Part shown: positions 1 through 64,000 of the stretch, piece after piece
How the letters are laid out: each line of letters begins with the position of its first letter
How positions within the stretch are numbered: the stretch's first letter is position 1
Assembly: GCF_027594745.1 (NCBI RefSeq)
Contig: NZ_CP110854.1
Coordinates: forward strand, 988,241 to 1,052,240
Reading direction: 5' to 3'
DNA: 64,000 nucleotides
From: Saprospira grandis
Lineage (GTDB): Bacteria > Bacteroidota > Bacteroidia > Chitinophagales > Saprospiraceae
Position numbers and translations under genes: made by a program
Notes under the pieces: model-generated
Database searches by the model: none
Told to the model about the DNA's origin: nothing
Seen by the model: the letters and a program-made list of their open reading frames with translations, nothing else

Positions 1-51
1 TGCCAGCGATTTCAGTTGTTTTATGGTTTTTAGCGAACAAAATCGAGATTA

Positions 52-1332
52 TTGGAGACGCAGCAAGCAAAAGCCCCTCTTATTTGGGCCTTAGCGGCTA
101 GTTTGGGCAGTGGATTACTGCTGGCCTTTAGCCTTTCGACATATAGTATTCTATTGACGGCTTTCTTTGCCTTTATTCCTTTGCTTTGGCTTAGTAGAAG
201 GCAGAGCTTTTGGCCTTTTGTAGGCTTTAGTATCTTAAGCAACCTACTTACTTTTGGCCTCTTGGCTCCTCAGGCCATAGAGACTGCAAGCCTGCCTATG
301 GGGCTGTTTTCTTGGGCCTTTGTCAGTCTGTTGTTTAGTATTCCCTGGGCCATGCTTTGGCTGATTCATCATCGGCACAATGCCAAATTGGGCTATTGGG
401 CTTTTGTGAGTAGCTATTTGGCGCTGGAGTGGATGCAAGGGCAGTTTAGTGGACATTGGGCAGGTTGGCAGCTAGGAAGCTTGCCCCTGCTTTTTGGAAA
501 TAGTTGGCAGGCCTTAACGGTTGTGGGTACCGGGGGCGCTAGTTTATGGATCCTCAGTCTGAATATTCAGTGGTTTCGCTTTCTATTTCCGGCCCAAGCC
601 AAAAGTAGAAAAGGCGCTATTTGGGCCGGCATTCCTTTGGTCCTCCTTCCCTTTGTCCTCAGTTTGTTTATGGGGGCAGTGCAAAAGGGAGATTCGGGCA
701 GTTTTGTTTATCAGTCTAGCTACAAGAGCCAAAAGGGCCGCTTACTGCTAGGCCAAGCCCCCAAAGAAGAGATTCCAGAAAATGCCCTTTATGCCCAAGA
801 AAAGCCTTTAAATGGTTGGGCCTATTTGGCCGGACAAGATAGTTTGGGTAGCCTTCGGTTTTGGCAAAAAGGAGAGCGGCAGCCACTGAGTAGCCAAGCC
901 TTTTCTGTTCGGACCATTTTGGGGGTAGAGCAGCGCTTTTTTCAGTTTATCGATTGGCAGGGCTCTCGCCTACTCCTGCTCAATGCCCATAGCCTAAAAC
1001 GCACGGCCCCTATCCGAGAGGGCCTACAAAAAGGAGCACAAACCGTTATTGCCTTTAGTCCAGACAGCAGTTTATCGCCAGTTTTATACCGCTCGGCTAG
1101 GGCCCGTGCCCAAGAGAGTGGCAGCGATATTATTTTGGTCCAAAAAAAGAAAGCTCATCATTTTTCGGCCAATGGCGACTACCAAGCCCTAGAAGATGGC
1201 CAAACCTGCAGCCCTAAAATATGGTCCCCTACATTTTTTGCCCAATATGGCGATTTGCCTGGGCGATTGTCTATCTTTTTGGCGGCCTGGTTGGCTCTAG
1301 CCAGCATTGTCAAACCCTTCCGTAAAAAATAA
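52..1332 (+). CDS. Polytopic membrane protein. The N-terminal TM region resembles apolipoprotein N-acyltransferase (Lnt), but no clear CN-hydrolase catalytic motifs are seen.
   Basis: The 426-aa ORF begins with a TTG start and has multiple hydrophobic helices (LIWALAASLGSGLLLAFSL..FFAFIPLLWLS), as in Lnt N-termini. The C-terminal part is not recognisably a nitrilase fold. Confidence 0.45.
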   Translation: METQQAKAPLIWALAASLGSGLLLAFSLSTYSILLTAFFAFIPLLWLSRRQSFWPFVGFSILSNLLTFGLLAPQAIETASLPMGLFSWAFVSLLFSIPWAMLWLIHHRHNAKLGYWAFVSSYLALEWMQGQFSGHWAGWQLGSLPLLFGNSWQALTVVGTGGASLWILSLNIQWFRFLFPAQAKSRKGAIWAGIPLVLLPFVLSLFMGAVQKGDSGSFVYQSSYKSQKGRLLLGQAPKEEIPENALYAQEKPLNGWAYLAGQDSLGSLRFWQKGERQPLSSQAFSVRTILGVEQRFFQFIDWQGSRLLLLNAHSLKRTAPIREGLQKGAQTVIAFSPDSSLSPVLYRSARARAQESGSDIILVQKKKAHHFSANGDYQALEDGQTCSPKIWSPTFFAQYGDLPGRLSIFLAAWLALASIVKPFRKK

Positions 1333-1340
1333 TTTAGCTC

Positions 1341-2075
1341 ATGAGTATGAAAAATGAAGATATAGAACTCGAACAGGAGGTCCTTCAAGCAGAATATATG
1401 CAGGCTCAGCAACCTGCGCTTTTGGTCCTTTTGGCCCAAGGTATTTCTATTGTTTTCCACCCTTTTCTGATTTTGCTCTACGCCTTTGTCCTTTTGGCCT
1501 ATTGCAATCCCTTTTTGTTTCGGGTGAGTAGCTTTGCCGCCGTTTTCGAGAATAAGGTCAATAGTATGCTCTTTATTTGGTTGGCCATTTTCTCTTTTGC
1601 GGTCCCTCTGCTCACGGTTCTCATGATGCGGGCCCTCAATTTTGTCTCTTCCCTACAGATGCCTGGCCGCATGGAACGCATCGGCCCCTATATTGTGGTG
1701 GGCCTTTTATATATGGTCATTTTTGTCAATTTTAAAAATAATCCCGGCGTCCCTCTAGAACTAACGGCCTTTGCTTTGGGCAGTACGATTGCGCTGTTCA
1801 TCTCTTTTTTCTTCAATCTATTTAGCAAAATTAGTGTGCATACTACGGGCATGGGCGGCCTAGTGGCCATGACCCTACTTGCCGTGAGCAGAAGCTATGA
1901 TGGCCAGGGCTACTTGTTAGTTTGGGTGGTTTTACTGGCTGGTCTGGTGGGTACGGCCCGTCTGCTCCTCGGCGCCCATAAAACCAAGGAGGTTTATGGC
2001 GGCTATGCCTCTGGCTTTATGGGCCAAATGATCGCCTTTAATTATTTGTTTGCCACTGCTGCCGAACAGATGTAG
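1341..2075 (+). CDS. Integral membrane protein, possibly PAP2-like phosphatase
   Basis: The 244-aa protein has several TM helices. Weak PAP2-like motifs are present (SVHTTGMGG; RLLLGAHKTKE). It lies immediately downstream of the Lnt-like gene. Confidence 0.45.
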   Translation: MSMKNEDIELEQEVLQAEYMQAQQPALLVLLAQGISIVFHPFLILLYAFVLLAYCNPFLFRVSSFAAVFENKVNSMLFIWLAIFSFAVPLLTVLMMRALNFVSSLQMPGRMERIGPYIVVGLLYMVIFVNFKNNPGVPLELTAFALGSTIALFISFFFNLFSKISVHTTGMGGLVAMTLLAVSRSYDGQGYLLVWVVLLAGLVGTARLLLGAHKTKEVYGGYASGFMGQMIAFNYLFATAAEQM

Positions 2076-2087
2076 AGGGGAGCTCTG

Positions 2088-2340
2088 CTGTTTTGGGGCC
2101 TCCTGCCTACGGCAGGCGCTACGTTTCGCAGCTCGCAGGTCTGCTCGGCCCTTCGGCGCAAAGCGCCTCGGTCTGGCCTTCGGCCACTGCTGCACATCGC
2201 TAGGCCAGTCCTCCCTTCGGTCGTCCTCTAGCGCCTCTTTAAGGCTGCTTATTACAGCTCGCTGTTTGCCTTAAATTCCTTTGCTCGGCCTTAATAACTG
2301 CTGCACATCGGTTACTCCCTTTGGTCGTCCTCTAAGGCCC
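2088..2340. repeat. GC-rich composite intergenic hairpin repeat, family copy
   Basis: Contains the shared modules ttttggggcc, gcgctacgtttcgcagctcgc, gtctggccttcggccac and tgctgcacatcgctaggcc. Boundaries are approximate. Confidence 0.7.
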
Positions 2341-2365
2341 TAAACAAGCTGTACTTTTGGACCAA

Positions 2366-2410
2366 CAAAAAGCCCCCGCAGTCAGAGACTGCGGGGGCTT
2401 CCTTTTTGCC
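2366..2410. terminator. Bidirectional rho-independent terminator
   Basis: A perfect 13-bp GC-rich stem (agcccccgcagtc/gactgcgggggct) is flanked by A-runs and T-runs on both strands. It sits between the convergent genes ending at 2075 (+) and 2420 (-). Confidence 0.65.
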
Positions 2411-2419
2411 TTGACTAAC

Positions 2420-3984
2420 TTACCAAAGGCTCCACCATTGCTCCTCATCCTTTTGCTGAGGATCTATGGGGGTTAAGCTTTCTGCCAAACCAGAGCTGCC
2501 CAAATCTACGGCATTTGCTTCTGTTGTGGCTTGTTGTTTTTGGGCCTCATAAGCATATTTTTTGCGGCTAGGCTGAGCAAAATAGGCCTTCCAGGCTTGC
2601 TTGTTTTCTTCCTTGGCCAAAATGCGATCTACTTGCTCACAGAGCGCTTGGCCCTTCTCGGCCTGTACCATACGAACATAGTTCGCAAAACCCTTAATGC
2701 TGGCCAAAATAAATCCTTGGCCCCATTCTGCGGCTTGATAGCCTTTAGTTTCTATGGTATGCAAACAAGCTCTAAATTTCTTCAATGTTTTGCGGTCTAC
2801 AGCCACTTGCTCATTTACGGTAAGGCCCGTTACCTCTTGGCGGCGGCCCTTGCGCATAATCTTGAGCTTTTTGGGGTGAATCACAAAGCCTTCATCTTGA
2901 ATAATCTGCTGGGCCTGCCAAATTATACGGCTAATATTGCTCGTATCATTAGCCGAAAAACTCAGGTCATCGGCATAGCGGCTATAGGTCCAACCTAACT
3001 TTTTGGCTACCCCCTCAAAACGGCGGTCCATGCGGCGGCAAAGCCAGTTGGTAATCGCTGGACTAGTAGGTGCGCCCTGTGGCAAATAGCGCTCTCCCTT
3101 TTGGGCATAATACAACTGTCCGTCAATTTCTACTTGGTCCACCTCGGGCTCTGTAGTTAATAAGGCAAAGATAATAGACTGCTGCTCGGAGTAGCCCAAG
3201 CCCTTAAACATCCCCTTCACTCGAGGATAGGTTACGGTAGGAAAAAAGTCTTTGAGGTCCATATTGATGACCAGCTCTTTTTTCTCATGCAGTTTAGCAT
3301 TACTGACAATAGAGCGCTCTGGCACAAAGCCATGAGCCGCTTCATGCATCTCTAAGCGAGCAAGTACATTCTCTAAGAGCCAGTATTGGGCATTTTTAAG
3401 CATAGGGCGAGGGGCTGAAATCAGGCGTTTCCCTCCTGTTTTCTTGGCCAAATAAAAGCGCTCATAATGCGATACCGTAGAGAGCTTCCGCTGGAAACAA
3501 AGATAGCGCAAACGGCCCACAGAAATCTCCATAGCCTCTGCCAGCTCTTTAATATCTTTAAATGCAGGCAGATTTAAAGCCGCTAATTTTGCTAGATCAG
3601 CTTCTTCTTCACTCAAGCCAGCAGAATAGTCTTTACCCAAAAAGACAATACTCCGTTCTTTCTTTTCTTGCCAAGCCTTAGCGCGGGCTTCTTTCTCTGC
3701 CTTACGGCGCTCCTTGGTCTCCTCTCGGCGAGCCAAGGCATTCGCCATGCGTTTTTTACGCATTTCGGCCAGCATGCGCTCCTTATCTCGGAACATGCGT
3801 TGCTTCTCCATCAGCTCACGCAGCTCTCTTCGGAGAGCGCCCTTCTTTTGGATAATCTCCTCAGAGATTTTTGGAGCCTCTTCAGTGGTATCCCAAAAGC
3901 CGAGGCGTTTCATTTCTTCTAAGATATATTCCTCTTTAGAAGTTTGGCGGATACGGTCATAAATCTGTTGACGGGTCATTCTGT
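2420..3984 (-). CDS. Retron-type reverse transcriptase with an N-terminal K/E/R-rich coiled-coil extension of about 130 aa and a C-terminal extension
   Basis: The RT domain carries the YxxFxxxKKxGGxRxIxxP opening (ERFYLAKKTGGKRLISAPRP), NAxxH (SNAKLH), QGAPTSP, YADD (SRYADDLSF) and the retron-typical VTG motif (RRQEVTGLTV). I place the start at ATG 3984 (MSDHRMTRQQ). The 641-aa ORF to 4345 begins at a TTG and runs through a perfect palindrome, so I treat the upstream part as non-coding. Confidence 0.85.
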
Positions 3985-4348
3985 GGTCAGACATAGGGCG
4001 CAGATTGAGACAAAAAAAAACTACTTTCAATTTGGGAGAACTAAGGCCAAAGCCCAGTTGATCCAAAATTGAAAGTAGCTGCAAAAGAAAAAAGAAGGAG
4101 AGAAGATTTACTTCGTACAATCTTAGAACTAAGAGAATCAACTCCAGCGAACTGCCGTAGGTGCCCCTACTACGTTCCCTACAGAGTCTACGACTCGAAA
4201 CCGCGTAGGGGACGTAGTAGGGGCACCTACGGCAGTTCGCATCATAAAGATTCTTCCTTAGTGAACAGTGAAGAGTAATATCGCTTGAACGCCGAAACAG
4301 CGCTCTTTTTGCAAGACTTTGTCTTCTCTTGATCCTTCTTTTCAATAT
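3985..4348 (-). ncRNA. Candidate structured non-coding RNA leader of the RT, msr/msd-like
   Basis: There is a perfect 29-bp inverted repeat (4147-4175 / 4212-4240; gcgaactgccgtaggtgcccctactacgt) that extends to about 35 bp (ccctac/gtaggg). A second 13-bp stem-loop (4021-4033 / 4066-4078) is followed by a T9 run on the RT strand. An AT-rich promoter-like region lies at 4350-4450. The region is on the same strand as the RT and immediately 5' of it. Confidence 0.4.
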
Positions 4349-4477
4349 CTATATAGAGATGCTTGTCATCCCCATTTGTCTGTTACAATTATAGATATTC
4401 TTTAGCAGCTTGTCAAGTTTTTATTTAAATTTTTTCAAAAAATTATCAAAATAGTGAAGCTTTGGTCCTTTTTGCGG

Positions 4478-4621
4478 TAGACAGGCGGCGAAGCCGCCGC
4501 AGGCCTAGCGATGTGAAAGGGGGCGGCGAAGCCGCAGACCAAGGCCGTCAGGCCGCAGGGCCGAGCGAATAGCGAGCCCTGAAACGTAGCGCCTGCCGAA
4601 GGCAGGAGGCCCCAAAAAAAA
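4478..4621. repeat. GC-rich composite intergenic hairpin repeat
   Basis: Contains ggcggcgaagccgccgcagg, gcagggccgagcgaatagcgagcc, gaaacgtagcgcctgccgaaggcagg and ggccccaaaaaaaa. Confidence 0.7.
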
Positions 4622-4624
4622 TCG

Positions 4625-6292
4625 CTAGATCAGTTTTCCAGTTTTGCGATTATGAGCCATACGAGTAGCTAGGATATGTTCGCAGGGGCCTTTGCGCAAT
4701 TTATTCATTTGAAAATGGTTGCAATTGCATTCGGCTTGGACCATGCGGTCATCGGCATCGATGAGGAGTTGGCATTGGTAATTGCGCTGTTGTCCTTTGA
4801 TCTGTGCCGATAGTCGAGTTTGGCCATTTTGCTGCGACTCTGCCGATAAATTGCTGAGGCGGTTTTGGTCCAAAATCTTGTTGGCTTTTTCCTCCTGTGG
4901 CGAGGCAAAGCGGAGCAATTTCATATCGAGTGGTTCCCGATGCAATTCCCGCAGGCGGTAAACGCCTAGAGTAGGATCAAAAATCACTCGGCCCGCTTGG
5001 GTATAGGCTTGCAAGGAAGCGCTGACGATATCCGTACCTAACTCTAGGCGTTCGGCCAAGCTATCTACCGACTCGAAATAAGTGCTTTTGAGGGCCTCAA
5101 AAACGGTTTGTTTAGTCCAATCGTCTACCTCTAAGCGAGGGGCGAGCAGATCAAAATTGCCCGCTCTAGACCAATCGTTATCGGTCCAGCCAGAAAGACC
5201 CAAAGTAAAGACCATATCTCCCTCTAGTTGGGCCTCATAAAAAGAAGGCAAACCAGAGCCGAGGAAGCTAACCGTAAATTTTTTGGCTTGTGGAATCAGG
5301 CGCTCCAAGATGAGCAAACGGCGGCGGCCCCAAATGCGGACCTCCTCTGCTTTTGGCCCATGATAAATAGAGCGGCGACAGATAATTTCTTTATTCCAAG
5401 GTTCTACCAGCACTTTAACGGGCTGCCCGGGGCGAAGCTGAAAGCGCAAAGAACGAGGGCCATGCGTTTCCTTAAAGCGGCGTAAAAGCTGGCAAATGCT
5501 ATGAATGTCCATGGGATGCAAATCAAAGCGAATGAGTGGCATCGTCATGGCAGAGCTCACTTGGAGGAAGCCGCGGACCCAGCTTTCGGGTAGGTCAATT
5601 TTGACCTCCTTATATAAATCTTGGTCCTCTGTTTGGATTTCAAAGCCAGAAGGATCTACCCGAAAATCGGTTTCCTTATAATTCCGAATCTTTTGAAACT
5701 CATTATAAAGGGCTGCAGAGTAATCAATATTGGTTGTTCCGCAAGAAAACTCATCAATATTCTTAAAGACATTATAGCCACAGCTAAGCTTACCATAAGT
5801 AGATTCATCTTGGCTAAAGCACTCAAAGAAAATGCTATCGGGATGGGTCGTGATGACGGGATCTAGGACGATCCAAGCATCAAAATCCTTTTTATAGAGG
5901 TAATTAAAATACTCTCTTTGTTTTTTGTAGAAATGCTGCATTACGCCTCGTTCCTGCTCTTCTACCCCAGCCAATTCTACCGAAATATCTTCGATACGTT
6001 GTTTAATATTGGCCTCATCTCCAGCAATTTCGCCAAGGTATTGGGCCAACCAAACCTCTTCCTGCTCCTTGGCCCAGGCCAAATAGGCAGATTTATCACG
6101 AGGTTTGAAGCGAAGATCAGAAACCACTACGGCATTCAAGGCAGAGATGGCTTCTCTAAAGGCAATTTTCTTATGCAATTGGCCCACAAAAAAAGTAGGC
6201 TCGCGCAAACTATCGGGGGCAAAGGACATGGCCGTTTGCCCAGCTTTATTCTTCACAGAGGAAGTTCCTCCATACTTATAATTAAATAACAT
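4625..6292 (-). CDS. SWIM zinc-finger domain protein, YehQ-like
   Basis: The 555-aa protein has a C-terminal CxCx(n)CxH signature (CNCNHFQMNKLRKGPCEHILA). Only 11 bp separate it from the upstream WGR gene, suggesting an operon. Confidence 0.7.
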   Translation of the reverse strand: MLFNYKYGGTSSVKNKAGQTAMSFAPDSLREPTFFVGQLHKKIAFREAISALNAVVVSDLRFKPRDKSAYLAWAKEQEEVWLAQYLGEIAGDEANIKQRIEDISVELAGVEEQERGVMQHFYKKQREYFNYLYKKDFDAWIVLDPVITTHPDSIFFECFSQDESTYGKLSCGYNVFKNIDEFSCGTTNIDYSAALYNEFQKIRNYKETDFRVDPSGFEIQTEDQDLYKEVKIDLPESWVRGFLQVSSAMTMPLIRFDLHPMDIHSICQLLRRFKETHGPRSLRFQLRPGQPVKVLVEPWNKEIICRRSIYHGPKAEEVRIWGRRRLLILERLIPQAKKFTVSFLGSGLPSFYEAQLEGDMVFTLGLSGWTDNDWSRAGNFDLLAPRLEVDDWTKQTVFEALKSTYFESVDSLAERLELGTDIVSASLQAYTQAGRVIFDPTLGVYRLRELHREPLDMKLLRFASPQEEKANKILDQNRLSNLSAESQQNGQTRLSAQIKGQQRNYQCQLLIDADDRMVQAECNCNHFQMNKLRKGPCEHILATRMAHNRKTGKLI

Positions 6293-6303
6293 ATTGAGCT
6301 AGA

Positions 6304-9300
6304 CTAAGATTGAGTGGGATAATCATGAATCGCAATAGGCTGTTCGAGCAAGGGGTATTGGTCCTGCAAATCGCGTAGCACAATAACGGCCTGCTCCTTA
6401 TCGCCAATAGCTGCAGTGGCCGAGATAAAAGTGGCTAAATCAGAGAGGAATTGCGCTACTTCAAAAGAAGCTTTGGCCTCTTTGGCTAAAAAGCTCCAGA
6501 TGCGATCTTTGGCCATTCGGCCCTTGTTCACTTGGGCCAAAACCGTATAAAAATAATCGCGTAGCGATAGAATCCGCTCGGGATGTCCAGCCCCAAAGCG
6601 CTCCAAATAATTGGTTGCATACAGTTGTAGTTCTGGACGGGGGTGCTGACTCAATTGCTCCAAGTACATGGGGCCATCCTCTTCCTCAAAGAAACGAGTA
6701 ATGAGTTGGCGACCAAACTGCTGTACATCCTGGCGAACCGAATCGCAGATGCCCACCATCAGACTAGGGTTCCAATCATCAGCGGTATAGCTTTGGCCAA
6801 AGAAATCAAAGGCAAATTGTCGAGAATCGGCCCAATCTACATCTAGTAGACGCAAAGCCTCTTCTCTTTCGTAGCGCATACGATCTTTTTGTTCCTTAAA
6901 CATTTTCCAAGCGAGCTCGCGAACGGCTACAATTTCATGATTGGCCAGACGAACGGTATTCGCAACAGAAAGCGATTCATAAGGGATATAGCGATCAATT
7001 AAGACTGCGGCCAACTCTTGTGCGGGAGCATATTTTGCATTGAGCAGGCGGAAAATAAACTTCCGGTCTACCTCTGCCAAATGGCCCTCTAATTCGCTAG
7101 TTAAGATATCTGCAAAGAGCGCGTGCAAGCCCTCAATTTTTTCTTTGCGGATCAGTTTACGCAAGAGCGCTTGCATTTGCGCCACCGCAAAAGCTTGGTT
7201 TTGGGCATAGAGTGGGGCCAAAACTTCACGGCTGGCCAAGCGTACATCCTCTTCAGGATGCTCTAAAAGGCCCAAAAGAAAGTCGCCTTCTTGCAAGAGC
7301 TTCTGCTCTGAAGAGTGGCGGAGAAGTTCTAAGCCATAGCGCCAATAATCGGCTGTTTTGCCAAAGAGGTATTGAATATCTTCAAAGGGAATTTGTGTAG
7401 CGTCTGCTGCATGCCCCTTAAGCAAATGCAAACCGAAGGCTTGTTGCTGAGCCAAAGGCAAGCGTAAAAACTTCCCGATTAAATCTAGGCTGAGTTGTTG
7501 GGTTTCCTTGACAAAGTAGCGCTTCAGTAAGGACTCCACCTCTCTCATTAGGACCTGTTGATCTTGGCCCGAGCGGAGCAAGAAGCCCAGCAAACGGCCC
7601 AAGAGTGCTTGACGCTTGGCAGGTTCATAAACCTCCACGATACGTCCTAAGGCCTCTTGTGCCCAATTTCTCAAATCTTTGCGTTGGTGCAATAAAAGGC
7701 TATAGACCAAATCTAGATCGGCAAAGTAGTCAAAGAAGTCAGCTTCTAGCCAAGCCAAAGCCTGCTCTCTAGCCTTTGCATAATCATGGTCCAAAAGGTA
7801 AAGCAGGATAGCCGTAGGCTTGCCTGATTTTTCATAATTGGCCACAATTTCTTGCAGGGCCCAAGTTTGTAGGGGCTGATAAGAACGGCTCAGCAACTGT
7901 TTCCAGTAAGACAAGCCCAGTCGTTTTTGTAAGCTCTTGGCCTCGGGATGGGCCATAAATGCCGTATGGGCAAACTCTAGAACCTTTTGGCTTTTGGCCT
8001 CGGCCATCAAATGCAGAAAGGCCTTGGGCTCCTGCCGCCAAAGGTCGGCATATTTAGTTTCTGAAAAGGGGGCTGGCAAGGGCATATCTGGATCATAATG
8101 TTTGCCGTAAACCCATTCCTGTTTCATAGAAGAATAAACATATCGCTGACTATTGGCATAAAGAATCTCGTTAAAGATCAGCTCCTTAGAATAGCTAGGA
8201 TAATGATATACGCTGGCGATCCAGCGCTGTTTCTTATTATCAAATCGCCAGTTCTTTTCTCGGCGATCTGTGCGGCCATCTCGGCTATCATCATATTGAA
8301 GGAGGAGACTTGTGGCCATAGCGACATAAGCGATATCTCCCTTTTGTCCCAATTGGTCCAACTCTTTACGCATATAATCGCTAAAGTAGTCCTTAGTCAA
8401 ATTGGAGAAGGCCAGACGGCTATTTTCTTTGGTCAACTCATCTTTGGGCCGCATACGGTTATAGCTTACCCAAACATATTGATTATTTCTGCGGGGCATT
8501 CTATACTGCGGGCTCGCTTTTTCAAAGCGGTAGGCCAAGGCGCCCCAAAACTGTGCATCCTTGCGAAAGGTCGCCATTTTAAAGAGGCGACTCAGCAAAC
8601 GGAAGCTATTGGGTCGGAACTCCATTTCGCAAATGACCTCTACTAATGTCTTGCGACAATAGGGCATGGCCGGAGACAATAAATAAAGCATAGCAAATGC
8701 TTGCTCCATACTTTTATCTCCCTTGGCCTTGCGTAGCTGATAGGCCAAAGCATCATTATCTTTACGATCCAAGGCCTTTTGCCAGAGTTCAGGGAGTTTG
8801 GGCAGTTCCTCTTCAAGCAAAGCCTGTTGTCCAGCGGCATCGGCTAGTTCCCAATAGACAAAGGGCGCTAGTTTTTTAGCCGTAGGCGCTTTTTTCTTGC
8901 TTCGCCAAAAAGTTAATAAGTTGCTGGGGTCCTCTACTGCGGTATCGAGTTGAGCCGTAGCCCAAAGTAGGCTATAGAGCTCCATATCGTCTATAGATTT
9001 GCCTCTATGGTTTTGCTCAAAAAGGGCCCAGCAATAGGGTCCAGCCGCTTTGATGTTAAGACTAGCGGCACGCCAAGCGACCCTAGACAGCTTCCAGTTG
9101 CGGGCCTTTTGGGCCGCTGGATCTAGTTGAGCGAGCTGTAAATGGTAGAGGATCCAGGCCGCCTGAGCTTCTGCTCCTTGCAGGGATTTATCTGGGGGCT
9201 GAATAGCCGCCACTTGCTTGGCCTGACTCTTTTCAGATACATCCAAATAGCCCTTTTTCATTTTATCCTGTAGCAATTTATTGTACAGACTGCGGGCCTT

Positions 9301-9480
9301 GGTTTCATCTACAGGCGTGGGCGTTTTGCTGCCCTCTCTTAAAGGGCCGCCCGTTTTTCCATAACGGAAATTAACTAGAAAGGCCCCTGCTTCCAATTCG
9401 CAAAGGTCTACTTCATATACTTTATCAGAATTGCCCTGCTTAAAATGCAGGCGCTTTTGTTCTATTAGCTTCATCGGCAA
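6304..9480 (-). CDS. WGR-domain / DUF4132-like large protein of the MolR/YehI family
   Basis: The 1058-aa protein has an N-terminal WGR domain (KVYEVDL..FLVNFRYGKTGG..ARSLYNKLLQDKMKKGYLDV) followed by a long alpha-helical body typical of DUF4132/MolR-like proteins. Confidence 0.7.
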   Translation of the reverse strand: MPMKLIEQKRLHFKQGNSDKVYEVDLCELEAGAFLVNFRYGKTGGPLREGSKTPTPVDETKARSLYNKLLQDKMKKGYLDVSEKSQAKQVAAIQPPDKSLQGAEAQAAWILYHLQLAQLDPAAQKARNWKLSRVAWRAASLNIKAAGPYCWALFEQNHRGKSIDDMELYSLLWATAQLDTAVEDPSNLLTFWRSKKKAPTAKKLAPFVYWELADAAGQQALLEEELPKLPELWQKALDRKDNDALAYQLRKAKGDKSMEQAFAMLYLLSPAMPYCRKTLVEVICEMEFRPNSFRLLSRLFKMATFRKDAQFWGALAYRFEKASPQYRMPRRNNQYVWVSYNRMRPKDELTKENSRLAFSNLTKDYFSDYMRKELDQLGQKGDIAYVAMATSLLLQYDDSRDGRTDRREKNWRFDNKKQRWIASVYHYPSYSKELIFNEILYANSQRYVYSSMKQEWVYGKHYDPDMPLPAPFSETKYADLWRQEPKAFLHLMAEAKSQKVLEFAHTAFMAHPEAKSLQKRLGLSYWKQLLSRSYQPLQTWALQEIVANYEKSGKPTAILLYLLDHDYAKAREQALAWLEADFFDYFADLDLVYSLLLHQRKDLRNWAQEALGRIVEVYEPAKRQALLGRLLGFLLRSGQDQQVLMREVESLLKRYFVKETQQLSLDLIGKFLRLPLAQQQAFGLHLLKGHAADATQIPFEDIQYLFGKTADYWRYGLELLRHSSEQKLLQEGDFLLGLLEHPEEDVRLASREVLAPLYAQNQAFAVAQMQALLRKLIRKEKIEGLHALFADILTSELEGHLAEVDRKFIFRLLNAKYAPAQELAAVLIDRYIPYESLSVANTVRLANHEIVAVRELAWKMFKEQKDRMRYEREEALRLLDVDWADSRQFAFDFFGQSYTADDWNPSLMVGICDSVRQDVQQFGRQLITRFFEEEDGPMYLEQLSQHPRPELQLYATNYLERFGAGHPERILSLRDYFYTVLAQVNKGRMAKDRIWSFLAKEAKASFEVAQFLSDLATFISATAAIGDKEQAVIVLRDLQDQYPLLEQPIAIHDYPTQS

Positions 9481-9713
9481 AAGGATAAAATGGGCTTTTT
9501 AGGGCCTTGGTCTTAATTTGTAGCTCATATTATCGCTTTTTGATGACATTAGCGAGTTTTTTAAGCAAAAAAAGGGGATTTTTTCTTACTGCTTAGAAAA
9601 AGAAAGGCAAAAAATCGAAAGGCTGCTATATTTAGCTTCTAAGCGCCTATAGTTAAACTGTAGTAGGGTCGGTCCAGAAAAAAAAGATAGTACATTCTAG
9701 ATACGCCCGGAGG

Positions 9714-10030
9714 AGTTTTGCATTTGCAAATTAGCTCTGAACAACTGTATAGAGCTGTTTTGCATTTGCAGATTAGCTCCGGGGATTCCCCAGAGCTGTT
9801 TTGCAGTTGCAGATTAGCTCTGAACAACTGTATAGAGCCGTTCTGCAGTTGCAGATTAGCTCTGAACAACTGTATAGAGCTGTTCTGCAGTTGCAGATTA
9901 GCTCCGGGGATTCCCCAGAGCCGTTTTGCAGTTGCAGATTGCCTCTGAACAACTGTATAGAGCCGTTTTGCAGTTGCAGATTAGCTCTGGGGATTCCCTA
10001 GGGCCGTTTGTAAGCTGCAGCAGTGCCCTA
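9714..10030. repeat. Tandem array of about 7.5 units with a period of about 42 bp: a 23-bp core plus two alternating 19-bp inserts
   Basis: The core gttttgcagttgcagattagctc alternates with tgaacaactgtatagagcy or cggggattccccagagcy. The inserts are not unique, so this is not a CRISPR array. Confidence 0.8.
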
Positions 10031-10094
10031 AGCTCTGGTTTTTGGCCTATTTGTGGCTGAAGAGCTAGGCGATACGGTTGTTTCTCTCTAAAAA

Positions 10095-10362
10095 AACCGC
10101 CAACAGCTCCCCTGAGGGATTCCTTAGGGAATCCCGAGGAGGGGCGGGTGGGCGGGGTCGTGAAAACGAATGAGGAGCGCAGCGACGAATACCGCTTTTT
10201 GCGAAGGCCCGCAGGGCCGCTGAGGGCCCAGCGCTGCGGAGTGGGTGGCCGAAGGCCAGACCGAAGCAGGCGAAGCCTGCGCAGGGCCGAGCGAGCAGCG
10301 AGCCCCGCAGCATAGCGGCGGCCGCCCGCCCTTTTTGGGGCGGCCGCGGGCCCCAAAAACAT
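10095..10362. repeat. GC-rich composite intergenic hairpin repeat
   Basis: Contains the agggattccttagggaatccc palindrome, gtggccgaaggccagaccgaagc, gcagggccgagcgagcagcgagcc and ggccccaaaaac. Confidence 0.7.
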
Positions 10363-10463
10363 AAAAATCAAAATAAACTTTCCTTTAAATCATAACAGAA
10401 TGCCCGCATCCCTTTGACGATTCTGTATCTTAGGAGCTCATTCAGCAAAACAAACCATCGCTT

Positions 10464-11696
10464 ATGCGTCAACTTATTTCATGGGCCTTTGTCCTGGCCC
10501 TACCGGCTTGTCTTTGGAGCCAAGACCTTGGTCAAGAACTGCAAAAACTAGAAGCCCAAAAGCAAAGCCTAGACGAACAAAAAGCCGCCCTTATTGAGCA
10601 AATTGAAAGCGTCCGCCTACAGAAGATTCGAGCCGACTTGAAAAAAGTAGGTTTGCCAAAAAATGGCGTAGCAGGGGAACTGGTAGAGCATGCCGCCATG
10701 ATTCTGAACTATTCCGAGGCCCATGAACAGGCCGCTTGGGTGGCCCATATTATTCCGCCTGCCATGATGGAAGGCAACCTGAGCCGAACCAATGACTTTA
10801 GAGCAGATGAGCTAGTCAGTACAGGAACGGCGGTAAAAGCCGACTACTGGTATAGTGGTTATGACCGTGGGCATTTGGCCCCTTCTGCGGATTTCCGCTG
10901 GTCCAAAACAGCCATTAGTGAGTCCTATTATTACTCTAACATGAGCCCCCAATTGCCCGAATTTAACCGAGAGGGCTGGGCCGATTTGGAGCGCTGGGTC
11001 CGAGGCGCTGTCTTTTCTCACAAACGCTCTATGTTGGTCATTACTGGCCCTATTTTGAAAGAGGGCTTGCCGCAAATTACGCAAGGCCCCAATAAAGTGA
11101 GCATTCCCGAAGCCTTTTTCAAGGTGGTTTTGGACCTAGAGGCCGAGCAGCCCAAGGCTATCGGTTTTATCATGAAAAATGGCAGCTGCAACAACCCCAC
11201 AATCAGCTATGCCGTCTCGGTAGATGAGGTAGAGGCCCAAACGGGCTTAGATTTCTTTAGCAATTTGCCCGAAGAGGAAGAAAAACGCCTAGAAGCCATG
11301 AAGGACCCTTCTAGCTGGGAAAAAACGACGGAAGGTCGCTTGGCCGATGTTCCTCCCCTCAGCAATGAGGAATTGCCCAAAGATTGTATCAGCACCGCCG
11401 ATGCCCCCGTCTTTATGAACCAAAAAGCCTGCGTTTGCGGCACGGTCGTATCCACCAAGAAAACCAAGTCGGGCTCTGTCTTTATCAATCTGGACACAAA
11501 ATTTCCCAACCAGATTTTTTCCGTAACCATCTGGGGCAAGGACATCAAGCATTTTTCTTATTCGCCAGAGACGGAACTCTATGGCAAGCAAATTTGTGTA
11601 AAGGGGAAAATTACAGATTATAAAGGGACCCCAACCATGAATATCACTCATGAAAAGAAGGTGGAATTTATGGAGGAGATGCCAGATAAGAAGTAG
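10464..11696 (+). CDS. Secreted DNA/RNA non-specific endonuclease (Serratia NucA family) with a C-terminal extra domain
   Basis: A signal peptide is present, and the DRGHLAP active-site motif with the ..NMSPQ..FN motif (N of the catalytic Mg site) is seen. 410 aa. Confidence 0.85.
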   Translation: MRQLISWAFVLALPACLWSQDLGQELQKLEAQKQSLDEQKAALIEQIESVRLQKIRADLKKVGLPKNGVAGELVEHAAMILNYSEAHEQAAWVAHIIPPAMMEGNLSRTNDFRADELVSTGTAVKADYWYSGYDRGHLAPSADFRWSKTAISESYYYSNMSPQLPEFNREGWADLERWVRGAVFSHKRSMLVITGPILKEGLPQITQGPNKVSIPEAFFKVVLDLEAEQPKAIGFIMKNGSCNNPTISYAVSVDEVEAQTGLDFFSNLPEEEEKRLEAMKDPSSWEKTTEGRLADVPPLSNEELPKDCISTADAPVFMNQKACVCGTVVSTKKTKSGSVFINLDTKFPNQIFSVTIWGKDIKHFSYSPETELYGKQICVKGKITDYKGTPTMNITHEKKVEFMEEMPDKK

Positions 11697-11697
11697 G

Positions 11698-11872
11698 ATT
11701 TGGGGCTGCCCCTCGCCTATCGGCTCGGGTCGGGCCATTGCGCAGCTCGCTACTCGCTCGGCCCTGCAGGCTTTTTCGCTTCGCTACAAAAGCCTTTGGT
11801 CTGCCGCCTTCGGCGGCCCTGCTACAGCCCCTCAGCCTGCGGCCCTTCGGGCCTGTCCCATCCAAAAAAATC
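11698..11872. repeat. GC-rich composite intergenic hairpin repeat
   Basis: Contains ttggggctgcccctcgc, cgcagctcgctactcgctcggccctgcagg and cgccttcggcggccctgc. Confidence 0.65.
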
Positions 11873-11882
11873 AATCCATCGC

Positions 11883-12689
11883 ATGAATTACCAAGAACAA
11901 TTTGCGGCCAATAAGGCTGTTTGGGAGCAAAGAGCGGCTTTGCATCCAGAAACTGAGTTTTATCAGCAAGATGCTTTTATGCAAGGGCAAACGAGTCTGC
12001 AGTCTATAGAGCTCTCCTTATTGGAGGCCGACTTATCGGGCAAAAGAGTCTTGCACCTACAATGTCATTTTGGGCAAGATAGTCTGTCTTTGGCCCGTAT
12101 GGGCGCAGAAGTCGTGGGCCTAGACCTCTCCGAAACCGCCATTGCCAAGGCCCAAAGCCTAGCCAAAGCGCTCAATCTCAATGCCCGTTTTTACCAAGGC
12201 AATGTACTAGACGCTCAAGAGATTTTGGCCCAAGAAGCCCCCTTTGATCTCATCTTTTGTTCTTATGGGGTCGTCTATTGGCTGCCCGATCTGCTGCAAT
12301 GGGGCCAAGAAATAGGGCCCTTACTCAAAAAAAGCGGAGAATTTATGCTGGTCGAGTTTCACCCTATCGTCTGGATGTTTGATGACAACTTTAGCTATAT
12401 CCAATATAGCTACTTTGACCAAGGTGCTATTGAAACCGAAGAGGAGGGCAGCTATGCCAAGCGAGAAGCCGAGATCTCAGGAAAATCTTATGGCTGGAAC
12501 CACAGCCTTTCCGAAATGACCGCTGCCTTAACCGAAGGCGCAGGCTGGCAACTCAGTTACCTCAAAGAATATAAGTTTTCGCCTTACAATTGCTTTAATA
12601 ATACCGTAGCTCACCCCAAAGGCTATCAAATCAAAGGCCTAGAGGATAAAATCCCTATGGTGTTTGCTTTGGGGGCCAAACGGCCCTAG
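11883..12689 (+). CDS. Class I SAM-dependent methyltransferase
   Basis: The motif-I region VLHLQCHFGQDSLSLARMGAEVVGLDLSE is present. I place the ATG at 11883 because the longer ORF from 11700 runs through the repeat element. Confidence 0.8.
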   Translation: MNYQEQFAANKAVWEQRAALHPETEFYQQDAFMQGQTSLQSIELSLLEADLSGKRVLHLQCHFGQDSLSLARMGAEVVGLDLSETAIAKAQSLAKALNLNARFYQGNVLDAQEILAQEAPFDLIFCSYGVVYWLPDLLQWGQEIGPLLKKSGEFMLVEFHPIVWMFDDNFSYIQYSYFDQGAIETEEEGSYAKREAEISGKSYGWNHSLSEMTAALTEGAGWQLSYLKEYKFSPYNCFNNTVAHPKGYQIKGLEDKIPMVFALGAKRP

Positions 12690-12697
12690 CGAAAATG

Positions 12698-12740
12698 CAA
12701 AAAGGGGCAGTCGCCAATGGCGACTGCCCCTTTTCTATTG
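12698..12740. terminator. Bidirectional rho-independent terminator
   Basis: The hairpin ggggcagtcgcc-aatg-gcgactgcccc carries flanking A-runs and T-runs. It lies between convergent genes. Confidence 0.65.
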
Positions 12741-12753
12741 GGCCAAAAATGAT

Positions 12754-13518
12754 TTAGTTGGCTAAGCCCACAATCAACTCTTGGTCAATACTCGCCTTTT
12801 CTGTAGGCAACTTATTGATTTGGACCAATTGCGTCATTGTCAGGCCGTACTTTTTAGCAATATCATAAAGATTTTCGCCTTGTCGGACCACATGCACCTT
12901 ATACTTCTTCCCTGATTTCTCATCGGTGCGGATATAAGGATTGGGATCTACATAACTTCCATCATTCACCACCTTAATTCGGCGGCCTCTATCAATAGTA
13001 GTCGAGTTTAGGCCATTGAGCCCCATGAGAACATCTACTCTTGTATTATATTTCTCGGCAATCTTATAGAGATTATCATTCTCTTGCACGATATAATAGT
13101 TAGGGTCATTATTGACCACAGCAGGCGTTTTTTCGCTTGTTTTCTTATTGGCAGAGCCCGCTTGTTTTTTTGTTTCGGCAGGGATGGGTTCTTCATCAAA
13201 AGGAGAGCGTAGTCCACCATGCATGACCCCCTTTCGAGCTTTTTGGTCTTCGGCAGAAGTCACTCCAGCTCTTTTCTTTTGCTCATCGGCTGACTTAGTT
13301 CCTCGGCTAGCGATACCATTTTCCTCCTGCATTTTTTGGTAGCAGACCGCTCGAATATGTTCGGGGATTGTTTTTTTGTCTATTCTTTTCAGTTGGAGGC
13401 TACCATTTGCTTGTTGGACCAGATAAAGCCCAATTCCCTCTAAGAAATAGAGATTTTCAGAAAGGCGGGCTTGCAGGCGGTCAAAAGAGCGAAACTGTCG
13501 CTGTTTGAGGCAGCCCAA
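12754..13518 (-). CDS. LysM-domain protein with two LysM repeats
   Basis: Two LysM-like segments are present: YYIVQENDNLYKIAEKYNTRVDVLMGLNGL and YKVHVVRQGENLYDIAKKYGLTMTQLVQINKL. The start is a TTG, and there is no ATG upstream in frame. Confidence 0.75.
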   Translation of the reverse strand: MGCLKQRQFRSFDRLQARLSENLYFLEGIGLYLVQQANGSLQLKRIDKKTIPEHIRAVCYQKMQEENGIASRGTKSADEQKKRAGVTSAEDQKARKGVMHGGLRSPFDEEPIPAETKKQAGSANKKTSEKTPAVVNNDPNYYIVQENDNLYKIAEKYNTRVDVLMGLNGLNSTTIDRGRRIKVVNDGSYVDPNPYIRTDEKSGKKYKVHVVRQGENLYDIAKKYGLTMTQLVQINKLPTEKASIDQELIVGLAN

Positions 13519-13644
13519 TTGGTCATTATCTACAAAAAGGACCTTTCCTTCAGGGGTAGCGTCTAGATCTTCGCCGCTATTGATTTGGTTGGCGGCATAG
13601 ACAAAGCTATGTCGGCGGTCCTTATAACTCAGTTGCTTATCATT

Positions 13645-14055
13645 TTAGGTATAGCTAGCAATCTGGCTCACCTGATGAATATGATAGCGTTTTGTTTGTT
13701 CATTATAAACGGCAATATTCACTGATTTTTTCAGGCTATTGACCTCTTGAATAAACTGCCCATTGATACTAGTTAGATCTGCACAGCCTAGGGCCTTTTG
13801 GGGAAGAGCTTCTAAGAGTTCGGCATTCAGGTTAGTGGTCTTTACCCTAAAGGCTAGCTTTTGTTTTGGGGAAACTTGCAACATAAAATCATGAAAGGCC
13901 GATTCTGTATATTTATCGACAGCCTGATATTCATATTCTTGCATACAATTGGCATCAAAAAGCAGAATATTTTCGCTAGAGGTTTGGGCTTGGGCGAGGC
14001 TAGCGCCTAGGGTGGCGGCAGCCAATAAAAAGGATTTCCAAAGACGTTTTTTCAT
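13645..14055 (-). CDS. Secreted hypothetical protein
   Basis: A signal peptide (MKKRLWKSFLLAAATLGASLAQAQ) begins at the internal ATG 14055. Confidence 0.6.
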   Translation of the reverse strand: MKKRLWKSFLLAAATLGASLAQAQTSSENILLFDANCMQEYEYQAVDKYTESAFHDFMLQVSPKQKLAFRVKTTNLNAELLEALPQKALGCADLTSINGQFIQEVNSLKKSVNIAVYNEQTKRYHIHQVSQIASYT

Positions 14056-14084
14056 AGTGCTAATTTTGTATGTGATGGGGAACT

Positions 14085-14729
14085 TTAGCTTAGCCAAAGC
14101 AGGCGAAGCCAAAACAATAAACCTGAAATAATTAGGCCAAAGCTAGCGACCCAACGTATTCGCTTCAACCAAAGTTCATTTAGCAATTGGCGGAGTCGGC
14201 TGGCCAGAAAAACTTTTAAAAAGTCGGTTAGGATGACCATCAGCATAATGGCCACACCAAAAAAGACGAGATCGGTTTGGCTGTAGCCTCTGCTGTAGGC
14301 CGTCCCGATACTAGTGAACCAAAAGAAGAGAGGAAAGGGGGTTAAGCTGTTAATTAGAAAGCCTTGTAGAAAATACTGTCCCGCTTGCTTATTGCTCAGG
14401 GGTTCTTCCTTTGTTTTGGCTTTGGGCAGGGGGCTAAACAGCAGCAACAGGCCTAAAAGAATAAGAAAAGCGCCGCCGCCTAAGCTCAGGTAAAACTCTA
14501 GGTCTTGCCCTAACTCACTTTCTTTGGTCCAAGAAATTAAGAACTTTGCTAAATAGCTACTAATACCAATATAAATAAAATCGCTGATCCATTGGCCAGC
14601 CACTAGAGCAATTCCTGAGCGACTGCCTTTTTCTATACTCACTTGTAGAATAGTAAAGAAAATGGGGCCGGTCATGATGCTAAGTAATAGGCCGAGGCCC
14701 AAACCTTCCAGAATCGCTTGCGTGAGCAT
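14085..14729 (-). CDS. LysE/RhtB family amino-acid exporter
   Basis: A 6-TM protein with the LysE-type N-terminus (GLGLLLSIMTGPIFFTILQVSIEKG). Confidence 0.8.
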   Translation of the reverse strand: MLTQAILEGLGLGLLLSIMTGPIFFTILQVSIEKGSRSGIALVAGQWISDFIYIGISSYLAKFLISWTKESELGQDLEFYLSLGGGAFLILLGLLLLFSPLPKAKTKEEPLSNKQAGQYFLQGFLINSLTPFPLFFWFTSIGTAYSRGYSQTDLVFFGVAIMLMVILTDFLKVFLASRLRQLLNELWLKRIRWVASFGLIISGLLFWLRLLWLS

Positions 14730-14877
14730 TATTAACTACTTTAATATAGATGATAAAAAAAGGGGAAGGGATGTATCGTTGCGCAAAGGTAGGCTTGTTT
14801 TCAGCTTTCCTTTGCCCTCTTTAGCAAAAAGGGATCAAAAAAGTTTGTTAAAAAAGCAGATTTTGGCCCAATTGCGT

Positions 14878-15031
14878 CTAGCAGGCGGCAAAGCCGCCGC
14901 AGGCTGAGCTGCCTGTAGGGGGGCCGAAGGCCAGACCGAAGGCGAAACGAAGTGTAGCCTGAAGGGCCGAGCAGAACTGCGAGCCCGAAAGGGAGCGACC
15001 CGAGCGAAGCGAAGGGGTAGCCCCAAAAAAA
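14878..15031. repeat. GC-rich composite intergenic hairpin repeat
   Basis: Contains ggcggcaaagccgccgcagg, ggccgaaggccagaccgaaggcgaaacgaagtgtagcctgaagggccgagcag and ccccaaaaaaa. Confidence 0.7.
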
Positions 15032-15035
15032 TCAT

Positions 15036-16286
15036 CTAGTTCTTATCTAAGGAGAAAAGCTGCCAATCATCATTTTTGCTTCGGCGATAGAGAAAATTCT
15101 TGCGGGGGCCCAGCTTAAAATGATAATCCTTGAGCGGGGCACATTCGCCCTCATGGTTGCATTCGTAATAAATGGGCAGGTCAAAGACCTGGATGCGCCA
15201 GGGCCCCTCTTTTTGTTCCTCGCAAAAATAAAGGGCCGTTTTTTGGCTATACTCCTCAAAATTTACGGCCACAAACAGGCAACTCAGTCGGCCATTTTTC
15301 TTGCGCCAAATCACGGTAGATAAGCCCTCTAGGGTAGAGAGTTGAGGCAAAAGAACCTGTTGTTTATCGGCATTAAAATCATAGAGTCGAAACTCATTGT
15401 GGGGATGGTCCATATACAGCAAATAATGCCCATCATTGGAGAGTGAAGTGATGGGCGAACAAAGCAGGGCATCATGAATATTTTTGGGCATTTTGATCAC
15501 ATGCCCCGCTATATCCTCTATAATATAAGCCTTGCAACCCTCCTCATGAGCCACCACCTCAAACAGGCGTTTTGCCCCCTTAAGTTTACCCACAACGCCG
15601 GCCTTATGGGCCTCTTCCTCCTCCTCATGCACATCTTCATCTAGGACTTTCTTAAACTCCTCAATGCCCTTATCCCAGCTAAATTCTAGCAAGTGATTAT
15701 GTCGGCCCTCAATGGTGCCACGCAGCAAAATATTGCCCTCAAAAAACTCTGGGGTCACCAAATAATCAATCCGCCTTTCGTGCAAGGGCAGGCCATATTT
15801 TTGGTCAAAAGAATCTACATGTTCCCACTGTTGTTGCAAGGGGAAGCTAAAAATTTCTTCTTGTCGAAGCGTATCAAAGGGATAGCGAAAAATGACCAGC
15901 TCCTTGCCCTGATAAGAGAGGTCAAAATCATAGTGCAAATAAACCAAGAGCTCCAAATTGCCGTCATAGGTCACATCCTCAAAATGCAGTTCTGTAATTT
16001 TGGCCTTTTGCTTATGCCTAAGAGAAATATGATGGCTATGCTCCCGAGCATTTTCGGCCCGAAACAAATAAATGGCCGGCAATTTATGCACCTTATTATA
16101 GGCCACCAACCAATGGTGCTCACTATCCTGCATCACCTGCTTAATCCCAATGCCCAAAGTATCTTTCAAGCGAAACTCTTTTTGAGCTCGCTGCTTGGCC
16201 TCGGCAATACTGAGCGAAAGCGGAGCATCACAGGCCCAAAAACTGCAAAAAAAGAGGCCAAAAACAAGATAATATAGAAAGCGCAT
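15036..16286 (-). CDS. Secreted hypothetical protein, 416 aa
   Basis: A long ORF with an N-terminal signal peptide (MRFLYYLVFGLFFCSFWA). No recognisable catalytic motifs. Confidence 0.6.
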   Translation of the reverse strand: MRFLYYLVFGLFFCSFWACDAPLSLSIAEAKQRAQKEFRLKDTLGIGIKQVMQDSEHHWLVAYNKVHKLPAIYLFRAENAREHSHHISLRHKQKAKITELHFEDVTYDGNLELLVYLHYDFDLSYQGKELVIFRYPFDTLRQEEIFSFPLQQQWEHVDSFDQKYGLPLHERRIDYLVTPEFFEGNILLRGTIEGRHNHLLEFSWDKGIEEFKKVLDEDVHEEEEEAHKAGVVGKLKGAKRLFEVVAHEEGCKAYIIEDIAGHVIKMPKNIHDALLCSPITSLSNDGHYLLYMDHPHNEFRLYDFNADKQQVLLPQLSTLEGLSTVIWRKKNGRLSCLFVAVNFEEYSQKTALYFCEEQKEGPWRIQVFDLPIYYECNHEGECAPLKDYHFKLGPRKNFLYRRSKNDDWQLFSLDKN

Positions 16287-16344
16287 AGACTAATTTATAT
16301 AGATAGGCGTTGGAGAAAGAGCTTCAAAAGAATGTTTATTTTAT

Positions 16345-16485
16345 TTTTTTGGGGCCTCCCGCCTGCGGCGGGCGCTACGTTTCGCAGCTCGCTGTTCGCT
16401 CGGCCCTGCGCCGCCTGCGGCGGCTGGGTCTGGCTTAACGGCCACTGCTGCACATCGCTAGGCCAAAAGCGCCTGGCCCCACAGA
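16345..16485. repeat. GC-rich composite intergenic hairpin repeat
   Basis: Contains ttttggggcctcccgcctgcggcgggcgctacgtttcgcagctcgctgttcgctcggccctgcg and ctgctgcacatcgctaggcc. Confidence 0.7.
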
Positions 16486-16732
16486 AAAAGCTCAGTTTTA
16501 AGTGGTTTCTCACCAACCATTAGAGCCTAGCCTCCGTTCTTAAACAAAATGGCCCCCTGGGGCCCTCTTCTTGATTCTATTAAAAAAGAACGTTATAGCG
16601 CAAACTCTACCACTTAATGAGAAGGCCTCTAAAATAGGGCAAAAAATCATTCTCAGTCCCCCCTAAGATGACCAAAAGCTGCAATTCTTGCATCTTGGTC
16701 AAAAAATCACCTTGCCAAAAGCAATTTATTGC

Positions 16733-17293
16733 ATGAGATATTCTAACAAAAGTACAGATAAAGAGCTCATCCAAGGCTGCCGCAAAGGCGACCGATTGGC
16801 CCAAAAGCATTTGTACGAAAAGTACTACGGACGAATGTATGGCATTGCTATGCGTTATACCAAAAACCAAGAGGAGGCGCTAGATATTCTTAACACCTCC
16901 TTTCTCAAGGTGTTTACCTCTTTAGACAAGTACAAAGACAGCAACAACCTTGCGGGTTGGATTGCCAAGATTGTCTTTAATAGTGCTATCGACCACGTTC
17001 GCCGAAATACCAAATACAAACAAGTCATTAACTATAATATAGAGAGAGATGGGGCCGTGCATAACGGCAGCTTGCAACAACTGCAGGCCGAGGACCTCTA
17101 CCGCTTAATTCAGCGCCTCCCCAATGCTAGCCGTAGCGTCTTCAACCTCTATGTAGTAGATGGCTATAAGCACAAGGAAATTGCAGAAATGCTCGGCATT
17201 TCGGTAGGGACCTCCAAATGGCATTTGGCCAATGCGCGCAAAGAACTTCGGGCCTTGCTCGAACAACAAAAGCGCTATGAAGCCGCCCGCTAA
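16733..17293 (+). CDS. ECF-subfamily RNA polymerase sigma-70 factor
   Basis: Sigma-70 region 2 (LYEKYYGRMYGIAMRYTKNQEEALDIL) and region 4 (HTH: KEIAEMLGISVGTSKWHLANARKELR) are present. Confidence 0.85.
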   Translation: MRYSNKSTDKELIQGCRKGDRLAQKHLYEKYYGRMYGIAMRYTKNQEEALDILNTSFLKVFTSLDKYKDSNNLAGWIAKIVFNSAIDHVRRNTKYKQVINYNIERDGAVHNGSLQQLQAEDLYRLIQRLPNASRSVFNLYVVDGYKHKEIAEMLGISVGTSKWHLANARKELRALLEQQKRYEAAR

Positions 17294-17351
17294 GTTGGCC
17301 CTATTTTTTGTACAAACATTATGAACCACCCAAAATAAATCGCTTTAGCAA

Positions 17352-18692
17352 ATGAAGCAGTTTTACGAACAAGATGATGATTTTATCCGCTCTCAGTTAG
17401 AAGGCCATCAGTTTGAGATGCCGCCTGCTGCTTGGGAAGATATGGACAAAAGGCTCGACCAAATCCAGCTAACGGGAGCCAAGGGCAGTTCTGCCTGGAG
17501 TAACTGGTTGGTGATGGGCGCTTTTGTGCTCGCTAGTGGAGCTGGCGTTTTGGCCTATCAATATTGTCTGCCCTTTTTAGGGATGCAAAAAAAGATGGCC
17601 CAAAAAGAAGCCCTCTTAGAAAAAGCAGCTGAGCCCCAGCTCATTCAACTGGAAGAGCGAGCAGCTGTAGCTAGCGCAGAGACGGAAGAAGTACTGCCTT
17701 TGGCAACGGCCAGCAATACGCCTCCTCCTCCCCCACCCCATAAAACAACTAAAGAAAAAATAGTAGCTAGTCCGGCCCCCAAGGCCCAAGAAGTTGTTCT
17801 TCTAGAAGAAGAGCAAACTCCTACAGAAAAGGGCCAGAATAAGCATCCTGAGGTCAAGCAAACGATTTTGCCCACTCGCTATGTTTTCTCGGCTAGTAGT
17901 AAAGCCAAAGCCGAGCAGCTGCGTGAGATTCAGCGTTTAGAAAACTTGTCTTTTTTAGAAAAGGGCAGTTTTCAGCAGCAGTTGCGCCATAGCCAAAAAA
18001 CGACTATTGATACGCCAATGATTGTTTTGGACCGTTATCGCAAGGGCGGCAAAAAGCTACAGCTATCGGCTAATTTGGGCCTCAATGCGCAAGGCAAAGC
18101 CTTAGGCGTTCAGGCAGGTATACAGCTAAGCAAAGAGCTAGATGCTCAGTTTTCACTAGAAGCGGGTTTGCAGTATAAGAATATGCAGCGGCTAGGCAGC
18201 CAAAGTGAAACGGCTAGATTGGAATGGAATGGCGAGCTCCAAGAGGAGCAAATTCAGACCATTAAGCGTTTAGAATTTTTGGAGCTGCCCGTTTTGCTCA
18301 ACTACAAACTGTTGCCCAAGCATCAGTTGCAGATGGGGGCAAAAGTTAGCTACCTCTTGCCCGTACAGATGACCAATGGTCAGCGTACTACAGATGATTT
18401 GGGCTTTAATAGTTGGTCTTCTGCGGCTGTTTTGGGCTATCATTACCAGCTTAATGAGCAATTAAAGTTGGGGGTACAATGCAATTTGGCCTTTGCCAAT
18501 TTGGCTAAAAACAGCCGACAAAAAGCGCATCAGGCCAGCCAAGAAGTATCGGCCCAATTGCTAGAAGAGGACAAGCTTCCGCAGGATGAATGTCTGTTGC
18601 CAGAGCAAAATGGCAATGAGCTAGAATTGAGCAGATTACCACATAAGTTATACAACAACGACCTATCTATTCAGCTACAATATCAGTTTTAG
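17352..18692 (+). CDS. Putative anti-sigma factor-like membrane protein
   Basis: It lies immediately downstream of the ECF sigma gene. A single TM helix (WLVMGAFVLASGAGVLAY) follows an N-terminal domain of about 50 aa. The C-terminal part is a Q/L-rich beta-strand-like domain ending ...QLQYQF (terminal aromatic, OMP-like). It is a paralog of 44565..46241. Confidence 0.55.
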   Translation: MKQFYEQDDDFIRSQLEGHQFEMPPAAWEDMDKRLDQIQLTGAKGSSAWSNWLVMGAFVLASGAGVLAYQYCLPFLGMQKKMAQKEALLEKAAEPQLIQLEERAAVASAETEEVLPLATASNTPPPPPPHKTTKEKIVASPAPKAQEVVLLEEEQTPTEKGQNKHPEVKQTILPTRYVFSASSKAKAEQLREIQRLENLSFLEKGSFQQQLRHSQKTTIDTPMIVLDRYRKGGKKLQLSANLGLNAQGKALGVQAGIQLSKELDAQFSLEAGLQYKNMQRLGSQSETARLEWNGELQEEQIQTIKRLEFLELPVLLNYKLLPKHQLQMGAKVSYLLPVQMTNGQRTTDDLGFNSWSSAAVLGYHYQLNEQLKLGVQCNLAFANLAKNSRQKAHQASQEVSAQLLEEDKLPQDECLLPEQNGNELELSRLPHKLYNNDLSIQLQYQF

Positions 18693-18710
18693 GTTAGAGA
18701 AGGCGAAACA

Positions 18711-18745
18711 AAAAAGACCTCCAGAATTGGAGGTCTTTTTTTTGG
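18711..18745 (+). terminator. Rho-independent terminator
   Basis: The hairpin agacctccag-aatt-ggaggtct is followed by a T8 run. Confidence 0.7.
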
Positions 18746-18757
18746 CCCAAGCCCAAG

Positions 18758-18921
18758 GGAATTCGGCCAGGGGCGGGCTGGCCCAGCGCTGCGGAGGGGT
18801 GGCCGAAGGCCAGACCCAGGGCGGAACGAAGTGGAGCCCGCAGGGCCGAGCAGAGCTGCGAGCCCCGCAGCATAGCGGCGGCCAGCTAGGCAAAGCCTAG
18901 CTGGCCGCGGGCCCCAAAATA
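18758..18921. repeat. GC-rich composite intergenic hairpin repeat
   Basis: Contains ggtggccgaaggccagacccagggcggaacgaagtggagcccgcagggccgagcagagctgcgagcc and gggccccaaaat. Confidence 0.7.
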
Positions 18922-18932
18922 TAAAAAGAATA

Positions 18933-21878
18933 CTACTTTTTGGCTCGATAAATCAGCCAGCCGAAAACTAAAAAGAGGGCAAAAAGGGCGGCCCAGATCA
19001 ATGGTCCATAATTCATTTTTTGGGGCAACTCTAGTGCGCTACTATTTCCGCTTAGCCACCAAGCGGCCCAGAAAAAGGGCTGGGCGGCCACCTCCTTTTG
19101 GTCCACCAACTCTAGGTAGCTAATTTGGGCCTGTTGCAGTGCCTTATCTTTGCGTTGGCCGGCCTGTAGGTAGCCATAAAAAAGCTCCATTAAAAGGCGG
19201 CTGCTCTCATCATTGACCTCCCAAAGAGTGCTCAGCGTACTAGCGGCGCCAGCATAGCGAAAGCCAAGGCCGAGGCTTTGGGCCCCCTCTCCGGCCTGAT
19301 AGCGGCCGGCGGCAGTTTGGCAGGCAGAGAGCACCACCAAATCGGCGGATAAATGCAGGCCAGGCAACTCATAAGCCAGCAGCAAATCGTCTTGGAGGCT
19401 ATCTTGAGTTTCGCTAAAAAAGAGAGCCGAATAACTAGGCGCCATAGGGTCGGTAATGGCATGCATGGCAAGATGGATAAACTGTGCTTTTGGAGCTAGT
19501 TGTCTAAAGCGTTGTTCATTGGCTTGTTCTTGGCGCAAAAACTGTCCATTAAAATGGGCCTCTAGAAAATCGAGTTCGGCCATAGCGCCAGCGAGAGGCT
19601 GCAATTGTTTTCGGGCCTGTCCCCAATCCAGCGCTTGTCGGTCAATAGCTTGTCCTTGGCCCTGATAGCTAGGGGCCATAGCCAAAAAGCCTTTTGCGGC
19701 TGTTTTGGGTTGGGGTTGCAGATAAAAATTGGCGGCATACAAATAGCTAATCGCATAAGACCTCATCAGATAATCGAGGCGGCTAAAGGGTTGTTCTTCC
19801 GCTTTGGGCAGCAGGCAACTGAAGGCGAGTTGGGATAATTCGGCATGAGGTGAAATGAGTAAATCGTATTTTGGAGTTTGGGGAATCAGCTGTTGATAGA
19901 GCTGATGGGCAAGGCGAATAAAATTGCTTTTGAAAGGCTTTAGGCTTTCTCTGGGGCGTTGGACGAGCTGTTTAAAATCTTGTAACTGTTCACGAAGATT
20001 TGTGGTTGGGCCGAGGATAAAAAGCTGAATTTCGTCCTCTTCTAGCAAAAAGCAATAGCTATTTTTGGGGCCCATAAAATAAGTGATCAGGCTATACTTT
20101 TCTTTATTCAGCTTTTTCTTGAGTTTGTTTAGGTCGAGTTCTTCCAGCTCCTCTTGCCATTTTGTATAGCTAGGATACTTTTGGGCCAATTGGGTCAGGA
20201 GCTCATCTAGTGCTTGGCGTTTTTGAAAAAGGACGGCCTGCATTTTTTGGGCCTTCAGGCTATCGGCCTTTCGTTGGGCTCGGCTAAACTGGGCTTGATA
20301 ATAACTAATATCTTGGCGCAGGCTACGTTCTTCGGCCAAGAGTTCGGCAGAGACATTGCCCAGCTGTTGAGCTTCCTTATTGCGCAAAGAGCTGAGCAGC
20401 CAGCTGCCTTTGGCCAGCTCAATTTCGATAAAGGCCTGTTGGATATAAATGGGATTTTTTTCTGCTTGATCTAGGGCCATGGCTGTTTCGACAAAAGCCT
20501 CATAGACTTTTTCTGTTTGGGCTTTCAGTGCCGCTTTTCCGCCTTTGGAGCCCAATTGTTTTTCTAATTCTTTGGCCAAAGAAATAGCCATTTGGCAGCT
20601 TTGGTACTGCTCTAGCAGAGGGGCGGCAGTTATTTTTTGGGTTTGATAAATTCCCCATAAAATAGCGAGGCCTTCTTGGCCTTTAAGTTGAGCCAGGCCT
20701 TCTTTTTGGCCTAGGCCAGCGGTTTGGAAGCGGATCGCTTCCTCAAAATATTGCTTGGCCAAATTGGCCTTATCTAGGGCTAGGGCGGCTTGGCCGAGGG
20801 CGATATAGATTTCTTGATTTTTGGCTAGTTCTCTAAAGGCGGCCCCTTCTTTTCGGGCATAGGCCAAATCGGCGGCCAGACTTTCTATACCTTCAAGGTC
20901 TTTAGCTTTCTTGAGCTTATGAATATAGGCTTTGAGTAGGGGAAACTGAGCATGGCCTCCACGGCTCAGCAATTCAGGCAGGGAGATATTGCTGCTGCTC
21001 TCTTCATCTAAGAGGGCCAAATATGCAGTTGCTTCTAGGGCAAAAAAGCTATTTAGTTGGCCCAATTCTGCAAATAGCTGGCTAGCCTTTTTTAGGAGCG
21101 GCAAAGCCTGTTCATTTTGGCCCAGCTCATAATAGCAAATGCCCTTACTGGCCAAGTTTTTTGCTTGAATAGCAAGGGCTAAGGGTTCGTCATCTAAGGC
21201 GGCTAGGGCCTCTAGGGTGCGTTCAAAGTTTCCTTTCTTTCGATAGATTTGCGCCATAAGAGAGTAGGCGACAAATCGGGCCTCCTGCGATTGTAGTTTA
21301 GCCAACTTCTTGGCCCATTTTAGAGAAGTTTCGGCTTCATTGGCCAGGCCAAAATGGAAGTAAGCGCCTTCCTTATAGAGAGAAAACTTCAGCTTTTCCG
21401 AATAGCGATCTGTGTTTTTTTCTAGCCAGTTCAAGGCCTTTTCTAAGCGCTCTTTTTGCTCTAAAACAGGGCGACTTTCTAGATAACCTACATAATAATC
21501 GGCAAAATAGTAATAGGGTAAGCTAGCGGCAGCCTCTTGCTCGGCCCAGCGCTTTTGTTCTAAGACAAAAGCCTTTAGCTCGGCTTCATAGCGTTTTTTG
21601 CCCTTGATTTTTTTTCCCCCCATACTTACATAAGCAAAAGCAAGCTCGACCAAGGCCCAATCGGCGGCCTCTTGGAAGCTAGTATTTCGCCAAAAAGGGC
21701 GTATGGGAGCTGCTTGAGCAAAGCTCCTTTGATAATAACGCATCAGGACTGCCCGCTGCTCTTTGATTGTAGTCAGCTGGGCCAGACTATCTTGATAACG
21801 CTCGGGCGCTAATTTGGGCTGAGCCAAAAGCGTGCAGCTAAAAAATAGGCAGCAAAGGCTGTAGATATAATTTCGCAT
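18933..21878 (-). CDS. CHAT-domain (caspase-like) protein with N-terminal TPR repeats and a C-terminal TM anchor
   Basis: The CHAT catalytic His/Cys dyad regions are present (FIHLAMHA... and DLVVLSACQTAAG). The N-terminal 650 aa are TPR-like helical repeats. A signal-like start (MRNYIYSLCCLFFSCTLLAQ) sits at the internal ATG 21878, although the ORF extends to 21935. Confidence 0.8.
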   Translation of the reverse strand: MRNYIYSLCCLFFSCTLLAQPKLAPERYQDSLAQLTTIKEQRAVLMRYYQRSFAQAAPIRPFWRNTSFQEAADWALVELAFAYVSMGGKKIKGKKRYEAELKAFVLEQKRWAEQEAAASLPYYYFADYYVGYLESRPVLEQKERLEKALNWLEKNTDRYSEKLKFSLYKEGAYFHFGLANEAETSLKWAKKLAKLQSQEARFVAYSLMAQIYRKKGNFERTLEALAALDDEPLALAIQAKNLASKGICYYELGQNEQALPLLKKASQLFAELGQLNSFFALEATAYLALLDEESSSNISLPELLSRGGHAQFPLLKAYIHKLKKAKDLEGIESLAADLAYARKEGAAFRELAKNQEIYIALGQAALALDKANLAKQYFEEAIRFQTAGLGQKEGLAQLKGQEGLAILWGIYQTQKITAAPLLEQYQSCQMAISLAKELEKQLGSKGGKAALKAQTEKVYEAFVETAMALDQAEKNPIYIQQAFIEIELAKGSWLLSSLRNKEAQQLGNVSAELLAEERSLRQDISYYQAQFSRAQRKADSLKAQKMQAVLFQKRQALDELLTQLAQKYPSYTKWQEELEELDLNKLKKKLNKEKYSLITYFMGPKNSYCFLLEEDEIQLFILGPTTNLREQLQDFKQLVQRPRESLKPFKSNFIRLAHQLYQQLIPQTPKYDLLISPHAELSQLAFSCLLPKAEEQPFSRLDYLMRSYAISYLYAANFYLQPQPKTAAKGFLAMAPSYQGQGQAIDRQALDWGQARKQLQPLAGAMAELDFLEAHFNGQFLRQEQANEQRFRQLAPKAQFIHLAMHAITDPMAPSYSALFFSETQDSLQDDLLLAYELPGLHLSADLVVLSACQTAAGRYQAGEGAQSLGLGFRYAGAASTLSTLWEVNDESSRLLMELFYGYLQAGQRKDKALQQAQISYLELVDQKEVAAQPFFWAAWWLSGNSSALELPQKMNYGPLIWAALFALFLVFGWLIYRAKK

Positions 21879-22125
21879 GAATTCTGAAAAGTTCGGTGAG
21901 TTGGGCCAATTACAAAGGTAGACAATAGGCCTCAAAAAGCAATTCCCTTAAGTTGAACAATTAGTACAACTATTATTTAACATAATTTTAAGCTAGTCTA
22001 AATAAACCACAAAGTGAGAAATGCTACAGAAGTTACCAGATTTTTGGACTACACTTGCAAAGTATAAGTTACCAAACAGGTAATATACGCCAAAAACATT
22101 ACGCACATTTAAAAACTTTTATTCC

Positions 22126-22884
22126 ATGAAGAATTATTCCTTCTATCTCAGCATTTTTTTCCTTTTTTGTTTTTCCTTTTCTCAGAATCTGCAAGCTCAG
22201 GAGAGCGATGAAATTAACAATTGGTTTTTTCTACACACGACAGCCAAGTTAAATAATAAATGGGAACTTGGCAATGAACTACACATTCGTCGGGATGATT
22301 GGGTAGAGAACTGGCGAAATTTGCTCATACGTCCTTATGCTAGTTACTACCTTAACAATACTGCTATTCTCACAGCTGGCTATTCCTATATTGGTTCTTG
22401 GGCGCTACCGGGTAGTGATAAAGCTCCTCTAAGTAACGAACATAATATCTGGGAACAATTTTGTTTTCGTCATAAGCTCAACAAAGCGACTAAGGTATGT
22501 CATCGATACCGTTTTGAGCATCGCTTTGTTGATCAATGGGAGCATAATTTGAATACAGATGAATGGGAGAAAACAGGAAGAGAGTTTAGCAATCGATTTA
22601 GATATAGAATTACGGTTAAATCTGATTTGGCTAAAATTAAAGATGAGCAATCTATTTATTTAGTTATTTTTGATGAAATCTGGATAAATCAGGCTGACAA
22701 TCTCCGTTTTAAGAGCCTAGCACGAAACTGGCTATATTTGGGTTTAGGCTATAGACTCAACCCTCAACTTTGCTTTGAATTGGCCTATATGCACCAACAC
22801 GATACCTACAATGCTACAGACTACCTCAACACGCCTATTATGCAATTATCACTTTGGTATAAAGTGCCTGTAAAAAAGTCTTAA
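22126..22884 (+). CDS. Secreted DUF2490-like outer-membrane protein
   Basis: A signal peptide is followed by beta-rich content. It is a paralog of the disrupted gene at 53191..54033. Confidence 0.5.
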   Translation: MKNYSFYLSIFFLFCFSFSQNLQAQESDEINNWFFLHTTAKLNNKWELGNELHIRRDDWVENWRNLLIRPYASYYLNNTAILTAGYSYIGSWALPGSDKAPLSNEHNIWEQFCFRHKLNKATKVCHRYRFEHRFVDQWEHNLNTDEWEKTGREFSNRFRYRITVKSDLAKIKDEQSIYLVIFDEIWINQADNLRFKSLARNWLYLGLGYRLNPQLCFELAYMHQHDTYNATDYLNTPIMQLSLWYKVPVKKS

Positions 22885-23004
22885 TGTTCTTTCTTGTTTT
22901 TGGCCTTCTCCAAAGGGCCTTATCCAAATAGCTAGAATGCCTCTTTACGATTTAGCGTAAAGGGGCATTTTTTATCTTATGCTGTTTAAAACGGAGACGG
23001 GGCA

Positions 23005-23230
23005 ATTGGCCTAGCGATGTGCAGCAGTGCGGCGAAGCCGCAGACCCAGGCGGCGAAGCCGCCGCAGGGCCGAGCAGACCTGCGAGCTGCGAAACGTAGC
23101 GCCTGCCGTAGGCAGGAGGCCCCAAAACAGCAGCGAGCTGCGGAACGACAACAAGGACTTTAGTCCGCAGTTCGACGACCGAAGGGAGTAACCGCCGACG
23201 ACCGAAGGGAGGCGGAGGCCCCAAAACAGC
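23005..23230. repeat. GC-rich composite intergenic hairpin repeat
   Basis: Contains cctagcgatgtgcagcagtgcggcgaagccgcagacc, gcagggccgagcagacctgcgagctgcgaaacgtagcgcctgccgtaggcaggaggccccaaaacagc. It is nearly identical to the copy at 58058..58250. Confidence 0.75.
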
Positions 23231-23237
23231 AGACTTC

Positions 23238-23792
23238 TTATCTACGTCGGCTAGGTCCTTTTGGGAGCATTTCCTCGGCTAATTGCAGGCCAATTTCTTC
23301 TACAAAGCAGGCGATTTCCTTTTGGCTATTATAGAGTCCCCAGAGGCTAGTATTTGGGCTTAGCGGGGCGCTTGTACTATTTTTGGGCCAGAAAAAGCGG
23401 GCTGTTTTTCCATTAGATAGTTGTAATTCTATTTCGTATTGTTTGGACAGGCTGCCCCAATTCCATTTTTCCTTTTGGCTGAGGAGCTGAGCGAGCATAA
23501 GTTCGCCATCGGCTAGGCAGCTACTACGATTTTGCAAAACCTTATTTCCCTGAAAAAGGAAATAGAAAGCGCCCAGCTCAAAAAGCAGCATAAAGGCAGT
23601 CATCAGGGCAAAAGAAGGCAATGCTTGCAGGGCAAAAAGGAGGACAAAAAGCAGCAGGGGAAACAGCAAAAGGCTAATTCCGATAATATAATAGCCTCTG
23701 AGTCCATGACTAAGTGGCAACTGTTTTTTGATCCGTTCTAGATTGCGGCCACTTCCTGGATCTAGGGCCAAAGTGGGAAAAGACTGACTCAT
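23238..23792 (-). CDS. Membrane protein, hypothetical
   Basis: Two TM helices are present (YYIIGISLLLFPLLLFVLLFALQALPSFALMTAFMLLFELGAFYFLF). I place the start at the internal ATG that overlaps the fbp stop; the longer ORF would overlap fbp. Confidence 0.5.
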   Translation of the reverse strand: MSQSFPTLALDPGSGRNLERIKKQLPLSHGLRGYYIIGISLLLFPLLLFVLLFALQALPSFALMTAFMLLFELGAFYFLFQGNKVLQNRSSCLADGELMLAQLLSQKEKWNWGSLSKQYEIELQLSNGKTARFFWPKNSTSAPLSPNTSLWGLYNSQKEIACFVEEIGLQLAEEMLPKGPSRRR

Positions 23793-23796
23793 AAGC

Positions 23797-24780
23797 TTAG
23801 AAATTGGGCAATAGCTCCATTTTTTCAGACAGGCGTTCCACCAAGCCTTTAGAGCCGATATAAACTGGCGTACGTTGGTGCAACTGCTTAATTTCCAGCT
23901 CCATAATTCTTTCTTGGCCATTGGTAGCGGCTCCACCGGCCTGTTCAATCACAAAAGCCATGGGGTTGCACTCATAGAGCAGGCGCAATTTTCCGGAGCT
24001 AGAGCTTGGGCTACTTGGGTACATAAAAATGCCTCCTTTGATGAGGGTGCGGTGCACATCGGCCACCATAGAGCCCGTATAGCGGAAGCGCATATCCTCT
24101 TCCACGCAATCATCGATAAAGCGGCGGACCCCTTCGGGGAAGGTTTTATAGCGGCTTTGATTGACTGAATAATTCTTGCTTTCGGGAATCTTGATATCGG
24201 GATGCGAGAGGCAAAACTCTCCGATAGAAGGATCGAGGGTAAAGCCGTTGACGCCTTGGCCGGTTGTATAAACCAGCATGGTAGAGGAGCCATAGAGCAC
24301 ATAACCAGCCGCCACTTGTTCGGCCCCATCTTGCAAGAAATCTTCTAGGGTACAGGGACCATCTAGAGAATTGCGGCGATAGATGGCAAAAATGGTCCCA
24401 ATAGAAACATTTACATCAATATTAGAAGAGCCATCGAGGGGATCAAAGGCCACCACATATTTGGCCTTTTTGCAATTCTCAAAAGCCACAAAGCTCTCTT
24501 GCTCCTCGGAGGCGATGCCGCAGCATTCTCCGCTATTTTGCAAACAGGCCTGCAGAATTTCGTCGGCTAGAATATCTAATTTTTGGACCGTTTCTCCAGA
24601 GGCGTTTTCTACGCCTGCCAAGCCAATAATATCGGCTAAGCCTGCCTTATTGACCTCTCGGCTAATAATTTTGCAAGCTAGGCAAATATCTCTTAACAAG
24701 CCAGAGAGTTCGCCAGTGGCATAAGGAAGGTCTTGTTGCTTGCGGATGATAAACTCGTCTACAGTGATGAGCTGTTTCAT
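23797..24780 (-). CDS. fbp: Fructose-1,6-bisphosphatase class 1
   Basis: FBPase metal-binding and active-site motifs are present ([22 protein letters not shown]; [21 protein letters not shown]). Confidence 0.9.
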
Positions 24781-24874
24781 GAAAGTGAAATTAGATAGAC
24801 AAAAAAATTAGGGATACGCCCGCAAATATAAGATGATTTTTAGGAATGCTTGAGGCCCCAAAGGATTTTATCGG

Positions 24875-25450
24875 CTAGTCCGCAGATTCTCCCCAACGAT
24901 AGCTATCATTTAACTGAAAACCGGCCAAATCTAGGGCCCGATCAATCACGGTGGCGGCTAGTTCCTCAAAGGTTTTGGGTTTGGAGTAAAAAGAGGGAAC
25001 GGCTGGACAAATAATGGCGCCCGCCTCTGTCAATCGCTGCATATTTTGCAGATGAATGAGGCTAAGGGGCGTTTCTCGGCTGAGCAAAATCAGTTTGCGC
25101 CGCTCTTTGAGGATGACATCGGCGGCGCGGCTGCTGAGATCGTCGGAAATGCCCGCAGCAACTCGGCCCAAAAAGCCCATGGAGCAGGGACAAACAATCA
25201 TACTGTTATATTGGGCCGAGCCCGAAGCAAAAGGTGCCATAAAATCCCTTTTGTCGTAAAAATCAAAGGGGTAGTTTTTATAGTCTTGGTTCTCTAGCTC
25301 TAGCTCCCAATTATACTTGGCGTTATCGCTCATGACCACCCCCACTTTTTCCCATTGGGCTTGCAAAAGCAGCAAGCGATCAAATAATACTTTGGCGTAG
25401 ATAGAGCCGCTGGCCCCAGCCACCGCAATGACGAGTTTATGTTTTTGCAT
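24875..25450 (-). CDS. ubiX: Flavin prenyltransferase UbiX (PAD1 family)
   Basis: The KLVIAVAGASGSIYA flavoprotein P-loop-like N-terminus and the CPCSMGFLGRVAAGISDDL... motif are present. The start is at internal ATG 25450. Confidence 0.8.
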   Translation of the reverse strand: MQKHKLVIAVAGASGSIYAKVLFDRLLLLQAQWEKVGVVMSDNAKYNWELELENQDYKNYPFDFYDKRDFMAPFASGSAQYNSMIVCPCSMGFLGRVAAGISDDLSSRAADVILKERRKLILLSRETPLSLIHLQNMQRLTEAGAIICPAVPSFYSKPKTFEELAATVIDRALDLAGFQLNDSYRWGESAD

Positions 25451-25499
25451 AGCTTTTTTTAGGGAAACAAGTTTTTGGGGCGGGGGTTGAGGGAAAGGG

Positions 25500-25527
25500 A
25501 TAAAAAAAGCCGCCAATTGGCGGCTTG
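25500..25527 (-). terminator. Rho-independent terminator for the M23 peptidase gene
   Basis: On the minus strand the hairpin agccgccaattggcggct is followed by a T7 run. Confidence 0.6.
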
Positions 25528-25533
25528 GGGAGT

Positions 25534-26454
25534 CTAAAACTCAATATAATTCTGTGCATCAATCGGCTGCCCATTATACCAGAGCTCAAAGTGCAGATGT
25601 GGCCCCGAGCTCATCTCTCCAGAGTTGCCAATAATGGCCACGGCTTCTCCTGCCTTTACCCGATCTCCCGTTTTTTTGAGGCGGGCCGAATTGTGTTTGT
25701 ACCAAGAAATCAGGTTGTTGCTATGCTGCACCCCAATCATATGACCCGTATCGGCAGACCAGCTCGACATGATGACCGTGCCCGCCCGAACAGCCTGTAC
25801 TACCGAGCCTTTGGGCGCCACCACCAAATCGGTCCCATAATGCGCCCGAGAAGGAGCAAAACTATCCGAAACAACACCTTTTACAGGTGGCACAAAGCTT
25901 TCTTTATCTAGACGGTCCTCATCTTCCAAAAAGACACTTTGAATCAAAGAACCTAGTTCTCGCTCCATTTCTGCACTTTCCACCACCGATTTGGTGGCAT
26001 CAGATTGCTCGGGCACGCCTTGAACCGAAGCTTTTTGGCCTGTTTCGGTGCTTCCGCCCGATTTAGGCTTTTCAACATCTTTTTCATACTCAAATTCCGC
26101 ATTAGCCAGCTGCTTAATGCTTTCGGTCTGGGCCTGATTATTTTCCATATCCATTTTCAGGCTATCCATTTGCAACAACAACTGCTTGAGCTCCTTCCGA
26201 ACTCCAGAGTCCGCTATATTATTATTGCCCGAAGACATCAAATAATTGAGTGGAGAAAAACGAATCACCAAAACGGTCAGCAAAATAATCCCCAGCGTAA
26301 TACTACTTGAAACCAGGGCCACATTCAGAGGGCTCAGGCGCCAACTTTTCTCCTCTACATAGGTCTGTTCATTGACCACCACCAGTTTATGATGTGCAGA
26401 GATCCAGGGAATTAGTGGTTTTTTCTTCTTTTTATGATTTGGCGTAGCGCTCAT
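25534..26454 (-). CDS. M23 family (LytM-like) metallopeptidase, membrane-anchored
   Basis: An N-terminal TM helix is followed by a coiled coil. The C-terminal M23 domain carries the HxxxD ...HxH motifs (HYGTDLV...; GPHLHFELW). Confidence 0.85.
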   Translation of the reverse strand: MSATPNHKKKKKPLIPWISAHHKLVVVNEQTYVEEKSWRLSPLNVALVSSSITLGIILLTVLVIRFSPLNYLMSSGNNNIADSGVRKELKQLLLQMDSLKMDMENNQAQTESIKQLANAEFEYEKDVEKPKSGGSTETGQKASVQGVPEQSDATKSVVESAEMERELGSLIQSVFLEDEDRLDKESFVPPVKGVVSDSFAPSRAHYGTDLVVAPKGSVVQAVRAGTVIMSSWSADTGHMIGVQHSNNLISWYKHNSARLKKTGDRVKAGEAVAIIGNSGEMSSGPHLHFELWYNGQPIDAQNYIEF

Positions 26455-26589
26455 AAAGCTCTTGATCTAGATTTTGGGATGCTTGGGGCCCTCTTTAAGG
26501 AAAGGGCTCAGAAATGGCGAAAATACGAACAAAGCCCTTATTTTTGTAGGCCTTAGGGCTTTTTTCGGTTCAAGGGATCAATTCTTCTG

Positions 26590-26716
26590 TTTTTTTGGGG
26601 CCTCCTGCCTGCGGCAGGCGCTACGTTTCGGGGCTCGCAGGTCTGCTCGGCCCTGCGCGGGCTTCGCCCGCTGGCTCTGGCGCTTCGCGCCACCCCTCCA
26701 CATCGCTAGGCCGATC
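26590..26716. repeat. GC-rich composite intergenic hairpin repeat
   Basis: Contains ttttggggcctcctgcctgcggcaggcgctacgtttcggggctcgcaggtctgctcggccctgcgcgggcttcgcccgc and catcgctaggcc. Confidence 0.7.
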
Positions 26717-26889
26717 AAAAACTCCCTTTGGTCCTTGAAAGGCAGCCTTTGGCTGCCCAAAAGCTCGCTTTGCTCGCCCTGCAAACTGCTTTTTTGCTCC
26801 TAAACCAACAGAAAAAGCCTTTTTTTACGTTTCTAAATTAGGCCCCTTTTGTTTGGACCAATAAATAGAGCCAGACGGTCCTTAGTCTT

Positions 26890-27057
26890 TGGCCTAGCGA
26901 TGGTAGGCAGTGCGGCGCAGCCGCAGACCTAGGCGGCTTTGCCGCCGCAGGGCCGAGCAGACCTGCGAGCTGCCGGACGACAACAAGCCCTTTAGGGTGC
27001 AGTTCGACGACCAAAGGGAGTAACCGCAGCAAGCGCAGCGCAGCTGAGGCCCCAAAA
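26890..27057. repeat. GC-rich composite intergenic hairpin repeat
   Basis: Contains cctagcgatggtaggcagtgcggcgcagccgcagacc and gcagggccgagcagacctgcgagctgccggacgacaacaag ... ggccccaaaataa. Confidence 0.7.
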
Positions 27058-27097
27058 TAAATCATTCTACAGATAGCAATTCACTAGCAAATACCTT

Positions 27098-29875
27098 ATG
27101 CGACCATTAAAATTTATTTGGCTGAGCATCAGCCTACTGTTTCTTTTAGCCGCTTGTAAGACCAAAGATGGCGCCACCACAGGGCTGGGCAAGGCCTACC
27201 ATAATGTAACTGGCCGCTACAATGCCTATTATAATGCAGGCCTCTTGGTCGATGAAAGTTTTAAGAGCTTGAATCAGGCACATCGAGACAACTACAATCA
27301 GTTGCTGGCCCTTTATCCCTATGCCGCAGCAGAATCGGGGCAGGCGGTTTCTCCAGCCTTAGATAATGCCATTAAGAAATGCGCCATCAATATTGAGCTA
27401 CACCGCCCTAGCCATTGGGTAGATGATAGCTATTTTTTGATTGGGCAGTCAGAGTTTTTGAAGCAAGAATATGAGAAATCTGCGGAGACCTTTAAGTACA
27501 TTGTAGACAAATACAATCCCGATAAGTCTCTATCTGCCATGACGCCTGATGAGCGCAAAGCTTATAAGAAAAAAGAGAGGGCAAAAAAGAAGAAAAAGAA
27601 AAAGCGGAGAAAAAAACGTCGTCGGAAGAAGCGCAGAAAAAAGCGCTCGAAGAAGAAAAAGAGCAGTAAAAAGACAGAGAAAAAAGCTGCGGAGGAAGAA
27701 GATATTAGTGAGTTAGACCCTCCCTCCTATTTCCTCAAGCATCCGCCAGTACGTTATGAGGCCATGCTTTGGTTGGCCAAAAGTTATGTAGAATTGGGCC
27801 GTCATGATGAGGCCGGGACCTACCTTCGTTTGTTATTGGAAGACGGTCGGGTGCGCCGCAAAATCAAGGCTGAGGCCCATGCCGTTTTGGCCCATAGTTG
27901 GTTGATGCGCAAAGAATACGAAAAGGCGATTCTAGACTTGGAACAAGCCATAGAACTAACCAGAGGCAAGCGAAAAAAGAACCGCTATGTCTATGTTTTG
28001 GCGCAGCTTTATGAGCAGCAGGGGCAAAGTAAACTGGCCATGGATACCTATAAGCGGGTGCTTCGGTTGCGCCCCAAATATGAGATGGAATTTAATGCTC
28101 GTTTGAAAAGAGCGACCAATGCCGCTTCGGTAGAAGACCGAAAATTCAATCCAGAATACGCCCTTAAGCGTATGCTGAGAGAAGGCAAAAATGCCGAATA
28201 CAAGGACCAGATTTACTTTGCTTTGGCCCAGGTACAATTTAGAGCTGGCAGTGAAGAAAATGGTATCTTGGCTTTAAAGCAAGCTATGGCCAACAGTCCA
28301 GAAGGTAGTTTCCAAAGAGCAGAAGCTGCCTATATGTTGGCAGAACTATACTACAAGCGCAAGGAATATATTCCAGCCTACAACTACTACGACACCACCA
28401 GCAGAAGCATGCAAAAGGCCGATGAACGTCTGGCCGCAGTAACTGCCCGAACGCAGCAGCTTAAGGACTTGGCGACTAATATGCAAACCTATGAGCTCAA
28501 AGATAGCTTATTGATGGTGAGCAATTGGCCCTATGAAAAGCAGCGGGAATGGGTGCAGCAAGAGCGTAAAGAAGAACTAGAAGCAGCCAATGCCAGCCAG
28601 GACAAAAAACCTGTGGCGGGGCCTTCCGTCATCAATGCCAATAAAATGGCAAAATCTAATTTTGCGCTTTACAATGCCAGCCAGCTCAAGCGTGGTGAGC
28701 GCGACTTTAAGAAGCGTTGGGGAGATCGTCCTTGGGCCGACAACTGGCGGCGCAGCAGTGGCGATGGCTTTGATACAGAAGGGCCAGATTTTGCTAGCAA
28801 TGAGTTGCCGCCCGTTACTGAGCAAGATGTGAGTAATTTCCTCAAAAAATCGGGCGTCCCTGCAGATGAGGCCAGCAAAAAGGCCGCAGAAAAAGAGCTC
28901 AGAGATGCCCTATTTATGGTGGCGACCCTTTACTATGAGCGTTTGGGAGAAAATCAGTTGTCGCTTAATAAATTTAAGGAGCTGCAGGAGCGTTTTCCAG
29001 GACATCCTAGAGAACTAGAGGCCTTATTTAGCATGTACAACATTGCGGGTGCAACTGGCCAAACGGCCCTAGCAGCAGAATGTAAGCGGCGGATTTTGGA
29101 CCAATATGCCGATTCCGATATTGCCAAATCATTGCAAGACCCCAATTTCCTCAATGCCAAAGAGAAAGAACTCAAGGCCATCAATGCAGACTATGAGCGG
29201 ATTTATGCCATGATTCGGGCAGGAAAATCAGAAGCGGCCTATGCTGATCTAGAAAAAGTGGCTAAAAAATATGGGGCCAATAATCCCCTAAAAGCTCGTT
29301 TTGCCTTATTGGGCGCCATTTGCCAAGGCGGTATGCAGGGACAAAAGGCCTATGTACAAGCCCTGCGAGCAGTGGTCACTAGCTTTCCCAATACAGATGA
29401 AGAGAAAAAGGCCAAAGAAATGATTGCCATTTTGACCGGAGAAGAGGTTAAAGGCAGCGGAAAGAAGCCCATTGCTGCTGGAGAAACCGATGAAGAGCTC
29501 AACAAAATCTTTGAGAATGATTTGGCTCAGGGCCACTACATCCTCATTAGTTTTGACAATCCCTCGGCCAAGGTCAATAGCTTTAAGGGAGCAATAAGCA
29601 ACTACAATAAAAAATATTATAGCCTGCTTCGTTTGAATGTATCGAGCCTGATGTTGGACGGCAAATTTCCCACCCTTATTGTTCGTAAGTTCAAAACGGG
29701 TAAAGAGGCCCAAGAATACTATAAAACCGTAGAAGGAAACAAAGAGTTTTTGGGCGAAGATGCACCAGCGCATCAGGTCTATTTTATTGGTCAGAATAAC
29801 TACCGCACCATTTTGCAAAAGCGCAATTTTGCCGATTACAAGCGCTTTTTTGCGCAAACCTATCAGAATAACTAG
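27098..29875 (+). CDS. TPR-repeat lipoprotein with an extreme polybasic tract of about 40 aa; possibly SprE/PorW-like
   Basis: A lipoprotein signal is present (LLFLLAAC), with multiple TPR-like helical repeats. The low-complexity stretch is KKKERAKKKKKKKRRKKRRRKKRRKKRSKKKKSSKK. The assignment to the gliding/T9SS SprE family is tentative. Confidence 0.7.
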   Translation: MRPLKFIWLSISLLFLLAACKTKDGATTGLGKAYHNVTGRYNAYYNAGLLVDESFKSLNQAHRDNYNQLLALYPYAAAESGQAVSPALDNAIKKCAINIELHRPSHWVDDSYFLIGQSEFLKQEYEKSAETFKYIVDKYNPDKSLSAMTPDERKAYKKKERAKKKKKKKRRKKRRRKKRRKKRSKKKKSSKKTEKKAAEEEDISELDPPSYFLKHPPVRYEAMLWLAKSYVELGRHDEAGTYLRLLLEDGRVRRKIKAEAHAVLAHSWLMRKEYEKAILDLEQAIELTRGKRKKNRYVYVLAQLYEQQGQSKLAMDTYKRVLRLRPKYEMEFNARLKRATNAASVEDRKFNPEYALKRMLREGKNAEYKDQIYFALAQVQFRAGSEENGILALKQAMANSPEGSFQRAEAAYMLAELYYKRKEYIPAYNYYDTTSRSMQKADERLAAVTARTQQLKDLATNMQTYELKDSLLMVSNWPYEKQREWVQQERKEELEAANASQDKKPVAGPSVINANKMAKSNFALYNASQLKRGERDFKKRWGDRPWADNWRRSSGDGFDTEGPDFASNELPPVTEQDVSNFLKKSGVPADEASKKAAEKELRDALFMVATLYYERLGENQLSLNKFKELQERFPGHPRELEALFSMYNIAGATGQTALAAECKRRILDQYADSDIAKSLQDPNFLNAKEKELKAINADYERIYAMIRAGKSEAAYADLEKVAKKYGANNPLKARFALLGAICQGGMQGQKAYVQALRAVVTSFPNTDEEKKAKEMIAILTGEEVKGSGKKPIAAGETDEELNKIFENDLAQGHYILISFDNPSAKVNSFKGAISNYNKKYYSLLRLNVSSLMLDGKFPTLIVRKFKTGKEAQEYYKTVEGNKEFLGEDAPAHQVYFIGQNNYRTILQKRNFADYKRFFAQTYQNN

Positions 29876-29894
29876 AAGTCTTCTAGTTAAGGAT

Positions 29895-29932
29895 AAAAAA
29901 GCTTGTCGAACGAATCGACAAGCTTTTTTTTG
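29895..29932 (+). terminator. Rho-independent terminator
   Basis: The hairpin aagcttgtcga-acgaa-tcgacaagctt is followed by a T8 run. Confidence 0.7.
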
Positions 29933-30091
29933 TGCCAAAAATGGCAACATCTAGACAACTAAAACTAGCGTAATTGGCCAAAACGCTAGACCCTTTACAT
30001 TTTTTATGATAAGTAGTATTTTAGTCTACATTCCATATAAATCAGCGAATAGCTAAAGATTGATTAAATTGGCTAGCTCAAGCCTTATCCT

Positions 30092-32317
30092 ATGAAAAAG
30101 TATTTACTCTTTATTTATTTACTAGCGCTCCCCTACTTTGGGTATAGCCAACAAGCTACTCTAGACAGTTTAAGGACCATAAAAGCTGAACAGCTCTCTA
30201 CGGAAGCTAGATACAGCTACTACAAAGAACTGGGCCGACAGGCGGAGAAGCTCAGACAATTTGAGGAAGCCTTTTCGGCTTATGAGCAAGGAGAGCATTT
30301 AGCTAAAAAAAAGGAAAACTGGAGTGAGCTGGTCGGCTTTATCTCTTTAAGGGGACAACTACTTTTGGACCGAGAGCAGCTATTGGCCGCCATGCAAGCC
30401 TTTGAGGAAGCCATTAGCTTGATGCGGGATAAAGTCAGTCAGGAAGAAATCAACAACTACATTTACATTGACATTGGCAACCTCTACTACAAGCGGGGCT
30501 ATGGAGAAGAGGCCCAAAAGTACTATCAGTATGCTTTGGCAGGTTTTGAGCGGCAAAAAGATGTGAGTGGAATCAGCTTAGCTTATCGGAATTTGGCCTT
30601 AATCTATAAGCGTCTAAAGATGGCTGACTCCATGTTTGCGGTTTTAGACAAATCGGCTCCCTATATACAAGAGGACCAACTACTGGAACAATTTAATCTT
30701 TTGACCTACTACGGTTTTGCTCATCATTTAGAAAAAGCCTATGGTAAGGCCGTAGATTATGCAAAACGGGCTTTAGTTTTGGCCCAAGAGCGTGCTGCGC
30801 AACTCGGTCCACAAATTGGTTTGGCCCATTTGAACCTAGCCGTTTATTTAGAGCGAGACAGCAACTACCTAGCTTCGGTAGCACATTATGACAGTGCCTT
30901 AGTTTATCTTCCGATTAAAGACTTTATTCTGATCAATAAAGCTAGTGCTTTATTGCGGGCAGAAAAGACAAGTAGCGCCATGCAGATTATTCAGCGCTTA
31001 GATCAGGAAGAGCGTTTGCAGGCCATGCAAGAAAATGAGAGACGTAAGGCTTGGGAAGTTTTCATACGAGCCTATGAAGCCAACAAGCAGCCTCAGCAAG
31101 CTCTGTTTTATGCTAAAGTTTATAATCAGTACCTTCAGGACAGGAAGCAGGCGCCCAACATGCTTCGGGAGTTAGAAATTGGGCAGGCGGCCATTAGCTT
31201 AAAAAAGGATATAGAGTTGCGAGAGCAGGAAGCCGAGCTGCGTTATGAGCAGGCATTAAGAGAAGAAAAAGAGGCGTATAATCGGCTGTATTTATCAGCT
31301 TTAGTGGCCTTGTTGCTTTTATTATCTTTCTTATTTTGGCTCTATAAGCAATTGGCCAAAAACAGGAGTTTGCTTAGGGAGAGCTATGCGCAGTTGCAGC
31401 AATACAGCAAAAACCAAGATCAGCTCTATGCTATTTTGGCCCATGACCTGCGGCGGCCCTTTGGGCAGCTATTGCAGGCTAACCAAAGTTTGGCCCAGGC
31501 GGTGGTGGGCAGCCGTTGGCAAAAATGGGGGCAGCAGGCGGAAGAATCGGCCCAGAACCTCTACTATCTTTTTGAGGAACTTCTAGCTTGGATCAAGCAG
31601 CAACAGGGGGGAATTCGGCCACAGCTACAGCTCCACAAATGGGAGCAATTGCAAGCTGACCTTTTGGCCCCACTTCAGTTGCAGCTGGCCGACAAGCAAA
31701 TCAGCTTAGTGGTCCAAGCGCCTCCTCAGGCCGAAATTTATACCGATGCTTACCTTTTGCAAACCATCTTGCGCAACCTGATGAGCAATGCCATCCGCTT
31801 TAGTCCAGAAAAAGGCCAAATTCATTTAAGATTGCAAGCAAAAGAAAATGGCTTTTGCTTAGCCATCCAAGATAAGGGCGAGGGATTGAGTGAGCAAGCT
31901 TTGGAACAACTCTTTGAGCAGCAATTGAGTGGAAACAACGGCTTGGGCTTATCTTTGGTCCAGGGTTTTGTGCAGCTTTTGGATGGAAAAATTAGTGCGG
32001 AGAACCAAAATGGGCTCTTGATTTCCATCTTTTTGCCCCAAGAAGAAATGGGGACTTTTGCGGCCCAGCAGAGCAAGCAGCAACAATTTGGGCAGGCCCC
32101 TTCGATGCAGCAACTAACCGCTGCTCCTGAGCTTCTCCAGGAGTTGGAGGCGCTCAATGCCTATGAAGTGGGTCGACTTTACCAACTTCGGCAAGAGCAG
32201 GCTGCAGATGGCCCCATTTATCAGGCCCTAAACAGATTGTTGCAGTTGCAGTATCAGGCTAAAACCGCCGACTTTGAGACCGAAAAGCAGCAGTTAATTG
32301 CTAGATTAGTGGCTTAG
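30092..32317 (+). CDS. Sensor histidine kinase with an N-terminal TPR-like periplasmic region
   Basis: A signal peptide and a TM helix (LSALVALLLLLSFLFWLY) are present. The H-box is ILAHDLRRPFGQ, and the HATPase_c N and G boxes are LMSNAIRFSP; DKGEGL; GLGLSLV. Confidence 0.85.
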   Translation: MKKYLLFIYLLALPYFGYSQQATLDSLRTIKAEQLSTEARYSYYKELGRQAEKLRQFEEAFSAYEQGEHLAKKKENWSELVGFISLRGQLLLDREQLLAAMQAFEEAISLMRDKVSQEEINNYIYIDIGNLYYKRGYGEEAQKYYQYALAGFERQKDVSGISLAYRNLALIYKRLKMADSMFAVLDKSAPYIQEDQLLEQFNLLTYYGFAHHLEKAYGKAVDYAKRALVLAQERAAQLGPQIGLAHLNLAVYLERDSNYLASVAHYDSALVYLPIKDFILINKASALLRAEKTSSAMQIIQRLDQEERLQAMQENERRKAWEVFIRAYEANKQPQQALFYAKVYNQYLQDRKQAPNMLRELEIGQAAISLKKDIELREQEAELRYEQALREEKEAYNRLYLSALVALLLLLSFLFWLYKQLAKNRSLLRESYAQLQQYSKNQDQLYAILAHDLRRPFGQLLQANQSLAQAVVGSRWQKWGQQAEESAQNLYYLFEELLAWIKQQQGGIRPQLQLHKWEQLQADLLAPLQLQLADKQISLVVQAPPQAEIYTDAYLLQTILRNLMSNAIRFSPEKGQIHLRLQAKENGFCLAIQDKGEGLSEQALEQLFEQQLSGNNGLGLSLVQGFVQLLDGKISAENQNGLLISIFLPQEEMGTFAAQQSKQQQFGQAPSMQQLTAAPELLQELEALNAYEVGRLYQLRQEQAADGPIYQALNRLLQLQYQAKTADFETEKQQLIARLVA

Positions 32318-32355
32318 GCTATTTTTCCCCTCATCAAATCAGAACATCATCTAAA

Positions 32356-33216
32356 ATGTATAAAATTCTCCTCGTAGACGATCAGCCACAATATATTGAG
32401 CAGGTATTACAGGCCCTGCATCCTCGGGCACAAGATTACCAACTCCTTTTTGCCAACAATGGGCAAAGAGCTTTGGACCTTTTAAAAGAACTAGCCGTAG
32501 ATCTCATTTTATTGGATTGGGATATGCCCGTACTCAATGGATTAGAAACCCTAAAGGTTTTAAAATCAACAGAGGGGCTGATGGATATTCCAGTAATTAT
32601 GCATACTGGGGTGCATACGGCCAGCAAAGACCTACAACAGGCATTTGAATTGGGCGCCATAGATTTTCTGCGCAAACCGGTAGATGCGACAGAACTGTTG
32701 GCCCGTTTGGAAAATGTTTTGAGTCGACAGGCCTATATGCAAGAAACCCTTAGACTAGAGAGTGAAAAAGCAGATTTATGCTTGGAGTTAAAGCAAAAAG
32801 AGCTCTTGCTTTATGCGATCTGGCTAGAAGAAAAGAATGGGTTTTTGAAAAAATTTGAGCGGGAGTTGGGCGAATTTGTGCAAGAGCAAGCCCATGCAGA
32901 AGTTCGGAAGCGGGGACAGCTCCTTCTTCGTCAGTTACAACAAGAGATACAGGCCAAGAGCCAATGGGAGGGACTAAGAAATAAGGTCAATAAAACCTAT
33001 GAGGATTTTTTGCGGCAGTTTGAGGAGAAGCATCCACAGCTTTCTGTTGGGGACCTGAAGTTGGCGGCCTTGATTCGGGTGAAGTCGCCCAACCAAGAGA
33101 TTGCGGATAGTTTGCATATTGCGCTAGACTCGGTGAGTAAGAAGAAGCTGCGTTTGCGGAACAAGCTGGGGTTTTCCTCTTCTGCAGATTTGGAGCAGTA
33201 CATTCTTGATTTTTAG
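32356..33216 (+). CDS. Response regulator with a receiver domain, a coiled-coil linker and a LuxR-type HTH
   Basis: The receiver motifs ILLVDDQP ... DLILLDWDMPVLNG are present. The C-terminal HTH is SPNQEIADSLHIALDSVSKKKLRLRNKLG. Confidence 0.8.
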   Translation: MYKILLVDDQPQYIEQVLQALHPRAQDYQLLFANNGQRALDLLKELAVDLILLDWDMPVLNGLETLKVLKSTEGLMDIPVIMHTGVHTASKDLQQAFELGAIDFLRKPVDATELLARLENVLSRQAYMQETLRLESEKADLCLELKQKELLLYAIWLEEKNGFLKKFERELGEFVQEQAHAEVRKRGQLLLRQLQQEIQAKSQWEGLRNKVNKTYEDFLRQFEEKHPQLSVGDLKLAALIRVKSPNQEIADSLHIALDSVSKKKLRLRNKLGFSSSADLEQYILDF

Positions 33217-33229
33217 CCCAAGCGCCCCC

Positions 33230-33500
33230 CTGAGGGATTCCTTAGGGAATCCCGAGGAGGGGTGGGTGGGCGGGGACCTATTGACGGATGAGGAGCGAAG
33301 CGACGAATGCCGCTTTTGGGGAGGACTGGCGGCCGAAGATGGATCTGTTGAGCTAGGCCAGTTGTTGAGCGGCCCAGCGCTGCGGCGGGGTGGCCGGCAG
33401 GCCAGACCGAGTTTTTGAGCGCAGCGAAAAAACGAAGGGCCGAGCGAATAGCGAGCCCCAAAGCATAGCGGCGGCCAGCGAAGCTGGCCGCGGGCCCCAA
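33230..33500. repeat. GC-rich composite intergenic hairpin repeat
   Basis: Contains ccctgagggattccttagggaatcccgagg, ggtggccggcaggccagaccgag and gggccgagcgaatagcgagcc ... ggccccaag. Confidence 0.7.
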
Positions 33501-33577
33501 GAAAAACAAAAAACCACTCCCTAAAATAGGAAGTGGTTCGATAAAGCACCTGAGAGGTGGCTATCAGCTATAATTTA

Positions 33578-35654
33578 TTACTGTTTGACCACAGTAAGCT
33601 GAATTTGTTCATTGGCTTGTTGGAGCTGCAAAATGTAGGTTCCTGCGGGTAAATCGGCCATAGAAAGGCTAGCTAAGCGGCCGCCCATTTGCTCTTCTTG
33701 CAAAACTAACTGGCCCATCAAATTGTAGAGACGAAGCTGTAGGGGCTGCTGCTCTAAATCAGAGAGATCAATATAGACCTCATTATGGCTTGGATTGGGG
33801 TAAACCTTTAGTTGGCTCCAGCTATAGCTAGTTCCGCCCGCGCCAAAAAGGGCAAGGCTGTCGCCAGGGCAAAGCTGGTTGGGATTAGACAAACTCAAGT
33901 CAGGAGCAATACTTACTGCAGGTAGTGCAAAAACATCTACAAAAATACTGGCCGTATTCTCGCAGCCATTAGCATCGGTGGCTGTTACGGTATAACTTTG
34001 AGCTGATTGAGGCGTAAAAGATTGACCATCTACTACCCCATTGTCCCAACTATAACTACTCGCTCCGCTAGCGCTGAGGATCATGCTTTCTCCAAAGCAA
34101 ATGCCATTATTGGCTGGCCCATGTAGCTGAACTTGAGGTAAGCTATTCACCACAATAGTTGTTGTGGCCGTATCGCGGCAACCATTGGCATCGGTACCAA
34201 TAACCGTATAATCATCGGTGCTGTCTGGCGCAAAGTTTTGCCCATTGGCCAAGCCCTGCGGCCAGCTGTAAGTCAAAGAAGTAGGCGCCTGAATCTGTAC
34301 AGAGTCTCCAGCACAAATTGCAGAAGCAGAAGGCTGCAAACTGACATTAGGCAGACTGTAAACGCTTAGCCATAGACTATCGCTAGCGCTACAGTTGCTG
34401 CTGTTATCTGTAGCCACCACCGTATAATAAGCCGATTGAGCAGGCTGAAAAGGCTGTGCATTTTGTACGCTATTGTTCCAAAGGTAACTGTCTGCCCCAG
34501 AAGCCGTCAAACTAACCGACTCCCCCAGACAAACTGCCGTATCAGAGGCAGCTAACTGAATAGTTGGAGCCGCATTAATTGTAATCTGAATACTGTCCAC
34601 ATCCTTACAGCCCAAAGCATCGGTAGCCGTTACCTTATAATAAGCCGACTGGCTAGGCACAAATGCCATCCCATTGCTCTGCCCAGAACTCCACTGATAA
34701 CTACTCACTACATCAAAACTGCGACATTCTGCCTCTAAAATCAAACTATCCCCAGCACAAAGCGCTGTGGCCGAGCTGTTGATCTGAACAATCTGAAGCG
34801 GGTTATTCGTAAAGTGTATAACTACTTGATTAGACATCTGCCCTCTATATCTTGGCGCTCCATCTACCCAAACCGCAGTGCTGTCTGCATTCTCAAATTG
34901 ACTATTAGCCAAGGGGGTAGTCGGCGAAATATCATGTACAGAATTCCCCTGCCCCTCTTCAAAGTTGTAAAAGTAAGCCAAATCCGTATCTGTAGAGTCT
35001 GTTCCATTGGCCATATCATCCTGAATCTCGGCCAAACTCAACGGGCGAGACCAAAAACTGAGCTCGTCTATACCCACTCCTAAATGTCCCTGACGACTGC
35101 CGTTTACCCAACCATGTCCAATAAAACAAGTATCCAAACCCGTCTCTAAGGCCGGAATTACCTTGCTCGCATCCAAAATCCCATCAATGTAAATATTCAC
35201 TTCATTGGTGAAAGGTATTGATATACCCAAAATTAGGCCCTGTTGGAGTAATCTTTATCCAGCCCATCAAACTAAAATCTCCAGAACTAATGTCAGGATT
35301 TGGGTGGATCTCGATCGCATCATCCATCTCATCCAACTCTACGCCTATGCCCGGCGCTACCGCATCTACATAAAAACTGTCCGTCCGATAAGGAAAAACC
35401 GTAAACTGTATGGCAGACCCTGTTCCCTGTACCGGCCCATCCATCACCGCATCATTGGTCGCAGAACGCAAATAATAAGCGGTCTTTATCTGAGAATTGG
35501 CCAAAGTAACCGTAACCGACTGACCCGATCCACATGCAACACTGTCACTAGCCGTAATCACATAAGGAGTAATCGGCGCCCCGCCTATCTGTTGGCTCCA
35601 AGCTACGCTCCCCCCCAAAAGGAAAAGGAGCAGTGGGTAAAAATAATTTTTCAT
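33578..35654 (-). pseudogene. T9SS-secreted repeat protein (LamG-like domain plus Cys-containing beta repeats plus T9SS C-terminal domain), frameshifted
   Basis: Two ORFs (35202..35681 and 33578..35230) overlap in different frames and together form one protein. The LamG-like domain spans the junction (..FSLMGWIKITPTGPNFGY | ISIPFTNEVNIYIDG..). The C-terminal ...VYPNPSHNEVYIDL...TVVKQ is a T9SS CTD. Confidence 0.65.
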
Positions 35655-35799
35655 AGCTAATCTATTTTGATGAAATAACAACGTACTTCAAGTACCCTAC
35701 AAAGAAGCCACATAAACCACACATCCTCCTCATTTTCAACTAGACCCCAAGCGGACCACAAAGAGACATCCAGCGGACATGCCTGTTTTTTTAGCTGTT

Positions 35800-35936
35800 T
35801 TTTTGGGGCCTCCGCTGCGGCCTAAAGGCCTTGCGGCGCTACGTTTCGCAGCTCGCTGTTCGCTCGGCCCTTCGGCGGCTTCGCCGCCTCGGTCTGGCCT
35901 GCGGCCACTGCTGCACATCGCTAGGCCAAATAAAAA
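35800..35936. repeat. GC-rich composite intergenic hairpin repeat
   Basis: Contains ttttggggcctccgctgcggcc, gcgctacgtttcgcagctcgctgttcgctcggccc and ctgctgcacatcgctaggcc. Confidence 0.7.
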
Positions 35937-35987
35937 GAGACTACTGGCCTTGGCCAGTAGTCTCGCGCATAGCTAGTTGTTGTCCAA

Positions 35988-38900
35988 CTATTTTATGATG
36001 ACTCGCTTGCTGATTTGCTCATTCAATCGAAGCAAATACATGCCCGCAGCTAGATTCGGGATATGCAACTGCAATTGCTGCTCTCCCCCCATTTTCTGAT
36101 CAAAGATTTTACGCCCCAAGCCATCAAAAAGCTCCAAACGATAAATCCCCGCACTAAACTGCAAGTTAAACTGCCCATTATTTGGATTGGGAAATAACTG
36201 CAAGTCTGCCAAAGCTAAATGCTCTACCGATACAGGCGGCTCGTTCACGGTAGCGGTCGTGATCAACTCACAACCATTGCCGTCCGTAATGGTCAAAGTA
36301 TAATTTCCAGCCGAAAGATTAGTCAAGCTGTCGCCAGAGGTCCCATTGGGCCAACTATACTGATAAGGTGGCGTTCCACCAGTCAAATTAGCCGCTCCAA
36401 TACTCCCGTTCTCACAAGCAAAACAAGGCGCATCAATTATAGTGAGGTTCACCACCAAAGGATCTGGCGAATAGACTTCAATAGAAGCCGTGTCCGTACA
36501 ACCCTCAAAGTCGGTTACCGTCACCTGATAGTTGCCCGCAGCCAAATTACTTACTGTATCAAAGCCAATACCCGTTACGCCATTAGACCAACTAGAAGCA
36601 TAACTAGAGTCTTGCCAGCCCCCAGAGGTAGCCAAATAGAGTACGCCATCACTGCTGTTATGACAGCTTGTTCCCGAAGCACTAAGCAAAACAGCAACCA
36701 AATCACTACCCGGCTGTCTAATCTCGGCAAGGTTTACCTGAGGACATCCATTGGCATCGGTCACCGTTACATAATAACTTCCTGCCGCTAGATTGTTCAC
36801 TGCAGAGTCTGCAGTTGCACTAGCATCATCCCAAAGGTAGCTGTAGGGCGGAGTTCCACCATAAGCAGAAGCAAGCGCACTACCATCGCTGTCATTTCTA
36901 CAAGTTACATGATCCACACTGATATTCGTACCATAAAAAGGTGGATGGCTGATGCCTACGCTATCCATGTTTTCACAGCCATTGGCATCGGTTACTGTGA
37001 CCATATAGCTAAGTGGAGCTAGGTTGTTTACAGCTGCTGTAGTCTCTCCATTAGACCAAAGAAAACTGTAGCCCGCAGTTCCACCACTAGCCGATACAAC
37101 GGCCTGCCCATCCTGACTGCTAAAACAGCTGGTCATTGTAGCCGTAAAACTCAATTCAATGCTGTCTGGCTGAAGCACACTATCCTGAACCACCAACTCA
37201 CAAGCCTGGGCATCAGTAATGGTCAAGCTATATACACCAGCTGCTAGGTTGCTCACATTGGCCGTAGCCGCAGAAGAAGACCAAGCAAAACTATAAGGAG
37301 CAGTGCCCCCAAAAGCTTGAGCCGCCAAAGATCCATCAGTAGCCCCAAAACAACTCGCCATCTGGCTGCTCGTCAAGGCCGAAACAGCCGAGTCTGGCTC
37401 CGAAATATAGAGACTGTCAAAAGCCTGACAACCATTATCATCCGTTAAGGTCAACATATAGCTGCCCGCACTCAAATTTGTCGCAGTAGCCGTCGTCTGA
37501 TTATCCGACCAAAGATAATTAAATGGAGCCGTACCCCCTTCTACTACCGTAGCCGCAATGCTACCATCTGCCCCAGCTTTACAAGATACATCCGTCAACT
37601 GATAGTCTAAAACCATCCGACAATTTACATATTTGGCAATAGCTGATGTCGTCTGAGGCGCTGTACTGCTCAAACTAAATGTATTTGGCCCTAAATCAAA
37701 ATCATTGGTAGGAAAGGCTGGAATAGAAGATACATACGATCCTGCAAACAAAATGACATCCTCAGAAGCTGCGTAAAATTGACCAAATGGATTAGCCAAC
37801 ACATGATGAAATAGGAGTTGCCCTAAGCTGTCATAACGCGCAACAACAACACCATAGGTACCAAAACCAGGCGTTACCTGTGTCGAAAAGGTATCGCTAA
37901 TCGCCAAATCCATGCTGTTCTCAAAACTATAACCAATATAGGATCCCCCCTGATGGTCCTTGACCATGTATTCTAAAAATCCATTGTGCTCCTTACCAAA
38001 ACGAAAACTCGCATCATGCCGATAAGCTACCGTAAAGTATTGTAACCCATTGGGCGCATTGCCTACACTTACATTAAAGGTATCAGTGCCCACTAAACCA
38101 AAGGCTACTCCAGCCTGTGTCTGCCCATTAATCTCTCCACTCAATATAAGCCCCTCTGCTGTAGCCAAAGCCCCTCTAAAACGAGCCGTAGCAACAGAAG
38201 GATCCAATTGAGGCATCATCTTCACCCAATCTAAAGTCTTTGCAGGACTGTAACGAGCCAAAAAGTTAGCATAGTCATAGGCCGGATAAAGATGGGCCGT
38301 GTCACTAGATGGATCAAAATCTGGACTAGACGGAAAGGTCGGACGACCATCTACCGTTCCCGCCAAATAAATCTTAGACTCATGAATGGCTAAGGCCGCA
38401 ATCTCTGCCCCATCATTCTCTAAACTAAAAGCCCACTGAAATTGCCCCGAAGGATTCAACTTGGCCAAATAACCATAGTTCTCAGTGGTCGCACTCACGG
38501 GCGGAAATGTACTGCCCGGCGTAAATGGAGCCGAGTATAAATCTGTTCCAGCCCCCGGATCCAAATCAATGTCCCCAAAAAAGTTTCCAGCAACATAGAC
38601 ATCACCAAATTCATCAAAGGCAATGCCTCTAATTCCTAATAAGGTACTGCCCGCAGCAGAAGGCGCCTGAATGTATTCCGGATACAAATGCCCCCAAGCT
38701 AAACTCCCATCTGTATTGTACTTGACCAAAAATGAAGTCTCATTAAAAGCCCCCCGATTCGCATCCTCATACAAAGCATAACCCTCTAGGTTCTGTACAG
38801 CCGCCGTCGGATCAATGTCTACCGTGTCACTCAAGCCTCCAGCTAGATAAATCTCCCCAACTGCAGATACCTGAAATATAATAGGAGAATATAAGGTAGC

Positions 38901-39245
38901 CGTTAAGGGCGTGTTGATCGCCCAAATTAACACCCCCTGATCATCATACTTCGCCAAATAGCCCTCCTGTAAAGAAGGGTTGACCTGACCCGTAGCCAAA
39001 AACTGACTGTTATACACAATGGCCGTTCCCGAACTAGGATCGGCATCTAAGGAGTCAATCACAGCCCCATAAACATAAATGTTTCCACTGCTATCAGTCA
39101 TTATTTTACTAGCCCCATTAGAGCCGCCTCCGCCTATATCATAGGCCCAATCTAACTTTAAATCCTGTGCCCACAGACTCGAAGAAAATAAACTTACTGC
39201 CAATAATAAAAGACAGTGTAGTGATCTCTTAATCATAGTAATCAT
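35988..39245 (-). CDS. Large T9SS-secreted adhesin-like protein with SprB-type repeats
   Basis: A signal peptide is followed by an N-terminal beta-propeller-like region. There are at least 6 repeats of the SprB type (C..A.DGS......GGT.PY.Y.W), and the C-terminal T9SS sorting domain is ...LFPNPNNGQFNLQF...KRVIIK. Confidence 0.8.
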   Translation of the reverse strand: MITMIKRSLHCLLLLAVSLFSSSLWAQDLKLDWAYDIGGGGSNGASKIMTDSSGNIYVYGAVIDSLDADPSSGTAIVYNSQFLATGQVNPSLQEGYLAKYDDQGVLIWAINTPLTATLYSPIIFQVSAVGEIYLAGGLSDTVDIDPTAAVQNLEGYALYEDANRGAFNETSFLVKYNTDGSLAWGHLYPEYIQAPSAAGSTLLGIRGIAFDEFGDVYVAGNFFGDIDLDPGAGTDLYSAPFTPGSTFPPVSATTENYGYLAKLNPSGQFQWAFSLENDGAEIAALAIHESKIYLAGTVDGRPTFPSSPDFDPSSDTAHLYPAYDYANFLARYSPAKTLDWVKMMPQLDPSVATARFRGALATAEGLILSGEINGQTQAGVAFGLVGTDTFNVSVGNAPNGLQYFTVAYRHDASFRFGKEHNGFLEYMVKDHQGGSYIGYSFENSMDLAISDTFSTQVTPGFGTYGVVVARYDSLGQLLFHHVLANPFGQFYAASEDVILFAGSYVSSIPAFPTNDFDLGPNTFSLSSTAPQTTSAIAKYVNCRMVLDYQLTDVSCKAGADGSIAATVVEGGTAPFNYLWSDNQTTATATNLSAGSYMLTLTDDNGCQAFDSLYISEPDSAVSALTSSQMASCFGATDGSLAAQAFGGTAPYSFAWSSSAATANVSNLAAGVYSLTITDAQACELVVQDSVLQPDSIELSFTATMTSCFSSQDGQAVVSASGGTAGYSFLWSNGETTAAVNNLAPLSYMVTVTDANGCENMDSVGISHPPFYGTNISVDHVTCRNDSDGSALASAYGGTPPYSYLWDDASATADSAVNNLAAGSYYVTVTDANGCPQVNLAEIRQPGSDLVAVLLSASGTSCHNSSDGVLYLATSGGWQDSSYASSWSNGVTGIGFDTVSNLAAGNYQVTVTDFEGCTDTASIEVYSPDPLVVNLTIIDAPCFACENGSIGAANLTGGTPPYQYSWPNGTSGDSLTNLSAGNYTLTITDGNGCELITTATVNEPPVSVEHLALADLQLFPNPNNGQFNLQFSAGIYRLELFDGLGRKIFDQKMGGEQQLQLHIPNLAAGMYLLRLNEQISKRVIIK

Positions 39246-39446
39246 TTTAAGGTATAGCTGATAATTTTATCTTGTTTTAAGCCCCCTAAGGACTTACCAC
39301 AAATTTATTGCAGCCTCTTGCTTAAAACGAATCTGAACAAGGACGACAGCCGGACCACAACCGGACATCAGCCGGACAGCCCCCTAAACCAACAAAAGCC
39401 CCAGCCAATCTTGGCTGGGGCTTTTGTCTTTACTTTAAGTCCCGAT

Positions 39447-40499
39447 TTATCCAGTAACCTTAAAGGTAAATTCTACATGGTCTACGGGCTCATTCATTTC
39501 TCCTTTCTTAATGATCCGACGAACACCAGAACCCGATACCGGCACTAACTCCGCTACCTTGTTCGCAAATACAGAACGATTCCCATTGGGTACCACATCC
39601 AAAGCCTGATTACTCAAGTGCTTACTCGATACCCGCCCTCTGTTCTGATCTCTTTTCTGCCACCAATCAGCAAAGGCCTGAATGTTTCCGCTGTACTTAC
39701 GGCAAGCATCCAGTACATCTTGACCATACCAACGAGCAACAGTCTTCGCTCCACGGTTGGGCAAGGTCTGCGTCATCGTAATCCGAGCCTGATCATGATA
39801 GGTTCTAATCGTTGAAGTCACTGTTGCTCCAGTCATTCCACAAGCCGCCAAAATACTCTTGAGCAACTTCTCCGCTCTGCTATTCATCTTCACCGCCTTC
39901 GAGCCATAGCTTAAACTAACATTGCCCGCATTGGGGTGGCTAAAGTCTTGGCCCGAAACGCCCCCCTCTTCACTACTGTCTGTAGCCGAGGAGCTATCCG
40001 AACTACTGCTGCTGTCATCCGAACTTGCAGAAGCCGCACCATTAAGCGCCTGCCAACTCTGCCCTCCAGGATCAATCCGCCCATCAGCCCAACCAAAGGC
40101 CGCCTGCTGAAAAGCTTTGATCTCCCCAATAGTGCCCGGCCCAATCAATCCATCTACAGTCAAATTATGCCCCTTGGCCTTCAATAATTCCTGAACCAAC
40201 TGCACATCGGCCTTATCATTGGTTCCACCACGGCCCACAGAGGCCTTTATCGTTTTCTGATTACTCTCTAGTTCCGCAGGAGGAGCCCCAGCTTCTTCAT
40301 CTTCACCTGCCTCCGCCTGTGCTGCATCAATTTTGTCCTCCAACAAATCTCCCAAGCTGTTAATCAAGCCCTCAATTTTATCCAATTGATCTTGCTCCTC
40401 TTGGTCAATTTTACCATCGGCCAAAAATAATTCCTTTAAGGTGGTCAACTGAGCATTGTACTGCCCAATAAGCCCCTGAATCTTACCTAAATCTGCCAT
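39447..40499 (-). CDS. Cell-wall hydrolase-like protein: an N-terminal coiled coil, a PG_binding_1-like domain, a Ser-rich linker and a C-terminal VanY/M15-like (LAS) peptidase domain
   Basis: The PG-binding-like segment is DVQLVQELLKAKGHNLTVDGLIGPGTIGEIKAFQ. The C-terminal motifs STIRTYHDQ, SSKHLSNQALD and EPVDH match the VanY-type SxYRSxxxQ / SxHxxGxAxD / EPWH pattern. There is no signal peptide. Confidence 0.55.
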   Translation of the reverse strand: MADLGKIQGLIGQYNAQLTTLKELFLADGKIDQEEQDQLDKIEGLINSLGDLLEDKIDAAQAEAGEDEEAGAPPAELESNQKTIKASVGRGGTNDKADVQLVQELLKAKGHNLTVDGLIGPGTIGEIKAFQQAAFGWADGRIDPGGQSWQALNGAASASSDDSSSSSDSSSATDSSEEGGVSGQDFSHPNAGNVSLSYGSKAVKMNSRAEKLLKSILAACGMTGATVTSTIRTYHDQARITMTQTLPNRGAKTVARWYGQDVLDACRKYSGNIQAFADWWQKRDQNRGRVSSKHLSNQALDVVPNGNRSVFANKVAELVPVSGSGVRRIIKKGEMNEPVDHVEFTFKVTG

Positions 40500-40628
40500 A
40501 AAAGCTATTCTTTAGTTGTTTTGTAATTGTCTTACTGAAAGATACAGAAATCAAGAGCAAAAAACCAATTAGACGCTTAACTTTTCAGCCAGATTTTACA
40601 AGCCCTAAACAACTCAGTCCCCCCTTCC

Positions 40629-41726
40629 CTACTTTTTCTTGGCCACTAATTCATCAAAAAAGGCCAAATAACGCTCTTTTTGGGCCACTACAGCATACTC
40701 TTCCAACACCCTTTGGCGACCCGCCCGGCCCAGCTCCGCCCGCAATTCAGGCGATTCAATCAAAGCCGAAAGCTGCGCAAACCACTCCTCCTCATTATGC
40801 GCCAAATAACCATTGACACCCTGCTCTATAATCTCAGTGTTCACCCCCACCGCCGACATCACCGCAGGCAAACCCAAAGCCATATATTGCAAGCCCTTCA
40901 ACCCACATTTCCCCTTGGTCCACTCATCAGTCGGCAAAGGCATCAAACCAATATCCAACTCCACCAATTGCTCAATCTCATCCGCCTCGGTCCAAGCTAC
41001 CCCCCGAATATCCAACTCTGGCAAACTATAATTGGCATCTCCAATCAACTTAAAGTAAATCTTATCGCCATACTTCTCCTTCAAACGACGCAAAACCGGC
41101 AATAACTGCTCAAAGTACTGTACCGTAGAAAAACTCCCCGTCCAACCAATACAAACCGCCGCATCCGCCGCCTTAGCCGGCTTAAATTTAGGATGATGCC
41201 GCTGCTCATCCACAGTCGTCGGCAATACCTTTACACAATCATTATATTGCCTCGCATAATCCGCCAAATAACGATTCCCCGCAAATACCATATCCGCCAA
41301 GGCAATTAACTCCGCCGTCTTATTCGCATTTTTCAAAAACCCCAAGGCCTTATTATTTGCCGATACATTTTGTAACCATATAGAATCGTCAAAGTCAAAA
41401 ACCAAGGGCGCCCGCTTGGCAAAACGACGCTCAAAAAAAGAAGTCCCCAACATAAAGGCCTCCCGCTGCACATAAATCACATCAAATTGCTTGGCCCAAG
41501 CCCCAGAAGCCCGCCAAAGCCGCCAAACACTCTTCAACAATACTTTCATTTTGCCCAAATACTGCCCCGCTCCATAAAAAACAGGATCATCCTCCGCCTC
41601 AATCAAATAACATAGCTCATACTCATAACCATGCTCCTCCAAAAAATCTAAATACTGCTCATACCGAAAACGCTGTGAAGGCGAACGATTTGGCCGATGT
41701 AAAGCCACAAAAAGAATCCGTTTCAT
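40629..41726 (-). CDS. GT4/GT1-family glycosyltransferase
   Basis: The C-terminal GT-B domain carries the E..E motif region (LMPLPTDEWTKGKCGLKGLQYMALGLPAVMSAVGVNTEIIEQGVNGYL). Confidence 0.85.
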   Translation of the reverse strand: MKRILFVALHRPNRSPSQRFRYEQYLDFLEEHGYEYELCYLIEAEDDPVFYGAGQYLGKMKVLLKSVWRLWRASGAWAKQFDVIYVQREAFMLGTSFFERRFAKRAPLVFDFDDSIWLQNVSANNKALGFLKNANKTAELIALADMVFAGNRYLADYARQYNDCVKVLPTTVDEQRHHPKFKPAKAADAAVCIGWTGSFSTVQYFEQLLPVLRRLKEKYGDKIYFKLIGDANYSLPELDIRGVAWTEADEIEQLVELDIGLMPLPTDEWTKGKCGLKGLQYMALGLPAVMSAVGVNTEIIEQGVNGYLAHNEEEWFAQLSALIESPELRAELGRAGRQRVLEEYAVVAQKERYLAFFDELVAKKK

Positions 41727-41747
41727 ACTATTTTTTAGCCTATTGTT

Positions 41748-41945
41748 TTTTGGGGCTGCCCCCTCAGTTCCTTCGGGGTCGGGCTGTTTCGCAGCTCGCT
41801 ATTCGCTCGGCCCTGCGGGCTTTTTCGCTTCGCTCCAAAAGCCCTAGGTCTGCCGCTTCGCGCCACTGCTGTCCATCCCTCAGCCGGCTCGCTTCGCTCG
41901 CCCCTGCCGCAGAATAAAAGCAGCGCCTTTAAGGCCCCGCCCAAA
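41748..41945. repeat. GC-rich composite intergenic hairpin repeat
   Basis: Contains ttttggggctgccccctc, tttcgcagctcgctattcgctcggccctgcggg and ctaggtctgccgcttcgcgccactgctg. Confidence 0.7.
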
Positions 41946-42127
41946 AGTAAGACTTAATCAATTCATTTAATAATAGTGGCTTAGGATTCCAAATCTTATC
42001 TCCAACAAAATACAACTTCCTGTTTTTATTTGCAAAAATATATGCAACTATTTGTTTTTAAACAGATTTGTTTTAGATTTGTAGGGCAAGGGGACTTGTT
42101 CCTCCTCTGCTCGCCAAATGATCCAAT

Positions 42128-42868
42128 ATGAAAAATCAAAAAAAGGAGAAGCGTTTAGCCATGAATCGTCGTTTCATCAAGGCCTTTAAAGCCTTAGAGG
42201 AAAAAGGAGATATTGTCCCCAATAGCCACGATAAAGGAATGACCAAACTCTCTTTGCTCTTTTGGGACAAAAAAGGAAACGGACATCTGGTCCGCGCATT
42301 TCTCAACCCCAATAGCAACCGCTCTATCGATTTTGATAAAGCCAGCCGCTTTTGCGAAGAATTTGGCGTCAATAAGGATTATCTGCTCCAAGGCAAAGGC
42401 CCTATGTTTGGCGAGGAAGATGCTCCCGCCTTCGCCAACGGAGAATTAGCCTCCGATTATGGATACGGCTCCCAAATTCTATATTCTAGCCAAGCCGCTT
42501 TTGCTAGCTCGGCCCTAGGCATAGATTCTTATGAAGAAGGACAGTATTTTAGCCTGCCCGGCCTCTCTCAAGGCGATTATGTCGCCTTTACTATTAGTGG
42601 AGACTCTATGCAACCCACCCTTAGTAATGGAGATCTGGTGATCTGTCGCCCCCTAGAAGGTATCGAAAGAGTGCAGGAAAATGAAGTCTACGCCATCGTC
42701 AGTAGCCATGGTGTCCAAGTTAAACGTATCCAAAAGGTGTTTAACAAAAATCGCCTAACTCATCTCAAACTTATTTCTGATAACTACCTAGAACATGATC
42801 CCTTTATGGTGGAGGTCGCAGAAGTACGAAAAATTATGAAGGTGGACCGAAAAGTAACCGCCCTCTAA
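42128..42868 (+). CDS. S24-family (LexA/CI-like) peptidase-domain transcriptional regulator
   Basis: The C-terminal S24 domain carries the Ser nucleophile context (FTISGDSMQPTLSNGDLVI) and K (VQVKRIQKV). The N-terminus is HTH-like. The alternative start ATG 42161 is preceded by aaaaaggagaa. Confidence 0.7.
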   Translation: MKNQKKEKRLAMNRRFIKAFKALEEKGDIVPNSHDKGMTKLSLLFWDKKGNGHLVRAFLNPNSNRSIDFDKASRFCEEFGVNKDYLLQGKGPMFGEEDAPAFANGELASDYGYGSQILYSSQAAFASSALGIDSYEEGQYFSLPGLSQGDYVAFTISGDSMQPTLSNGDLVICRPLEGIERVQENEVYAIVSSHGVQVKRIQKVFNKNRLTHLKLISDNYLEHDPFMVEVAEVRKIMKVDRKVTAL

Positions 42869-43034
42869 ACTCTCCCTGCCCACTTTTCCAAAATACAGCT
42901 TACAAATAATTGATCCCCCCCGCCCCTTAGCCCTAGCTAAGGGGCTTTTTTATTCTCGACTTAGAGCCGTTCTAGCCCTTGCTTTCCCCCTTTTTATCTT
43001 CCTATCCCCTTCTTTAGTCTTTGACTTTACTCAT

Positions 43035-43145
43035 TTATTGTAGCCATGCAGTAGCTCTACTCCTCTAATACAGTAATTTACTGTTCGAATGCAGTAGCTC
43101 TACTCCTCTAATACAGTAACTTACTGTTCGGATGCAGTAGTTGTA
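43035..43145. repeat. Two tandem copies of about 52 bp containing the ACAGTAAnTTACTGT palindrome
   Basis: The sequence is ctcctctaatacagtaatttactgttcgaatgcagtagctctact repeated, with a variant acagtaacttactgttcggatgcagtag. Confidence 0.7.
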
Positions 43146-43274
43146 CTGCTCGCATGCGGTCCTTTACTGTATACTAGTGCTGGTCAAAGTCCTTTATATA
43201 GGTTCTGGAAGTCCATGGTATAGGTTGTAGGACCCCAAATAGACCTCCCTAGACCTATCCGATAAGGTCTATAG

Positions 43275-43600
43275 ACCTACCTCATGCAGTATAGAAACCT
43301 ATCCAATACAGTTCAGTACCTACCTCATGCAGTATAAGAACCTACCCAATACAGTTCAAAACCTACCCAATACAGTTCAAAACCTACCTCATACAGTATA
43401 AGAACCTACCCAATACAGTTCAGCACCTACCTCATACAGTATAGGAACCTACCCGATGCAGTTCAGCACCTACCTCATACAGTATAGGAACCTACCCGAT
43501 GCAGTTCAGCACCTACCTCATGCAGTATAGGAACCTACCCGATGCAGTTCAGCACCTACCTCATACAGTATAAGAACGTACCTCAATAGAACTTTGCCAA
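43275..43600. repeat. Iteron-like tandem array of about 7 units with a period of about 44 bp
   Basis: The unit is cctcatacagtataggaacctacccgatgcagttcagcacctac with minor variants. There is no ORF. Confidence 0.8.
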
Positions 43601-43689
43601 TAATCGCCTAGGGACAAGCCCCTAGGCAGCAAAAGAGGAAACACAAAATATTGAACAGTCTCCAGTTTTAAACCGTCTCGCATTTTGCA

Positions 43690-43838
43690 TCTAGAGGCGG
43701 CGAAGCCGCCGGCTGAGGGGCTGTAGCAGGGCCGCCAAAGGCGGCAGACCCAGGCGGCGAAGCCGCCGCAGGGCCGAGCAGACCTGCGAGCTGCGCAATG
43801 GCCCGACCCGAGCGAAGCGAGTGGGCAGCCCCAAAAAA
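43690..43838. repeat. GC-rich composite intergenic hairpin repeat
   Basis: Contains ggcggcgaagccgccggctgaggggctgtagcagggccgccaaaggcggcagacccagg and gcagggccgagcagacctgcgagctgcgcaatggcccgacccgagcgaagcg. It is nearly identical to the copy at 54043..54190. Confidence 0.75.
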
Positions 43839-43962
43839 TAATCCTCCCAAAAAGCCAAGCTAGGCAGCAAAGACCCTATCTTCAACGTATTAGAAACAAC
43901 TGGGAAAAGCTATCCCAACCGAGAGAATGCACCCCATTTCCCTCCACTGATAATTATCTGCT

Positions 43963-44544
43963 ATGGATTTTTCCTTAAATATATCATCTAAAAAAGAGCG
44001 CGAGCGGACCGCCAAAGAGCAAGAAGCACAGCTCATCCAAGCCTGCTTAGAAGAAAAGCGTTGGGCCCAAAAAGAACTCTACGAGCGCTTTTATGGGCGC
44101 ATGCTAGGGGTCTGTCTGCGCTATTCTAATAATAGTGAAGATGCCCGCGACATCCTCAATGAAGGCTATATCAAAGTATTCCGTTATCTGCATCGCTACA
44201 AAGTAGGGACCTCCCTAGATGCTTGGATCAGACGGATTATGATTAACACCTCTATTGACTTTTACCGCAAGGCGATTCGCCACCGCAGTGAAGATATAGA
44301 GACGGCCCAACATAAAATTTCTGAAGATGCCGATGCCATTAGTCGCTATTCGGCCAAAGAAATTATGGCAGTGATCCAAAAACTGCCGCCCTCCTATCGG
44401 GCCGTATTTAATCTATATGCCATAGAAGGCTACTCGCATCGAGAAGTGGCCCAACAATTAGGGATTACCGAAAGTACCTCCCGCTCCAATTTAGTGAAGG
44501 CCCGAGCCAAACTAAGAGAGTACATTAAACAATTATATCACTAA
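43963..44544 (+). CDS. ECF-subfamily RNA polymerase sigma-70 factor
   Basis: Region 2 (LYERFYGRMLGVCLRYSNNSEDARDIL) and the region 4 HTH (REVAQQLGITESTSRSNLVKARAKLR) are present. It is a paralog of 16733..17293. Confidence 0.85.
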   Translation: MDFSLNISSKKERERTAKEQEAQLIQACLEEKRWAQKELYERFYGRMLGVCLRYSNNSEDARDILNEGYIKVFRYLHRYKVGTSLDAWIRRIMINTSIDFYRKAIRHRSEDIETAQHKISEDADAISRYSAKEIMAVIQKLPPSYRAVFNLYAIEGYSHREVAQQLGITESTSRSNLVKARAKLREYIKQLYH

Positions 44545-44564
44545 GCGTTAGAGCTAGTTCGCTT

Positions 44565-46241
44565 ATGAAAGAAGATTTTGACAAATTCGATGAATATAGC
44601 CGAGAACTCTTTAATGATTTTGAGGCAGAGGCAGATCATCTAGCAGAGGATTGGATGAAGTTGGAAGCCCATTTGGATGCTAGCCAACAGGAAGAGGAGC
44701 AATTGGACCAATTGGTCCTTGGCGCTTTGGGCAGTTTTGAAGCCAATGAGCTGAGCATGGCAGAGGATTGGGACCGTCTACAAACAGACTTAGACCTCAA
44801 TGCCGAAGAGGCCGAAGAGCTAGATGCCCTCGCTAGGCAGGCCTTGGCAGCCTATGCCGCTACAGAGGAAGAAATGCCCGAGGATTGGAGCCGCCTAGAA
44901 GCAGCCCTAGAGGAAGAAAAAAAGGAGCGTCCCCCTGTCTTTTGGCTAAAAAGCATGGAGGCAGGCTTGCTATTGCTCTCGCTCTTTACCCTAATTAACC
45001 TCTTTTATTTGCACCCTATGCAAGAAAAAGCGGCCGGGGAAAAAGGAGCGTCTAGCAAGGCCAGCACCGCCAATGATTTGGCCCAAAATACGCCCCTAGC
45101 TAAGCCCAAAAGCGATCAAAAAGATTCGCCTTCTTCCTTATCGGCTGGAGAAAATACGGCCCTAAGTAATGCGCTTCGCCTTAGTGAGGAGCAGCCGCAA
45201 ATTGCCATGGGCAGCCCCCTACTACAGCAGCAGCCCGCTGGGGCATTTTCGACGAGCTTTGGGGCTGGCGCAAAATTGCCCCCCTTTATTCAGGGCCAAA
45301 ATTTTGCAAAAGCAGCCGCTGGAGCTCAGGCTAATCTTTTACTGGCTACTGCTCAAGAGGAAAGCATGGAGCAAGCAGAAAACAGCCCTCAGATAAAGGG
45401 AACAGAAGAAGAAGCTCGTCCGGAAGAAGCCAGCCCCAAAGCAACACAAAATAAGGAAGCCGCTGTTTTTGCGGCCCTCGACCTAGAAGATCAGGGGCTG
45501 CCCTTGGCCGACTATTTGGCCAAAAAGGACAGCAATGATTTGGATAAATTGAGAGAAGACCTCAGTTTTCAGCTCAAAAGTCCCTATAGTTTTCCTAAAA
45601 TCTATAATCGCCATCGTCATTTGGGCCTATACACGGGCTTCAATTTGGGCCTAGGCGAAACGGCCCATTTGGGTAGTGGACAAGCGGGTTTGCAGTTTGG
45701 TCTACAGCTAGAGCAGGAGCTCAACAAAAATTGGGGCTTGTCTTTGGGCCTATTTTGGCAGCGACAAAACTATGCACTTTTCGAGCAATCTAGCCTCCTC
45801 CTGCCCGATGGCCAAAGCTACAACCGCCTAATCAATAAGGAGGAGGGCTTGCAGTTGTTGCAATTGCCTTTGCAGCTTCGCTATACCGTATATCGAGATA
45901 GCAAATGGGAGTTGCAGACCTTGGCGGCTGGCCTTTATCAGTTGTCTTTGCACCGACAGCAGCGGGGCCAAGAAGAGCTAATCGGACAACAGGCGGCGGG
46001 GCAAATCCTCCAAAGAAGCTATTTGCCGCATAACTCGCCCAATTCGGCCCTTTTGCAAGAGGGTAGCTGGGCCAACAACCAACAGTTTGCCTTGCAATTG
46101 GGCTTGGGGCTCGACCGCCAATTGGGCGACCACTACCGCCTTTCTTTGCAGGCTCATTATCTCCGCCAATTGGCCCAAAATGAACAGATGGCCGCTCATC
46201 ATTTTCAGTTGTTGGTGGGCCTAAAATATCGCTTACCTTAA
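44565..46241 (+). CDS. Putative anti-sigma factor-like membrane protein
   Basis: It follows the ECF sigma gene. N-terminal acidic repeats of the form (A/P)EDW.RLE..L are present, with a single TM helix (GLLLLSLFTLINLFYL). The C-terminal part is a Gln/Leu-rich beta-like domain homologous to the C-terminus of 17352..18692. Confidence 0.55.
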   Translation: MKEDFDKFDEYSRELFNDFEAEADHLAEDWMKLEAHLDASQQEEEQLDQLVLGALGSFEANELSMAEDWDRLQTDLDLNAEEAEELDALARQALAAYAATEEEMPEDWSRLEAALEEEKKERPPVFWLKSMEAGLLLLSLFTLINLFYLHPMQEKAAGEKGASSKASTANDLAQNTPLAKPKSDQKDSPSSLSAGENTALSNALRLSEEQPQIAMGSPLLQQQPAGAFSTSFGAGAKLPPFIQGQNFAKAAAGAQANLLLATAQEESMEQAENSPQIKGTEEEARPEEASPKATQNKEAAVFAALDLEDQGLPLADYLAKKDSNDLDKLREDLSFQLKSPYSFPKIYNRHRHLGLYTGFNLGLGETAHLGSGQAGLQFGLQLEQELNKNWGLSLGLFWQRQNYALFEQSSLLLPDGQSYNRLINKEEGLQLLQLPLQLRYTVYRDSKWELQTLAAGLYQLSLHRQQRGQEELIGQQAAGQILQRSYLPHNSPNSALLQEGSWANNQQFALQLGLGLDRQLGDHYRLSLQAHYLRQLAQNEQMAAHHFQLLVGLKYRLP

Positions 46242-46259
46242 TTCTTTTTTCCCATAATG

Positions 46260-46440
46260 TTTTGGGGCCCGCGGCCGCCCTTTTTAGGAGGGGCGGCCGC
46301 CGCTATGCTGCGGGGCTCACAGGTCTGTTCGGCCCTGCAGCCGCCTGCGGCGGCTTTGGTCTGGCCTTCGGCCACCCCTCCGCAGCGCTGGGCCTTTGGC
46401 CTGACGGCCATGGCGGCTTGGCCGCCTCCCAGCCCTTTAA
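46260..46440. repeat. GC-rich composite intergenic hairpin repeat
   Basis: Contains ttttggggcccgcggccgcc, cgctatgctgcggggctcacaggtctgttcggccctgcagccgcctgcggcggctttggtctggccttcggccacccctccgcagcgctgggcc. It is nearly identical to the copy at 61392..61560. Confidence 0.75.
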
Positions 46441-46449
46441 GTTGGACCA

Positions 46450-46486
46450 AAAAAAAAAGCGAGATCGTGTAAACGATCTCGCTTTT
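46450..46486 (-). terminator. Rho-independent terminator 3' of the first tRNA-His
   Basis: On the minus strand the hairpin agcgagatcgtttacacgatctcgct is followed by a T8 run. Confidence 0.6.
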
Positions 46487-46498
46487 GCTCTTAATGTA

Positions 46499-46574
46499 GG
46501 GAGGATGATGGGTTTCGAACCCACGACCTCCAGAACCACAATCTGGCGCTCTAACCAACTGAGCTACACCCTCC
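46499..46574 (-). tRNA. tRNA-His (anticodon GTG)
   Basis: The reverse complement folds as a canonical cloverleaf. The D-arm is GCTCAGTTGGTTAGAGC, the anticodon stem-loop CCAGA-TTGTGGT-TCTGG (GTG), and the T-arm GTGGGTTCGAAACCCAT. An encoded G-1 pairs with C73, which is the tRNA-His hallmark. Confidence 0.85.
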
Positions 46575-46630
46575 ATCTTGAAGCGGTACAAATATAAAGC
46601 AGCTTTTTGGATAATCCAAGTTTTAGCCAT

Positions 46631-46668
46631 AAAAAAAAAGCGAGATACTAAATAGTATCTCGCTTTTG
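46631..46668 (-). terminator. Rho-independent terminator 3' of the second tRNA-His
   Basis: The hairpin agcgagatacta-aa-tagtatctcgct is followed by a T9 run on the minus strand. Confidence 0.6.
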
Positions 46669-46679
46669 CTCTTAATGTA

Positions 46680-46755
46680 GGGAGGATGATGGGTTTCGAA
46701 CCCACGACCTCCAGAACCACAATCTGGCGCTCTAACCAACTGAGCTACACCCTCC
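46680..46755 (-). tRNA. tRNA-His (anticodon GTG), tandem duplicate
   Basis: Identical 76-nt sequence to 46499..46574. Confidence 0.85.
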
Positions 46756-46815
46756 ATCTTGAAAGCGGCACAAATATAAGCTAGCAAAATGAAAGGACCA
46801 AATTTTCTAGGAATT

Positions 46816-47172
46816 TTATTCTTCGCTAGGGTGCATAATTGCTTTTTTCTTGAGTAGGGTGGCTTCATCCTCTACATGTTCGGGGTCTGGAACGCAGCAA
46901 TCTACGGGACAGACGGCTGCACATTGAGGTTCTTCATGAAAGCCGACGCATTCGGTGCATTTATCGCTTACAATAAAATAGAAATCATCGGAAACGGGTT
47001 CGTTCATGAGGCCTGCATTGGCGGTTTTGCCGTTATGCAGTTCGAAATCGCCTTCTACTTCGGTGCCTTCTTCATAGGACCATTCTACGCCGCCTTCATA
47101 GATAGCGGTATTGGGGCATTCGGGTTCGCAGGCTCCGCAGTTAATACATTCGTCAGTGATAATAATGGCCAT
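46816..47172 (-). CDS. 4Fe-4S ferredoxin (two-cluster type)
   Basis: Two Cys clusters are present: [12 protein letters not shown] and [18 protein letters not shown]. Confidence 0.85.
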
Positions 47173-47334
47173 AAATAGAAAATTATAGGGCAGTAAAGAA
47201 TCAGTTCAATGGGAAAAAGTCTTAGTCAGGGACTTTTTGTTTGGAGGGCTAATTATTTTGCGCTCCAATAAGAAACCCCAAAGATAGCAAGCAGTTTAAA
47301 GAAAGGGGAGAATTTGCGCCCAAAACTTTTGCCC

Positions 47335-47496
47335 TGCTTGCAGGGCTTTTGGGCAGCCGCGGGCTGCCTTTGTGGTGGCCTAGCGCTGTGGAGGGGTGGC
47401 CGCAGGCCAGACCGAGCTGGCAAAGCCAGCGAAGGGCCGAGCAGGCTTGCGAGCCCCGCAACATAGCGCCGCAGCTTTGCTGCGGAGGCCCCAAAA
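47335..47496. repeat. GC-rich composite intergenic hairpin repeat
   Basis: Contains ggtggccgcaggccagaccgagctggcaaagccagcgaagggccgagcaggcttgcgagccccgcaacatagcgccgcagc and ggccccaaaacat. Confidence 0.7.
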
Positions 47497-47556
47497 CATA
47501 AAAAAAGCCAACCCTAAAAAAAGAGTTGGCTAAAACTTTATAGAAGCAAAGGCGGC

Positions 47557-48006
47557 TTAGGCCTCTGTATTTTCTTCTTCAGTAGATGTTTCTTCTTCTA
47601 CAACGGGATCGGGTTCTAGGTCAATGATACCCCGATCGTTGAGGAAATTGAACCACTTAATAATTTTCTTGATATCAGAGATCAGTACACGGTCGGTATC
47701 GTGGCTGGGCAAAATTTCTAGAAAATAGCTACGGAGTTCTTGAGGCTTAGCTTTAGAGGTAGGCGTAGGCAACTGCTCGAGTTGGCTAAACATATTGCGA
47801 AACACCTGCTTGAGGTCTACGGTATCCTGTTCATCTTCCGTATAGATAGAGATAGATTCTAGGGGAGTAAACTGGTGTACTCGTCCAGAGGCGAACATTC
47901 TCTTTTTGCTATCTAGCTCTTCTAGAATAAGGCCATTGGGGCGGTTGGCAGCCATGCGATAAATGCCTGGGCGTCCGCTTACCGCCACGAGTCGTTCTAG
48001 GTTCAT
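47557..48006 (-). CDS. Hypothetical acidic protein, 149 aa
   Basis: An ORF with good coding periodicity and no recognisable motifs. Confidence 0.55.
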   Translation of the reverse strand: MNLERLVAVSGRPGIYRMAANRPNGLILEELDSKKRMFASGRVHQFTPLESISIYTEDEQDTVDLKQVFRNMFSQLEQLPTPTSKAKPQELRSYFLEILPSHDTDRVLISDIKKIIKWFNFLNDRGIIDLEPDPVVEEETSTEEENTEA

Positions 48007-48273
48007 TATATATTACATTTATTTAAATAAAATCAAAAGCTAAAAAGGGCTACAATAAGGGCCCTCACAAAAGCATTAGGGTTTTAATGAGGAGAGGCCC
48101 ATTATGGAGCGAAATCCAAAAATACAAATACATTTACTAATGTAAAGGGACAAGCAATTTTTTTTTATCTTGTCCTTAGTCCCTTAGACCTCACTCCATT
48201 CCCCAAAACCAAAAAATTATATTTCAATCTGCGGCCATTGGCAGGGCCAGGCCGGCACAAAAAAAAACACAGT

Positions 48274-49059
48274 ATGAGAACGTTGACTTGTTTAGTATTG
48301 CTGCTCTTGGCAGGCAGTGGGGCATTTGCTCAGAAGGAAAAGGCCAGTGGGGTCAACTCTTTGCAGTATAGCGAGTTTATTCCGGTGGAACCCATTGAGT
48401 TTTATGATAATGTAGAGGTAGCCGATAATGAGGGCAATGTAGATCTGAAGTACATCAAGAGCATGGACAAGCGAGAGCTACTAGAGTACTTGACCAATGA
48501 AACGGTTTTGGTTTCTGTTGCAGAGGTAGATCCGACAGGAAAAATGAGTTTTATTCCGGGTCGAGTATCTGATAAGGGCATGCAATATATTGTGACCATG
48601 GACTACCTCAAGTTTGCCACCTTGGAGGTAAAAAAAGAAGGCGATGTCGCTGGCGAAGCTGCTGCTGGCGTGGGTTTCCGAGTGATCTTAAACATTTCTT
48701 CTCGGGCCAAGGACATCAACCTCAGTGATATTTTTAGTATTGGTATGGCTGCCACCGACAAAAAGGTGTATGGCTCTGTGCGGGTAGAAGCCATTGGTTT
48801 GCACGATCCCGAGGTCACTTCGGTGATTCCTTTGCCTAGCGAAATTAGCGGGGCTTCTATTCAGTCAGTTATGCAAGCCATTACTATTATCAAGTATAAA
48901 ATTTATGATGAAAAGACGCGTCTCAATCCACAAATTGTAGGCGTACGCGGCACCAAAGAGGGCGTAACGCTTCAGGAACTCCGCGAGGCGGTTATGAAGT
49001 ACCATAAGTTGGGCAAGAAAAATGTAGCCACCAACAAAAGTGCCCCCAGAAAGAAATAG
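48274..49059 (+). CDS. Secreted hypothetical protein
   Basis: The signal peptide MRTLTCLVLLLLAGSGAFAQ begins at the internal ATG 48274. Confidence 0.6.
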   Translation: MRTLTCLVLLLLAGSGAFAQKEKASGVNSLQYSEFIPVEPIEFYDNVEVADNEGNVDLKYIKSMDKRELLEYLTNETVLVSVAEVDPTGKMSFIPGRVSDKGMQYIVTMDYLKFATLEVKKEGDVAGEAAAGVGFRVILNISSRAKDINLSDIFSIGMAATDKKVYGSVRVEAIGLHDPEVTSVIPLPSEISGASIQSVMQAITIIKYKIYDEKTRLNPQIVGVRGTKEGVTLQELREAVMKYHKLGKKNVATNKSAPRKK

Positions 49060-49077
49060 TCTAGTCTCTACTGAGCA

Positions 49078-49112
49078 GAAAAAAGGCCAGCGAAATTCGC
49101 TGGCCTTTTTTG
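49078..49112. terminator. Bidirectional rho-independent terminator
   Basis: The hairpin ggccagcgaaattcgctggcc is flanked by an A4 run and a T6 run. It lies between convergent genes. Confidence 0.7.
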
Positions 49113-49121
49113 GTTTATCGA

Positions 49122-50627
49122 TTAAGCGGTGGGAAACAACTCTCGGAGCTTATCGGCAATTTTGCGGTCATCGGATAGACGAGGTACCTTATTTTGTCCT
49201 CCCAGTTTGCCAATAGACTTCATATATTGTCGGAAGGCGTCGGCTGGAACTGGGCGGATTTTTAGTGGCTGCAAGATCTTATCTCGGACCAAATCCTCAT
49301 AATAAATATTTTGTTTGCGCATAGCCAAATCGAGGCGCTCGGCCAGCAGCTCCAAGTTTTCTGGCAGCTGATCAAAGGCAACCCACCATTCGTGATAAGG
49401 CTTCCCCCCTTCTGGGGGCGTTACCTGTGGGGCCACCGAAAACTCCACCACCTTGGCGGGTTCTACCTCTAGGGCCTCTAAAAGGGCCTGCTCCACCTCT
49501 TTGCCAATCACATGCTCTCCAAAGGCCGAAATATAATGCTTGATGCGGCCCGTGACCAAAATCCGATAAGGGTCTTTAGAGATAAACTGCACCGTATCGC
49601 CAATGCTATAGCCCCAAAGCCCCGCATTGGTATTTAATACTAGGGCGTAATTTACGCCCAGCTCCACCTCGGCCAAAGAAAGGCGGGGCGGGTTTTCAGA
49701 AAAGTATTGGTCGGCAGGCACAAACTCGAAGAAAATGCCCGAATTGATATTGAGCAAAAGCCCGGGCGCATCTTGCTGGTCCTGATAGGCAATAAAGCCC
49801 TCCGAGGCGGGATAAGTCTCTACAGAGGGAATTCGCCCCCCCACCAAAGACTCTAATTTCTCTCGATAGGGCTCAAAATTGACGCCCCCATAAACAAAGA
49901 TAGAGAGATTGGGAAAAACCTCTAAAACGGTCTTCTTGCCCGTCCGCTCCAATAGGCGCTCATAATACATTTGTACCCAAGGCGGAATCCCCGAAATTAA
50001 ACGCATATCCGCATCCTTGGTCTCTTCTACAATGCGGTCCAGCTTTTCTTCCCAATCTTCTATGCAGTTGGTTTCATAAGAAGGCAGCTGGTTTCCTTTT
50101 AACCAACTGGGCACCAAATGGTTAGAAATACCAGAAAGCCGACCGAGCAAAATGTCGCCCTTTTTCTCTAGTGCTGGAGAGCCCGACAAAAAGATCATTT
50201 TCCCATCCATAAAATCGGCCTTGCCCGTCTGGGCAATATAATTAAATACCGAATTTCGGGCTGTTCCAAAATGGTTGGGAATACTTTCTTTGGTTAGGGG
50301 AATAAATTTGGCTCCCGAAGTCGTGCCCGAAGTTTTTGCATAATATTTGGGCCGACCTTTCCAAAGTACATTTTCCTCTCCCGCATTGATGCGCTCCACA
50401 TAAGGCCGCAAAGCCTCATAATCAACCAAAGGCACCTGCTGCTTAAAGCTGGCATAATCTACAATTTTATCAAATTGATGGTCCTTGCCATAAGCCGTTG
50501 TTTGGCCCACCGCCACCAATTCTTGCCGGATTTTCTCCTGATAGTCCAGCCCCTTTAGCGCTTGCCCATTTTTTTGCTTACTGATGTAGCGAGCTAGCTG
50601 CTTTATAAGGAAAGATTTTATAGACAT
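49122..50627 (-). CDS. GH3 family acyl-acid amido synthetase-like (ANL superfamily) protein
   Basis: The length is about 500 aa and the P-loop-like YAKTSGTTSGAKFIPLTKES is present. Such bacterial GH3 homologs are common in Bacteroidota. Confidence 0.7.
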   Translation of the reverse strand: MSIKSFLIKQLARYISKQKNGQALKGLDYQEKIRQELVAVGQTTAYGKDHQFDKIVDYASFKQQVPLVDYEALRPYVERINAGEENVLWKGRPKYYAKTSGTTSGAKFIPLTKESIPNHFGTARNSVFNYIAQTGKADFMDGKMIFLSGSPALEKKGDILLGRLSGISNHLVPSWLKGNQLPSYETNCIEDWEEKLDRIVEETKDADMRLISGIPPWVQMYYERLLERTGKKTVLEVFPNLSIFVYGGVNFEPYREKLESLVGGRIPSVETYPASEGFIAYQDQQDAPGLLLNINSGIFFEFVPADQYFSENPPRLSLAEVELGVNYALVLNTNAGLWGYSIGDTVQFISKDPYRILVTGRIKHYISAFGEHVIGKEVEQALLEALEVEPAKVVEFSVAPQVTPPEGGKPYHEWWVAFDQLPENLELLAERLDLAMRKQNIYYEDLVRDKILQPLKIRPVPADAFRQYMKSIGKLGGQNKVPRLSDDRKIADKLRELFPTA

Positions 50628-50697
50628 GAATATATTTTTTGATGATTTCTTAAAGGCGAAGATCCAAAATCAGGGGCAAAGGCAAAAGTATTTTCCT

Positions 50698-50875
50698 ATT
50701 TTTTTGGGGCTGCCCCTCGCTGCGCTCGGGTCGGGCTGTCTCGCAGCTCGATCTTCGCTCGGCCCTGCAAGCTTTTTCGCTGCGCTTCAAAAGCTTTGGG
50801 TCTGCCGCCTGCGGCGGCCCTGCTGCCCATCCCTCAGCCTGCGGCCCTATCGGGCCTGTAGGACCGAAAAAGGCC
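50698..50875. repeat. GC-rich composite intergenic hairpin repeat
   Basis: Contains ttttggggctgcccctcgctgcgctcgggtcgggctgtctcgcagctcgatcttcgctcggccctgcaag and gccgcctgcggcggccctgc. It is related to the copy at 11698..11872. Confidence 0.7.
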
Positions 50876-51013
50876 AAAACATAAATTTTATAGATTAAAT
50901 ATAGAAATTAGACTAAAGCCCTGCTTTTCGGCAAGTTTTCTTATATTTGCCCACTGTTAAAGTAAGATACAAAACTGTTGTCCATCATTTTATTTCATAC
51001 AAAAATTGTCAGA

Positions 51014-52708
51014 ATGAAGAAGTTATATTTAAGCTGCTTATTGATGCTCTTGAGCTTTGGCATGGCCTCTGCCCAAGACTTGCAAGATAGCTTTGAACTT
51101 TACTTCGAGTTTAATCGTGCTATCCTAAAACAGGAAAGTAAAACGCAGATCGACTCTTTCTTGGAGGCCACTAAAGGCCGCCGTCTTGGTGTACGTATCG
51201 CAGGTTATACTTGTGATATCGGAACCGAAAACTACAACATGGGCCTCTCTGAGCGCCGTGCTGAATCTGCCTTTGAATACCTCAAGGAAGTCGGAGAACC
51301 CGAAGATAAAATGGAGCTATTCTTCTACGGAGAAAAAGATCTTAAGTACGGTCAAGGCGGTGTAGCCGAAAACCGTCGTGTGTATTTCCTCTTCACACTA
51401 GAAGATGATGACCGCGATACCCTTTTGCAAAAAGGTTGCTTGGAAGTATTCGTAGAAAAAGGAACCTTCAAGCCTAAAAAGAATAAAGACATTACCTTTA
51501 CTTACAAAAGCTTGTCTACTGCTCGTGAAGTAGCTCAGGCCGGTATCAAAATGGAAGACGAAAACGGCAAAGGCGTTTATGCCAATGCTATCGCTTACTT
51601 TGATGCTAAAGTAGATGGCAATGCACTAGAAGCTGGCAAAACCCTTAAGGTGAAAATGCCCGCAGTTGGCGAAGATGCCGAAGGCTTTATGCTTTATACT
51701 GGCGTAGATAATGGCGGAACAATTACTTGGAAAAGCACAGGTAAGCCCTGTGGTAGCCTAGTAAAAGAAGGCGATTGCTCTACCTATAACTTCGAAATGG
51801 AAGTAAACGGCTACTGTGGCTGCCTTAAGCCCCGCGCTTGTGAAGAAGATTGTAGCGAAGACCCCTTCGGTGGTGAGCGTCTACCCAATCTAGAAGCTGC
51901 CGATATCCGCTATAGCAGCGAAGGTTCTGTGGCCCAAATCAAAGATGGTACTTATACTCAAGACATCGCCAACATGGATGTTCAAGTAGTAGATGAGCCC
52001 AACAAAGAGTCTGATTGCGACATCTGCGAGCAGTTCCAGTACGGTATCGCTACCGAAGATTGGTTCCCCGCTTATGCTAACATGAATGATAGCAAAAACG
52101 TAATCGTTAAGGCTAAAAACTCTGCTGGCGAAGCTCAGCAAGGTGATGGCAACCGTGGCATGCGCATTATGCTTCCCCGCGATAAAGTAACTGAAACTAA
52201 CCCTGTTTTGCTTACTGGCCGCCTTACAAAGCAAGGCTACATGAAGTGGGAAACTTCTAAGTATGAGCAAGCTACTTGCCTTGGTCCTATCAACTGTGAT
52301 TATATCGTTTTTGATGTTCCTGCTACGGGTAACTACAAGTTGGGCGAATGGAATGAAGAGCCTAAAGCTCCAGGTGAAGATACTTATGTACTCAAAACTC
52401 GTGTACTCCGTAACTCTACTATCCTTGTAGCCAACAAGAAAACAGGCTATGTTTACCGTGCGAAAAATGTAACTCGCAAAGGTAAAACTCGTACCAAAGA
52501 GTACCACATCCGCCAAGATGATAACATGGATGATATCATCATTCTTCAGCGCTACCAGCACAAGAAGAAGGCACAGAAAAAGCGTTATGCTGAGGTGAAA
52601 TTGACTGACCTTAAGTATAAGAAGAAAAAGAAAATGTACGTACTCCGTAAGCGTACTAGCAAGAAAATCAAAGAGTGGGACGAAATGGACCTCAACCTTT
52701 GTAAATAA
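51014..52708 (+). CDS. Secreted OmpA-like domain protein with a long Cys-rich C-terminal region
   Basis: A signal peptide is present (MKKLYLSCLLMLLSFGMASAQ). The N-terminal OmpA_C-like PG-binding motif is GYTCDIGTENYNMGLSERRAESAFEYL. The C-terminal 400 aa contain multiple paired Cys. Confidence 0.7.
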   Translation: MKKLYLSCLLMLLSFGMASAQDLQDSFELYFEFNRAILKQESKTQIDSFLEATKGRRLGVRIAGYTCDIGTENYNMGLSERRAESAFEYLKEVGEPEDKMELFFYGEKDLKYGQGGVAENRRVYFLFTLEDDDRDTLLQKGCLEVFVEKGTFKPKKNKDITFTYKSLSTAREVAQAGIKMEDENGKGVYANAIAYFDAKVDGNALEAGKTLKVKMPAVGEDAEGFMLYTGVDNGGTITWKSTGKPCGSLVKEGDCSTYNFEMEVNGYCGCLKPRACEEDCSEDPFGGERLPNLEAADIRYSSEGSVAQIKDGTYTQDIANMDVQVVDEPNKESDCDICEQFQYGIATEDWFPAYANMNDSKNVIVKAKNSAGEAQQGDGNRGMRIMLPRDKVTETNPVLLTGRLTKQGYMKWETSKYEQATCLGPINCDYIVFDVPATGNYKLGEWNEEPKAPGEDTYVLKTRVLRNSTILVANKKTGYVYRAKNVTRKGKTRTKEYHIRQDDNMDDIIILQRYQHKKKAQKKRYAEVKLTDLKYKKKKKMYVLRKRTSKKIKEWDEMDLNLCK

Positions 52709-52729
52709 TTGCTTCTTTAAGCTTTAATT

Positions 52730-52766
52730 TTAAGGGCCCGCTGCTGTAGCAGCGGGCCCTTTTTAT
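52730..52766 (+). terminator. Rho-independent terminator
   Basis: The hairpin gggcccgctgc-tgta-gcagcgggccc is followed by a T5 run. Confidence 0.7.
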
Positions 52767-52784
52767 CATGATAAATACCTAATT

Positions 52785-53255
52785 ATGTCTATTCAAATTC
52801 GCCCAGGTAACCCCCAAGATATTCCCGCCATTCATGCCCTTGTCCGAGAGCTCGCTATTTATGAACAAGCAGAAGCCGAGCATACGGTAAGTATAGAAGA
52901 AATGAAAGGACACGCCTTTGGCCCCCAAGCCTATTTCTCTTTCCTAGTAGCCGAAAATGAGCAGGGCCAAATTTTGGGAATGGCGCTTTATTTCTTTAGT
53001 TATTCTACCTGGAAAGGCCCCTGCCTCTATCTAGAAGATTTGGTGGTTAAGGAAGATTGCCGCCGCCAAGGTATTGGCCAACTCCTTTTTGATGAACTCC
53101 TGCATATTGCTAAAACAAAAAAAGTGGGCCGAATGAGCTGGCAGGTACTCGATTGGAATGCGCCCGCTATTGCTTTTTATAAAAAACTAGGTGCTCAACT
53201 TGATGAAAGCTGGATTAACTGTCAATTTAGAAAAGAATTTATTGAAAACTATTAA
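52785..53255 (+). CDS. GNAT family N-acetyltransferase
   Basis: The acetyl-CoA binding motif RRQGIGQLLFDELLHIAK and the ..AFYKKLGA motif are present. Confidence 0.8.
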   Translation: MSIQIRPGNPQDIPAIHALVRELAIYEQAEAEHTVSIEEMKGHAFGPQAYFSFLVAENEQGQILGMALYFFSYSTWKGPCLYLEDLVVKEDCRRQGIGQLLFDELLHIAKTKKVGRMSWQVLDWNAPAIAFYKKLGAQLDESWINCQFRKEFIENY

Positions 53256-54033
53256 GCTATTTCTATTGCTACTTTTGGCCCTCCCACTAAAGGCCCAAAT
53301 CTTAAATGCCGATGCACTGGCCCCAAAACTAGACTCTAGCCGAGCCTTTCATTTATTTGGCCAAGGAAATCTAAGCATCACAAAATGAAATTATACCCCC
53401 ATCTATAGCTTTACTGGCCAAGCCGAATGGGCCTACCGCTCTGGCCAACACCGCCTAATGCATAGCAATTATTACCGCCTGCTCCGATCGGCTGGAAAAA
53501 ACACCCTAAATAGCGGCTATACCCATCTACGCTACCGCTTAGAACCCGAAGAAGGCCTGCAATATGAACTTTTTGCCCAATTTCAAGGCGATCAAATTCG
53601 GGGAATGCAAGAGCGCTATCTCTTGGGCGGAAACCTGCGCTTAAAGCTTTGGCAAAAAGAGAAAACGAACCTCTTTTTGGGCCTAGGGGGCATGTATGAA
53701 TCAGAAAAATGGACCTATTCCGCTGTGGAGGATAGCCTGCTCCCCGCCGATATTAGTGATTTTTATACCCAATATGCTAAGCTCAATTTTTACTTGAGCT
53801 ACTGGGAGGATTTTAACCCAAAACTACGCACTCAATTGGTCCTTTATCTACAAACAAGGCCCGATAGCGAATGGCAAAAGGCCCGCATTTTTGTTTCTAA
53901 TGAATGGAGCTGGAAAATAGCCAAACATTGGGCGCTGGCCTTTGGAGCCCAACTCAATTATGAGCTAGCCCCGCCTGTTCCCCTTGCTAAGTTTTATTAT
54001 ACTACCTCTTGGGCCCTAAAGTATAGCTGGTAG
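53191..54033 (+). pseudogene. DUF2490-like secreted protein interrupted by a single in-frame TGA (53386-53388)
   Basis: ORFs 53191..53388 and 53458..54033 are in the same frame. The sequence between them is stop-free and reads ..SITK*NYTPIYSFTGQAEWAYRSGQHRLMHSNYY.. It is a paralog of 22126..22884. The 5' end overlaps the GNAT gene by about 60 nt, so the true start is uncertain. Confidence 0.5.
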
Positions 54034-54042
54034 CTAACGGTC

Positions 54043-54190
54043 CTACAGGCGGCAAAGCCGCCGCAGGCTGAGGGGCTGTAGCAGGGCCGCCGAAGGCGGC
54101 AGACCAAAGCCCGAAGGGCTGCAGGGCCGAGCAGACCTGCGAGCTGCGCAATGGCCCGACCCGAATGCAATGAGGGGCAGCCCCAAAAAA
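54043..54190. repeat. GC-rich composite intergenic hairpin repeat
   Basis: Nearly identical to the copy at 43690..43838. Confidence 0.75.
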
Positions 54191-54220
54191 AAGACGACCT
54201 AAAATAGATCGTCTAAAAGA

Positions 54221-54748
54221 TTAGTAGAGTTGTTCTAGCCCTTTTAAAGGCCCCATTTGCTCCTCTATCTCATTTTCCCAACTTTGCTCCAAGCGTCGGC
54301 CCAGATGCAAAAAGAGCTTTCGGTCTTTGGGCGTCCACTCGCAGCGGGCGCCCTTGTTGCTGTTCAGAACCCGCTCTTCAGATAGTGCTGTGTACAAAAT
54401 ATGTTCATTTTCATCCATCTCGAAGTGTAGGGCCTGCAACAGCCGCTCTTTGTCCTCAAAATGGCCCTGAATGCGCAGCAAGGCCTGCCCTCGAATTTTC
54501 TTGAGCTTGATTTTTTCAATCTTTAACCCCAATTCCTCATGATGAAAAGGGAGCTTGCTCTCTAGCCGAGCCACAAACTCTTGGGCTTGGGCCTCTGCCT
54601 TTTCGGGATATTGAAGATGAACAAACTCCATTTTGAAGCTTTGCTTTTTAAAATCGAGTTCCAAAAGGGCCTCTTCGGCCAAAACTGGGCTTTGCATTTG
54701 GAACAAAAGCGCCGTGAAAAAAAGGAGTTCGTTGAGTAAAATAGCCAT
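54221..54748 (-). CDS. Secreted hypothetical protein
   Basis: A signal peptide (MAILLNELLFFTALLFQMQSPVLA) precedes a 175-aa protein. Confidence 0.55.
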   Translation of the reverse strand: MAILLNELLFFTALLFQMQSPVLAEEALLELDFKKQSFKMEFVHLQYPEKAEAQAQEFVARLESKLPFHHEELGLKIEKIKLKKIRGQALLRIQGHFEDKERLLQALHFEMDENEHILYTALSEERVLNSNKGARCEWTPKDRKLFLHLGRRLEQSWENEIEEQMGPLKGLEQLY

Positions 54749-54753
54749 GCTGC

Positions 54754-55209
54754 TTACTTTTTTGATTCATAAATAGAGATCCAAGCCTGAGGGGTCATTT
54801 TTTGGGCCAATTCTTCAATAAGGGGCCAAGGAATATGCCCCGCTTTTTTCCAACGAATACAGCTTTTCCCCATATTTAGCTTGTATTTGCTGCCTGCGGC
54901 ATAGGCTGCTGTCCACCAATTGAGTAGCTCCTCATCGGCATAAAGCCCAAAGTGATATAGGGCCAAATGACTTTTTTGAGCTGCCAAACTGATGAAGGGC
55001 AAGGGCTGCCCCGGCTTCGCATGATAGCCCTGCGGATAACGGCTCAAAGGAACCTCAAAATGCAACATTCGCCCATCAAAACGCTCTGTAAAGCCAGTAG
55101 GTAGCTGCTGCCGAAGTAATTCGGCTAGTTTTTCAAGCGCTTGGGCCTTTTCTTCAGGCAATTGCGCTAAATAGTCGCTGAAATTCATAGAAAACTTTTT
55201 TTTGAACAA
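54754..55209 (-). CDS. Hypothetical protein, possibly DUF1801/YdhG-like
   Basis: A 151-aa ORF lying 5 bp upstream of the previous gene, so likely an operon. The family assignment is tentative. Confidence 0.5.
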   Translation of the reverse strand: MFKKKFSMNFSDYLAQLPEEKAQALEKLAELLRQQLPTGFTERFDGRMLHFEVPLSRYPQGYHAKPGQPLPFISLAAQKSHLALYHFGLYADEELLNWWTAAYAAGSKYKLNMGKSCIRWKKAGHIPWPLIEELAQKMTPQAWISIYESKK

Positions 55210-55255
55210 ACATTTAGTTTATTTTAAAGGAGTTTTTCACTACATACTATAAGTT

Positions 55256-56708
55256 ATGAACAAGATACCGAATAAAGGCCAAGATCAGCAGCAAATTTTA
55301 GCGCAATTAAAGGCCTTTAAGGGACAAGATTTGCCCTGGCAAGCTGGAAAAATCTTCGCCTATATTTACCAAACCACCCCCGAGGCTAAGGCGGTGGCCG
55401 AGGCGGCTTACCTTTCTTTTTTGCCCGAAAATGGCTTGGACCCCACGGCTTTTCCCTCCCTTTTGCATTTGGAGCAGCAGATTATTGGACAGCTAGCGCC
55501 TTTGTTGGGCGGTAATGAGGAGGTTAAGGGTAATTGTACCTCTGGCGGGACCGAAAGCGTGATTTTGGCGGTAAAGGCGGCCCGAGATTATGCCCGAGCC
55601 AAGTATCCCAATCAAAAAGAGTTTGAAATTTTGGTCCCTTCTACGGCACATCCTTGCTTTTATAAGGCGGCTCATTATTTAAATATTGGCATTCAAGCTA
55701 TAGATGTAGACCCGCAAACGCAGCGCCTAAAGGTGGCCGATATGCGGGCCGCTATTAGCGAAAAGACGATTTTGTTGGTGGGCTCTGCGCCTTCTTATGC
55801 GCATGGCGTGATGGACCCCATCGCCGAGCTTTCTGATTTGGCCCTAGAAAAAGATTTGCTTTTGCATGTAGATGCTTGCGTGGGCGGTATGTATTTGCCC
55901 TTTTTTGCGGCAGTTGGGCCATGAGGTTCCGCCTTTTGGCTTTGAGTTGCCAGGCGTGACCTCTATTTCTTGCGATTTGCATAAGTTTGGCTATGTGCCC
56001 AAGGGCTGCTCTACGATTTTGTACCGCAATAAGGAGCTCCGCCAACATCAGATTTTTAGTTGCTCGCAATGGCCGGGCTATACGGTGGTCAATCCCACAG
56101 TTTTATCGAGTAAAACAGGGGCGCCTATGGCGGCTGCTTGGGCCATGTTTCAATATATGGGCCTAGAGGGCTACCAAAATGCGGTGGCAGATTGCCAGGC
56201 GGCTAGAGATGCTGTGATTGCAGCTTTGGAGCAGTTGCCTAGCTTAGCACTGATTGGCCAGCCCGATATGAGTTTGCTGGCTTTTGCGAGTAAAGATGAG
56301 GATCTCAGCATTTTTGATTTGGCCGATCAGCTCAATGAAAAGGGCTGGTATGTGCAAGTTCAATTGGCGAGCCCGCATTCTCCTGCAGCTATTCATTTGA
56401 GCATTAGCCATTTTAATTGCCCACATATTCCAAGTTTTGTCGCTGATTTGCAGGAAACTGTAGCCGAGCTCATGAGTAATCCTGTAGAAGAAAATGAGCT
56501 ATTAGCTGCCCTCGACCATTCGATGCTGGCCCTTTTGATGGAAGATTTTGATCCCGCTATGTTGGGCCAATTTCAAGAATTGATGGGCCTAGAGTCTGCA
56601 GAAGGTGGCTTACCGGCCGATATGGGCGCCGTCAATCAATTGCTCAATGTTCTTTCGGCCAAGCAACGAGAAGATGTTTTGCTGGCCTTTATGAATGAGT
56701 TGATTTAA
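55256..56708 (+). pseudogene. PLP-dependent group II decarboxylase-like protein (glutamate decarboxylase / sphinganine-phosphate lyase family), frameshifted
   Basis: Two overlapping ORFs (55256..55924 and 55872..56708) in different frames encode the N-terminal (GGTESVILAVKAAR) and C-terminal (SISCDLHKFGY, the PLP-lysine motif) halves. The shift is near a T6 run at about 55895. Confidence 0.7.
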
Positions 56709-56709
56709 T

Positions 56710-56985
56710 TTTTGGGGCCTGCCGCCTTCGGCGGCCGGGCTATTGCGCAGCTCGCAAGTCTGCTCGGCCCTGCGCGGGCTTTGCCCGCTGGCTCGGCGGC
56801 TTTGCCGCCCTGCTGCATATCCCTAGGCCGCTCATCCGATGAGCATTTTTTGCAGCTGTCGCCTTTGGCCCTAAAACGGCCCCTTTTAAGCGGTATTCCT
56901 CGCTTCGCTCCTCATTCCTTAATATTAACCCGCCCACCCTCCCCTCCAATGGATTCCCTAAGGAATCCATTGGGGGAGTTTGGGC
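56710..56985. repeat. GC-rich composite intergenic hairpin repeat
   Basis: Contains ttttggggcctgccgccttcggcggcc, ttgcgcagctcgcaagtctgctcggccctgcgcgggctttgcccgc and the tggattccctaaggaatcca palindrome. Confidence 0.7.
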
Positions 56986-57029
56986 CAGTATTAAAAATGC
57001 CGCTCCTTTTTAGGAGCGGCATTTTTTCT

Positions 57030-57557
57030 TTACTTCTTTTGCTCGACAAACTGCAAACAGGCCGAGTTAATACAATAACGCAAGCCCGTTGGCTTGGGCC
57101 CATCGTCAAAAACATGGCCCAAATGGCTCTTACAACGGGGACAATGAATTTCGATCTGCTTACCCGTCCAGCCATACTCTTCTTGGGCCTCAATATTTTT
57201 GGGATCAAAAATATCCCAGAAGCTAGGCCAGCCCGAACCCGAATCAAACTTATGGGCCGATTTAAAAAGGGGAAGCGCACAAGCCTTACAGCAATAGGTC
57301 CCTTCCTTTTTATTATCCAGCAAGGCGCCTGTAAAGGCACGCTCGGTCCCTTTTTGGCGAAGGATTTTATACTCTAGCTCGGTCAGTTGGTTTTGCCATT
57401 CCGCCTCCGACTTTTCAATGGTTTTGCCATCAAAAATGAGTTGGGGGTCAATCAGGCTATCATTGGCCATTTTGCTGGCTTCTTGGCCCTTAACGGCCGT
57501 GCCGCAGCTCGTTAGACTGAGGCCAAAAGCGATAAGAATACAGATTATCCAAGGCAT
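57030..57557 (-). CDS. msrB: Peptide methionine sulfoxide reductase MsrB, lipoprotein form
   Basis: A lipoprotein signal is present (MPWIICILIAFGLSLTSC). The SelR motifs include two CxxC pairs and RYCINSA. The start is at internal ATG 57557. Confidence 0.85.
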   Translation of the reverse strand: MPWIICILIAFGLSLTSCGTAVKGQEASKMANDSLIDPQLIFDGKTIEKSEAEWQNQLTELEYKILRQKGTERAFTGALLDNKKEGTYCCKACALPLFKSAHKFDSGSGWPSFWDIFDPKNIEAQEEYGWTGKQIEIHCPRCKSHLGHVFDDGPKPTGLRYCINSACLQFVEQKK

Positions 57558-57558
57558 A

Positions 57559-58023
57559 TTACTTCTTTTTTTTGCGAAAATATTTGGGATGCACCAGCAA
57601 GAGGCCAAAAGAAACGCCATCCTCTTTTTCCTGTTTGGCATGATGAGCGCCATGGGCACGCAAAATCCCTCTAGAATACCAGCCATCCAATTGTTTAAAC
57701 CATTTGAAGCGTTGGTGTATATATACGTCATGGATCAGGAAATAGATCAGCCCATAAATGGAAATGCCCACGCCCACAAAAAAGAGCAGAAAATAGCCCG
57801 GTACAGCCGAGCCAATAATATAAGAGGCCGCACTAGGGACCGCAAAAACCAAAAAGAAGAGATCATTTTTCTCAAAAAAGCCTTCTACCTCATGAGGCTT
57901 ATGATGGTCTTCATGCCAAATCCATAAGAGGCCGTGCATGAGGTACTTATGGGCCAACCAGGCCACAAATTCCATGGCGATGACGCTAGCAAGCGTAATT
58001 AAGGTATAGAGTAAAATCTGCAT
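57559..58023 (-). CDS. crtZ: Beta-carotene 3-hydroxylase (CrtZ-like, fatty acid hydroxylase superfamily)
   Basis: A 154-aa membrane protein with His boxes (HKYLMHG; HEDHH; HDVYIHQR; HGAHH). It is adjacent to other carotenoid genes. Confidence 0.7.
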   Translation of the reverse strand: MQILLYTLITLASVIAMEFVAWLAHKYLMHGLLWIWHEDHHKPHEVEGFFEKNDLFFLVFAVPSAASYIIGSAVPGYFLLFFVGVGISIYGLIYFLIHDVYIHQRFKWFKQLDGWYSRGILRAHGAHHAKQEKEDGVSFGLLLVHPKYFRKKKK

Positions 58024-58057
58024 ACTAAAGGTATTATGAGAAAGTGGAAATTATCTG

Positions 58058-58250
58058 CTCCAAAAGCGGGCGAAGCCCGCTACGGCCTAGCGATGTGCAG
58101 CAGTGGCCGAAGGCCAGACCCAGGCGGCGAAGCCGCCGCAGGGCCGAGCGAACAGCGAGCTGCGAAACGACAACAAGGACTTTAGTCCGCAGTTCGACGA
58201 CCGAAGGGAGTAACCGCCGACGACCGAAGGGAGGCGGAGGCCCCAAAAAA
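58058..58250. repeat. GC-rich composite intergenic hairpin repeat, inserted between the carotenoid genes
   Basis: Nearly identical to the copy at 23005..23230. Confidence 0.75.
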
Positions 58251-58254
58251 AGAA

Positions 58255-58923
58255 CTACATCAATAAAAAGAGGTAGATCCAGAGAAAGAAAACGAACTGC
58301 CAAAGAAACAAAAATTCGAGGGCGGGGTTGCGCCTAGGCCCCAAAAAATGGCCAAAAAAGAGCTGTAGACCAAAGGCGGCCAGCCACCAAACCGCATAAT
58401 TTTGCCAAGGAGCCACCAGTAGGCTGTTGTAGGGCGTATTGCCCCAGCTCCACATATCGTAACGGACTGCGGCGGGCTCAATAAAGAGGTCGAGACTGAC
58501 CATGAGGCTGGCCCCCAGCAGGCTGCGCAGCCAAAGCGGGCGGCTGGCGAAAAAGCGCAAAATGATCGAGCTAGAAGCATAGACCAGCATGGCCCAATTG
58601 AGGCCGATCATGAAAGGCGTGCCGCCCAACTGAGGGCCCAAAGTAGCGCCATAGCTATATTCTCCGAAGATGAGCCCCGTTTGCACCCCCGCCAATTCTA
58701 AAAACCAGCCGCCCCAATAGACCGCAAAAAGGGCCAAATAGAGTCGTTTGTCTTGCTGTTTTTCGGCCCAAAGGCAAAGGCCAAAAGTGGCTAATAAATT
58801 GAGTGGCGTGAGCCGCATAAATTCGGGATGCAAGGGCCAACTGACGCCCAGCAAGCCCACAGCATAGAGGCAGCAGAGCAGAATGAGCACCCAGTTTTGC
58901 TTTTGCGAATAGCTTAAGGACAT
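58255..58923 (-). CDS. Polytopic membrane protein of the carotenoid cluster (lycopene cyclase-domain or CruF-like hydratase)
   Basis: A 222-aa protein with 6-7 TM helices. Its stop abuts the CrtI-family gene start, and its position fits carotenoid clusters of Bacteroidota. The exact family is uncertain. Confidence 0.5.
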   Translation of the reverse strand: MSLSYSQKQNWVLILLCCLYAVGLLGVSWPLHPEFMRLTPLNLLATFGLCLWAEKQQDKRLYLALFAVYWGGWFLELAGVQTGLIFGEYSYGATLGPQLGGTPFMIGLNWAMLVYASSSIILRFFASRPLWLRSLLGASLMVSLDLFIEPAAVRYDMWSWGNTPYNSLLVAPWQNYAVWWLAAFGLQLFFGHFLGPRRNPALEFLFLWQFVFFLWIYLFLLM

Positions 58924-60408
58924 CTATTTTAGGTTTTTAATGAGGTCTTCTGTGGCCAGCTTGGCCGATAAAAGGGCCAGCGGAATCCCGCCCCCAGGAT
59001 GCACGCTGCCGCCCACAAAATAAAGGCCCGACAGCTGCCTAGAAAAGTTGGGATGACGGAAAAAAGCCGCCATGCTGTTGTTGGAGGAAGTGCCATATAA
59101 AGACCCCAAATGCGATTGGGTTTTCGCTTGAATGAGGGCGGGAGAAAGTAGCTCTTCCTCGACAATATGGGGTTGAACGGGACGGCCCAAAATGCGCTCT
59201 AGCTTTTGGAGAATCCGCTTTTTACTTTGGGCAATTAAGTCCTCCCAGTCTTGACCATCAAGTTGAGGGGCATTGATCATCACAAACCAATTTTCATGGC
59301 CCAAGGGGGCATCGCTTTGCTCTACTTTGGAGCTGATGTGAATGTAGACCGTAGGATCTTCATAAAGGCTTTTTTCCTCAAATAGTTGGCGGAACTCCTC
59401 TGGATAATTATCACTGAAAAAGATATTATGCACATCTAGTTCGGGAAAACTTTGGTCCATCCCCCAATAAAAAATGAGGGCCGAAGAAGACTTCGGTTGC
59501 TCCAAAATGCGCTTAGGCCTAGGCTGTTTGGGCAGCAAACGGTCGTAGGCAAAAAAGATATCCATATTGCAAACGACTTGATCGAAGACTAGTTCTTTTT
59601 GGCCAATTCTGATGCCTTTTACGGCTTTGTTTTGGACCAAAATCTCCTCTACTTTTTGTCCATAATGAAATTTCACCCCTAAATGTTCGGCCAAACGAAC
59701 CAGCGAATGGCTAATTTCCTTCATACCGCCCTTGGGCATAAAGGCCCCAAAACCCTGTTCCAGATGCGGAATCAGACTCATGATACCTGGGGTTTTATAA
59801 GGACTAGAGCCATTATAAGTCGCATAGCGATTAAAGAGTTGGACCATTTTGGGATGCTGCTTTAGGCGCTTTTTATTCTCTTGGTCCAAAGAGCGATGCA
59901 GCCCTAGCCAAGGCATAGCCAAGACCCCCTTAAAGGTTTTCCAGCGCAAATAAGTGCTGAGTCGATGCAGTGATTTTTCGAGGAAAATGGGGGCCGTAGT
60001 TTCGTATCTAAAACGGGCCCAAGCCAGATAATCCTTAAGCGCTTGGGCGGGAAAGCCCAGTTTTTCTTCTACCTCTTGGCCATATTTATGAAGATCGGCA
60101 TAGGCGGAAATAGACTGCCCATCTTCCCAAAAGTACTTACAAACCGTATCTAGGCGATGATAATCAAAGCCGAAATCTTTGGGGTTTTCGCCAGCTAGGG
60201 CAAAGAGTTCTTCTACATATTGGGGCATGGTAAAGAGGCTGGGCCCCGCATCAAAGCGGTAATCGCCTACTTGCAAATTGGAGAGTTTGCCGCCGGGGTA
60301 ACTATTGGCCTCAAAGACCGCTACCCTATGGCCAGCGGCGGCTAGACGTACGGCCGCCCCAATGCCGCCAATGCCGGCGCCAATAATGGCAATATTTTGT
60401 TGATTCAT
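58924..60408 (-). CDS. Phytoene desaturase-family FAD oxidoreductase (CrtI/CrtD-like)
   Basis: The N-terminal Rossmann motif is IAIIGAGIGGIGAAVRLAAAGHRVAVFEAN..GGK. The length is about 494 aa, and the C-terminal motif is GLYFVGGSVHPGGGIP. Confidence 0.85.
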   Translation of the reverse strand: MNQQNIAIIGAGIGGIGAAVRLAAAGHRVAVFEANSYPGGKLSNLQVGDYRFDAGPSLFTMPQYVEELFALAGENPKDFGFDYHRLDTVCKYFWEDGQSISAYADLHKYGQEVEEKLGFPAQALKDYLAWARFRYETTAPIFLEKSLHRLSTYLRWKTFKGVLAMPWLGLHRSLDQENKKRLKQHPKMVQLFNRYATYNGSSPYKTPGIMSLIPHLEQGFGAFMPKGGMKEISHSLVRLAEHLGVKFHYGQKVEEILVQNKAVKGIRIGQKELVFDQVVCNMDIFFAYDRLLPKQPRPKRILEQPKSSSALIFYWGMDQSFPELDVHNIFFSDNYPEEFRQLFEEKSLYEDPTVYIHISSKVEQSDAPLGHENWFVMINAPQLDGQDWEDLIAQSKKRILQKLERILGRPVQPHIVEEELLSPALIQAKTQSHLGSLYGTSSNNSMAAFFRHPNFSRQLSGLYFVGGSVHPGGGIPLALLSAKLATEDLIKNLK

Positions 60409-61311
60409 TTAGCTGTAAATTTTTTGGGCCATTCGGTAAGTGTTTGCATGGGCCTCAATGATGTAGCGCAGTTGGGGCGAATAGCCGCCGCCCATACTGA
60501 CCGCTACGGGAACGCCCGCCTTTTGGCAGCAGCTAAACACAAATTGGTCTCGCTGAGCGCAGGCATTTAAGCTTAGGCCCAAACGGCCCAACTTATCAGA
60601 GGCCAAGACATCTACGCCAGAGAGATAAAGGACCATATCTGGCCGAAGGCTTTCGAGCAAAGCGGGTAAATAATCGGCTAAAACCTGCAAATAAGGGCCG
60701 TCATCCATCAGATCGGGCAGGGCAATATCAAGGTCCGACCGCTCTTTGCGGAAAGGATAATTGGCCGCGGCATGCATAGAAAAGGTAAAAACCCTGGGCT
60801 CATTTTCGAAGATTTTGGCGCTGCCATTGCCTTGATGCACATCCAAATCGACAATGAGAATTTGCTGGGCCAGGCCTTGGTCCAAGAGATAATTGGCGGC
60901 AATCGCAAAGTCGTTGAGCAGACAAAAGCCCTCTCCATGGCTGGCATAGGCATGATGCGTGCCGCCTGCAATATTGAGCGAAACCCCATATTCTTGGGCC
61001 GCCAAGCAGCAATCAATGGTCCCTTGAGCAATCACTTTAGAGCGTTGGACCAATTTATCGGACATGGGAAAACCAATTTTACGGGCAGCTTTGGCCGAAA
61101 TCGTTTGCTCTTTTAGGGAGTCCCAATAATCTTTGCTATGGGTGCGCAAAATCCATTCTTCGGCAATGGGTTGAGGGTGAAAAAAATTCTCTTCTTCCAG
61201 ACAACCTTCATAAATGAGCTGCTGGGCCAATAGATCGTACTTGATCATAGGAAAGCGGTGGCCTTGGGGCAACTCGTAGCGGTAGATGGGCGAAAAAGCA
61301 ACTTTTAACAT
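60409..61311 (-). CDS. Histone deacetylase-family (AcuC/HDAC-like) deacetylase
   Basis: The HDAC motifs GGTHHAYASHGEGFCLLND and DLDVHQGNG are present. 300 aa. Confidence 0.85.
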   Translation of the reverse strand: MLKVAFSPIYRYELPQGHRFPMIKYDLLAQQLIYEGCLEEENFFHPQPIAEEWILRTHSKDYWDSLKEQTISAKAARKIGFPMSDKLVQRSKVIAQGTIDCCLAAQEYGVSLNIAGGTHHAYASHGEGFCLLNDFAIAANYLLDQGLAQQILIVDLDVHQGNGSAKIFENEPRVFTFSMHAAANYPFRKERSDLDIALPDLMDDGPYLQVLADYLPALLESLRPDMVLYLSGVDVLASDKLGRLGLSLNACAQRDQFVFSCCQKAGVPVAVSMGGGYSPQLRYIIEAHANTYRMAQKIYS

Positions 61312-61391
61312 TTCATTGATTCTTTGTTCTTAGAAAAGCAATTTAGGAAAAAAGTTTTGAGCCCTTGCTAATTTAATTTTTTAGGGGGGTG

Positions 61392-61560
61392 TTTTGGGGC
61401 CCGCGGCCAGCAAGCTGGCCGCCGCTATGCTGCGGGGCTCACAAGTCTGTTCGGCCCTGCAGCCGCCTGCGGCGGCTTTGGTCTGGCCTTCGGCCACCCC
61501 TCCGCAGCGCTGGGCCGCTCAGCGGTCTTTTTTCTTTGGGCCCTCTTCTTCGGCGGCTGA
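61392..61560. repeat. GC-rich composite intergenic hairpin repeat
   Basis: Nearly identical to the copy at 46260..46440. Confidence 0.75.
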
Positions 61561-61564
61561 ATTT

Positions 61565-62245
61565 AGGGCGTAGCCGCCTAGCTGGAGCTAAGAAAAAACT
61601 AGGTCGAACTAGGAATAGCTTAGGTCAAGCTAGCCAAACCTTAGGTTGAGCTAACTAAACCTTAGCTGGAGCTAGTAGCCGCTTAGGTCGAGCTAGGAAA
61701 GTATTAGCTGGAGCTAAGGAAAAGCTAGGTCGAGCTAGGAATAGCTTAGGTTGAGCTAGCCAAACCCTAGGTTGAGCTAGTGGCGCCTTAGGTCGAGCTA
61801 GGAATAGCTTAGGTTGAGCTAGCCAAATCCTAGGTTGAGCTAGTGGCGCCTTAGGTCGAGCTAAGAAAGTACTAGCTGGAGCTAACAAACAGCTAGGTCG
61901 AGCTAGGAATAGCTTAAGTCAAGCTAGCCAAACCCTAGGTTGAGCTAGTGGCGCCTTAGGTCGAGCTAAGAAAGTACTAGCTGGAGCTAACAAACAGCTA
62001 GGTCGAGCTAGGAATAGCTTAAGTCAAGCTAGCCAAACCCTAGGTTGAGCTAGTGGCGCCTTAGGTCGAGCTAACCAAACCCTAGCTGGAGCTAGTAGCC
62101 GCTTAGGTCGAGCTAGGAAAGTATTAACTCGAGCTAAGAAAAAGCTAGCTCGAGCTAGTAGCCGCTTAGGTTGAGCTAGGAAAACCCTAGCTCGAGCTAA
62201 CAAAAAGTTAGCTCATTGGCCCTTAGCAATAAGTTCACTAAGTCA
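61565..62245. repeat. Array of about 32 tandem units with a 21-bp period, built from a conserved 12-bp near-palindromic core plus a variable 9-mer
   Basis: The core TAGGTYGAGCTA / TAGCTSGAGCTA (cf. the perfect palindrome TAGCTCGAGCTA) recurs every 21 bp. The 9-nt inserts vary (ggaatagct, gccaaaccc, gtggcgcct, agaaagtac, acaaacagc ...). Higher-order repeats of about 126 bp are also visible. Confidence 0.85.
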
Positions 62246-62287
62246 GTACTTTAACTTATTAGTAACAATTGGCCCCTTAGGCGGTTT

Positions 62288-62450
62288 AGCAGGCGGCGAA
62301 GCCGCCGCAGGCCTAGCGATGCGGCGGGGTGGCCCGCAGGGCCAGACCGAAGGCGAAACGAAGTGTAGCCTGAAGGGCCGAGCAGACCTGCGAGCCCCAA
62401 AGCGTAGCGCCGACGAGCGCAGCGAGGCGGAGGCCCCAAAAAAACAGAAT
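62288..62450. repeat. GC-rich composite intergenic hairpin repeat
   Basis: Contains ggcggcgaagccgccgcaggcctagcgatgcggcggggtggcccgcagggccagaccgaaggcgaaacgaagtgtagcctgaagggccgagcagacctgcgagcc. Confidence 0.7.
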
Positions 62451-62511
62451 AAAGCGACTTAGGCATCAACCTTTGGGTCTTGCAGATCGTTAAAGCGGTA
62501 AAAGAGAAAAC

Positions 62512-63483
62512 ATGCGAAACCAGCTCCCCATTTTTGCCTTGCTGCTCCTATTATTGGGCCTTGGCGCCTGCGAAGAAGAGTATACCCCCGAAGACGTTTT
62601 TGATGAGCCTCAACTAGTGGTAGAAGGCTATGTGGAATATGGGCCGGGGGCCCTGCCACCCTATGTTATTTTGACCCAAAGCTCGCCTTATATAGGAGAT
62701 TTGAGCCCCGATCGGCTAGCCGAACTCTTTGTGCATGATGCCGACGTTCGGGTATCGGATGGAGAAAACGAAGTCCAACTGACCGAATTTTGCTTGGGCG
62801 ATTTGGCGGCTTTGGATACGGCCGTGGCCCAAACCGTTGCCGAATTTTTGGGCTTGGGGGGCATTTCGGTCACCGAGCTAGAATACTGCATATATATAGA
62901 CATCTTTGGCTTTTTGAACTTCTCGCCTTTAGAGATTGAGCCTGGGCGAAGCTACAGCCTAGTAGTTCGAGCGGGAGAAGATAGCGTTTCGGCCGTGACG
63001 ACCTTAGCACCTTTGGTGGGTTTTGACAGCCTGTATTACGTCGATCATCCGGATTATCCAGAGAATGACTCTTTGGTTGAATTGCGGGCTTCGGTGACGG
63101 ATCCTGCGGGAGAAGAAAACTACTATCGGGTATTTACCAAGCGGAATGAGGAGCCTTTTTATCCGCTTTTGGGCCAATCGGTTACGGATGATAAGATTTT
63201 TGATGGGCGGGTAGGTTTTGAAATCCCGGTACAGCGGGGGCAGTCCTTTGTTTCTGAATTTGATCTAGAAACGGCGGGCTATTATTGGCGGGGCGACACC
63301 GCCGTTGTTCGAGTAAGTAACATTGATTATCCGCATTTTCGGTTTTGGCAAACCTTCGAGTATAGTTCGGGCAGCCAGGGGCCTTTTGGCAATTATGTCC
63401 GCATTGAATCCAATATTCAGGGCGGCTTAGGCGTTTGGGGAGGACTACATTATGAGGATTATGAGCTGATTATTCCTCGTTAG
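62512..63483 (+). CDS. Lipoprotein, hypothetical (possibly DUF4249-like)
   Basis: A lipoprotein signal is present (LPIFALLLLLLGLGAC). 323 aa with no catalytic motifs. Confidence 0.6.
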   Translation: MRNQLPIFALLLLLLGLGACEEEYTPEDVFDEPQLVVEGYVEYGPGALPPYVILTQSSPYIGDLSPDRLAELFVHDADVRVSDGENEVQLTEFCLGDLAALDTAVAQTVAEFLGLGGISVTELEYCIYIDIFGFLNFSPLEIEPGRSYSLVVRAGEDSVSAVTTLAPLVGFDSLYYVDHPDYPENDSLVELRASVTDPAGEENYYRVFTKRNEEPFYPLLGQSVTDDKIFDGRVGFEIPVQRGQSFVSEFDLETAGYYWRGDTAVVRVSNIDYPHFRFWQTFEYSSGSQGPFGNYVRIESNIQGGLGVWGGLHYEDYELIIPR

Positions 63484-63570
63484 TTGGAATTTGGCCAAGC
63501 CAGTTTAAAATTGTATTTTTAGATAGATTTGTCCCTATTCCCCTAGCCCGCCAATTCAAAAACTGCTTAT

Positions 63571-64000
63571 ATGAAAACACTATCACTCTTCTTTTTAGCC
63601 TTATCGCTTCCCTTTTTTGTTCAGGCTCAGCACAGTTGGGCTCGGCCTTATTTTGAGGTAGGCGCACAGCTAGGGACCTCTAGTTATTCGGGGGAGTTGG
63701 TCAACTCTATGCTCGATACCAAACACCTGCATTTGGCGGGAGGTATTTTTGCTCGCTACAACCTCAACCAGTATCTCAATTTTAGGTTACAGGCTAGCTA
63801 CGGCAATATTTCGGGCAACGACCAAGATGCAAAAGAGCTACGCGACCAGATTCGGAACCTACATTTCCGCTCTCATATTTTTGAGGGAGCCTTGATGGCC
63901 GAAATCAACTTTATGGGCTACCATACTATGGGCCACAAAAAATTATTTTCTCCCTATGCCTTCATTGGTTTGGGCGTCTTCAACTACAACCCCAAGGCCA
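63571..64000 (+). CDS. Outer-membrane beta-barrel (porin-family) protein; 3' partial, continuing beyond the window
   Basis: A signal peptide (MKTLSLFFLALSLPFFVQA) is followed by alternating amphipathic beta-strand patterns. There is no stop before the window end. Confidence 0.6.
   Translation, partial: MKTLSLFFLALSLPFFVQAQHSWARPYFEVGAQLGTSSYSGELVNSMLDTKHLHLAGGIFARYNLNQYLNFRLQASYGNISGNDQDAKELRDQIRNLHFRSHIFEGALMAEINFMGYHTMGHKKLFSPYAFIGLGVFNYNPKA

What the first reader, a model, noticed from the sequence alone, without database searches (positions are those of the whole stretch)
2088..62450. Extremely dense family of composite GC-rich hairpin repeats (at least 22 copies in 64 kb, about 6% of the window) in nearly every intergenic gap
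Copies range from 140 to 280 bp each and occur in both orientations. Copy starts are approximately 2088, 4478, 10095, 11698, 14878, 16345, 18758, 23005, 26590, 26890, 33230, 35800, 41748, 43690, 46260, 47335, 50698, 54043, 56710, 58058, 61392 and 62288. Each copy is built from a shared vocabulary of short GC stems closed by GAA/GNRA-like loops (ggcggc-gaa-gccgcc; ggcc-gaa-ggcc; gcgaaacg) plus the linkers gcagggccgagcagacctgcgagc and tgcacatcgctaggcc, with ttttggggcc caps. Some pairs are nearly identical (23005 and 58058; 43690 and 54043; 46260 and 61392), implying recent mobility or gene conversion. One copy sits inside a carotenoid operon, between crtZ and the cyclase-like gene. They generate many spurious ORFs on both strands. 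Possible roles include REP/BIME-like mRNA stabilisers, transcription insulators or non-autonomous mobile elements (MITE-like). The density is remarkable.
Basis: seen in the sequence. Interest (0 to 1): 0.55.

Follow-up and report, generated by a model that had tools for sequence, protein, structure and literature searches.

The report
Structured GC-rich intergenic repeat family in Saprospira
The window, from a Saprospira bacterium, carries 22 copies of a 120-170-base folded repeat found in many Bacteroidota lineages; the copies stay at the same sites between species but swap internal hairpins, which suggests an old REP-like repeat that works as folded single-stranded DNA and appears undescribed.

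Summary
All 22 listed copies exist, and there is one truncated extra copy. The core units cover 4.6% of the window and occupy 20 of 29 intergenic gaps of 100 nt or more.

Each copy is one unit with a fixed layout, not a loose set of hairpins. The layout is a T-run, GG, a terminal helix (P1), a second long-range helix (P3), an almost invariant 20-nt loop (GCTCGCTnTtCGCTCGGCCC), a helix P4, and three or four variable hairpins.

P1 and P3 covary strongly, both in Saprospira and in 61 distinct copies from other lineages (Phaeodactylibacter, Saprospiraceae and Lewinellaceae MAGs, metagenomes of 34-59% GC). These pairs are almost strictly Watson-Crick. Nothing in Rfam or the searched literature matches.

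Recent mobility is not supported. No empty site appeared in 31 orthologous flank comparisons at 85-94% identity. Orthologous copies instead differ by whole-module swaps, which points to gene conversion.

The T-run end lies next to a gene end, a median of 16 nt from stop codons, whichever way the gene runs.

My best reading is a REP/REPIN/attC-like element that folds as single-stranded DNA (confidence 0.45). An RNA role in untranslated regions remains possible. The partner enzyme and the function are unknown.

The parts
2087..2206 (+). Full copy, subfamily A. Cap 12 nt after the stop of gene 1341-2075. Degenerate X-like modules follow to about 2350, then a terminator at 2370.
   Evidence: CM 114.9 bits; alignment; terminator position
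4502..4621 (-). Full copy, subfamily A. Cap 4 nt after the stop of gene 4625-6292(-). Extra hairpin 4 at 4478-4500.
   Evidence: CM 106.7 bits
10225..10362 (-). Full copy, subfamily C. Cap faces the start of gene 10464(+). Module Y (10100-10204) and a tandem array (9710-10042) lie on the far side.
   Evidence: CM 87.7 bits
11694..11837 (+). Full copy, subfamily B. The cap starts within 2 nt of the stop of gene 10464-11696, and the copy fills the gap to the next gene.
   Evidence: CM 75.6 bits
14902..15032 (-). Full copy. Cap 4 nt after the stop of gene 15036-16286(-). Hairpin 4 at 14878-14900.
   Evidence: CM 88.7 bits
16343..16464 (+). Full copy, subfamily A. Cap 58 nt upstream of the start of gene 15036-16286(-).
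   Evidence: CM 108.7 bits
18780..18923 (-). Full copy, subfamily C. Cap 10 nt after the stop of gene 18933-21935(-). A bidirectional terminator lies beyond the far end.
   Evidence: CM 101.1 bits
23008..23131 (-). Full copy, subfamily A; the best match to the model.
   Evidence: CM 121.8 bits; DNA fold reproduces P1, P3, P4 and the hairpins
23133..23230 (-). Truncated copy (cap, hairpin 1, module X, start of the core up to GCTCGC) fused to the cap of the copy at 23008-23131. Its cap lies 8 nt after the stop of gene 23238-23948(-).
   Evidence: CM 17.9 bits
26589..26712 (+). Full copy, subfamily A, in a divergent gap, facing the copy at 26891-27061.
   Evidence: CM 112.6 bits; orthologue in L175
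26891..27061 (-). Full copy with module X inserted between hairpin 1 and P3. The orthologue in L175 lacks the core and has its modules in a different order.
   Evidence: CM 93.1 bits
33371..33506 (-). Full copy, subfamily C. Its cap abuts the T-tract of the terminator of gene 33578-35230(-). Module Y (33218-33322) lies on the far side.
   Evidence: CM 91.2 bits
35797..35927 (+). Full copy, subfamily A.
   Evidence: CM 110.3 bits
41744..41885 (+). Full copy, subfamily B. Cap 20 nt from the start codon of gene 40629-41726(-).
   Evidence: CM 95.9 bits
43711..43840 (-). Full copy, subfamily B. Cap faces the start of gene 43963(+). A tandem array (43232-43612) lies on the far side.
   Evidence: CM 104.9 bits
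46256..46394 (+). Full copy, subfamily C. Cap 15 nt after the stop of gene 44565-46241.
   Evidence: CM 95.1 bits
47377..47500 (-). Full copy. Its cap abuts the terminator T-tract of gene 47557-48006(-). The orthologue in strain DSM 2844 has the other spacer type.
   Evidence: CM 114.7 bits
50698..50839 (+). Full copy, subfamily B, in a divergent gap. The spacer type differs in the DSM 2844 orthologue.
   Evidence: CM 89.3 bits
54066..54192 (-). Full copy, subfamily B. Hairpins 1 and 2 are replaced outright in the DSM 2844 orthologue.
   Evidence: CM 93.3 bits
56706..56829 (+). Full copy. The T-run starts directly after the TAA stop of gene 55872-56708. A terminator immediately follows the 3' end, and module Y lies at about 56900-57000.
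   Evidence: CM 101.5 bits
58084..58252 (-). Full copy with module X, between the PF04240 carotenoid gene (58255-58923) and the crtZ-like gene (57559-58023).
   Evidence: CM 102.2 bits
61388..61516 (+). Full copy, subfamily C. A 21-nt-period tandem array starts at its 3' end.
   Evidence: CM 103 bits
62310..62445 (-). Full copy. Cap 68 nt upstream of the start of gene 62512(+). Hairpin 4 at 62288-62309.
   Evidence: CM 100.6 bits

Best explanation
These are copies of an old family of dispersed intergenic repeats whose unit is a folded single strand, most likely single-stranded DNA. In that respect it works like REP/REPIN elements or integron attC sites.

Architecture, read on the strand that carries the T-run first:
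- Tn-GG, then the 5' strand of P1 (5 bp), then variable hairpin 1.
- A CGCTAYG junction, then the 5' strand of P3 (4-9 bp).
- An invariant loop, CTCGC-N5/6-GCTC.
- P4 (GGCCC paired with GGGTC), which in Saprospira encloses variable hairpin 2.
- Variable hairpin 3, the 3' strand of P3, a CAYCGCT junction, the 3' strand of P1, and often AA.

Shown here:
- The architecture and its covariation.
- The conservation of the loop across lineages.
- Fixed orthologous positions.
- Evolution by whole-module replacement.
- The position of the cap end next to gene ends.

Inferred:
- A conserved host-encoded or rarely encoded protein recognises the fold through its helices and reads the invariant loop and junctions sequence-specifically. 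The obvious candidate is a single-strand-specific nuclease or recombinase such as a Y1/HUH enzyme.
- That protein once amplified the element, separately in each lineage.
- In Saprospira the copies are now essentially sedentary. Frequent short-tract gene conversion among an extrapolated 1,000-plus copies keeps them uniform and shuffles their modules.
- Because many copies lie between a stop codon and the terminator, they are also transcribed. They may secondarily affect the stability of mRNA ends.
For: Census: 22 copies against 0 expected.

Covariation:
- In 69 Saprospira and Phaeodactylibacter backbones aligned without reference to pairing, P1 is 95% paired and P3 91%. The covariation score is 0.365 against 0.143 in shuffles, and 0 of 500 shuffles reach it.
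- In 61 distinct copies from other lineages, P1 is 95% paired and P3 96%. All 5 P1 pairs and 3 of 4 P3 pairs show changes on both sides, with up to 4 pair types. The score is 0.478 against 0.150 (0 of 500), and slid controls reach at most 0.097.

The helices vary while the loops stay fixed. The 20-nt GCTCGCTnTtCGCTCGGCCC is nearly invariant in hosts of 34-59% GC. This is the pattern expected for structure-specific recognition and the opposite of transposase-bound terminal repeats.

G-U pairs are almost absent from P1 and P3 (1-3 cells of about 500-900). In my judgement an RNA helix that covaries this much would carry more G-U pairs than that. Hairpin G-T and A-C counts are balanced in the diverse set, 27 against 21.

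Orientation relative to gene direction is close to random. The cap-side gene end is a stop in 37 cases and a start in 23, and 72 against 62 in metagenome loci. This argues against one fixed cis-acting mRNA role.

No neighbouring gene family recurs among 89 neighbours, so the family is dispersed and is not a regulator of one gene.

Each genome has only a few P1 types, consistent with amplification within lineages.

Fixed sites and module swaps.

On the opposite strand the junction reads [G/A]TAGCG just 5' of hairpin 1. This resembles the GT[AG]G foot of REPs, some families of which have two extra bases before the stem (PMC3733652). [quoted passage not shown]
Against: - No cognate enzyme was found. 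About 1 Mb of element-bearing loci held a single Y1 gene (in L106), and its own repeat is a different GTAG double-foot REP.
- No empty site, target duplication or excision footprint was seen, so mobility is inferred only from copy number and spread.
- P4 carries a conserved G-T wobble (GU 40, GC 13 at one pair). Saprospira hairpins show more G-T than A-C (60 against 28). Both would also fit an RNA transcribed from the T-run-first strand.
- Single-sequence folding energies are not better than shuffles for the minimal forms (z from +0.4 to -1.3, and -2.2 to -3.7 for one Saprospira copy). The structure therefore rests on covariation alone.
- The alignment used was fitted to the model.
Confidence: 0.45

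Rival explanations
1. The element acts as structured RNA inside mRNA untranslated regions. In the 3' UTR the T-run-first strand would protect the message from 3' exonucleases or modulate termination and ribosome release just after the stop codon. In the opposite orientation it would form a structured 5' end followed by an A-rich leader.
For: In Saprospira the cap lies a median of 16 nt from stop codons, and about 20 of 37 such copies lie within 16 nt.

In the window, 5 of 12 stop-adjacent copies sit between the stop codon and a canonical hairpin-plus-T terminator, so they must be transcribed.

One copy sits inside a likely carotenoid operon.

There is a conserved G-U wobble in P4 and an excess of G-T over A-C in Saprospira hairpins (60 against 28).

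REPs are reported to lie mostly downstream of coding regions, and many are thought to act as RNA (PMC3733652).
Against: - Orientation relative to the adjacent gene is nearly random (37:23 and 72:62), so the two classes would place different strands in the mRNA.
- G-U pairs are almost absent from the two covarying helices.
- The T-run precedes the structure, so neither strand is an intrinsic terminator.
- No promoter or terminator frames the unit as a separate gene.
- Nothing in Rfam matches.
Confidence: 0.25
2. It is a conventional MITE: a deletion derivative of an insertion sequence, moved as double-stranded DNA by a DDE transposase that binds the terminal inverted repeats (TTTTGG..CC / GG..CCAAAA). 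The 'covariation' would then only reflect matched ends.
For: - T-run/GG at the 5' end and GGCC plus AA(AA) at the 3' end form an imperfect inverted terminus.
- Copy number is high, and each genome has its own few subfamilies.
- Short-read assemblies break at copies.
Against: - The termini (P1) are the most variable part and the internal loops the most conserved.
- A second internal helix, P3, covaries independently of P1.
- No target-site duplication, no empty site in 31 comparisons and no full-length partner carrying these ends in about 1 Mb of loci.
- Positions are stable across about 15% sequence divergence.
Confidence: 0.1
3. It is a chromosomal protein-binding or architectural site in double-stranded or cruciform DNA, for example for gyrase, a nucleoid protein or a response-regulator-like protein bound to the two GCTCG direct repeats spaced 11-12 bp apart. 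It would act as a topological or transcriptional insulator between genes.
For: - The invariant core contains two GCTCG repeats one helical turn apart.
- Copies sit at gene boundaries whichever way the gene runs.
- Positions are conserved, and the backbone is more conserved (0.91-0.96) than other intergenic DNA (0.77).
- From my own knowledge, E. coli BIMEs bind gyrase and IHF.
Against: - Long-range complementarity (P1, P3) with compensatory change is not needed for binding duplex DNA.
- Density differs enormously between related lineages, from one per 3 kb in Saprospira to single copies per 5-14 kb locus elsewhere. That is unlike an essential architectural site.
Confidence: 0.1

Closest known systems
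REP / BIME elements and REPINs (RAYT-associated repetitive extragenic palindromes)
   Same: - Extragenic, GC-rich, very high copy number, both orientations.
- Often lie just downstream of stop codons.
- Stems keep pairing through compensatory change.
- Mosaic clusters with variable linkers.
- From my own knowledge of the REPIN literature, positions are stable between strains.
- An [G/A]TAG-like tag lies 2 nt 5' of a hairpin on one strand (PMC3733652, PMC6006769).
   Different: - The unit is a 100-170-nt multi-helix fold with two long-range helices and an invariant 20-nt loop. It is not a 20-40-nt hairpin or a simple doublet of two inverted REPs.
- No RAYT was found next to copies.
- The same core is conserved across several families of Bacteroidota.
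Integron attC sites (including Vibrio cholerae repeats)
   Same: - A 57-141-nt imperfect palindrome that acts as folded single-stranded DNA.
- Two helices separated by unpaired conserved bases, bulged bases, and a highly variable distal structure.
- Sequence varies while structure is kept.
- Sits directly after the stop codon of the adjacent gene.
   Different: - There are no RYYYAAC / GTTRRRY core sites; the ends are TnGG... / ...AA.
- There is no cassette array and no integrase context.
- Flanking genes are ordinary syntenic chromosomal genes in both orientations.
Pneumococcal BOX elements, and ERIC and Correia elements (structured modular intergenic repeats)
   Same: - Modular composition with variable numbers and kinds of modules.
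- Ends that pair to give a long stem.
- Intergenic, co-transcribed with neighbouring genes, and without an encoded transposase.
   Different: - No sequence relationship.
- Those families are confined to one genus or family and lack an invariant loop shared across deep lineages.
- Correia and ERIC have clear terminal inverted repeats and, for Correia, TA duplications.
IS200/IS605-derived non-autonomous elements (PATEs) and their subterminal hairpins
   Same: - Single-strand folding would be needed for recognition.
- A fixed short flank on one side (here a T-run) with no target duplication.
- Hairpins near both ends.
   Different: - There is no strand bias within the window (10 + against 12 -), so no sign of lagging-strand targeting.
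- The 5' and 3' ends pair with each other.
- No TnpA or TnpB partner was seen, and no Rfam IS605-type RNA match was found.

Membership tests
REP/BIME (RAYT-associated) | Unit is a 20-40-nt imperfect palindrome (a single stem-loop) | tested here: not met
   The unit is 120-171 nt in the window and 84-110 nt in minimal forms. It has P1, P3, P4 and 1-4 hairpins.
REP/BIME (RAYT-associated) | Conserved GT[AG]G tetranucleotide at the 5' foot of the hairpin | tested here: inconclusive
   The junction CGCTAYG reads [G/A]TAGCG on the other strand, 2-3 nt 5' of hairpin 1. It is GTAG in subfamily A, ATAG in C and ATGG in B. It resembles the tag but is not identical to it.
REP/BIME (RAYT-associated) | A RAYT (Y1 transposase) gene flanked by copies (a REPtron) in the same genome | not testable with these tools
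   Whole genomes could not be scanned. In the window plus about 1 Mb of fetched loci, the only HUH/Y1-motif ORF is in L106, and its own repeat is a different GTAG double-foot REP.
REP/BIME (RAYT-associated) | Extragenic, high copy number, both orientations | tested here: met
   22 copies in 64 kb, all intergenic, 10 on the + strand and 12 on the - strand.
MITE | Conserved terminal inverted repeats flanked by a target-site duplication | tested here: not met
   The ends pair (P1), but they are the least conserved part. The flanks are a T-run on the 5' side and an A-rich stretch on the 3' side, not a direct duplication.
MITE | Insertion polymorphism (empty sites) between related genomes | tested here: not met
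   0 empty sites in 31 flank-pair matches. Every orthologous gap is 122-205 nt, that is, occupied.
MITE | A related autonomous element with the same ends | tested here: inconclusive
   None was seen among partial or split hits or in the loci scanned, but only a small part of any genome was available.
Integron attC | R''/R' core sites RYYYAAC ... GTTRRRY | tested here: not met
   The consensus ends are tttGG-[P1] ... [P1']-AA, with no AAC/GTT cores.
Integron attC | Arrays of promoterless cassettes next to an integron integrase | tested here: not met
   Flanking genes are syntenic housekeeping genes in both orientations.
Intrinsic (Rho-independent) terminator | GC-rich hairpin followed by a U-run on the transcribed strand | tested here: not met
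   The T-run precedes the structure on one strand and an A-run follows it on the other. Separate canonical terminators lie before or after copies.
Any Rfam RNA family | Match to a curated covariance model | tested here: not met
   Only two tRNA-His genes pass the gathering thresholds. In E-value mode on two copies the best matches have E of 4 or more and score far below their thresholds.

The most novel reading that the evidence does not exclude
The unit is a new class of functional structured nucleic acid shared by many Bacteroidota lineages. It could be the recombination or cleavage substrate of a still unidentified single-strand-specific enzyme system, or a catalytic or protein-recruiting RNA such as a new self-cleaving ribozyme. 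In either case the active centre would be the invariant 20-nt loop with the conserved CGCTAYG and CAYCGCT junctions, and the element would have been amplified to more than 1,000 copies in Saprospira.
Probability: 0.15. Interest if true: 0.85.

Novelty: new variant of a known kind. Interest (0 to 1): 0.62.

Why it matters
A fold with strong compensatory variation and a 20-nt loop that stays invariant across hosts of 34-59% GC is the signature of a specific molecular partner, and nothing in Rfam or the searched literature describes it.

In Saprospira the family takes up nearly 5% of the sequence examined and marks most gene boundaries. The surrounding repeat modules coincide with synteny breakpoints between relatives. 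Short-read assemblies break at the copies.

It offers a tractable system for three questions:
- How REP-like elements are recognised and kept uniform.
- Whether Bacteroidota have their own single-strand DNA (or RNA) processing enzyme for such elements.
- How hairpin modules are exchanged between fixed loci.

In practice, a covariance model of the unit would improve annotation by removing spurious ORFs, and it would help explain fragmented assemblies of Saprospiraceae genomes.

Tried and rejected
- **Coding hypothesis.** The 5- and 6-nt spacer variants shift the frame between copies, so no reading frame is conserved (reading).
- **Intrinsic terminator.** The T-run is on the wrong side, and separate terminators are present.
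- **Known RNA family.** No Rfam match.
- **Phage origin.** Only one weak copy in 2.9 million viral contigs.
- **Regulator of one gene family.** No neighbouring family recurs.
- **RAYT adjacency.** A motif scan of all fetched loci found only the L106 gene, whose cognate REP is different.
- **Outward promoter at the cap.** No consistent Bacteroidetes -7/-33 motifs lie between the cap and the start codons.
- **Thermodynamic support.** DNA folding z-scores are unimpressive, especially for minimal forms, and RNA energies show no strand preference. Structure claims therefore rest on covariation.
- **Loop-based strand assignment.** The bias toward GNA triloops on one strand is strong in Saprospira but absent in other lineages, so it was not used as general evidence.
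- **An ad hoc regex parser for P1 and P3** misregistered the helices. It was discarded in favour of fixed-offset backbones and the covariance model.
- **More distant relatives carried no copies.** L124 has none of the element and L125 is not syntenic, so neither could be used for orthologous comparison.
- **Literature searches** for Saprospira or Saprospiraceae repeats found nothing relevant.

Full report
**Observation.** Direct-repeat search, motif search, a profile HMM and a covariance model all agree. The window holds 22 full copies of one family and one truncated copy at 23133-23230.
- The core motif GCTCGCN{5,6}GCTCGGCCCT occurs 19 times against 0 in shuffles.
- Core units are 120-171 nt and total 2,967 nt, or 4.6% of the window. 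They fill 20 of 29 intergenic gaps of 100 nt or more.
- Ten copies are on the + strand and twelve on the - strand.
- Rfam finds only two tRNA-His genes in the window.

**Organism and spread.** The window is a Saprospira genome but not S. grandis DSM 2844. Positions 46967-54813 align to that strain at 94% identity. The same family occurs in:
- S. grandis DSM 2844 and Phaeodactylibacter luteus;
- MAGs labelled Saprospiraceae, Lewinellaceae, 'Bacteroidota' and 'Flavobacteriales';
- 102 of 120 metagenome loci recovered with the core pattern, with host GC of 34-59%.

Only one weak copy was found in 2.9 million viral contigs. Single matches in high-GC genomes are chance hits; none was detected by the profile.

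**Anatomy.** Read on the strand that begins with the T-run, every copy has the same order:
1. Tn-GG.
2. The 5' strand of P1 (GGCCT, GGCCC or GGCTG in Saprospira).
3. Variable hairpin 1.
4. The junction CGCTAYGTT (TCGGGC in subfamily B).
5. The 5' strand of P3: the four bases before CTCGC.
6. The loop CTCGC-spacer-GCTC.
7. P4, GGCCC paired with GGGTC. In Saprospira it encloses variable hairpin 2; in minimal forms it is closed by a tetraloop.
8. Variable hairpin 3.
9. The 3' strand of P3.
10. The junction CAYCGCT.
11. The 3' strand of P1, often followed by AA.

Accessory pieces in Saprospira are a fourth hairpin, module X (inserted after hairpin 1) and a separate repeat, module Y.

**Structure.** RNAalifold on the window copies recovered the terminal helix with compensatory changes.
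- On 69 backbone sequences cut at fixed offsets and aligned without gaps, P1 is 95% paired and P3 91%. The covariation score is 0.365 against 0.143 +/- 0.011 in shuffles (0 of 500), and slid controls are clearly lower.
- A covariance model built from the window copies found 64 copies in non-Saprospira loci.
- On those 61 distinct sequences, P1 is 95% paired and P3 96%. All five P1 pairs and three of four P3 pairs change on both sides, with up to four pair types. The score is 0.478 against 0.150 (0 of 500), and slid controls reach at most 0.097.
- That second alignment is fitted to the model. The first one is not, and it gives the same answer.
- P3 pairings seen include GCAG/CTGC, GGGG/CCCC, AGGG/CCCT, GCGG/CCGC, ACGG/CCGT, GTGG/CCAC and GTAG/CTAC.
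- P1 pairings include GGCCT/AGGCC, GGCCC/GGGCC, GGCTG/CAGCC, GCGCC/GGCGC, GCATCA/TGATGC, GCGTA/TACGC, CTGTG/CACAG and GGACC/GGTCC.
- Between the helices, the 20-nt GCTCGCTnTtCGCTCGGCCC is nearly invariant.
- Folding energies alone are not convincing.

**DNA or RNA?** The evidence is mixed, but it leans towards DNA.
- G-U pairs are almost absent from the two covarying helices.
- Hairpin stems in the diverse set carry similar numbers of G-T and A-C mismatches, 27 against 21.
- Orientation relative to the neighbouring gene is close to random.
- Against this, P4 keeps a G-T wobble, and Saprospira hairpins show 60 G-T against 28 A-C.
- Many copies lie between a stop codon and a terminator and must be transcribed.
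- Saprospira hairpin loops are mostly triloops closed by C-G: TTC, TGC and TTT, which read GAA, GCA and AAA on the other strand, and never in the opposite sense. From my own knowledge, C-GNA-G is a very stable DNA mini-hairpin. This bias is not seen elsewhere.

**Position.** The cap end is the gene-proximal end.
- In 65 Saprospira copies the cap lies a median of 16 nt from a stop codon (37 cases) or 72 nt from a start codon (23 cases). The far end lies 155 and 228 nt away.
- In metagenome loci the cap is the nearer end in 79 of 97 cases.
- Of 12 stop-adjacent copies in the window, five lie upstream of a canonical terminator and three start at the T-tract of a terminator.
- No neighbouring gene family recurs.

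**Evolution.** Four related sequences overlap the window: L009 (94%), and L122, L163 and L175 (about 85%).
- Every comparable copy is at the same site, with 0 empty sites in 31 flank-pair matches.
- Orthologous copies differ by whole modules. Hairpin 2 is replaced in at least six comparisons. The spacer flips between the ancestral 5-nt type and a Saprospira-specific 6-nt type (AGGTCT) in three. Hairpin 1 is replaced or changed by compensatory pairs in several.
- The replacement modules belong to types seen in other copies, so short-tract gene conversion is the simplest cause.
- Identity between orthologous elements is bimodal. It is either 0.91-0.96 or 0.74-0.87, against 0.85-0.86 for genes and 0.77 for other intergenic DNA.
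- Synteny breaks in L163 and L175 coincide with repeat modules.
- One locus (26891-27061 against L175) shows the modules in a different order.

**Partner enzyme.** None was found. A scan for HUH...Y motifs over all element-bearing loci found one RAYT-like gene, in L106. It carries, and is followed by, its own canonical GTAG double-foot REP. Its closeness to one copy of our element is therefore probably coincidental. Published surveys report Bacteroidetes-specific RAYT subclasses flanked by 'atypical secondary structures' (PMC6006769) and REP families with a GTAG tag two bases from the stem (PMC3733652). The [G/A]TAGCG junction of this element is reminiscent of that tag but is not proof. No paper in the library describes repeats in Saprospira or Saprospiraceae.

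**Verdict.** The 'REP/BIME-like' label is a fair analogy, but membership is not established. The unit is a much larger, multi-helix fold with an invariant loop, conserved well beyond this genus. Recent mobility is not supported, and gene conversion among fixed copies is.
- The most likely mechanism is recognition of a folded single strand (probably DNA) by an unidentified conserved protein, with possible secondary effects on the mRNAs that carry it (confidence 0.45).
- An RNA-level role has confidence 0.25.
- The MITE and architectural-site readings have about 0.1 each.

The estimate of more than 1,000 copies per genome is extrapolated from 27 copies in 78 kb (the window plus L122) and is not measured.

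Noticed in passing
window 61515-62297; 43232-43612; 9710-10042: Three tandem-repeat arrays (periods of 21 nt, 43 nt and 83/42 nt) each lie on the far (3') side of a copy. The 21-nt array of about 37 units begins at the last base of the copy at 61388-61516.
   Followed up: no
window 10100-10204, 33218-33322, about 56900-57000 (inverted): A second repeat family ('module Y': CCCCTGAGGGATTCCTTAGGGAATCCCGAGGAGGGG...) lies about 20-50 nt from the far end of three copies. In L163 a synteny break joins the homologues of window positions about 56947 and about 9682; the first lies inside a Y module and the second about 400 nt from another (10100-10204).
   Followed up: partly
window 23133-23230, 26963-27058, 58153-58248; also 2200-2340; L175:1030-1140, L054, L184: 'Module X' (CGGTTACTCCCTTYGGTCGTCGAACTGC...CTTGTTGTCG) appears either inserted after hairpin 1 or following CATCG in place of the 3' end. 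The 23131-23226 and 58153-58248 copies are 99% identical. In L175 the orthologue of 26891-27061 has the modules in a different order and lacks the core.
   Followed up: partly
window 46499-46573 and 46680-46754 (-): Two identical tRNA-His(GTG) genes lie within a 181-nt direct duplication (133 nt at 95% identity).
   Followed up: no
window 55256-55924 and 55872-56708 (+): Two overlapping ORFs both match the PLP-dependent decarboxylase family (N- and C-terminal parts). This suggests a frameshifted gene or a sequencing error near 55900. L163 also lacks about 250 nt corresponding to 54859-55110.
   Followed up: no
L106:5913-6559 (MAG labelled Flavobacteriales, 39% GC): A RAYT-like Y1 transposase gene (DHLH...WQ...YVKNNP) contains, and is followed by, a GTAGAGACGGAATATATTCCGTCTCTAC 'double-foot' REP. 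A minimal copy of the element studied here lies 55 nt upstream of it, directly after a TGA stop.
   Followed up: partly
L001, L123, L126 (short-read Logan contigs): Contigs of 1.4-3.1 kb that carry window genes appear to break at copies of the repeat. L001 and L123 end inside copies by profile match (weak hits, E 0.001-0.07); L126 is inferred only from its extent relative to the window. This suggests short-read assemblies of these genomes fragment at the family.
   Followed up: partly
window 57559-58023 (-): The crtZ-like ORF has no Pfam hit at E <= 0.001 although it shows clear hydroxylase His motifs. It lies in a cluster on the same strand with PF04240 (58255-58923), a CrtD/phytoene-desaturase family gene (58924-60408) and a histone-deacetylase-family gene (60409-61311).
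   Followed up: partly

Follow-up and report, generated by a model that had tools for sequence, protein, structure and literature searches.

A reverse transcriptase (RT) gene preceded by a long structured leader in Saprospira grandis str. Lewin raises the question of what kind of system it belongs to, and of whether the enzyme works alone or with partners. The first-pass annotation had proposed a retron-type RT with an msr/msd-like structured RNA and its own promoter, either as a stand-alone enzyme whose extra domains are the effector or with a partner encoded upstream. Every sequence feature it named was confirmed, most of them in a more pronounced form. In the window, by which we mean the whole 64,000-nt stretch of DNA analysed, the minus strand carries the WGR/HEAT gene first, then the SWIM gene, the msr-msd ncRNA and the RT, and the module is laid out as follows:

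6304–9480, minus strand: WGR and HEAT/ARM-repeat accessory protein, 1058 aa, first gene of the module (PADLOC, Pfam, synteny)
4625–6292, minus strand: SWIM zinc-finger accessory protein, 555 aa (PADLOC)
4480–4620, no strand assigned: GC-rich REP-like hairpin repeat cluster (GGCGGCGAAGCCGCC; direct-repeat families D1 and D2), downstream of the SWIM stop codon and upstream of the ncRNA promoter
4388–4416, minus strand: ncRNA promoter, with TTGACA at 4416–4411, a 17-nt spacer and TATAAT at 4393–4388, matching the sigma70 consensus at 12 of 12 positions
4012–4078, minus strand: terminator/attenuator-like hairpin plus U9 between the ncRNA and the RT ATG (arms 4078–4062 and 4037–4021; U9 at 4020–4012)
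2420–3994, minus strand: retron type XIII RT, 524 aa (PADLOC RT_XIII, Pfam RVT_1, AF2, Foldseek)
2366–2404, no strand assigned: bidirectional G+C-rich intrinsic terminator closing the module (stem 2370–2400 of 14 pairs, including 10 G-C pairs; each strand has a T-run)

PADLOC profiles recognized the three proteins over their full length (RT_XIII, 3.8e-188; SWIM_XIII, 9.1e-232; WGR_XIII, E = 0), and on these matches the locus is therefore a complete retron belonging to type XIII, which had already been classified. On the RT, RT_XIII scored 624 bits over residues 2–491, compared with 309 bits (1.5e-92) for the runner-up PADLOC profile, while the WGR_XIII match spans residues 3–1056 of the WGR protein, which also matched HEAT-ARM_XIII (1.6e-24). 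Type XIII is defined by this same trio of RT, SWIM and WGR/HEAT proteins and includes Mx162, Mx65, Sa163 and Ne144 (PMC7736814). The window locus resembles the type (Mestre 2020, RT clade 10; Retron-Mxa1 Mx162, Mxa2 Mx65, Sau1 Sa163 and Nex2 Ne144) in its RT, including the N-terminal extension, and in the families of its partners, namely cluster 114, whose DEDE-type motif, winged helix and C-terminal SWIM finger (CxCx12CxH) are all present in the SWIM protein, and cluster 216 (WGR plus HEAT/ARM). The clade 10 (type XIII) assignment of the RT was made by profile score and by its 54% identity to a protein annotated as RT-Ne144. The locus is a further member of a known family and no new sort of system. 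Of the two options left by the first-pass annotation, the upstream partner proved right, as the SWIM and WGR/HEAT genes are found immediately upstream in the same orientation; the stand-alone RT found no support at this locus. The best explanation of the whole, which we consider very probable, is that the region makes up one half, RT plus ncRNA, of a complete type XIII retron of the Mx162/Mx65/Sa163/Ne144 family, working through the steps proposed below.

The RT is built from an N-terminal helical module (aa 8–30), a long helix (aa 43–114), a core (aa ~134–475) and a disordered tail with a conserved WW at its end. The YADD, NAxxH and VTG motifs on which the retron call had first been based were all located and intact (YADD at aa 340–343, NAKLH at aa 232–236 and VTG at aa 388–390); the motif definition of retron RTs, like the structural definition of retron ncRNAs (a1/a2, one to three msr hairpins and a long msd), was taken from PMC7736814. 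In a Foldseek search with the AF2 model of the RT (pLDDT 84), 18 of 18 top neighbours were retron RTs. The closest solved RT was that of Ec86 (Eco1, type II-A3), which ranks first by sequence (2.5e-38, PDB) as well as by fold (TM 0.80) and carries the same retron motifs. The two systems would also share the logic of an RT-ncRNA-msDNA particle with a separately encoded partner, here predicted. However, the Ec86 RT has 320 aa and lacks both the N-terminal helical extension and the WW tail, and it works with a toxin effector resembling nucleoside deoxyribosyltransferases, whose gene adjoins that of the RT, whereas the partners in the window are a SWIM protein with a predicted clamp-like fold and a WGR/HEAT protein of 1058 aa in which no enzymatic domain is known. 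The K/E/R-rich N-terminal extension of ~130 aa (E, R and K together make up 43% of residues 1–135) and the C-terminal tail are both present as first described, but they are not atypical: the RT_XIII profile covers residues 2–491, invariant residues occur throughout the extension, and both the extension and W520/W521 are conserved family-wide. By this conservation, the N-terminal extension and the C-terminal WW motif are hallmarks of type XIII RTs.

Other RT classes fitted far less well. That the enzyme is a group II maturase or the RT of some other mobile element, with the leader palindrome serving as terminal repeat, terminator or REP element, is improbable in the extreme. GC-rich REP-like hairpins do lie nearby, and the group II profile TIGR04416 gave a weak match, but at 65 bits (5.3e-18) this is far under the 300-bit cut-off; both sequence and fold place group II RTs much further away, and Rfam found no intron RNA in 1–12000. 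Grouping with group II maturases, one of the outcomes named beforehand as speaking against a retron, was not observed. It is also very unlikely that the RT belongs to the DRT/UG class of ncRNA-templated defence RTs, of the DRT2-like rolling-circle or the DRT9-like homopolymer kind. Like DRT2 and DRT9 (UG2/UG28), the locus combines promoter, structured ncRNA and RT on a single strand, with the ncRNA under its own promoter upstream of the RT, and DRT9 and DRT2 appear among the distant fold neighbours (Foldseek ~1e-10 to 1e-12). The Drt2 and Drt3a profiles, however, matched only weakly (31 bits against a cut-off of 390, 1.3e-07, and 19 bits against 200, 7.6e-04), and retron profiles did better by ~100–180 orders of magnitude; the top fold neighbours and the NAxxH and VTG motifs are those of retrons, and DRT2 and DRT9 have neither the a1/a2-msr-msd layout seen here nor such partner genes. 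HMM classification, the check first suggested for this RT, returned retron type XIII, with group II and DRT models scoring far lower. The NCBIfam profiles contained no type XIII model and gave no name to the SWIM or the WGR protein.

About 360 nt immediately 5′ of the RT had been described as a structured non-coding leader. The opposing view is that the leader is translated, its hairpins being coding sequence and the RT a protein of 554 or 641 aa: the frame is open from TTG 4345 to ATG 3994 with no in-frame stop, the longest ORF has 641 aa, and NCBI annotates 554 aa. Against this, the U9 run and its hairpin fall within the putative extension, the RT_XIII profile begins at residue 2 of the 524-aa form, and the leader sequence differs wholly between homologs while its base pairs are kept. 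Because homologous RTs begin at residues 1–6 of the 524-aa form and the leader evolves by base-pair compensation, we read the leader as non-coding, as originally proposed, and consider its translation highly improbable.

As RNA, the leader (4380–4005) folds at −168.8 kcal/mol, compared with −96.5 ± 5.0 kcal/mol for shuffled sequences (z = −14.5). Judged by this fold and by the covariation given below, it is an msr-msd ncRNA with an a1/a2 closing stem, a single msr hairpin and a long msd stem, composed of the following parts:

4322–4343, minus strand: a1, 5′ arm of the closing inverted repeat (inverted repeats, MFE pairing with a2)
4311–4317, minus strand: AAAG..CUUGC box 3′ of a1, holding the candidate branching G4317 and G4312
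4287–4305, minus strand: msr hairpin GAGCGCUG-UUU-CGGCGUUC, an RT-recognition-type stem-loop (helix 2 covariation)
4107–4265, minus strand: msd, template of the predicted ~140–160-nt msDNA (helices 3–7; putative ends)
Within the msd: lower stem, CACUAA..AAUC paired with GAUU..UUAGU
4252–4245, 4146–4136 and 4117–4111, minus strand: invariant msd boxes AAUCUUUA, UGGAGUUGAUU and UACGAAG, respectively
4240–4205 and 4182–4147, minus strand: upper 36-bp stem of the msd, with the apical mini-hairpin GAGUC-GUA-GACUC
4088–4106, minus strand: a2, 3′ arm of the closing inverted repeat (inverted repeats, MFE pairing with a1)

The core of the upper stem had been noted as a perfect 29-bp palindrome extendable to about 35 bp. 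That core is correct, and the full arms (4147–4182 and 4205–4240, 22 nt apart) are 36 nt long with 35 of 36 positions paired (97%); the arm is unique within the window, where none is expected by chance. G4317, in AAAG, and G4312, in the invariant CUUGC, lie 5–10 nt 3′ of a1, and by the classical position beside the 5′ repeat both are candidates for the branching (priming) guanosine. CUUGC itself is present in the ncRNA units of the Bacteroidota and Desulfonema loci examined. Folded as DNA, the plus strand of 4108–4265, which corresponds to the predicted msDNA (~158-nt template), reaches −53.2 kcal/mol (z = −14.1). The window contains a single unit with no further ncRNA copies, and an Rfam scan of 1–12000 returned neither a retron ncRNA nor an intron, only spurious microRNA matches on the palindrome.

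Comparison with relatives argues strongly for this structure. The consensus comprises 65 pairs in a 306-column alignment of 16 Bacteroidota loci, in which 94.6% of cells are paired, compared with 38–45% in slid controls, and compensatory change affects 35 of the 65 pairs (8–14 in slid controls); shuffles matched the observed value in 0 of 500 cases on four of five measures and in 2 of 500 on the fifth. Such change was found in 5 of 11 pairs of the a1/a2 helix (consensus helix 1), in two of the eight pairs of the msr hairpin (helix 2; UA to CG and AU to CG), which is 100% paired, and in 28 of 46 pairs of msd helices 3–7. The hairpins are thus conserved in homologs, their structure kept through compensatory changes, and together with the RT_XIII profile and the retron fold neighbours they bear out the initial retron proposal. 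The palindrome lies inside this covarying multi-helix RNA, which is conserved with the RT across phyla, and the nearby REP-like repeat differs from it in sequence; both observations count against a mobile-element or REP origin.

The AT-rich stretch at 4350–4450 that had been called promoter-like holds the full-consensus promoter listed above, whose −10 element reads TATCAT in strain DSM 2844, and ncRNA transcription would start at ~4381. The second stem-loop (4021–4078), first described as 13 bp followed by a T9 run, has arms of 17 nt (4021–4037 and 4062–4078) that are 94% complementary, with T9 at 4012–4020; a simple terminator scan did not list it because its loop exceeds the size that the scan allows. 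A hairpin with a T6–T9 run occurs at the matching position in seven of seven Saprospiraceae-type loci, and its stem base, GCUACUUUC/GAAAGUAGC, is common to the window locus and two relatives (L020 and L021); it was absent from the two Chitinophagaceae loci checked. The terminator reported after the RT (2366–2410), ahead of convergent genes, was also recovered. On the other side of the promoter, the REP-like repeat is present in 14 copies in the window, compared with 0.2 expected by chance, and the cluster is a dispersed genomic repeat that is not specific to the retron; it may act as an insulator or terminator of the upstream operon.

The order WGR-SWIM-gap-RT was found in 15 Bacteroidota loci as well as in Vibrio and Desulfonema, and some relatives carry RT and ncRNA with neither WGR nor SWIM in the flanks examined. 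The WGR-like HEAT/ARM protein (cluster 216) precedes many, not all, type XIII members (PMC7736814). As in type XIII generally, the ncRNA adjoins the RT and combines a1/a2 with an msr hairpin and a long msd stem, and the predicted msDNA of ~140–160 nt is within the range of Ne144, Mx162 and Sa163. Several features set the locus apart. Its host belongs to the Bacteroidota (Saprospiraceae) and not to the Myxococcota, and the published table lists type XIII ncRNA models only for Firmicutes, Mx162, Mx65 and Ne144 (PMC7736814), from which the Bacteroidota ncRNA differs in its own invariant boxes, the first two of the msd boxes listed above. The Saprospira ncRNA has one msr hairpin, the second hairpin of Chitinophagaceae being missing from it in the alignment, and a terminator-like hairpin stands between ncRNA and RT; its msDNA is a predicted product. 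The boxes CUUGC, GAGUUGA and GUACGAAG are common to window-type ncRNAs and the Desulfonema type XIII ncRNA, which supports one ncRNA family across phyla.

On this scaffold the msd stem varies. A hairpin of 22–36 bp occurs at the matching position in 15 of 15 related Bacteroidota loci with differing sequences, and by this comparison the scaffold is conserved while the msd stem that it carries is hypervariable. The idea that the stem arose in a spacer-like way was rejected, with no match in 50,697 phage records. In Aureispira (L019), a metagenomic relative (L023) and Desulfonema (L018), natural tandem arrays of two to five ncRNA units precede one RT, each unit being a complete msr-msd with a different msd stem. 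The same architecture is known from engineered multitrons, ncRNA arrays built artificially for multiplexed editing (PMC10370050); unlike these, the arrays of the relatives are natural and vary their stem from unit to unit, and the window itself has the single-unit form. A metagenome pattern scan with two msd boxes gave at least 120 matches and says little on array frequency; among the matches listed, only seven had a real hairpin, and all seven were single units.

In the WGR protein, Pfam placed the WGR domain at aa 11–83 and gave weak HEAT matches; the gene starts at TTG 9480, and the true start may be an ATG two codons further in. The SWIM protein is predicted to consist of a helical N-terminus, a PCNA-like double domain (at ~aa 145–370, judging by the pattern of secondary structure), a winged helix and a C-terminal SWIM finger, with no recognisable nuclease. 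Two independent methods found the clamp-like fold, but the assignment is provisional because the model is only moderately confident (pLDDT 63 overall, 45–57 in the first clamp-like domain). PDB sequence searches gave no meaningful relative of the SWIM or WGR protein and no solved structure for any of the three type XIII proteins, and relaxed-threshold Pfam searches on sub-fragments of all three found only SWIM, WGR and HEAT.

Taken with what is known of characterised retrons, these elements suggest a sequence of events. The strong sigma70-type promoter would drive an ncRNA of ~370 nt, most transcripts stopping at the hairpin-U9 element (4078–4012) and read-through yielding the RT mRNA, so that template RNA would be in excess over enzyme. 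In the ncRNA, a1 pairs with a2, as covariation shows, and leaves the msr hairpin and the long msd stem exposed. By analogy, the RT would then bind the msr side, prime from the 2′-OH of G4317 or G4312 and copy the msd from ~4107 towards ~4245–4265, giving a branched msDNA of ~140–160 nt built around a near-perfect DNA hairpin of 36 bp. We infer that the msDNA-RT particle would be read or held by the SWIM protein and the WGR/HEAT-ARM scaffold, with the N-terminal helix and the C-terminal WW peptide of the RT as likely docking elements. By the same analogy the locus probably has an anti-phage role, acting as a guard in which disturbance of the msDNA would alter the activity of the partners.

A possible but rather less likely alternative is that the same type XIII retron is not anti-phage but has been domesticated as an msDNA system that is passed on vertically and serves the cell, perhaps in DNA metabolism or regulation; its clamp-like, WGR and HEAT partners would bind DNA structures and not be toxins. 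For type XIII, a correlation with 16S, partly vertical inheritance and possible domestication have been reported (Mestre et al., PMC7736814). The SWIM partner is unusually conserved (~60% identity between Bacteroidota and Desulfobacterota), and Pfam and fold searches found no recognisable toxin or enzyme domain in either partner. Two relatives (L020 and L022) have the same neighbours, a topoisomerase and a DUF4442 protein, and the genes flanking the module in the window form no obvious defence island. The viral contigs searched carried no type XIII RT, only distant retron RTs matching the core alone. On the other hand, all retron types tested so far are reported to act in phage defence; the hypervariable msd stem on its conserved scaffold resembles an arms-race signature; PADLOC catalogues the trio as a defence system; and the family is distributed patchily across many phyla. 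In the library searched, queries on type XIII function, the retron census, SWIM, WGR and clamp proteins, natural ncRNA arrays and Flexibacter msDNA found no relevant experimental study.

The finding is mostly confirmatory, given that PADLOC recognizes all three genes full-length and that the type was classified in 2020. The first retrons to be discovered came from the Mx162/Ne144 family (Mx162, in 1984), and the Saprospira locus offers a compact and clean instance of the type whose history is oldest and whose mechanism is least known. For Bacteroidota it yields an ncRNA model that is explicit and backed by covariation, in which promoter, a1/a2, msd, terminator and candidate branching G are all given testable coordinates. 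Going beyond the first-pass annotation, the predicted clamp-like SWIM fold, the hypervariable msd stem and the natural arrays bear on how type XIII works, and such arrays could serve retron-based multiplex editing. Tentatively, type XIII may differ mechanistically from toxin-antitoxin retrons, with the SWIM clamp and winged helix and the WGR/HEAT protein reading the msDNA stem, whose core would be a swappable specificity cassette, arrayed in some lineages as natural multitrons. If this is true, the output of the system would be set by which msDNA stems are present, and the Saprospira locus would represent its single-unit form.

The 524-aa reverse transcriptase (RT), read from sequence as retron-type in the first-pass annotation, was classified with retron HMMs. 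The PADLOC profile RT_XIII matched residues 2–491 at 3.8e-188, with the second-best profile reaching half the bits, and the motifs NAxxH (NAKLH, residues 232–236), YADD (340–343) and VTG (388–390) were all located in the protein. The RT is the last gene in the following arrangement:

9480–6304, minus strand: 1058-aa gene (WGR/HEAT protein), first in gene order
6292–4625, minus strand: 555-aa gene (SWIM protein), second in gene order
630 nt: gap between the 555-aa gene and the RT gene
3994–2420, minus strand: RT gene, 524 aa
~2404–2366: G+C-rich bidirectional terminator downstream of the RT, with convergent genes beyond
4480–4620, between the SWIM stop codon and the ncRNA promoter, and 12 other sites (e.g., 23028–23063, 43696–43767, 58123 and 62292): REP-like repeats

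Three proteins define type XIII: an RT of clade 10; a cluster-114 protein in which a DEDE motif, a winged helix and a SWIM CxCx12CxH motif occur together; and a cluster-216 protein combining WGR with HEAT/ARM. The type includes the founding retrons Mx162, Mx65, Sa163 and Ne144 (PMC7736814). The 555-aa protein matched SWIM_XIII in PADLOC at 9.1e-232 and carries both Dx7Dx4Ex32Dx38E and CxCx12CxH, and the 1058-aa protein matched WGR_XIII (E = 0) as well as HEAT-ARM_XIII. Pfam recognized RVT_1 in the RT and a C-terminal SWIM finger in the 555-aa protein; in the 1058-aa protein it placed a WGR domain at the N-terminus and HEAT repeats with weak scores. The WGR–SWIM–gap–RT order was kept in 15 Bacteroidota loci (Saprospira, Chitinophaga, Flavisolibacter and Terrimonas) and in Vibrio nigripulchritudo and Desulfonema ishimotonii. 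The Saprospira locus is thus a type XIII retron, a further member of an already published type. The missing effector had been attributed either to a partner encoded upstream or to a stand-alone RT; the syntenic WGR and SWIM genes show the former to be correct, and the latter is not supported.

Structural comparison gave the same classification. When the RT was modeled with AlphaFold (pLDDT 84), its best 18 fold matches were all retron RTs, and group II, DRT9, DGR and DRT2 RTs matched about ten orders of magnitude below them. By sequence, the nearest solved protein was the Ec86 RT, aligned only over the core (residues 133–420), and the annotation RT-Ne144 is carried by a relative sharing 54% identity. 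Among NCBIfam profiles, none is dedicated to type XIII; the group II intron RT model reached 65 bits where its cut-off is 300 bits, and Drt2 and Drt3a likewise scored far under threshold. The N-terminal extension and long tail, initially considered atypical, instead proved to be traits of the type XIII RT family. Residues R8, L25, M28, G32, W34, P41, L75, R82, T93 and W108 are invariant throughout the extension, which is modeled as a small helical module (aa 8–30) followed by a ~70-residue helix (aa 43–114). The tail (aa 478–524) is disordered in the model and variable in the family except for a nearly invariant terminal WW (W520, W521; residues 518–524 at 2420–2440, minus strand), which looks like a short docking peptide. 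An RT relative from Trichodesmium erythraeum IMS101 (NC_008312.1:3341565-3358950; 47% identity) was accompanied by no WGR or SWIM gene; the 1 kb preceding it contained no long hairpin, and none of the ncRNA boxes seen in Bacteroidota was present. This is perhaps a type XIII-like RT that has diverged or lacks partners.

We then analyzed the leader preceding the RT. An open frame runs across it from TTG 4345 (641-aa ORF; 554 aa in the NCBI annotation), but homologs begin at residues 1–6 of the 524-aa form, and the longer frame is not supported. The structured leader described earlier folds far more stably than shuffled sequence (z = −14.5). Its palindrome comprises 36-nt arms (4147–4182/4205–4240), 35/36 complementary, and the AT-rich promoter-like stretch contains a perfect TTGACA-17-TATAAT at 4416–4388. 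The −10 element and putative transcript start are overlapped by a perfect inverted repeat of 10 nt (AATATCTATA/TATAGATATT; 4344–4399, minus strand), which might serve as an operator or form a hairpin in the 5′ leader. Hairpins with stems of 22–36 bp occupied the equivalent place, after the SWIM gene and ahead of the RT, in all 15 related Bacteroidota loci, with stems unrelated in sequence among them. Alignment of 16 sequences yielded a consensus of 65 pairs in seven helices, flanked by invariant single-stranded boxes:

4343–4322 with 4106–4088: a1/a2 closing stem
4305–4287: single msr hairpin
conserved boxes flanking the palindrome on both sides: lower msd stem
above these: upper msd stem with apical mini-hairpin
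3′ of a1: invariant single-stranded box CUUGC
5′ of the upper stem: invariant single-stranded box AAUCUUUA
3′ of the upper stem: invariant single-stranded box UGGAGUUGAUU
5′ of a2: invariant single-stranded box (G/U)ACGAAG

In this alignment, 94.6% of cells pair, compared with 38–45% when partners were slid by 1–3 columns; two-sided changes occurred in 35 pairs versus 8–14 in the slid controls, and on four of five measures none of 500 shuffles matched the observed value. The msr/msd-like character proposed for the leader is thereby borne out, with a1/a2 repeats, msr hairpin and msd stem backed by compensatory pairing. Three of the single-stranded boxes recur in the Desulfonema ncRNA, and a second msr hairpin present in Chitinophagaceae is missing from Saprospira. 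G4317 and G4312 are candidate priming guanosines, and the msDNA ends and transcription start are likewise putative. The predicted msDNA (plus strand, ~4108–4265; DNA fold −53.2 kcal/mol, z = −14.1) would be ~140–160 nt long, similar in length range to those of Ne144, Mx162 and Sa163.

The second stem-loop was also recovered, with 17-nt arms (4021–4037/4062–4078) followed by T9 (4012–4020). A hairpin with T6–T9 lies at this position, between a2 and the RT start, in 7/7 Saprospiraceae-type loci examined, three of which share the stem base GCUACUUUC/GAAAGUAGC; neither of two Chitinophagaceae loci checked has one before the RT. Read most economically, this element would act as an intrinsic terminator or attenuator, stopping most ncRNA transcripts and restricting read-through into the RT. 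The REP-like hairpin repeat GGCGGCGAAGCCGCC is dispersed, GC-rich, frequently clustered and intergenic, with 14 copies in 64 kb versus 0.2 expected by chance; the copies at 4480–4620 are outside the retron proper. About 1 kb past the WGR gene, two genes in the reverse orientation encode a DNA/RNA non-specific endonuclease (10464–11696, plus strand; Endonuclease_NS, 1.8e-50) and a SAM-dependent methyltransferase (11700–12689, plus strand), both probably unrelated to the retron because related loci lack them.

The window holds one ncRNA unit, but in three relatives several complete units stand in a natural tandem array before a single RT. An Aureispira sp. MAG (L019; JAAEPD010000470.1) has at least four msr–msd units (1–1101; period 286/274/256 nt; RT 1102–2649), the fourth running off the contig end; its hairpins (231–324, 505–598 and 761–854) have 35-nt arms, 97–100% complementary, that differ in sequence under a conserved apical loop, which is also conserved between Aureispira and the window. 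A metagenomic scaffold (L023; ENA ERZ28657087 scaffold_38) has five units with distinct 25–26-bp stems (6540–7880; RT 8001–9545), one of them degenerate (84% stem, mutated box); a classic terminator (7919–7955) with T6 separates array from RT, and no WGR or SWIM gene was found within the 17.5 kb examined. Desulfonema ishimotonii (L018; BEXT01000001.1) has two complete units between the SWIM gene and RT (6479–6980; period 273 nt) with scaffolds 89–91% identical but different stem cores in each arm (GCCTACCGGGGCCC versus GACTACTATGTGGC), the stem behaving as a hypervariable, cassette-like element. Within arrays, scaffold identity was mostly 72–95% and stem-arm identity mostly 25–38% (62–71% in a few unit pairs), with arm changes compensated on both sides. 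Arrays are a minority state, since the window and seven further metagenomic loci among the matches listed are single-unit. The literature searched for retron ncRNA arrays contained engineered ones only.

Based on locus anatomy and established retron biochemistry (PMC7736814), the ncRNA would be transcribed and folded, and 2′-OH-primed reverse transcription of the msd would yield branched msDNA. Mestre et al. placed type XIII among nuclease-associated retrons and proposed a DEDE transposase as the ancestor of the SWIM protein (PMC7736814); such a transposase/nuclease origin was not visible in the predicted SWIM structure, whose best 50 Foldseek matches were only PCNA and clamps (E ~1e-8). The clamp-like fold is a prediction rather than a result, given moderate model quality (pLDDT 63; 45–57 in the first clamp-like domain). 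Considered alongside the WGR domain and the ~950-residue HEAT/ARM solenoid, this fold suggests that both partners may bind DNA structure and protein, with docking provided by the conserved helix and the WW peptide of the RT. Neither partner has a recognizable toxin domain. By analogy to other retrons, phage defense is the most likely role, though we hold this with limited confidence.

Overall, every sequence feature named in the first-pass annotation is present, and its interpretation is supported. The finding itself is of modest interest, to which the want of a solved structure or established mechanism for type XIII adds somewhat, as do the clamp-like fold predicted for SWIM and the arrays that occur naturally in related loci. 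In two Saprospiraceae-type loci, common upstream genes encoding a type IA topoisomerase and a DUF4442 protein (L020:1–2439 and L022:1–1211) point to a conserved chromosomal position and vertical inheritance in their clade. Mestre et al. proposed that type XIII is perhaps partly domesticated, noting a correlation with 16S (PMC7736814). Across phyla, identity was ~60% for SWIM, ~50% for RT and ~30% for WGR/HEAT; type XIII RTs were not found in the viral contigs searched, and related genomes have housekeeping neighbors in common. Strong SWIM conservation, shared neighbors, viral absence and the 16S correlation agree with the idea that type XIII retrons may be partially domesticated.

Follow-up and report, generated by a model that had tools for sequence, protein, structure and literature searches.

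A locus on the minus strand of the Saprospira grandis genome constitutes, with high confidence, a complete type XIII retron. Read 5' to 3' within the 64,000-nucleotide stretch of DNA that was analysed (the window), a gene for a WGR-domain protein is followed by one for a SWIM zinc-finger protein, a 632-nt spacer and a reverse transcriptase (RT) gene, and the three encoded proteins match the PADLOC profiles WGR_XIII, SWIM_XIII and RT_XIII from end to end. Where the preliminary description of this DNA had seen a possible new arrangement, the locus instead represents retron type XIII, which was defined as the Mx162/Sa163/Ne144 group by Mestre et al. (2020, NAR 48:12632, PMC7736814) and for which PADLOC profiles exist. 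The gene linkage is real, yet already known since 2020; the association is built into PADLOC and the type is reported by DefenseFinder as well. Presented as a possible new RT-associated system, the locus has little importance, and its remaining value is indirect: a compact Saprospira member, with its one ncRNA unit and readily recognised promoter, would offer a convenient starting point for experiments. The features of the locus, in the direction of transcription, are as follows.

6304..9480, minus strand: accessory gene 1, WGR_XIII (Mestre cluster 216_1), N-terminal WGR domain and long HEAT/ARM-type alpha-solenoid
4625..6292, minus strand: accessory gene 2, SWIM_XIII (Mestre cluster 114_1), SWIM zinc-finger protein
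4470..4620, no strand assigned: GC-rich hairpin repeats with the core GGCGGCGAAGCCGC, downstream of the SWIM stop and ahead of the retron promoter
4388..4416, minus strand: predicted sigma-70-type promoter, TTGACA-17-TATAAT, with a1 about 45 nt downstream
4089..4343, minus strand: retron ncRNA (msr-msd), 255 nt, from fold, covariation and covariance model
4322-4343, minus strand: ncRNA a1, terminal inverted repeat
4287-4305, minus strand: ncRNA msr hairpin
4128-4262, minus strand: ncRNA long msd stem, perfect core 4147-4182/4205-4240
4089-4106, minus strand: ncRNA a2, terminal inverted repeat
4012..4080, minus strand: terminator-like hairpin with a U9 run behind it, lying past a2 and ahead of the RT start codon
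2420..3994, minus strand: retron RT, 524 aa from ATG 3994, charged N-terminal extension of about 140 aa
2370..2400, both strands: bidirectional intrinsic-terminator-like hairpin directly after the RT stop, likely the 3' end of the unit

The three proteins of the locus

Both accessory reading frames (1058 and 555 aa) were recovered on the minus strand where they had been placed, together with the 11-bp gap reported between the two genes, and the pair probably forms one operon. WGR_XIII matches the first protein at 1020 bits (residues 3-1056 against profile positions 1-972 of 973), and Pfam locates a WGR domain at residues 11-83 (E 2.5e-5), with HEAT matches in the body falling below threshold. 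The protein is 100% identical to 'WGR domain-containing protein [Saprospira grandis]' P0121; the deposited protein has 1056 aa, which implies a start at ATG 9474. The rest of the protein had been described as DUF4132-like, a proposal that fails, as Pfam yields zero DUF4132 matches even at E<=10 and the body is, as modelled, a HEAT-type alpha-solenoid. In the AF2 model (pLDDT 88.6), a beta-sheet WGR domain (1-80) precedes a first solenoid stretch (100-320), a mixed insert (334-456) and a second solenoid stretch (476-1039); a Foldseek comparison of this model with the PDB returned only generic HEAT solenoids, among them SF3B1, CAND1, karyopherins and PP2A-A.

The second protein matches SWIM_XIII over its full length (768 bits) and does end in the C-terminal SWIM finger attributed to it, with a Pfam SWIM match at residues 505-542 (E 1.1e-5) and the motif C522-x-C524-x12-C537-x-H539. 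A set of acidic residues with DEDE spacing (D144-x7-D152-x4-E157-x32-D190-x38-E229) is invariant at all five positions among 32 SWIM homologues; compared with the type XIII motif of Mestre et al., Dx7[D]x4Ex30-32Dx37E, the last gap of the Saprospira protein is one residue longer. In the published account, the cluster 114_1 protein carries the DEDE motif, a winged helix and a C-terminal SWIM CxCx12CxH finger, the acidic DEDE site is read as a nuclease, and the gene is preceded by that for the cluster 216_1 protein (WGR-like with HEAT/ARM), beside a clade-10 retron RT (PMC7736814).

Structural modelling of the Saprospira SWIM protein predicts N-terminal helices, a PCNA-like clamp fold that carries the DEDE residues, a winged helix and the SWIM finger. 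PCNA-like clamps have two topologically repeated beta-alpha-beta-beta-beta domains per protomer and form a closed ring that encircles duplex DNA. The winged helix is present in the model, and half of the clamp region, including the first clamp domain, is at low confidence. Sliding clamps (PCNA, 9-1-1, the bacterial beta clamp and herpesvirus processivity factors) share 6-13% sequence identity with the SWIM protein, whose predicted clamp fold differs from theirs in that a winged helix and a SWIM finger are attached to it. Searched against PDB sequences, a SWIM-family sequence profile found no clamp, the sole match being a marginal one to FANCL (E 0.35). The predicted clamp fold represents a concrete, testable hypothesis.

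The third protein proved to be the retron-type RT that it had been taken for, scoring 625 bits with RT_XIII against 309 for the next-best PADLOC profile and matching Pfam RVT_1 at E 1.5e-23. It contains the retron-specific NAxxH and VTG motifs (NAKLH at 232, VTG at 388) and a catalytic YADD (340), and by its RT_XIII match would belong to clade 10 of Mestre et al. A longer frame of 641 aa (2420..4345) is a mechanical TTG-to-stop reading in which the RT profile match begins at residue 117, and the likely start is ATG 3994; the portion upstream of this ATG, considered as coding sequence, is actually ncRNA. An N-terminal extension is a stated trait of the Mx162, Mx65, Sa163 and Ne144 RTs (PMC6868368).

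The msr-msd ncRNA and its surroundings

Inspection of the spacer revealed a strongly structured RNA (minimum free energy -126.3 kcal/mol, z -12.6) with the terminal inverted repeats, msr hairpin and long msd stem expected of a retron ncRNA. An RNAalifold consensus of 15 loci (277 alignment columns) shows compensatory changes in 33 of 58 pairs; 96.8% of cells pair, as opposed to 33-45% when partners are slid, and none of 500 shuffles reached the observed values. A covariance model of the msd core (139 positions) recovers the Saprospira ncRNA at 4110-4269 (E 3e-23), and likewise finds the core in Desulfonema, in Eisenibacter, in an acidobacterium and in the RT-seeded loci that carry all genes. 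Folded as single-stranded DNA, the predicted msDNA (the complement of 4107-4265) reaches -53.2 kcal/mol (z -14.8). A G at about 4323 is a candidate priming residue, suggested by comparison with the xAGC context that PMC6868368 describes. An Rfam scan of positions 1-12000 at E<=1 is uninformative because the ncRNA has no representation in Rfam: neither a retron nor a group II intron nor any further family came up, and the sole matches were chance ones to miRNA families, on either strand of the msd palindrome. Relatives show short hypervariable stem segments in the ncRNA, and distant loci carry tandem arrays of two to four complete msr-msd units.

The preliminary description had assigned a GC-rich repeat element of about 640 bp and a promoter-like stretch to this spacer. 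The repeat is there, at about 4470-4620, but it accounts for only about 150 nt of a spacer that is composite. It occurs in 16 copies in the 64-kb window at <=2 mismatches, as against 0.66 expected, and is missing from 14 Chitinophagaceae spacers, which are shorter (312-467 nt); the segment is a genome-dispersed REP-like element that lies outside the retron proper. The promoter-like stretch is borne out as well: positions 4388-4416 hold the sole 12/12 sigma-70 consensus match within 2200-10000, and this predicted promoter probably drives the ncRNA-RT transcript. With a predicted promoter of their own for the ncRNA and RT, the WGR-SWIM and ncRNA-RT halves need not share a transcript. The hairpin at 4012..4080 has 17-nt arms that are 94% complementary, folds as RNA at -29.3 kcal/mol (z -5.95) and is followed by nine U; the Chitinophagaceae spacers do not share it, and in Saprospira it may act as an attenuator that gives more ncRNA than RT mRNA. 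The hairpin behind the RT gene has a 14-pair stem (10 G-C) with T-runs on both strands.

Comparison with the known type XIII members, Retron-Mxa1 (Mx162), Mxa2 (Mx65), Sau1 (Sa163) and Nex2 (Ne144), shows the same RT profile and N-terminal RT extension, the same signs of vertical inheritance, a WGR plus HEAT/ARM gene before a SWIM gene whose product has the DEDE residues, winged helix and CxCx12CxH finger, and an ncRNA of about 250 nt whose a1/a2 repeats enclose a long msd hairpin. For Mx162, the primary transcript has 241 nt and the msd 162 nt (PMC6868368). Whereas the known hosts are myxobacteria, Saprospira belongs to the Bacteroidota, its locus is known from sequence and its msDNA is a predicted one; it also differs in the dispersed GC-rich repeat and the separate strong promoter between SWIM gene and ncRNA, and in the terminator-like hairpin between ncRNA and RT. 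Mx162 and Sa163 were the first retrons ever found. A literature search found no paper in which any phenotype, phage defence included, had been tested for a type XIII retron, and no functional or structural study of the type XIII accessory proteins.

Possible functions of the type XIII cassette

The combination of an RT, an msr-msd ncRNA and one or more accessory proteins is shared with characterised tripartite retrons (Sen2/St85, Eco1/Ec86, Ec78 and Eco8), in which the msDNA-RT complex has been proposed to restrain an effector until phage perturbation. Following established retron biology, the Saprospira ncRNA and RT would be transcribed from the promoter at 4388-4416, a1 and a2 would pair, the RT would prime from the 2'-OH of the G at the inner end of a1, and copying of the msd stem would yield a branched msDNA of about 150 nt with a long hairpin. 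In PARP enzymes, the WGR domain reads DNA ends and breaks. Judging from domain content, the WGR domain may bind the msDNA-RT particle, as may the protein with the predicted clamp fold, winged helix and SWIM finger, while the HEAT solenoid would serve as a scaffold; a phage that disturbs the msDNA complex would free an effector activity, as in other retrons, and for that activity the invariant DEDE residues of the SWIM protein would be the best candidate. We put forward this domain-based model tentatively, at somewhat less than even probability. Unlike the effectors of the tripartite retrons, which are recognisable enzymes (N-glycosidase/NDT, ATPase plus HNH, OLD nuclease, Toprim), the Saprospira accessory proteins have no known catalytic domain: neither Pfam at E<=10 nor NCBIfam detected an enzymatic family or toxin domain in the WGR or the SWIM protein, an observation that speaks against a defence role.

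A type XIII retron might alternatively have been domesticated and inherited vertically, and serve host DNA/RNA metabolism or surveillance rather than abortive infection; the clamp-fold SWIM protein would then load onto the duplex stem of the msDNA, whose ends the WGR-HEAT protein would read. The missing toxin domain and the PCNA/9-1-1-like predicted fold would suit such a role, although that fold comes from a model whose first clamp domain is at low confidence. SWIM protein identity remains at 57-63% across Bacteroidota, Desulfobacterota, Cyanobacteria and Acidobacteria, which is unusual for a fast-evolving defence effector, and Chitinophaga loci have flanking genes in common, a conserved synteny that also counts against the effector-release model. 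The 2020 study observed a correlation with the 16S of the hosts and proposed that inheritance of the type is vertical and that domestication may have occurred (PMC7736814), and its myxobacterial members have been called vertically inherited (PMC6868368). A defence-island setting, which the preliminary description had raised, is not what surrounds the Saprospira genes either, the nine flanking proteins having no strong defence match and offering one generic methyltransferase and one weak match. Against domestication, all retron types tested so far in the cited literature act in phage defence, and the hypervariable stem segments and multiplied ncRNA units of relatives resemble diversifying selection. 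We regard domestication as possible but rather unlikely.

Linkage of the cassette across genomes

The genes of the cassette were found together well beyond Saprospira. In 15 of the 16 loci seeded from the RT, a WGR gene, a SWIM gene, the ncRNA and the RT gene follow one another in the same order and on the same strand, and searches that started from the SWIM or the WGR protein led to loci with an RT too, in Desulfonema, in Eisenibacter and in an acidobacterium. In Eisenibacter the gene order is permuted to RT, WGR, SWIM. RT, ncRNA, WGR and SWIM therefore stay together across several phyla. The Saprospira, Flavisolibacter, Terrimonas and Trichodesmium loci that were compared share no flanking genes with Chitinophaga or with each other, so that it is the cassette that is conserved and not its neighbourhood. 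In a 2026 metagenome survey, type XIII ranks third in abundance among the groups distinguished there.

The two cyanobacterial loci retrieved depart from this pattern, one with the RT alone and the other with WGR, SWIM and ncRNA alone, and these unlinked parts count against the explanation we prefer. The Trichodesmium RT has no WGR or SWIM remnants within 10 kb by permissive tblastn and no ncRNA in its vicinity by unfiltered cmsearch. The Rivularia WGR-SWIM pair has no RT within a 17-kb locus (7 kb on each side of the WGR gene), but a retron ncRNA directly follows its SWIM gene, which ties the pair to the retron RNA even where no RT adjoins. Both loci, along with the perfect promoter that the Saprospira ncRNA and RT own and the dispersed repeat between it and the SWIM stop, would be expected if a self-contained ncRNA-RT retron had been inserted beside an unrelated, autonomous WGR-SWIM module. 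Such a chance juxtaposition is nevertheless highly improbable: independent insertion of the RT, as a general explanation, is refuted by the 15-of-16 linkage, Eisenibacter retains the trio despite its permuted gene order, two other phyla have the trio as well, the Rivularia ncRNA sits directly behind the SWIM gene, and the RT and the WGR-HEAT protein have been reported to co-evolve (PMC7736814). These observations support the WGR, SWIM and RT genes as one functional unit rather than a chance neighbourhood.

An origin from a locus related to the enterobacterial yeh cluster (YehF/YehH WGR, YehI DUF4132, YehL MoxR ATPase, YehP VWA, YehQ SWIM) that recruited an RT has next to no likelihood, since the resemblance noted in the preliminary description extends to an overlapping domain vocabulary, with WGR, DUF4132 and SWIM proteins on one strand in E. 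coli K-12, and to no homology beyond the Cys/His finger. In BLASTP comparisons, neither the WGR protein (with YehI and YehF) nor the SWIM protein (with YehQ) reached an E below 0.1, and hhalign of a profile of 32 SWIM_XIII proteins against YehQ aligned 28 columns round the finger at a probability of 0.8%. The E. coli cluster (YehF, YehH/molR, YehI, YehL, YehM, YehP, YehQ) has co-directional WGR and SWIM proteins, as here, but neither RT nor ncRNA, whereas the Saprospira locus lacks DUF4132, a MoxR ATPase and a VWA protein; none of the nine flanking ORFs (1-2075 and 9898-16286) has a MoxR/AAA+ or VWA Pfam match, five are without any Pfam match, and the matches found are to Endonuclease_NS, methyltransferase, LysM and LysE.

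Taken jointly, these features allow a further reading of type XIII, which we consider improbable, in which it would not be a toxin-antitoxin-style abortive infection system. A PCNA/9-1-1-like clamp, joined in one protein with the winged helix and SWIM finger, would engage the duplex msDNA stem while the WGR-HEAT protein reads the ends, the hypervariable stem segment would be a specificity element that is multiplied in the arrays of two to four units, and the cyanobacterial halves would work in trans. For testing the clamp reading, the Saprospira locus, compact and with a single unit, would be well suited.

Gene content and assignment to retron type XIII

The preliminary description placed genes for a WGR protein, a SWIM protein and a retron reverse transcriptase (RT) in series on one strand; all three are present on the minus strand, with a gap of 11 bp between the WGR and SWIM open reading frames (ORFs).

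Genes of the locus
6304..9480, minus strand, WGR ORF (1058 aa)
4625..6292, minus strand, SWIM ORF (555 aa)
2420..4345, minus strand, third ORF (641 aa as read mechanically)
2370-2400, both strands, bidirectional terminator-like hairpin 3' of the RT stop

Pfam assigns a WGR domain to residues 11-83 of the first protein, the remainder of which yields only sub-threshold HEAT matches, a SWIM finger to residues 505-542 of the second (C522-N-C524-x12-C537-E-H539), and RVT_1 to the third ORF. Profile matches in this last frame start only at its residue 117; translation from the ATG at 3994 yields an RT of 524 aa that contains the NAKLH, YADD and VTG motifs and begins with a charged extension of some 140 aa. 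The 641-aa frame was rejected as a mechanical artefact, the apparent coding stretch 5' of the RT ATG being structured RNA. Sequence comparison identifies the host as a Saprospira grandis strain: a deposited S. grandis protein has 100% identity with the WGR protein, and the locus of S. grandis DSM 2844 shows 96-99% protein-level identity.

All three proteins match, over their full length and with a clear lead in score, profiles that PADLOC-DB dedicates to a single system: WGR_XIII (1020 bits, profile positions 1-972 of 973), SWIM_XIII (768 bits, positions 1-506 of 509) and RT_XIII (625 bits, next-best profile 309). The system in question is retron type XIII of Mestre et al. 2020 (PMC7736814), a type that is defined by a clade-10 retron RT and counts Mx162, Mx65, Sa163 and Ne144 as its classic members. 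Its cluster 114_1 protein has the motif Dx7[D]x4Ex30-32Dx37E at its centre, SWIM CxCx12CxH at its C terminus and also a winged helix; in most cases a cluster 216_1 protein, which combines a WGR-like domain with HEAT/ARM repeats, comes before it (PMC7736814). In the window SWIM protein the acidic residues run D144-x7-D152-x4-E157-x32-D190-x38-E229; 32 SWIM homologues (59-75% identity) show no change at any of these five positions or at the four zinc ligands. The window RT also shares its charged N-terminal extension with the RTs of Mx162, Mx65, Sa163 and Ne144, of which such an extension is a trait (2019 retron review, PMC6868368). Judged by these motifs and profiles, the locus fits the type XIII definition feature by feature.

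The arrangement, which had been put forward as possibly novel, was thus already on record as type XIII in the 2020 classification (PMC7736814) and PADLOC, and is also reported by DefenseFinder; in a 2026 survey the type is the third most abundant of the survey's groups and the one with the widest phylogenetic range. A full-text literature search for type XIII and Mx162 returned no study of function or of solved accessory proteins. Given this record, the finding correctly rediscovers a system that was already known and is mechanistically unexplored. One 2026 preprint lists XIII among types without an identified msr-msd (the retron ncRNA), which sits oddly with both the table of Mestre et al. 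(PMC7736814) and the clear ncRNA found here.

The proteins had also been likened to those of enterobacterial yeh loci. That picture of the yeh locus is correct, in that E. coli K-12 carries YehF (WGR), the yehH pseudogene, YehI (DUF4132), YehL (MoxR), YehP (VWA) and YehQ (SWIM) on one strand, but the window proteins have no detectable relation to them. DUF4132 has no match at E<=10 in the WGR protein, BLASTP against YehI, YehF and YehQ gives E-values of at least 0.1, and a 32-sequence SWIM_XIII profile aligns with YehQ over 28 columns around the finger only, at a probability of 0.8%. A scan of nine flanking ORFs found no MoxR/AAA+ or VWA Pfam match, and five of the nine had no Pfam match of any kind. 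Upstream of the retron, on the opposite strand, lie genes for a DNA/RNA non-specific endonuclease (10464-11696, plus strand; Endonuclease_NS, E 1.8e-50) and, 3 bp from it, a SAM-dependent methyltransferase (11700-12689, plus strand) with a weak match to PADLOC 'mad2'. No link between this pair and the retron was seen, and the flanks are not common between genera.

The SWIM-RT spacer and its ncRNA

The 632-nt spacer between the SWIM and RT genes is not a single GC-rich element; it has four parts: a repeat array, a promoter, an ncRNA and a terminator-like hairpin.

Features of the spacer
About 4470-4620, minus-strand reading, GC-rich hairpin repeats (~150 nt) with core GGCGGCGAAGCCGC
4416-4388, minus strand, promoter TTGACA-17-TATAAT, the only 12/12 consensus match in the region
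4089-4343, minus strand, ncRNA (255 nt) of textbook retron architecture
4322-4343, minus strand, a1, pairing with a2
4287-4305, minus strand, short msr hairpin of the ncRNA fold
4128-4262, minus strand, long msd stem with a 36-bp near-perfect core
4089-4106, minus strand, a2, pairing with a1
4012-4080, minus strand, terminator-like hairpin followed by U9 (-29.3 kcal/mol, z -5.95)

The GC-rich core is found in 16 copies at <=2 mismatches in the 64-kb window, as against 0.66 expected, and looks like a REP-like, intergenic, dispersed repeat of Saprospira; it is absent from 14 Chitinophagaceae spacers, each of 312-467 nt. Beyond 4470-4620, copies lie at 14884, 23028-23062, 24508, 26911-26946, 35875, 43696-43766, 46413, 54048, 56796, 58123 and 62292.

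The ncRNA has a minimum free energy of -126.3 kcal/mol (z -12.6). When the window spacer is aligned with the spacers of 14 other loci (Chitinophaga, Flavisolibacter and Terrimonas), invariant blocks such as CTGGAGTTGATT and GCACGAAG flank a hairpin whose sequence changes while its pairing is retained. RNAalifold predicts 58 pairs, 33 of them with compensatory double changes, and standard pairs fill 96.8% of cells. If partners are displaced by 1-3 columns, these values drop to 6-12 pairs and 33-45% of cells, and in 500 shuffles every pairing measure stays short of the observed one. Rfam holds no model for this ncRNA and returned only chance miRNA-family matches on the palindrome. The hairpin at 4012-4080 and its nine U lie 18 nt 5' of the RT ATG, so that most transcripts could end after the ncRNA and before the RT; this hairpin is not conserved across Chitinophagaceae loci.

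In retrons generally, the ncRNA folds with a1 paired to a2, the RT uses the 2'-OH of a G at a1's inner end as primer, and the DNA copied from the msd remains attached to the RNA by a 2'-5' bond (PMC7736814, PMC6868368). Applied to the window, this scheme predicts a branched DNA product (msDNA) that is ~150 nt long and contains a long duplex stem. When the complement of the msd region is folded as single-stranded DNA, it reaches -53.2 kcal/mol (z -14.8), the look expected of the predicted msDNA; in Mx162, by comparison, the transcript measures 241 nt and the msd 162 nt (PMC6868368).

Conserved linkage, accessory proteins and possible function

Using the RT alone as query, blind to neighbours and with one genome per GTDB species, we recovered 16 loci, in 15 of which the WGR gene, the SWIM gene, a non-coding spacer and the RT follow one another in this order on one strand. 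Flanking genes are common to the Chitinophaga loci; no flanking ORF of the Saprospira, Flavisolibacter, Terrimonas and Trichodesmium loci tested is common with Chitinophaga or with one another, which indicates that the cassette is the conserved unit. A reverse search starting from distant SWIM or WGR homologues yielded an order of HEAT protein, SWIM, RT in Desulfonema ishimotonii, of an extra WGR and beta-propeller gene, then WGR-HEAT, SWIM, RT in an acidobacterial MAG, and the permuted order RT, WGR, SWIM in Eisenibacter elegans, with homology in all three confirmed by tblastn. The trio is functionally linked, as it is kept despite permutation of gene order across four phyla, in agreement with the co-evolution of RT and accessory proteins noted by Mestre et al. 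(PMC7736814). This is the opposite of what the preliminary description had named as a sign of chance juxtaposition: WGR-SWIM pairs that never adjoin an RT, and an RT with different neighbours elsewhere.

The AlphaFold model of the WGR protein is confident (pLDDT 88.6), with a WGR beta-sheet (1-80), an alpha-solenoid in two stretches (100-320 and 476-1039), and between these a mixed alpha/beta insert at 334-456; its structural neighbours are generic HEAT solenoids (SF3B1, CAND1, karyopherins, PP2A-A). The SWIM model is weaker (pLDDT 63.9; 240-555 good, 1-234 poor), and has a predicted layout of N-terminal helices, a PCNA-like two-domain clamp fold (~140-370), a winged helix (~380-450) and the SWIM finger. 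The invariant acidic ('DEDE') residues, of transposase origin in the reading of Mestre et al. (PMC7736814), fall in the first clamp-like domain, the low-confidence part of the model. All top 50 Foldseek matches of the SWIM model are clamps; the predicted fold has no sequence-level support, a literature search found no paper on a clamp-like retron protein, and we treat the clamp as a lead rather than a result.

WGR domains of PARP enzymes touch DNA ends and breaks, duplex DNA is bound by clamp folds and winged helices, and HEAT solenoids serve as scaffolds; on these grounds, the simplest model would have the WGR-HEAT and SWIM proteins hold an RT-msDNA particle. In tested retrons, an effector is restrained by the msDNA complex until a phage factor perturbs that complex; by analogy, the most plausible effector site here would be the set of invariant acidic residues in the SWIM protein. 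We put forward such a defence role tentatively. A domesticated, non-defence role seems to us somewhat less likely, and is favoured by several observations: synteny within Chitinophaga, the correlation with 16S that Mestre et al. describe (PMC7736814), ordinary flanks, accessory proteins with no toxin domain, and a SWIM protein that evolves unusually slowly (57-63% identity across phyla, where the RT keeps 44-54% and the WGR protein 28-34%).

Tandem ncRNA copies and cyanobacterial exceptions

The window locus has one msr-msd unit. A covariance model of the msd core, used on the distant loci, revealed tandem copies in type XIII relatives, in which two to four units adjoin a single RT: two in E. 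elegans (L019:2293-2798), two in D. ishimotonii (L018:10468-10878) and four in the acidobacterial MAG (L022:11895-12848; 3.8 tandem copies of a 256-nt unit). The acidobacterial units are nearly identical in their msr-like and basal msd parts and differ in their flanks and in ~12-14 bp of the mid-msd stem, where pairing is kept; this same segment (helix 6) is the most variable between species. By eye, two of the four units have unit-specific a1/a2 inverted repeats drawn from the variable flanks. No description of tandem msr-msd arrays in type XIII was found in the literature searched; Lampson and Rice are said to have described msDNA-like chromosomal repeats in Nannocystis exedens in 1997. The extra gene of the acidobacterial locus (L022:5505-6995), which encodes a WGR domain fused to a beta-propeller (PQQ_2 and Beta-prop_ACSF4 matches), lies directly 5' of the WGR-HEAT gene.

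Two cyanobacterial loci depart from the common arrangement. The RT of Trichodesmium erythraeum IMS101 (L013:9983-11449; 47% identical) stands beside RNase III and housekeeping genes, and permissive tblastn and an unfiltered covariance-model search found no WGR, SWIM or ncRNA within 10 kb. The 17-kb locus of a Rivularia MAG has no RT; there, the stretch L021:7001-12225 has the WGR and SWIM genes followed directly by one ncRNA copy (E 2e-15). These two loci hint at a system split in cyanobacteria, with the ncRNA travelling with the accessory pair.
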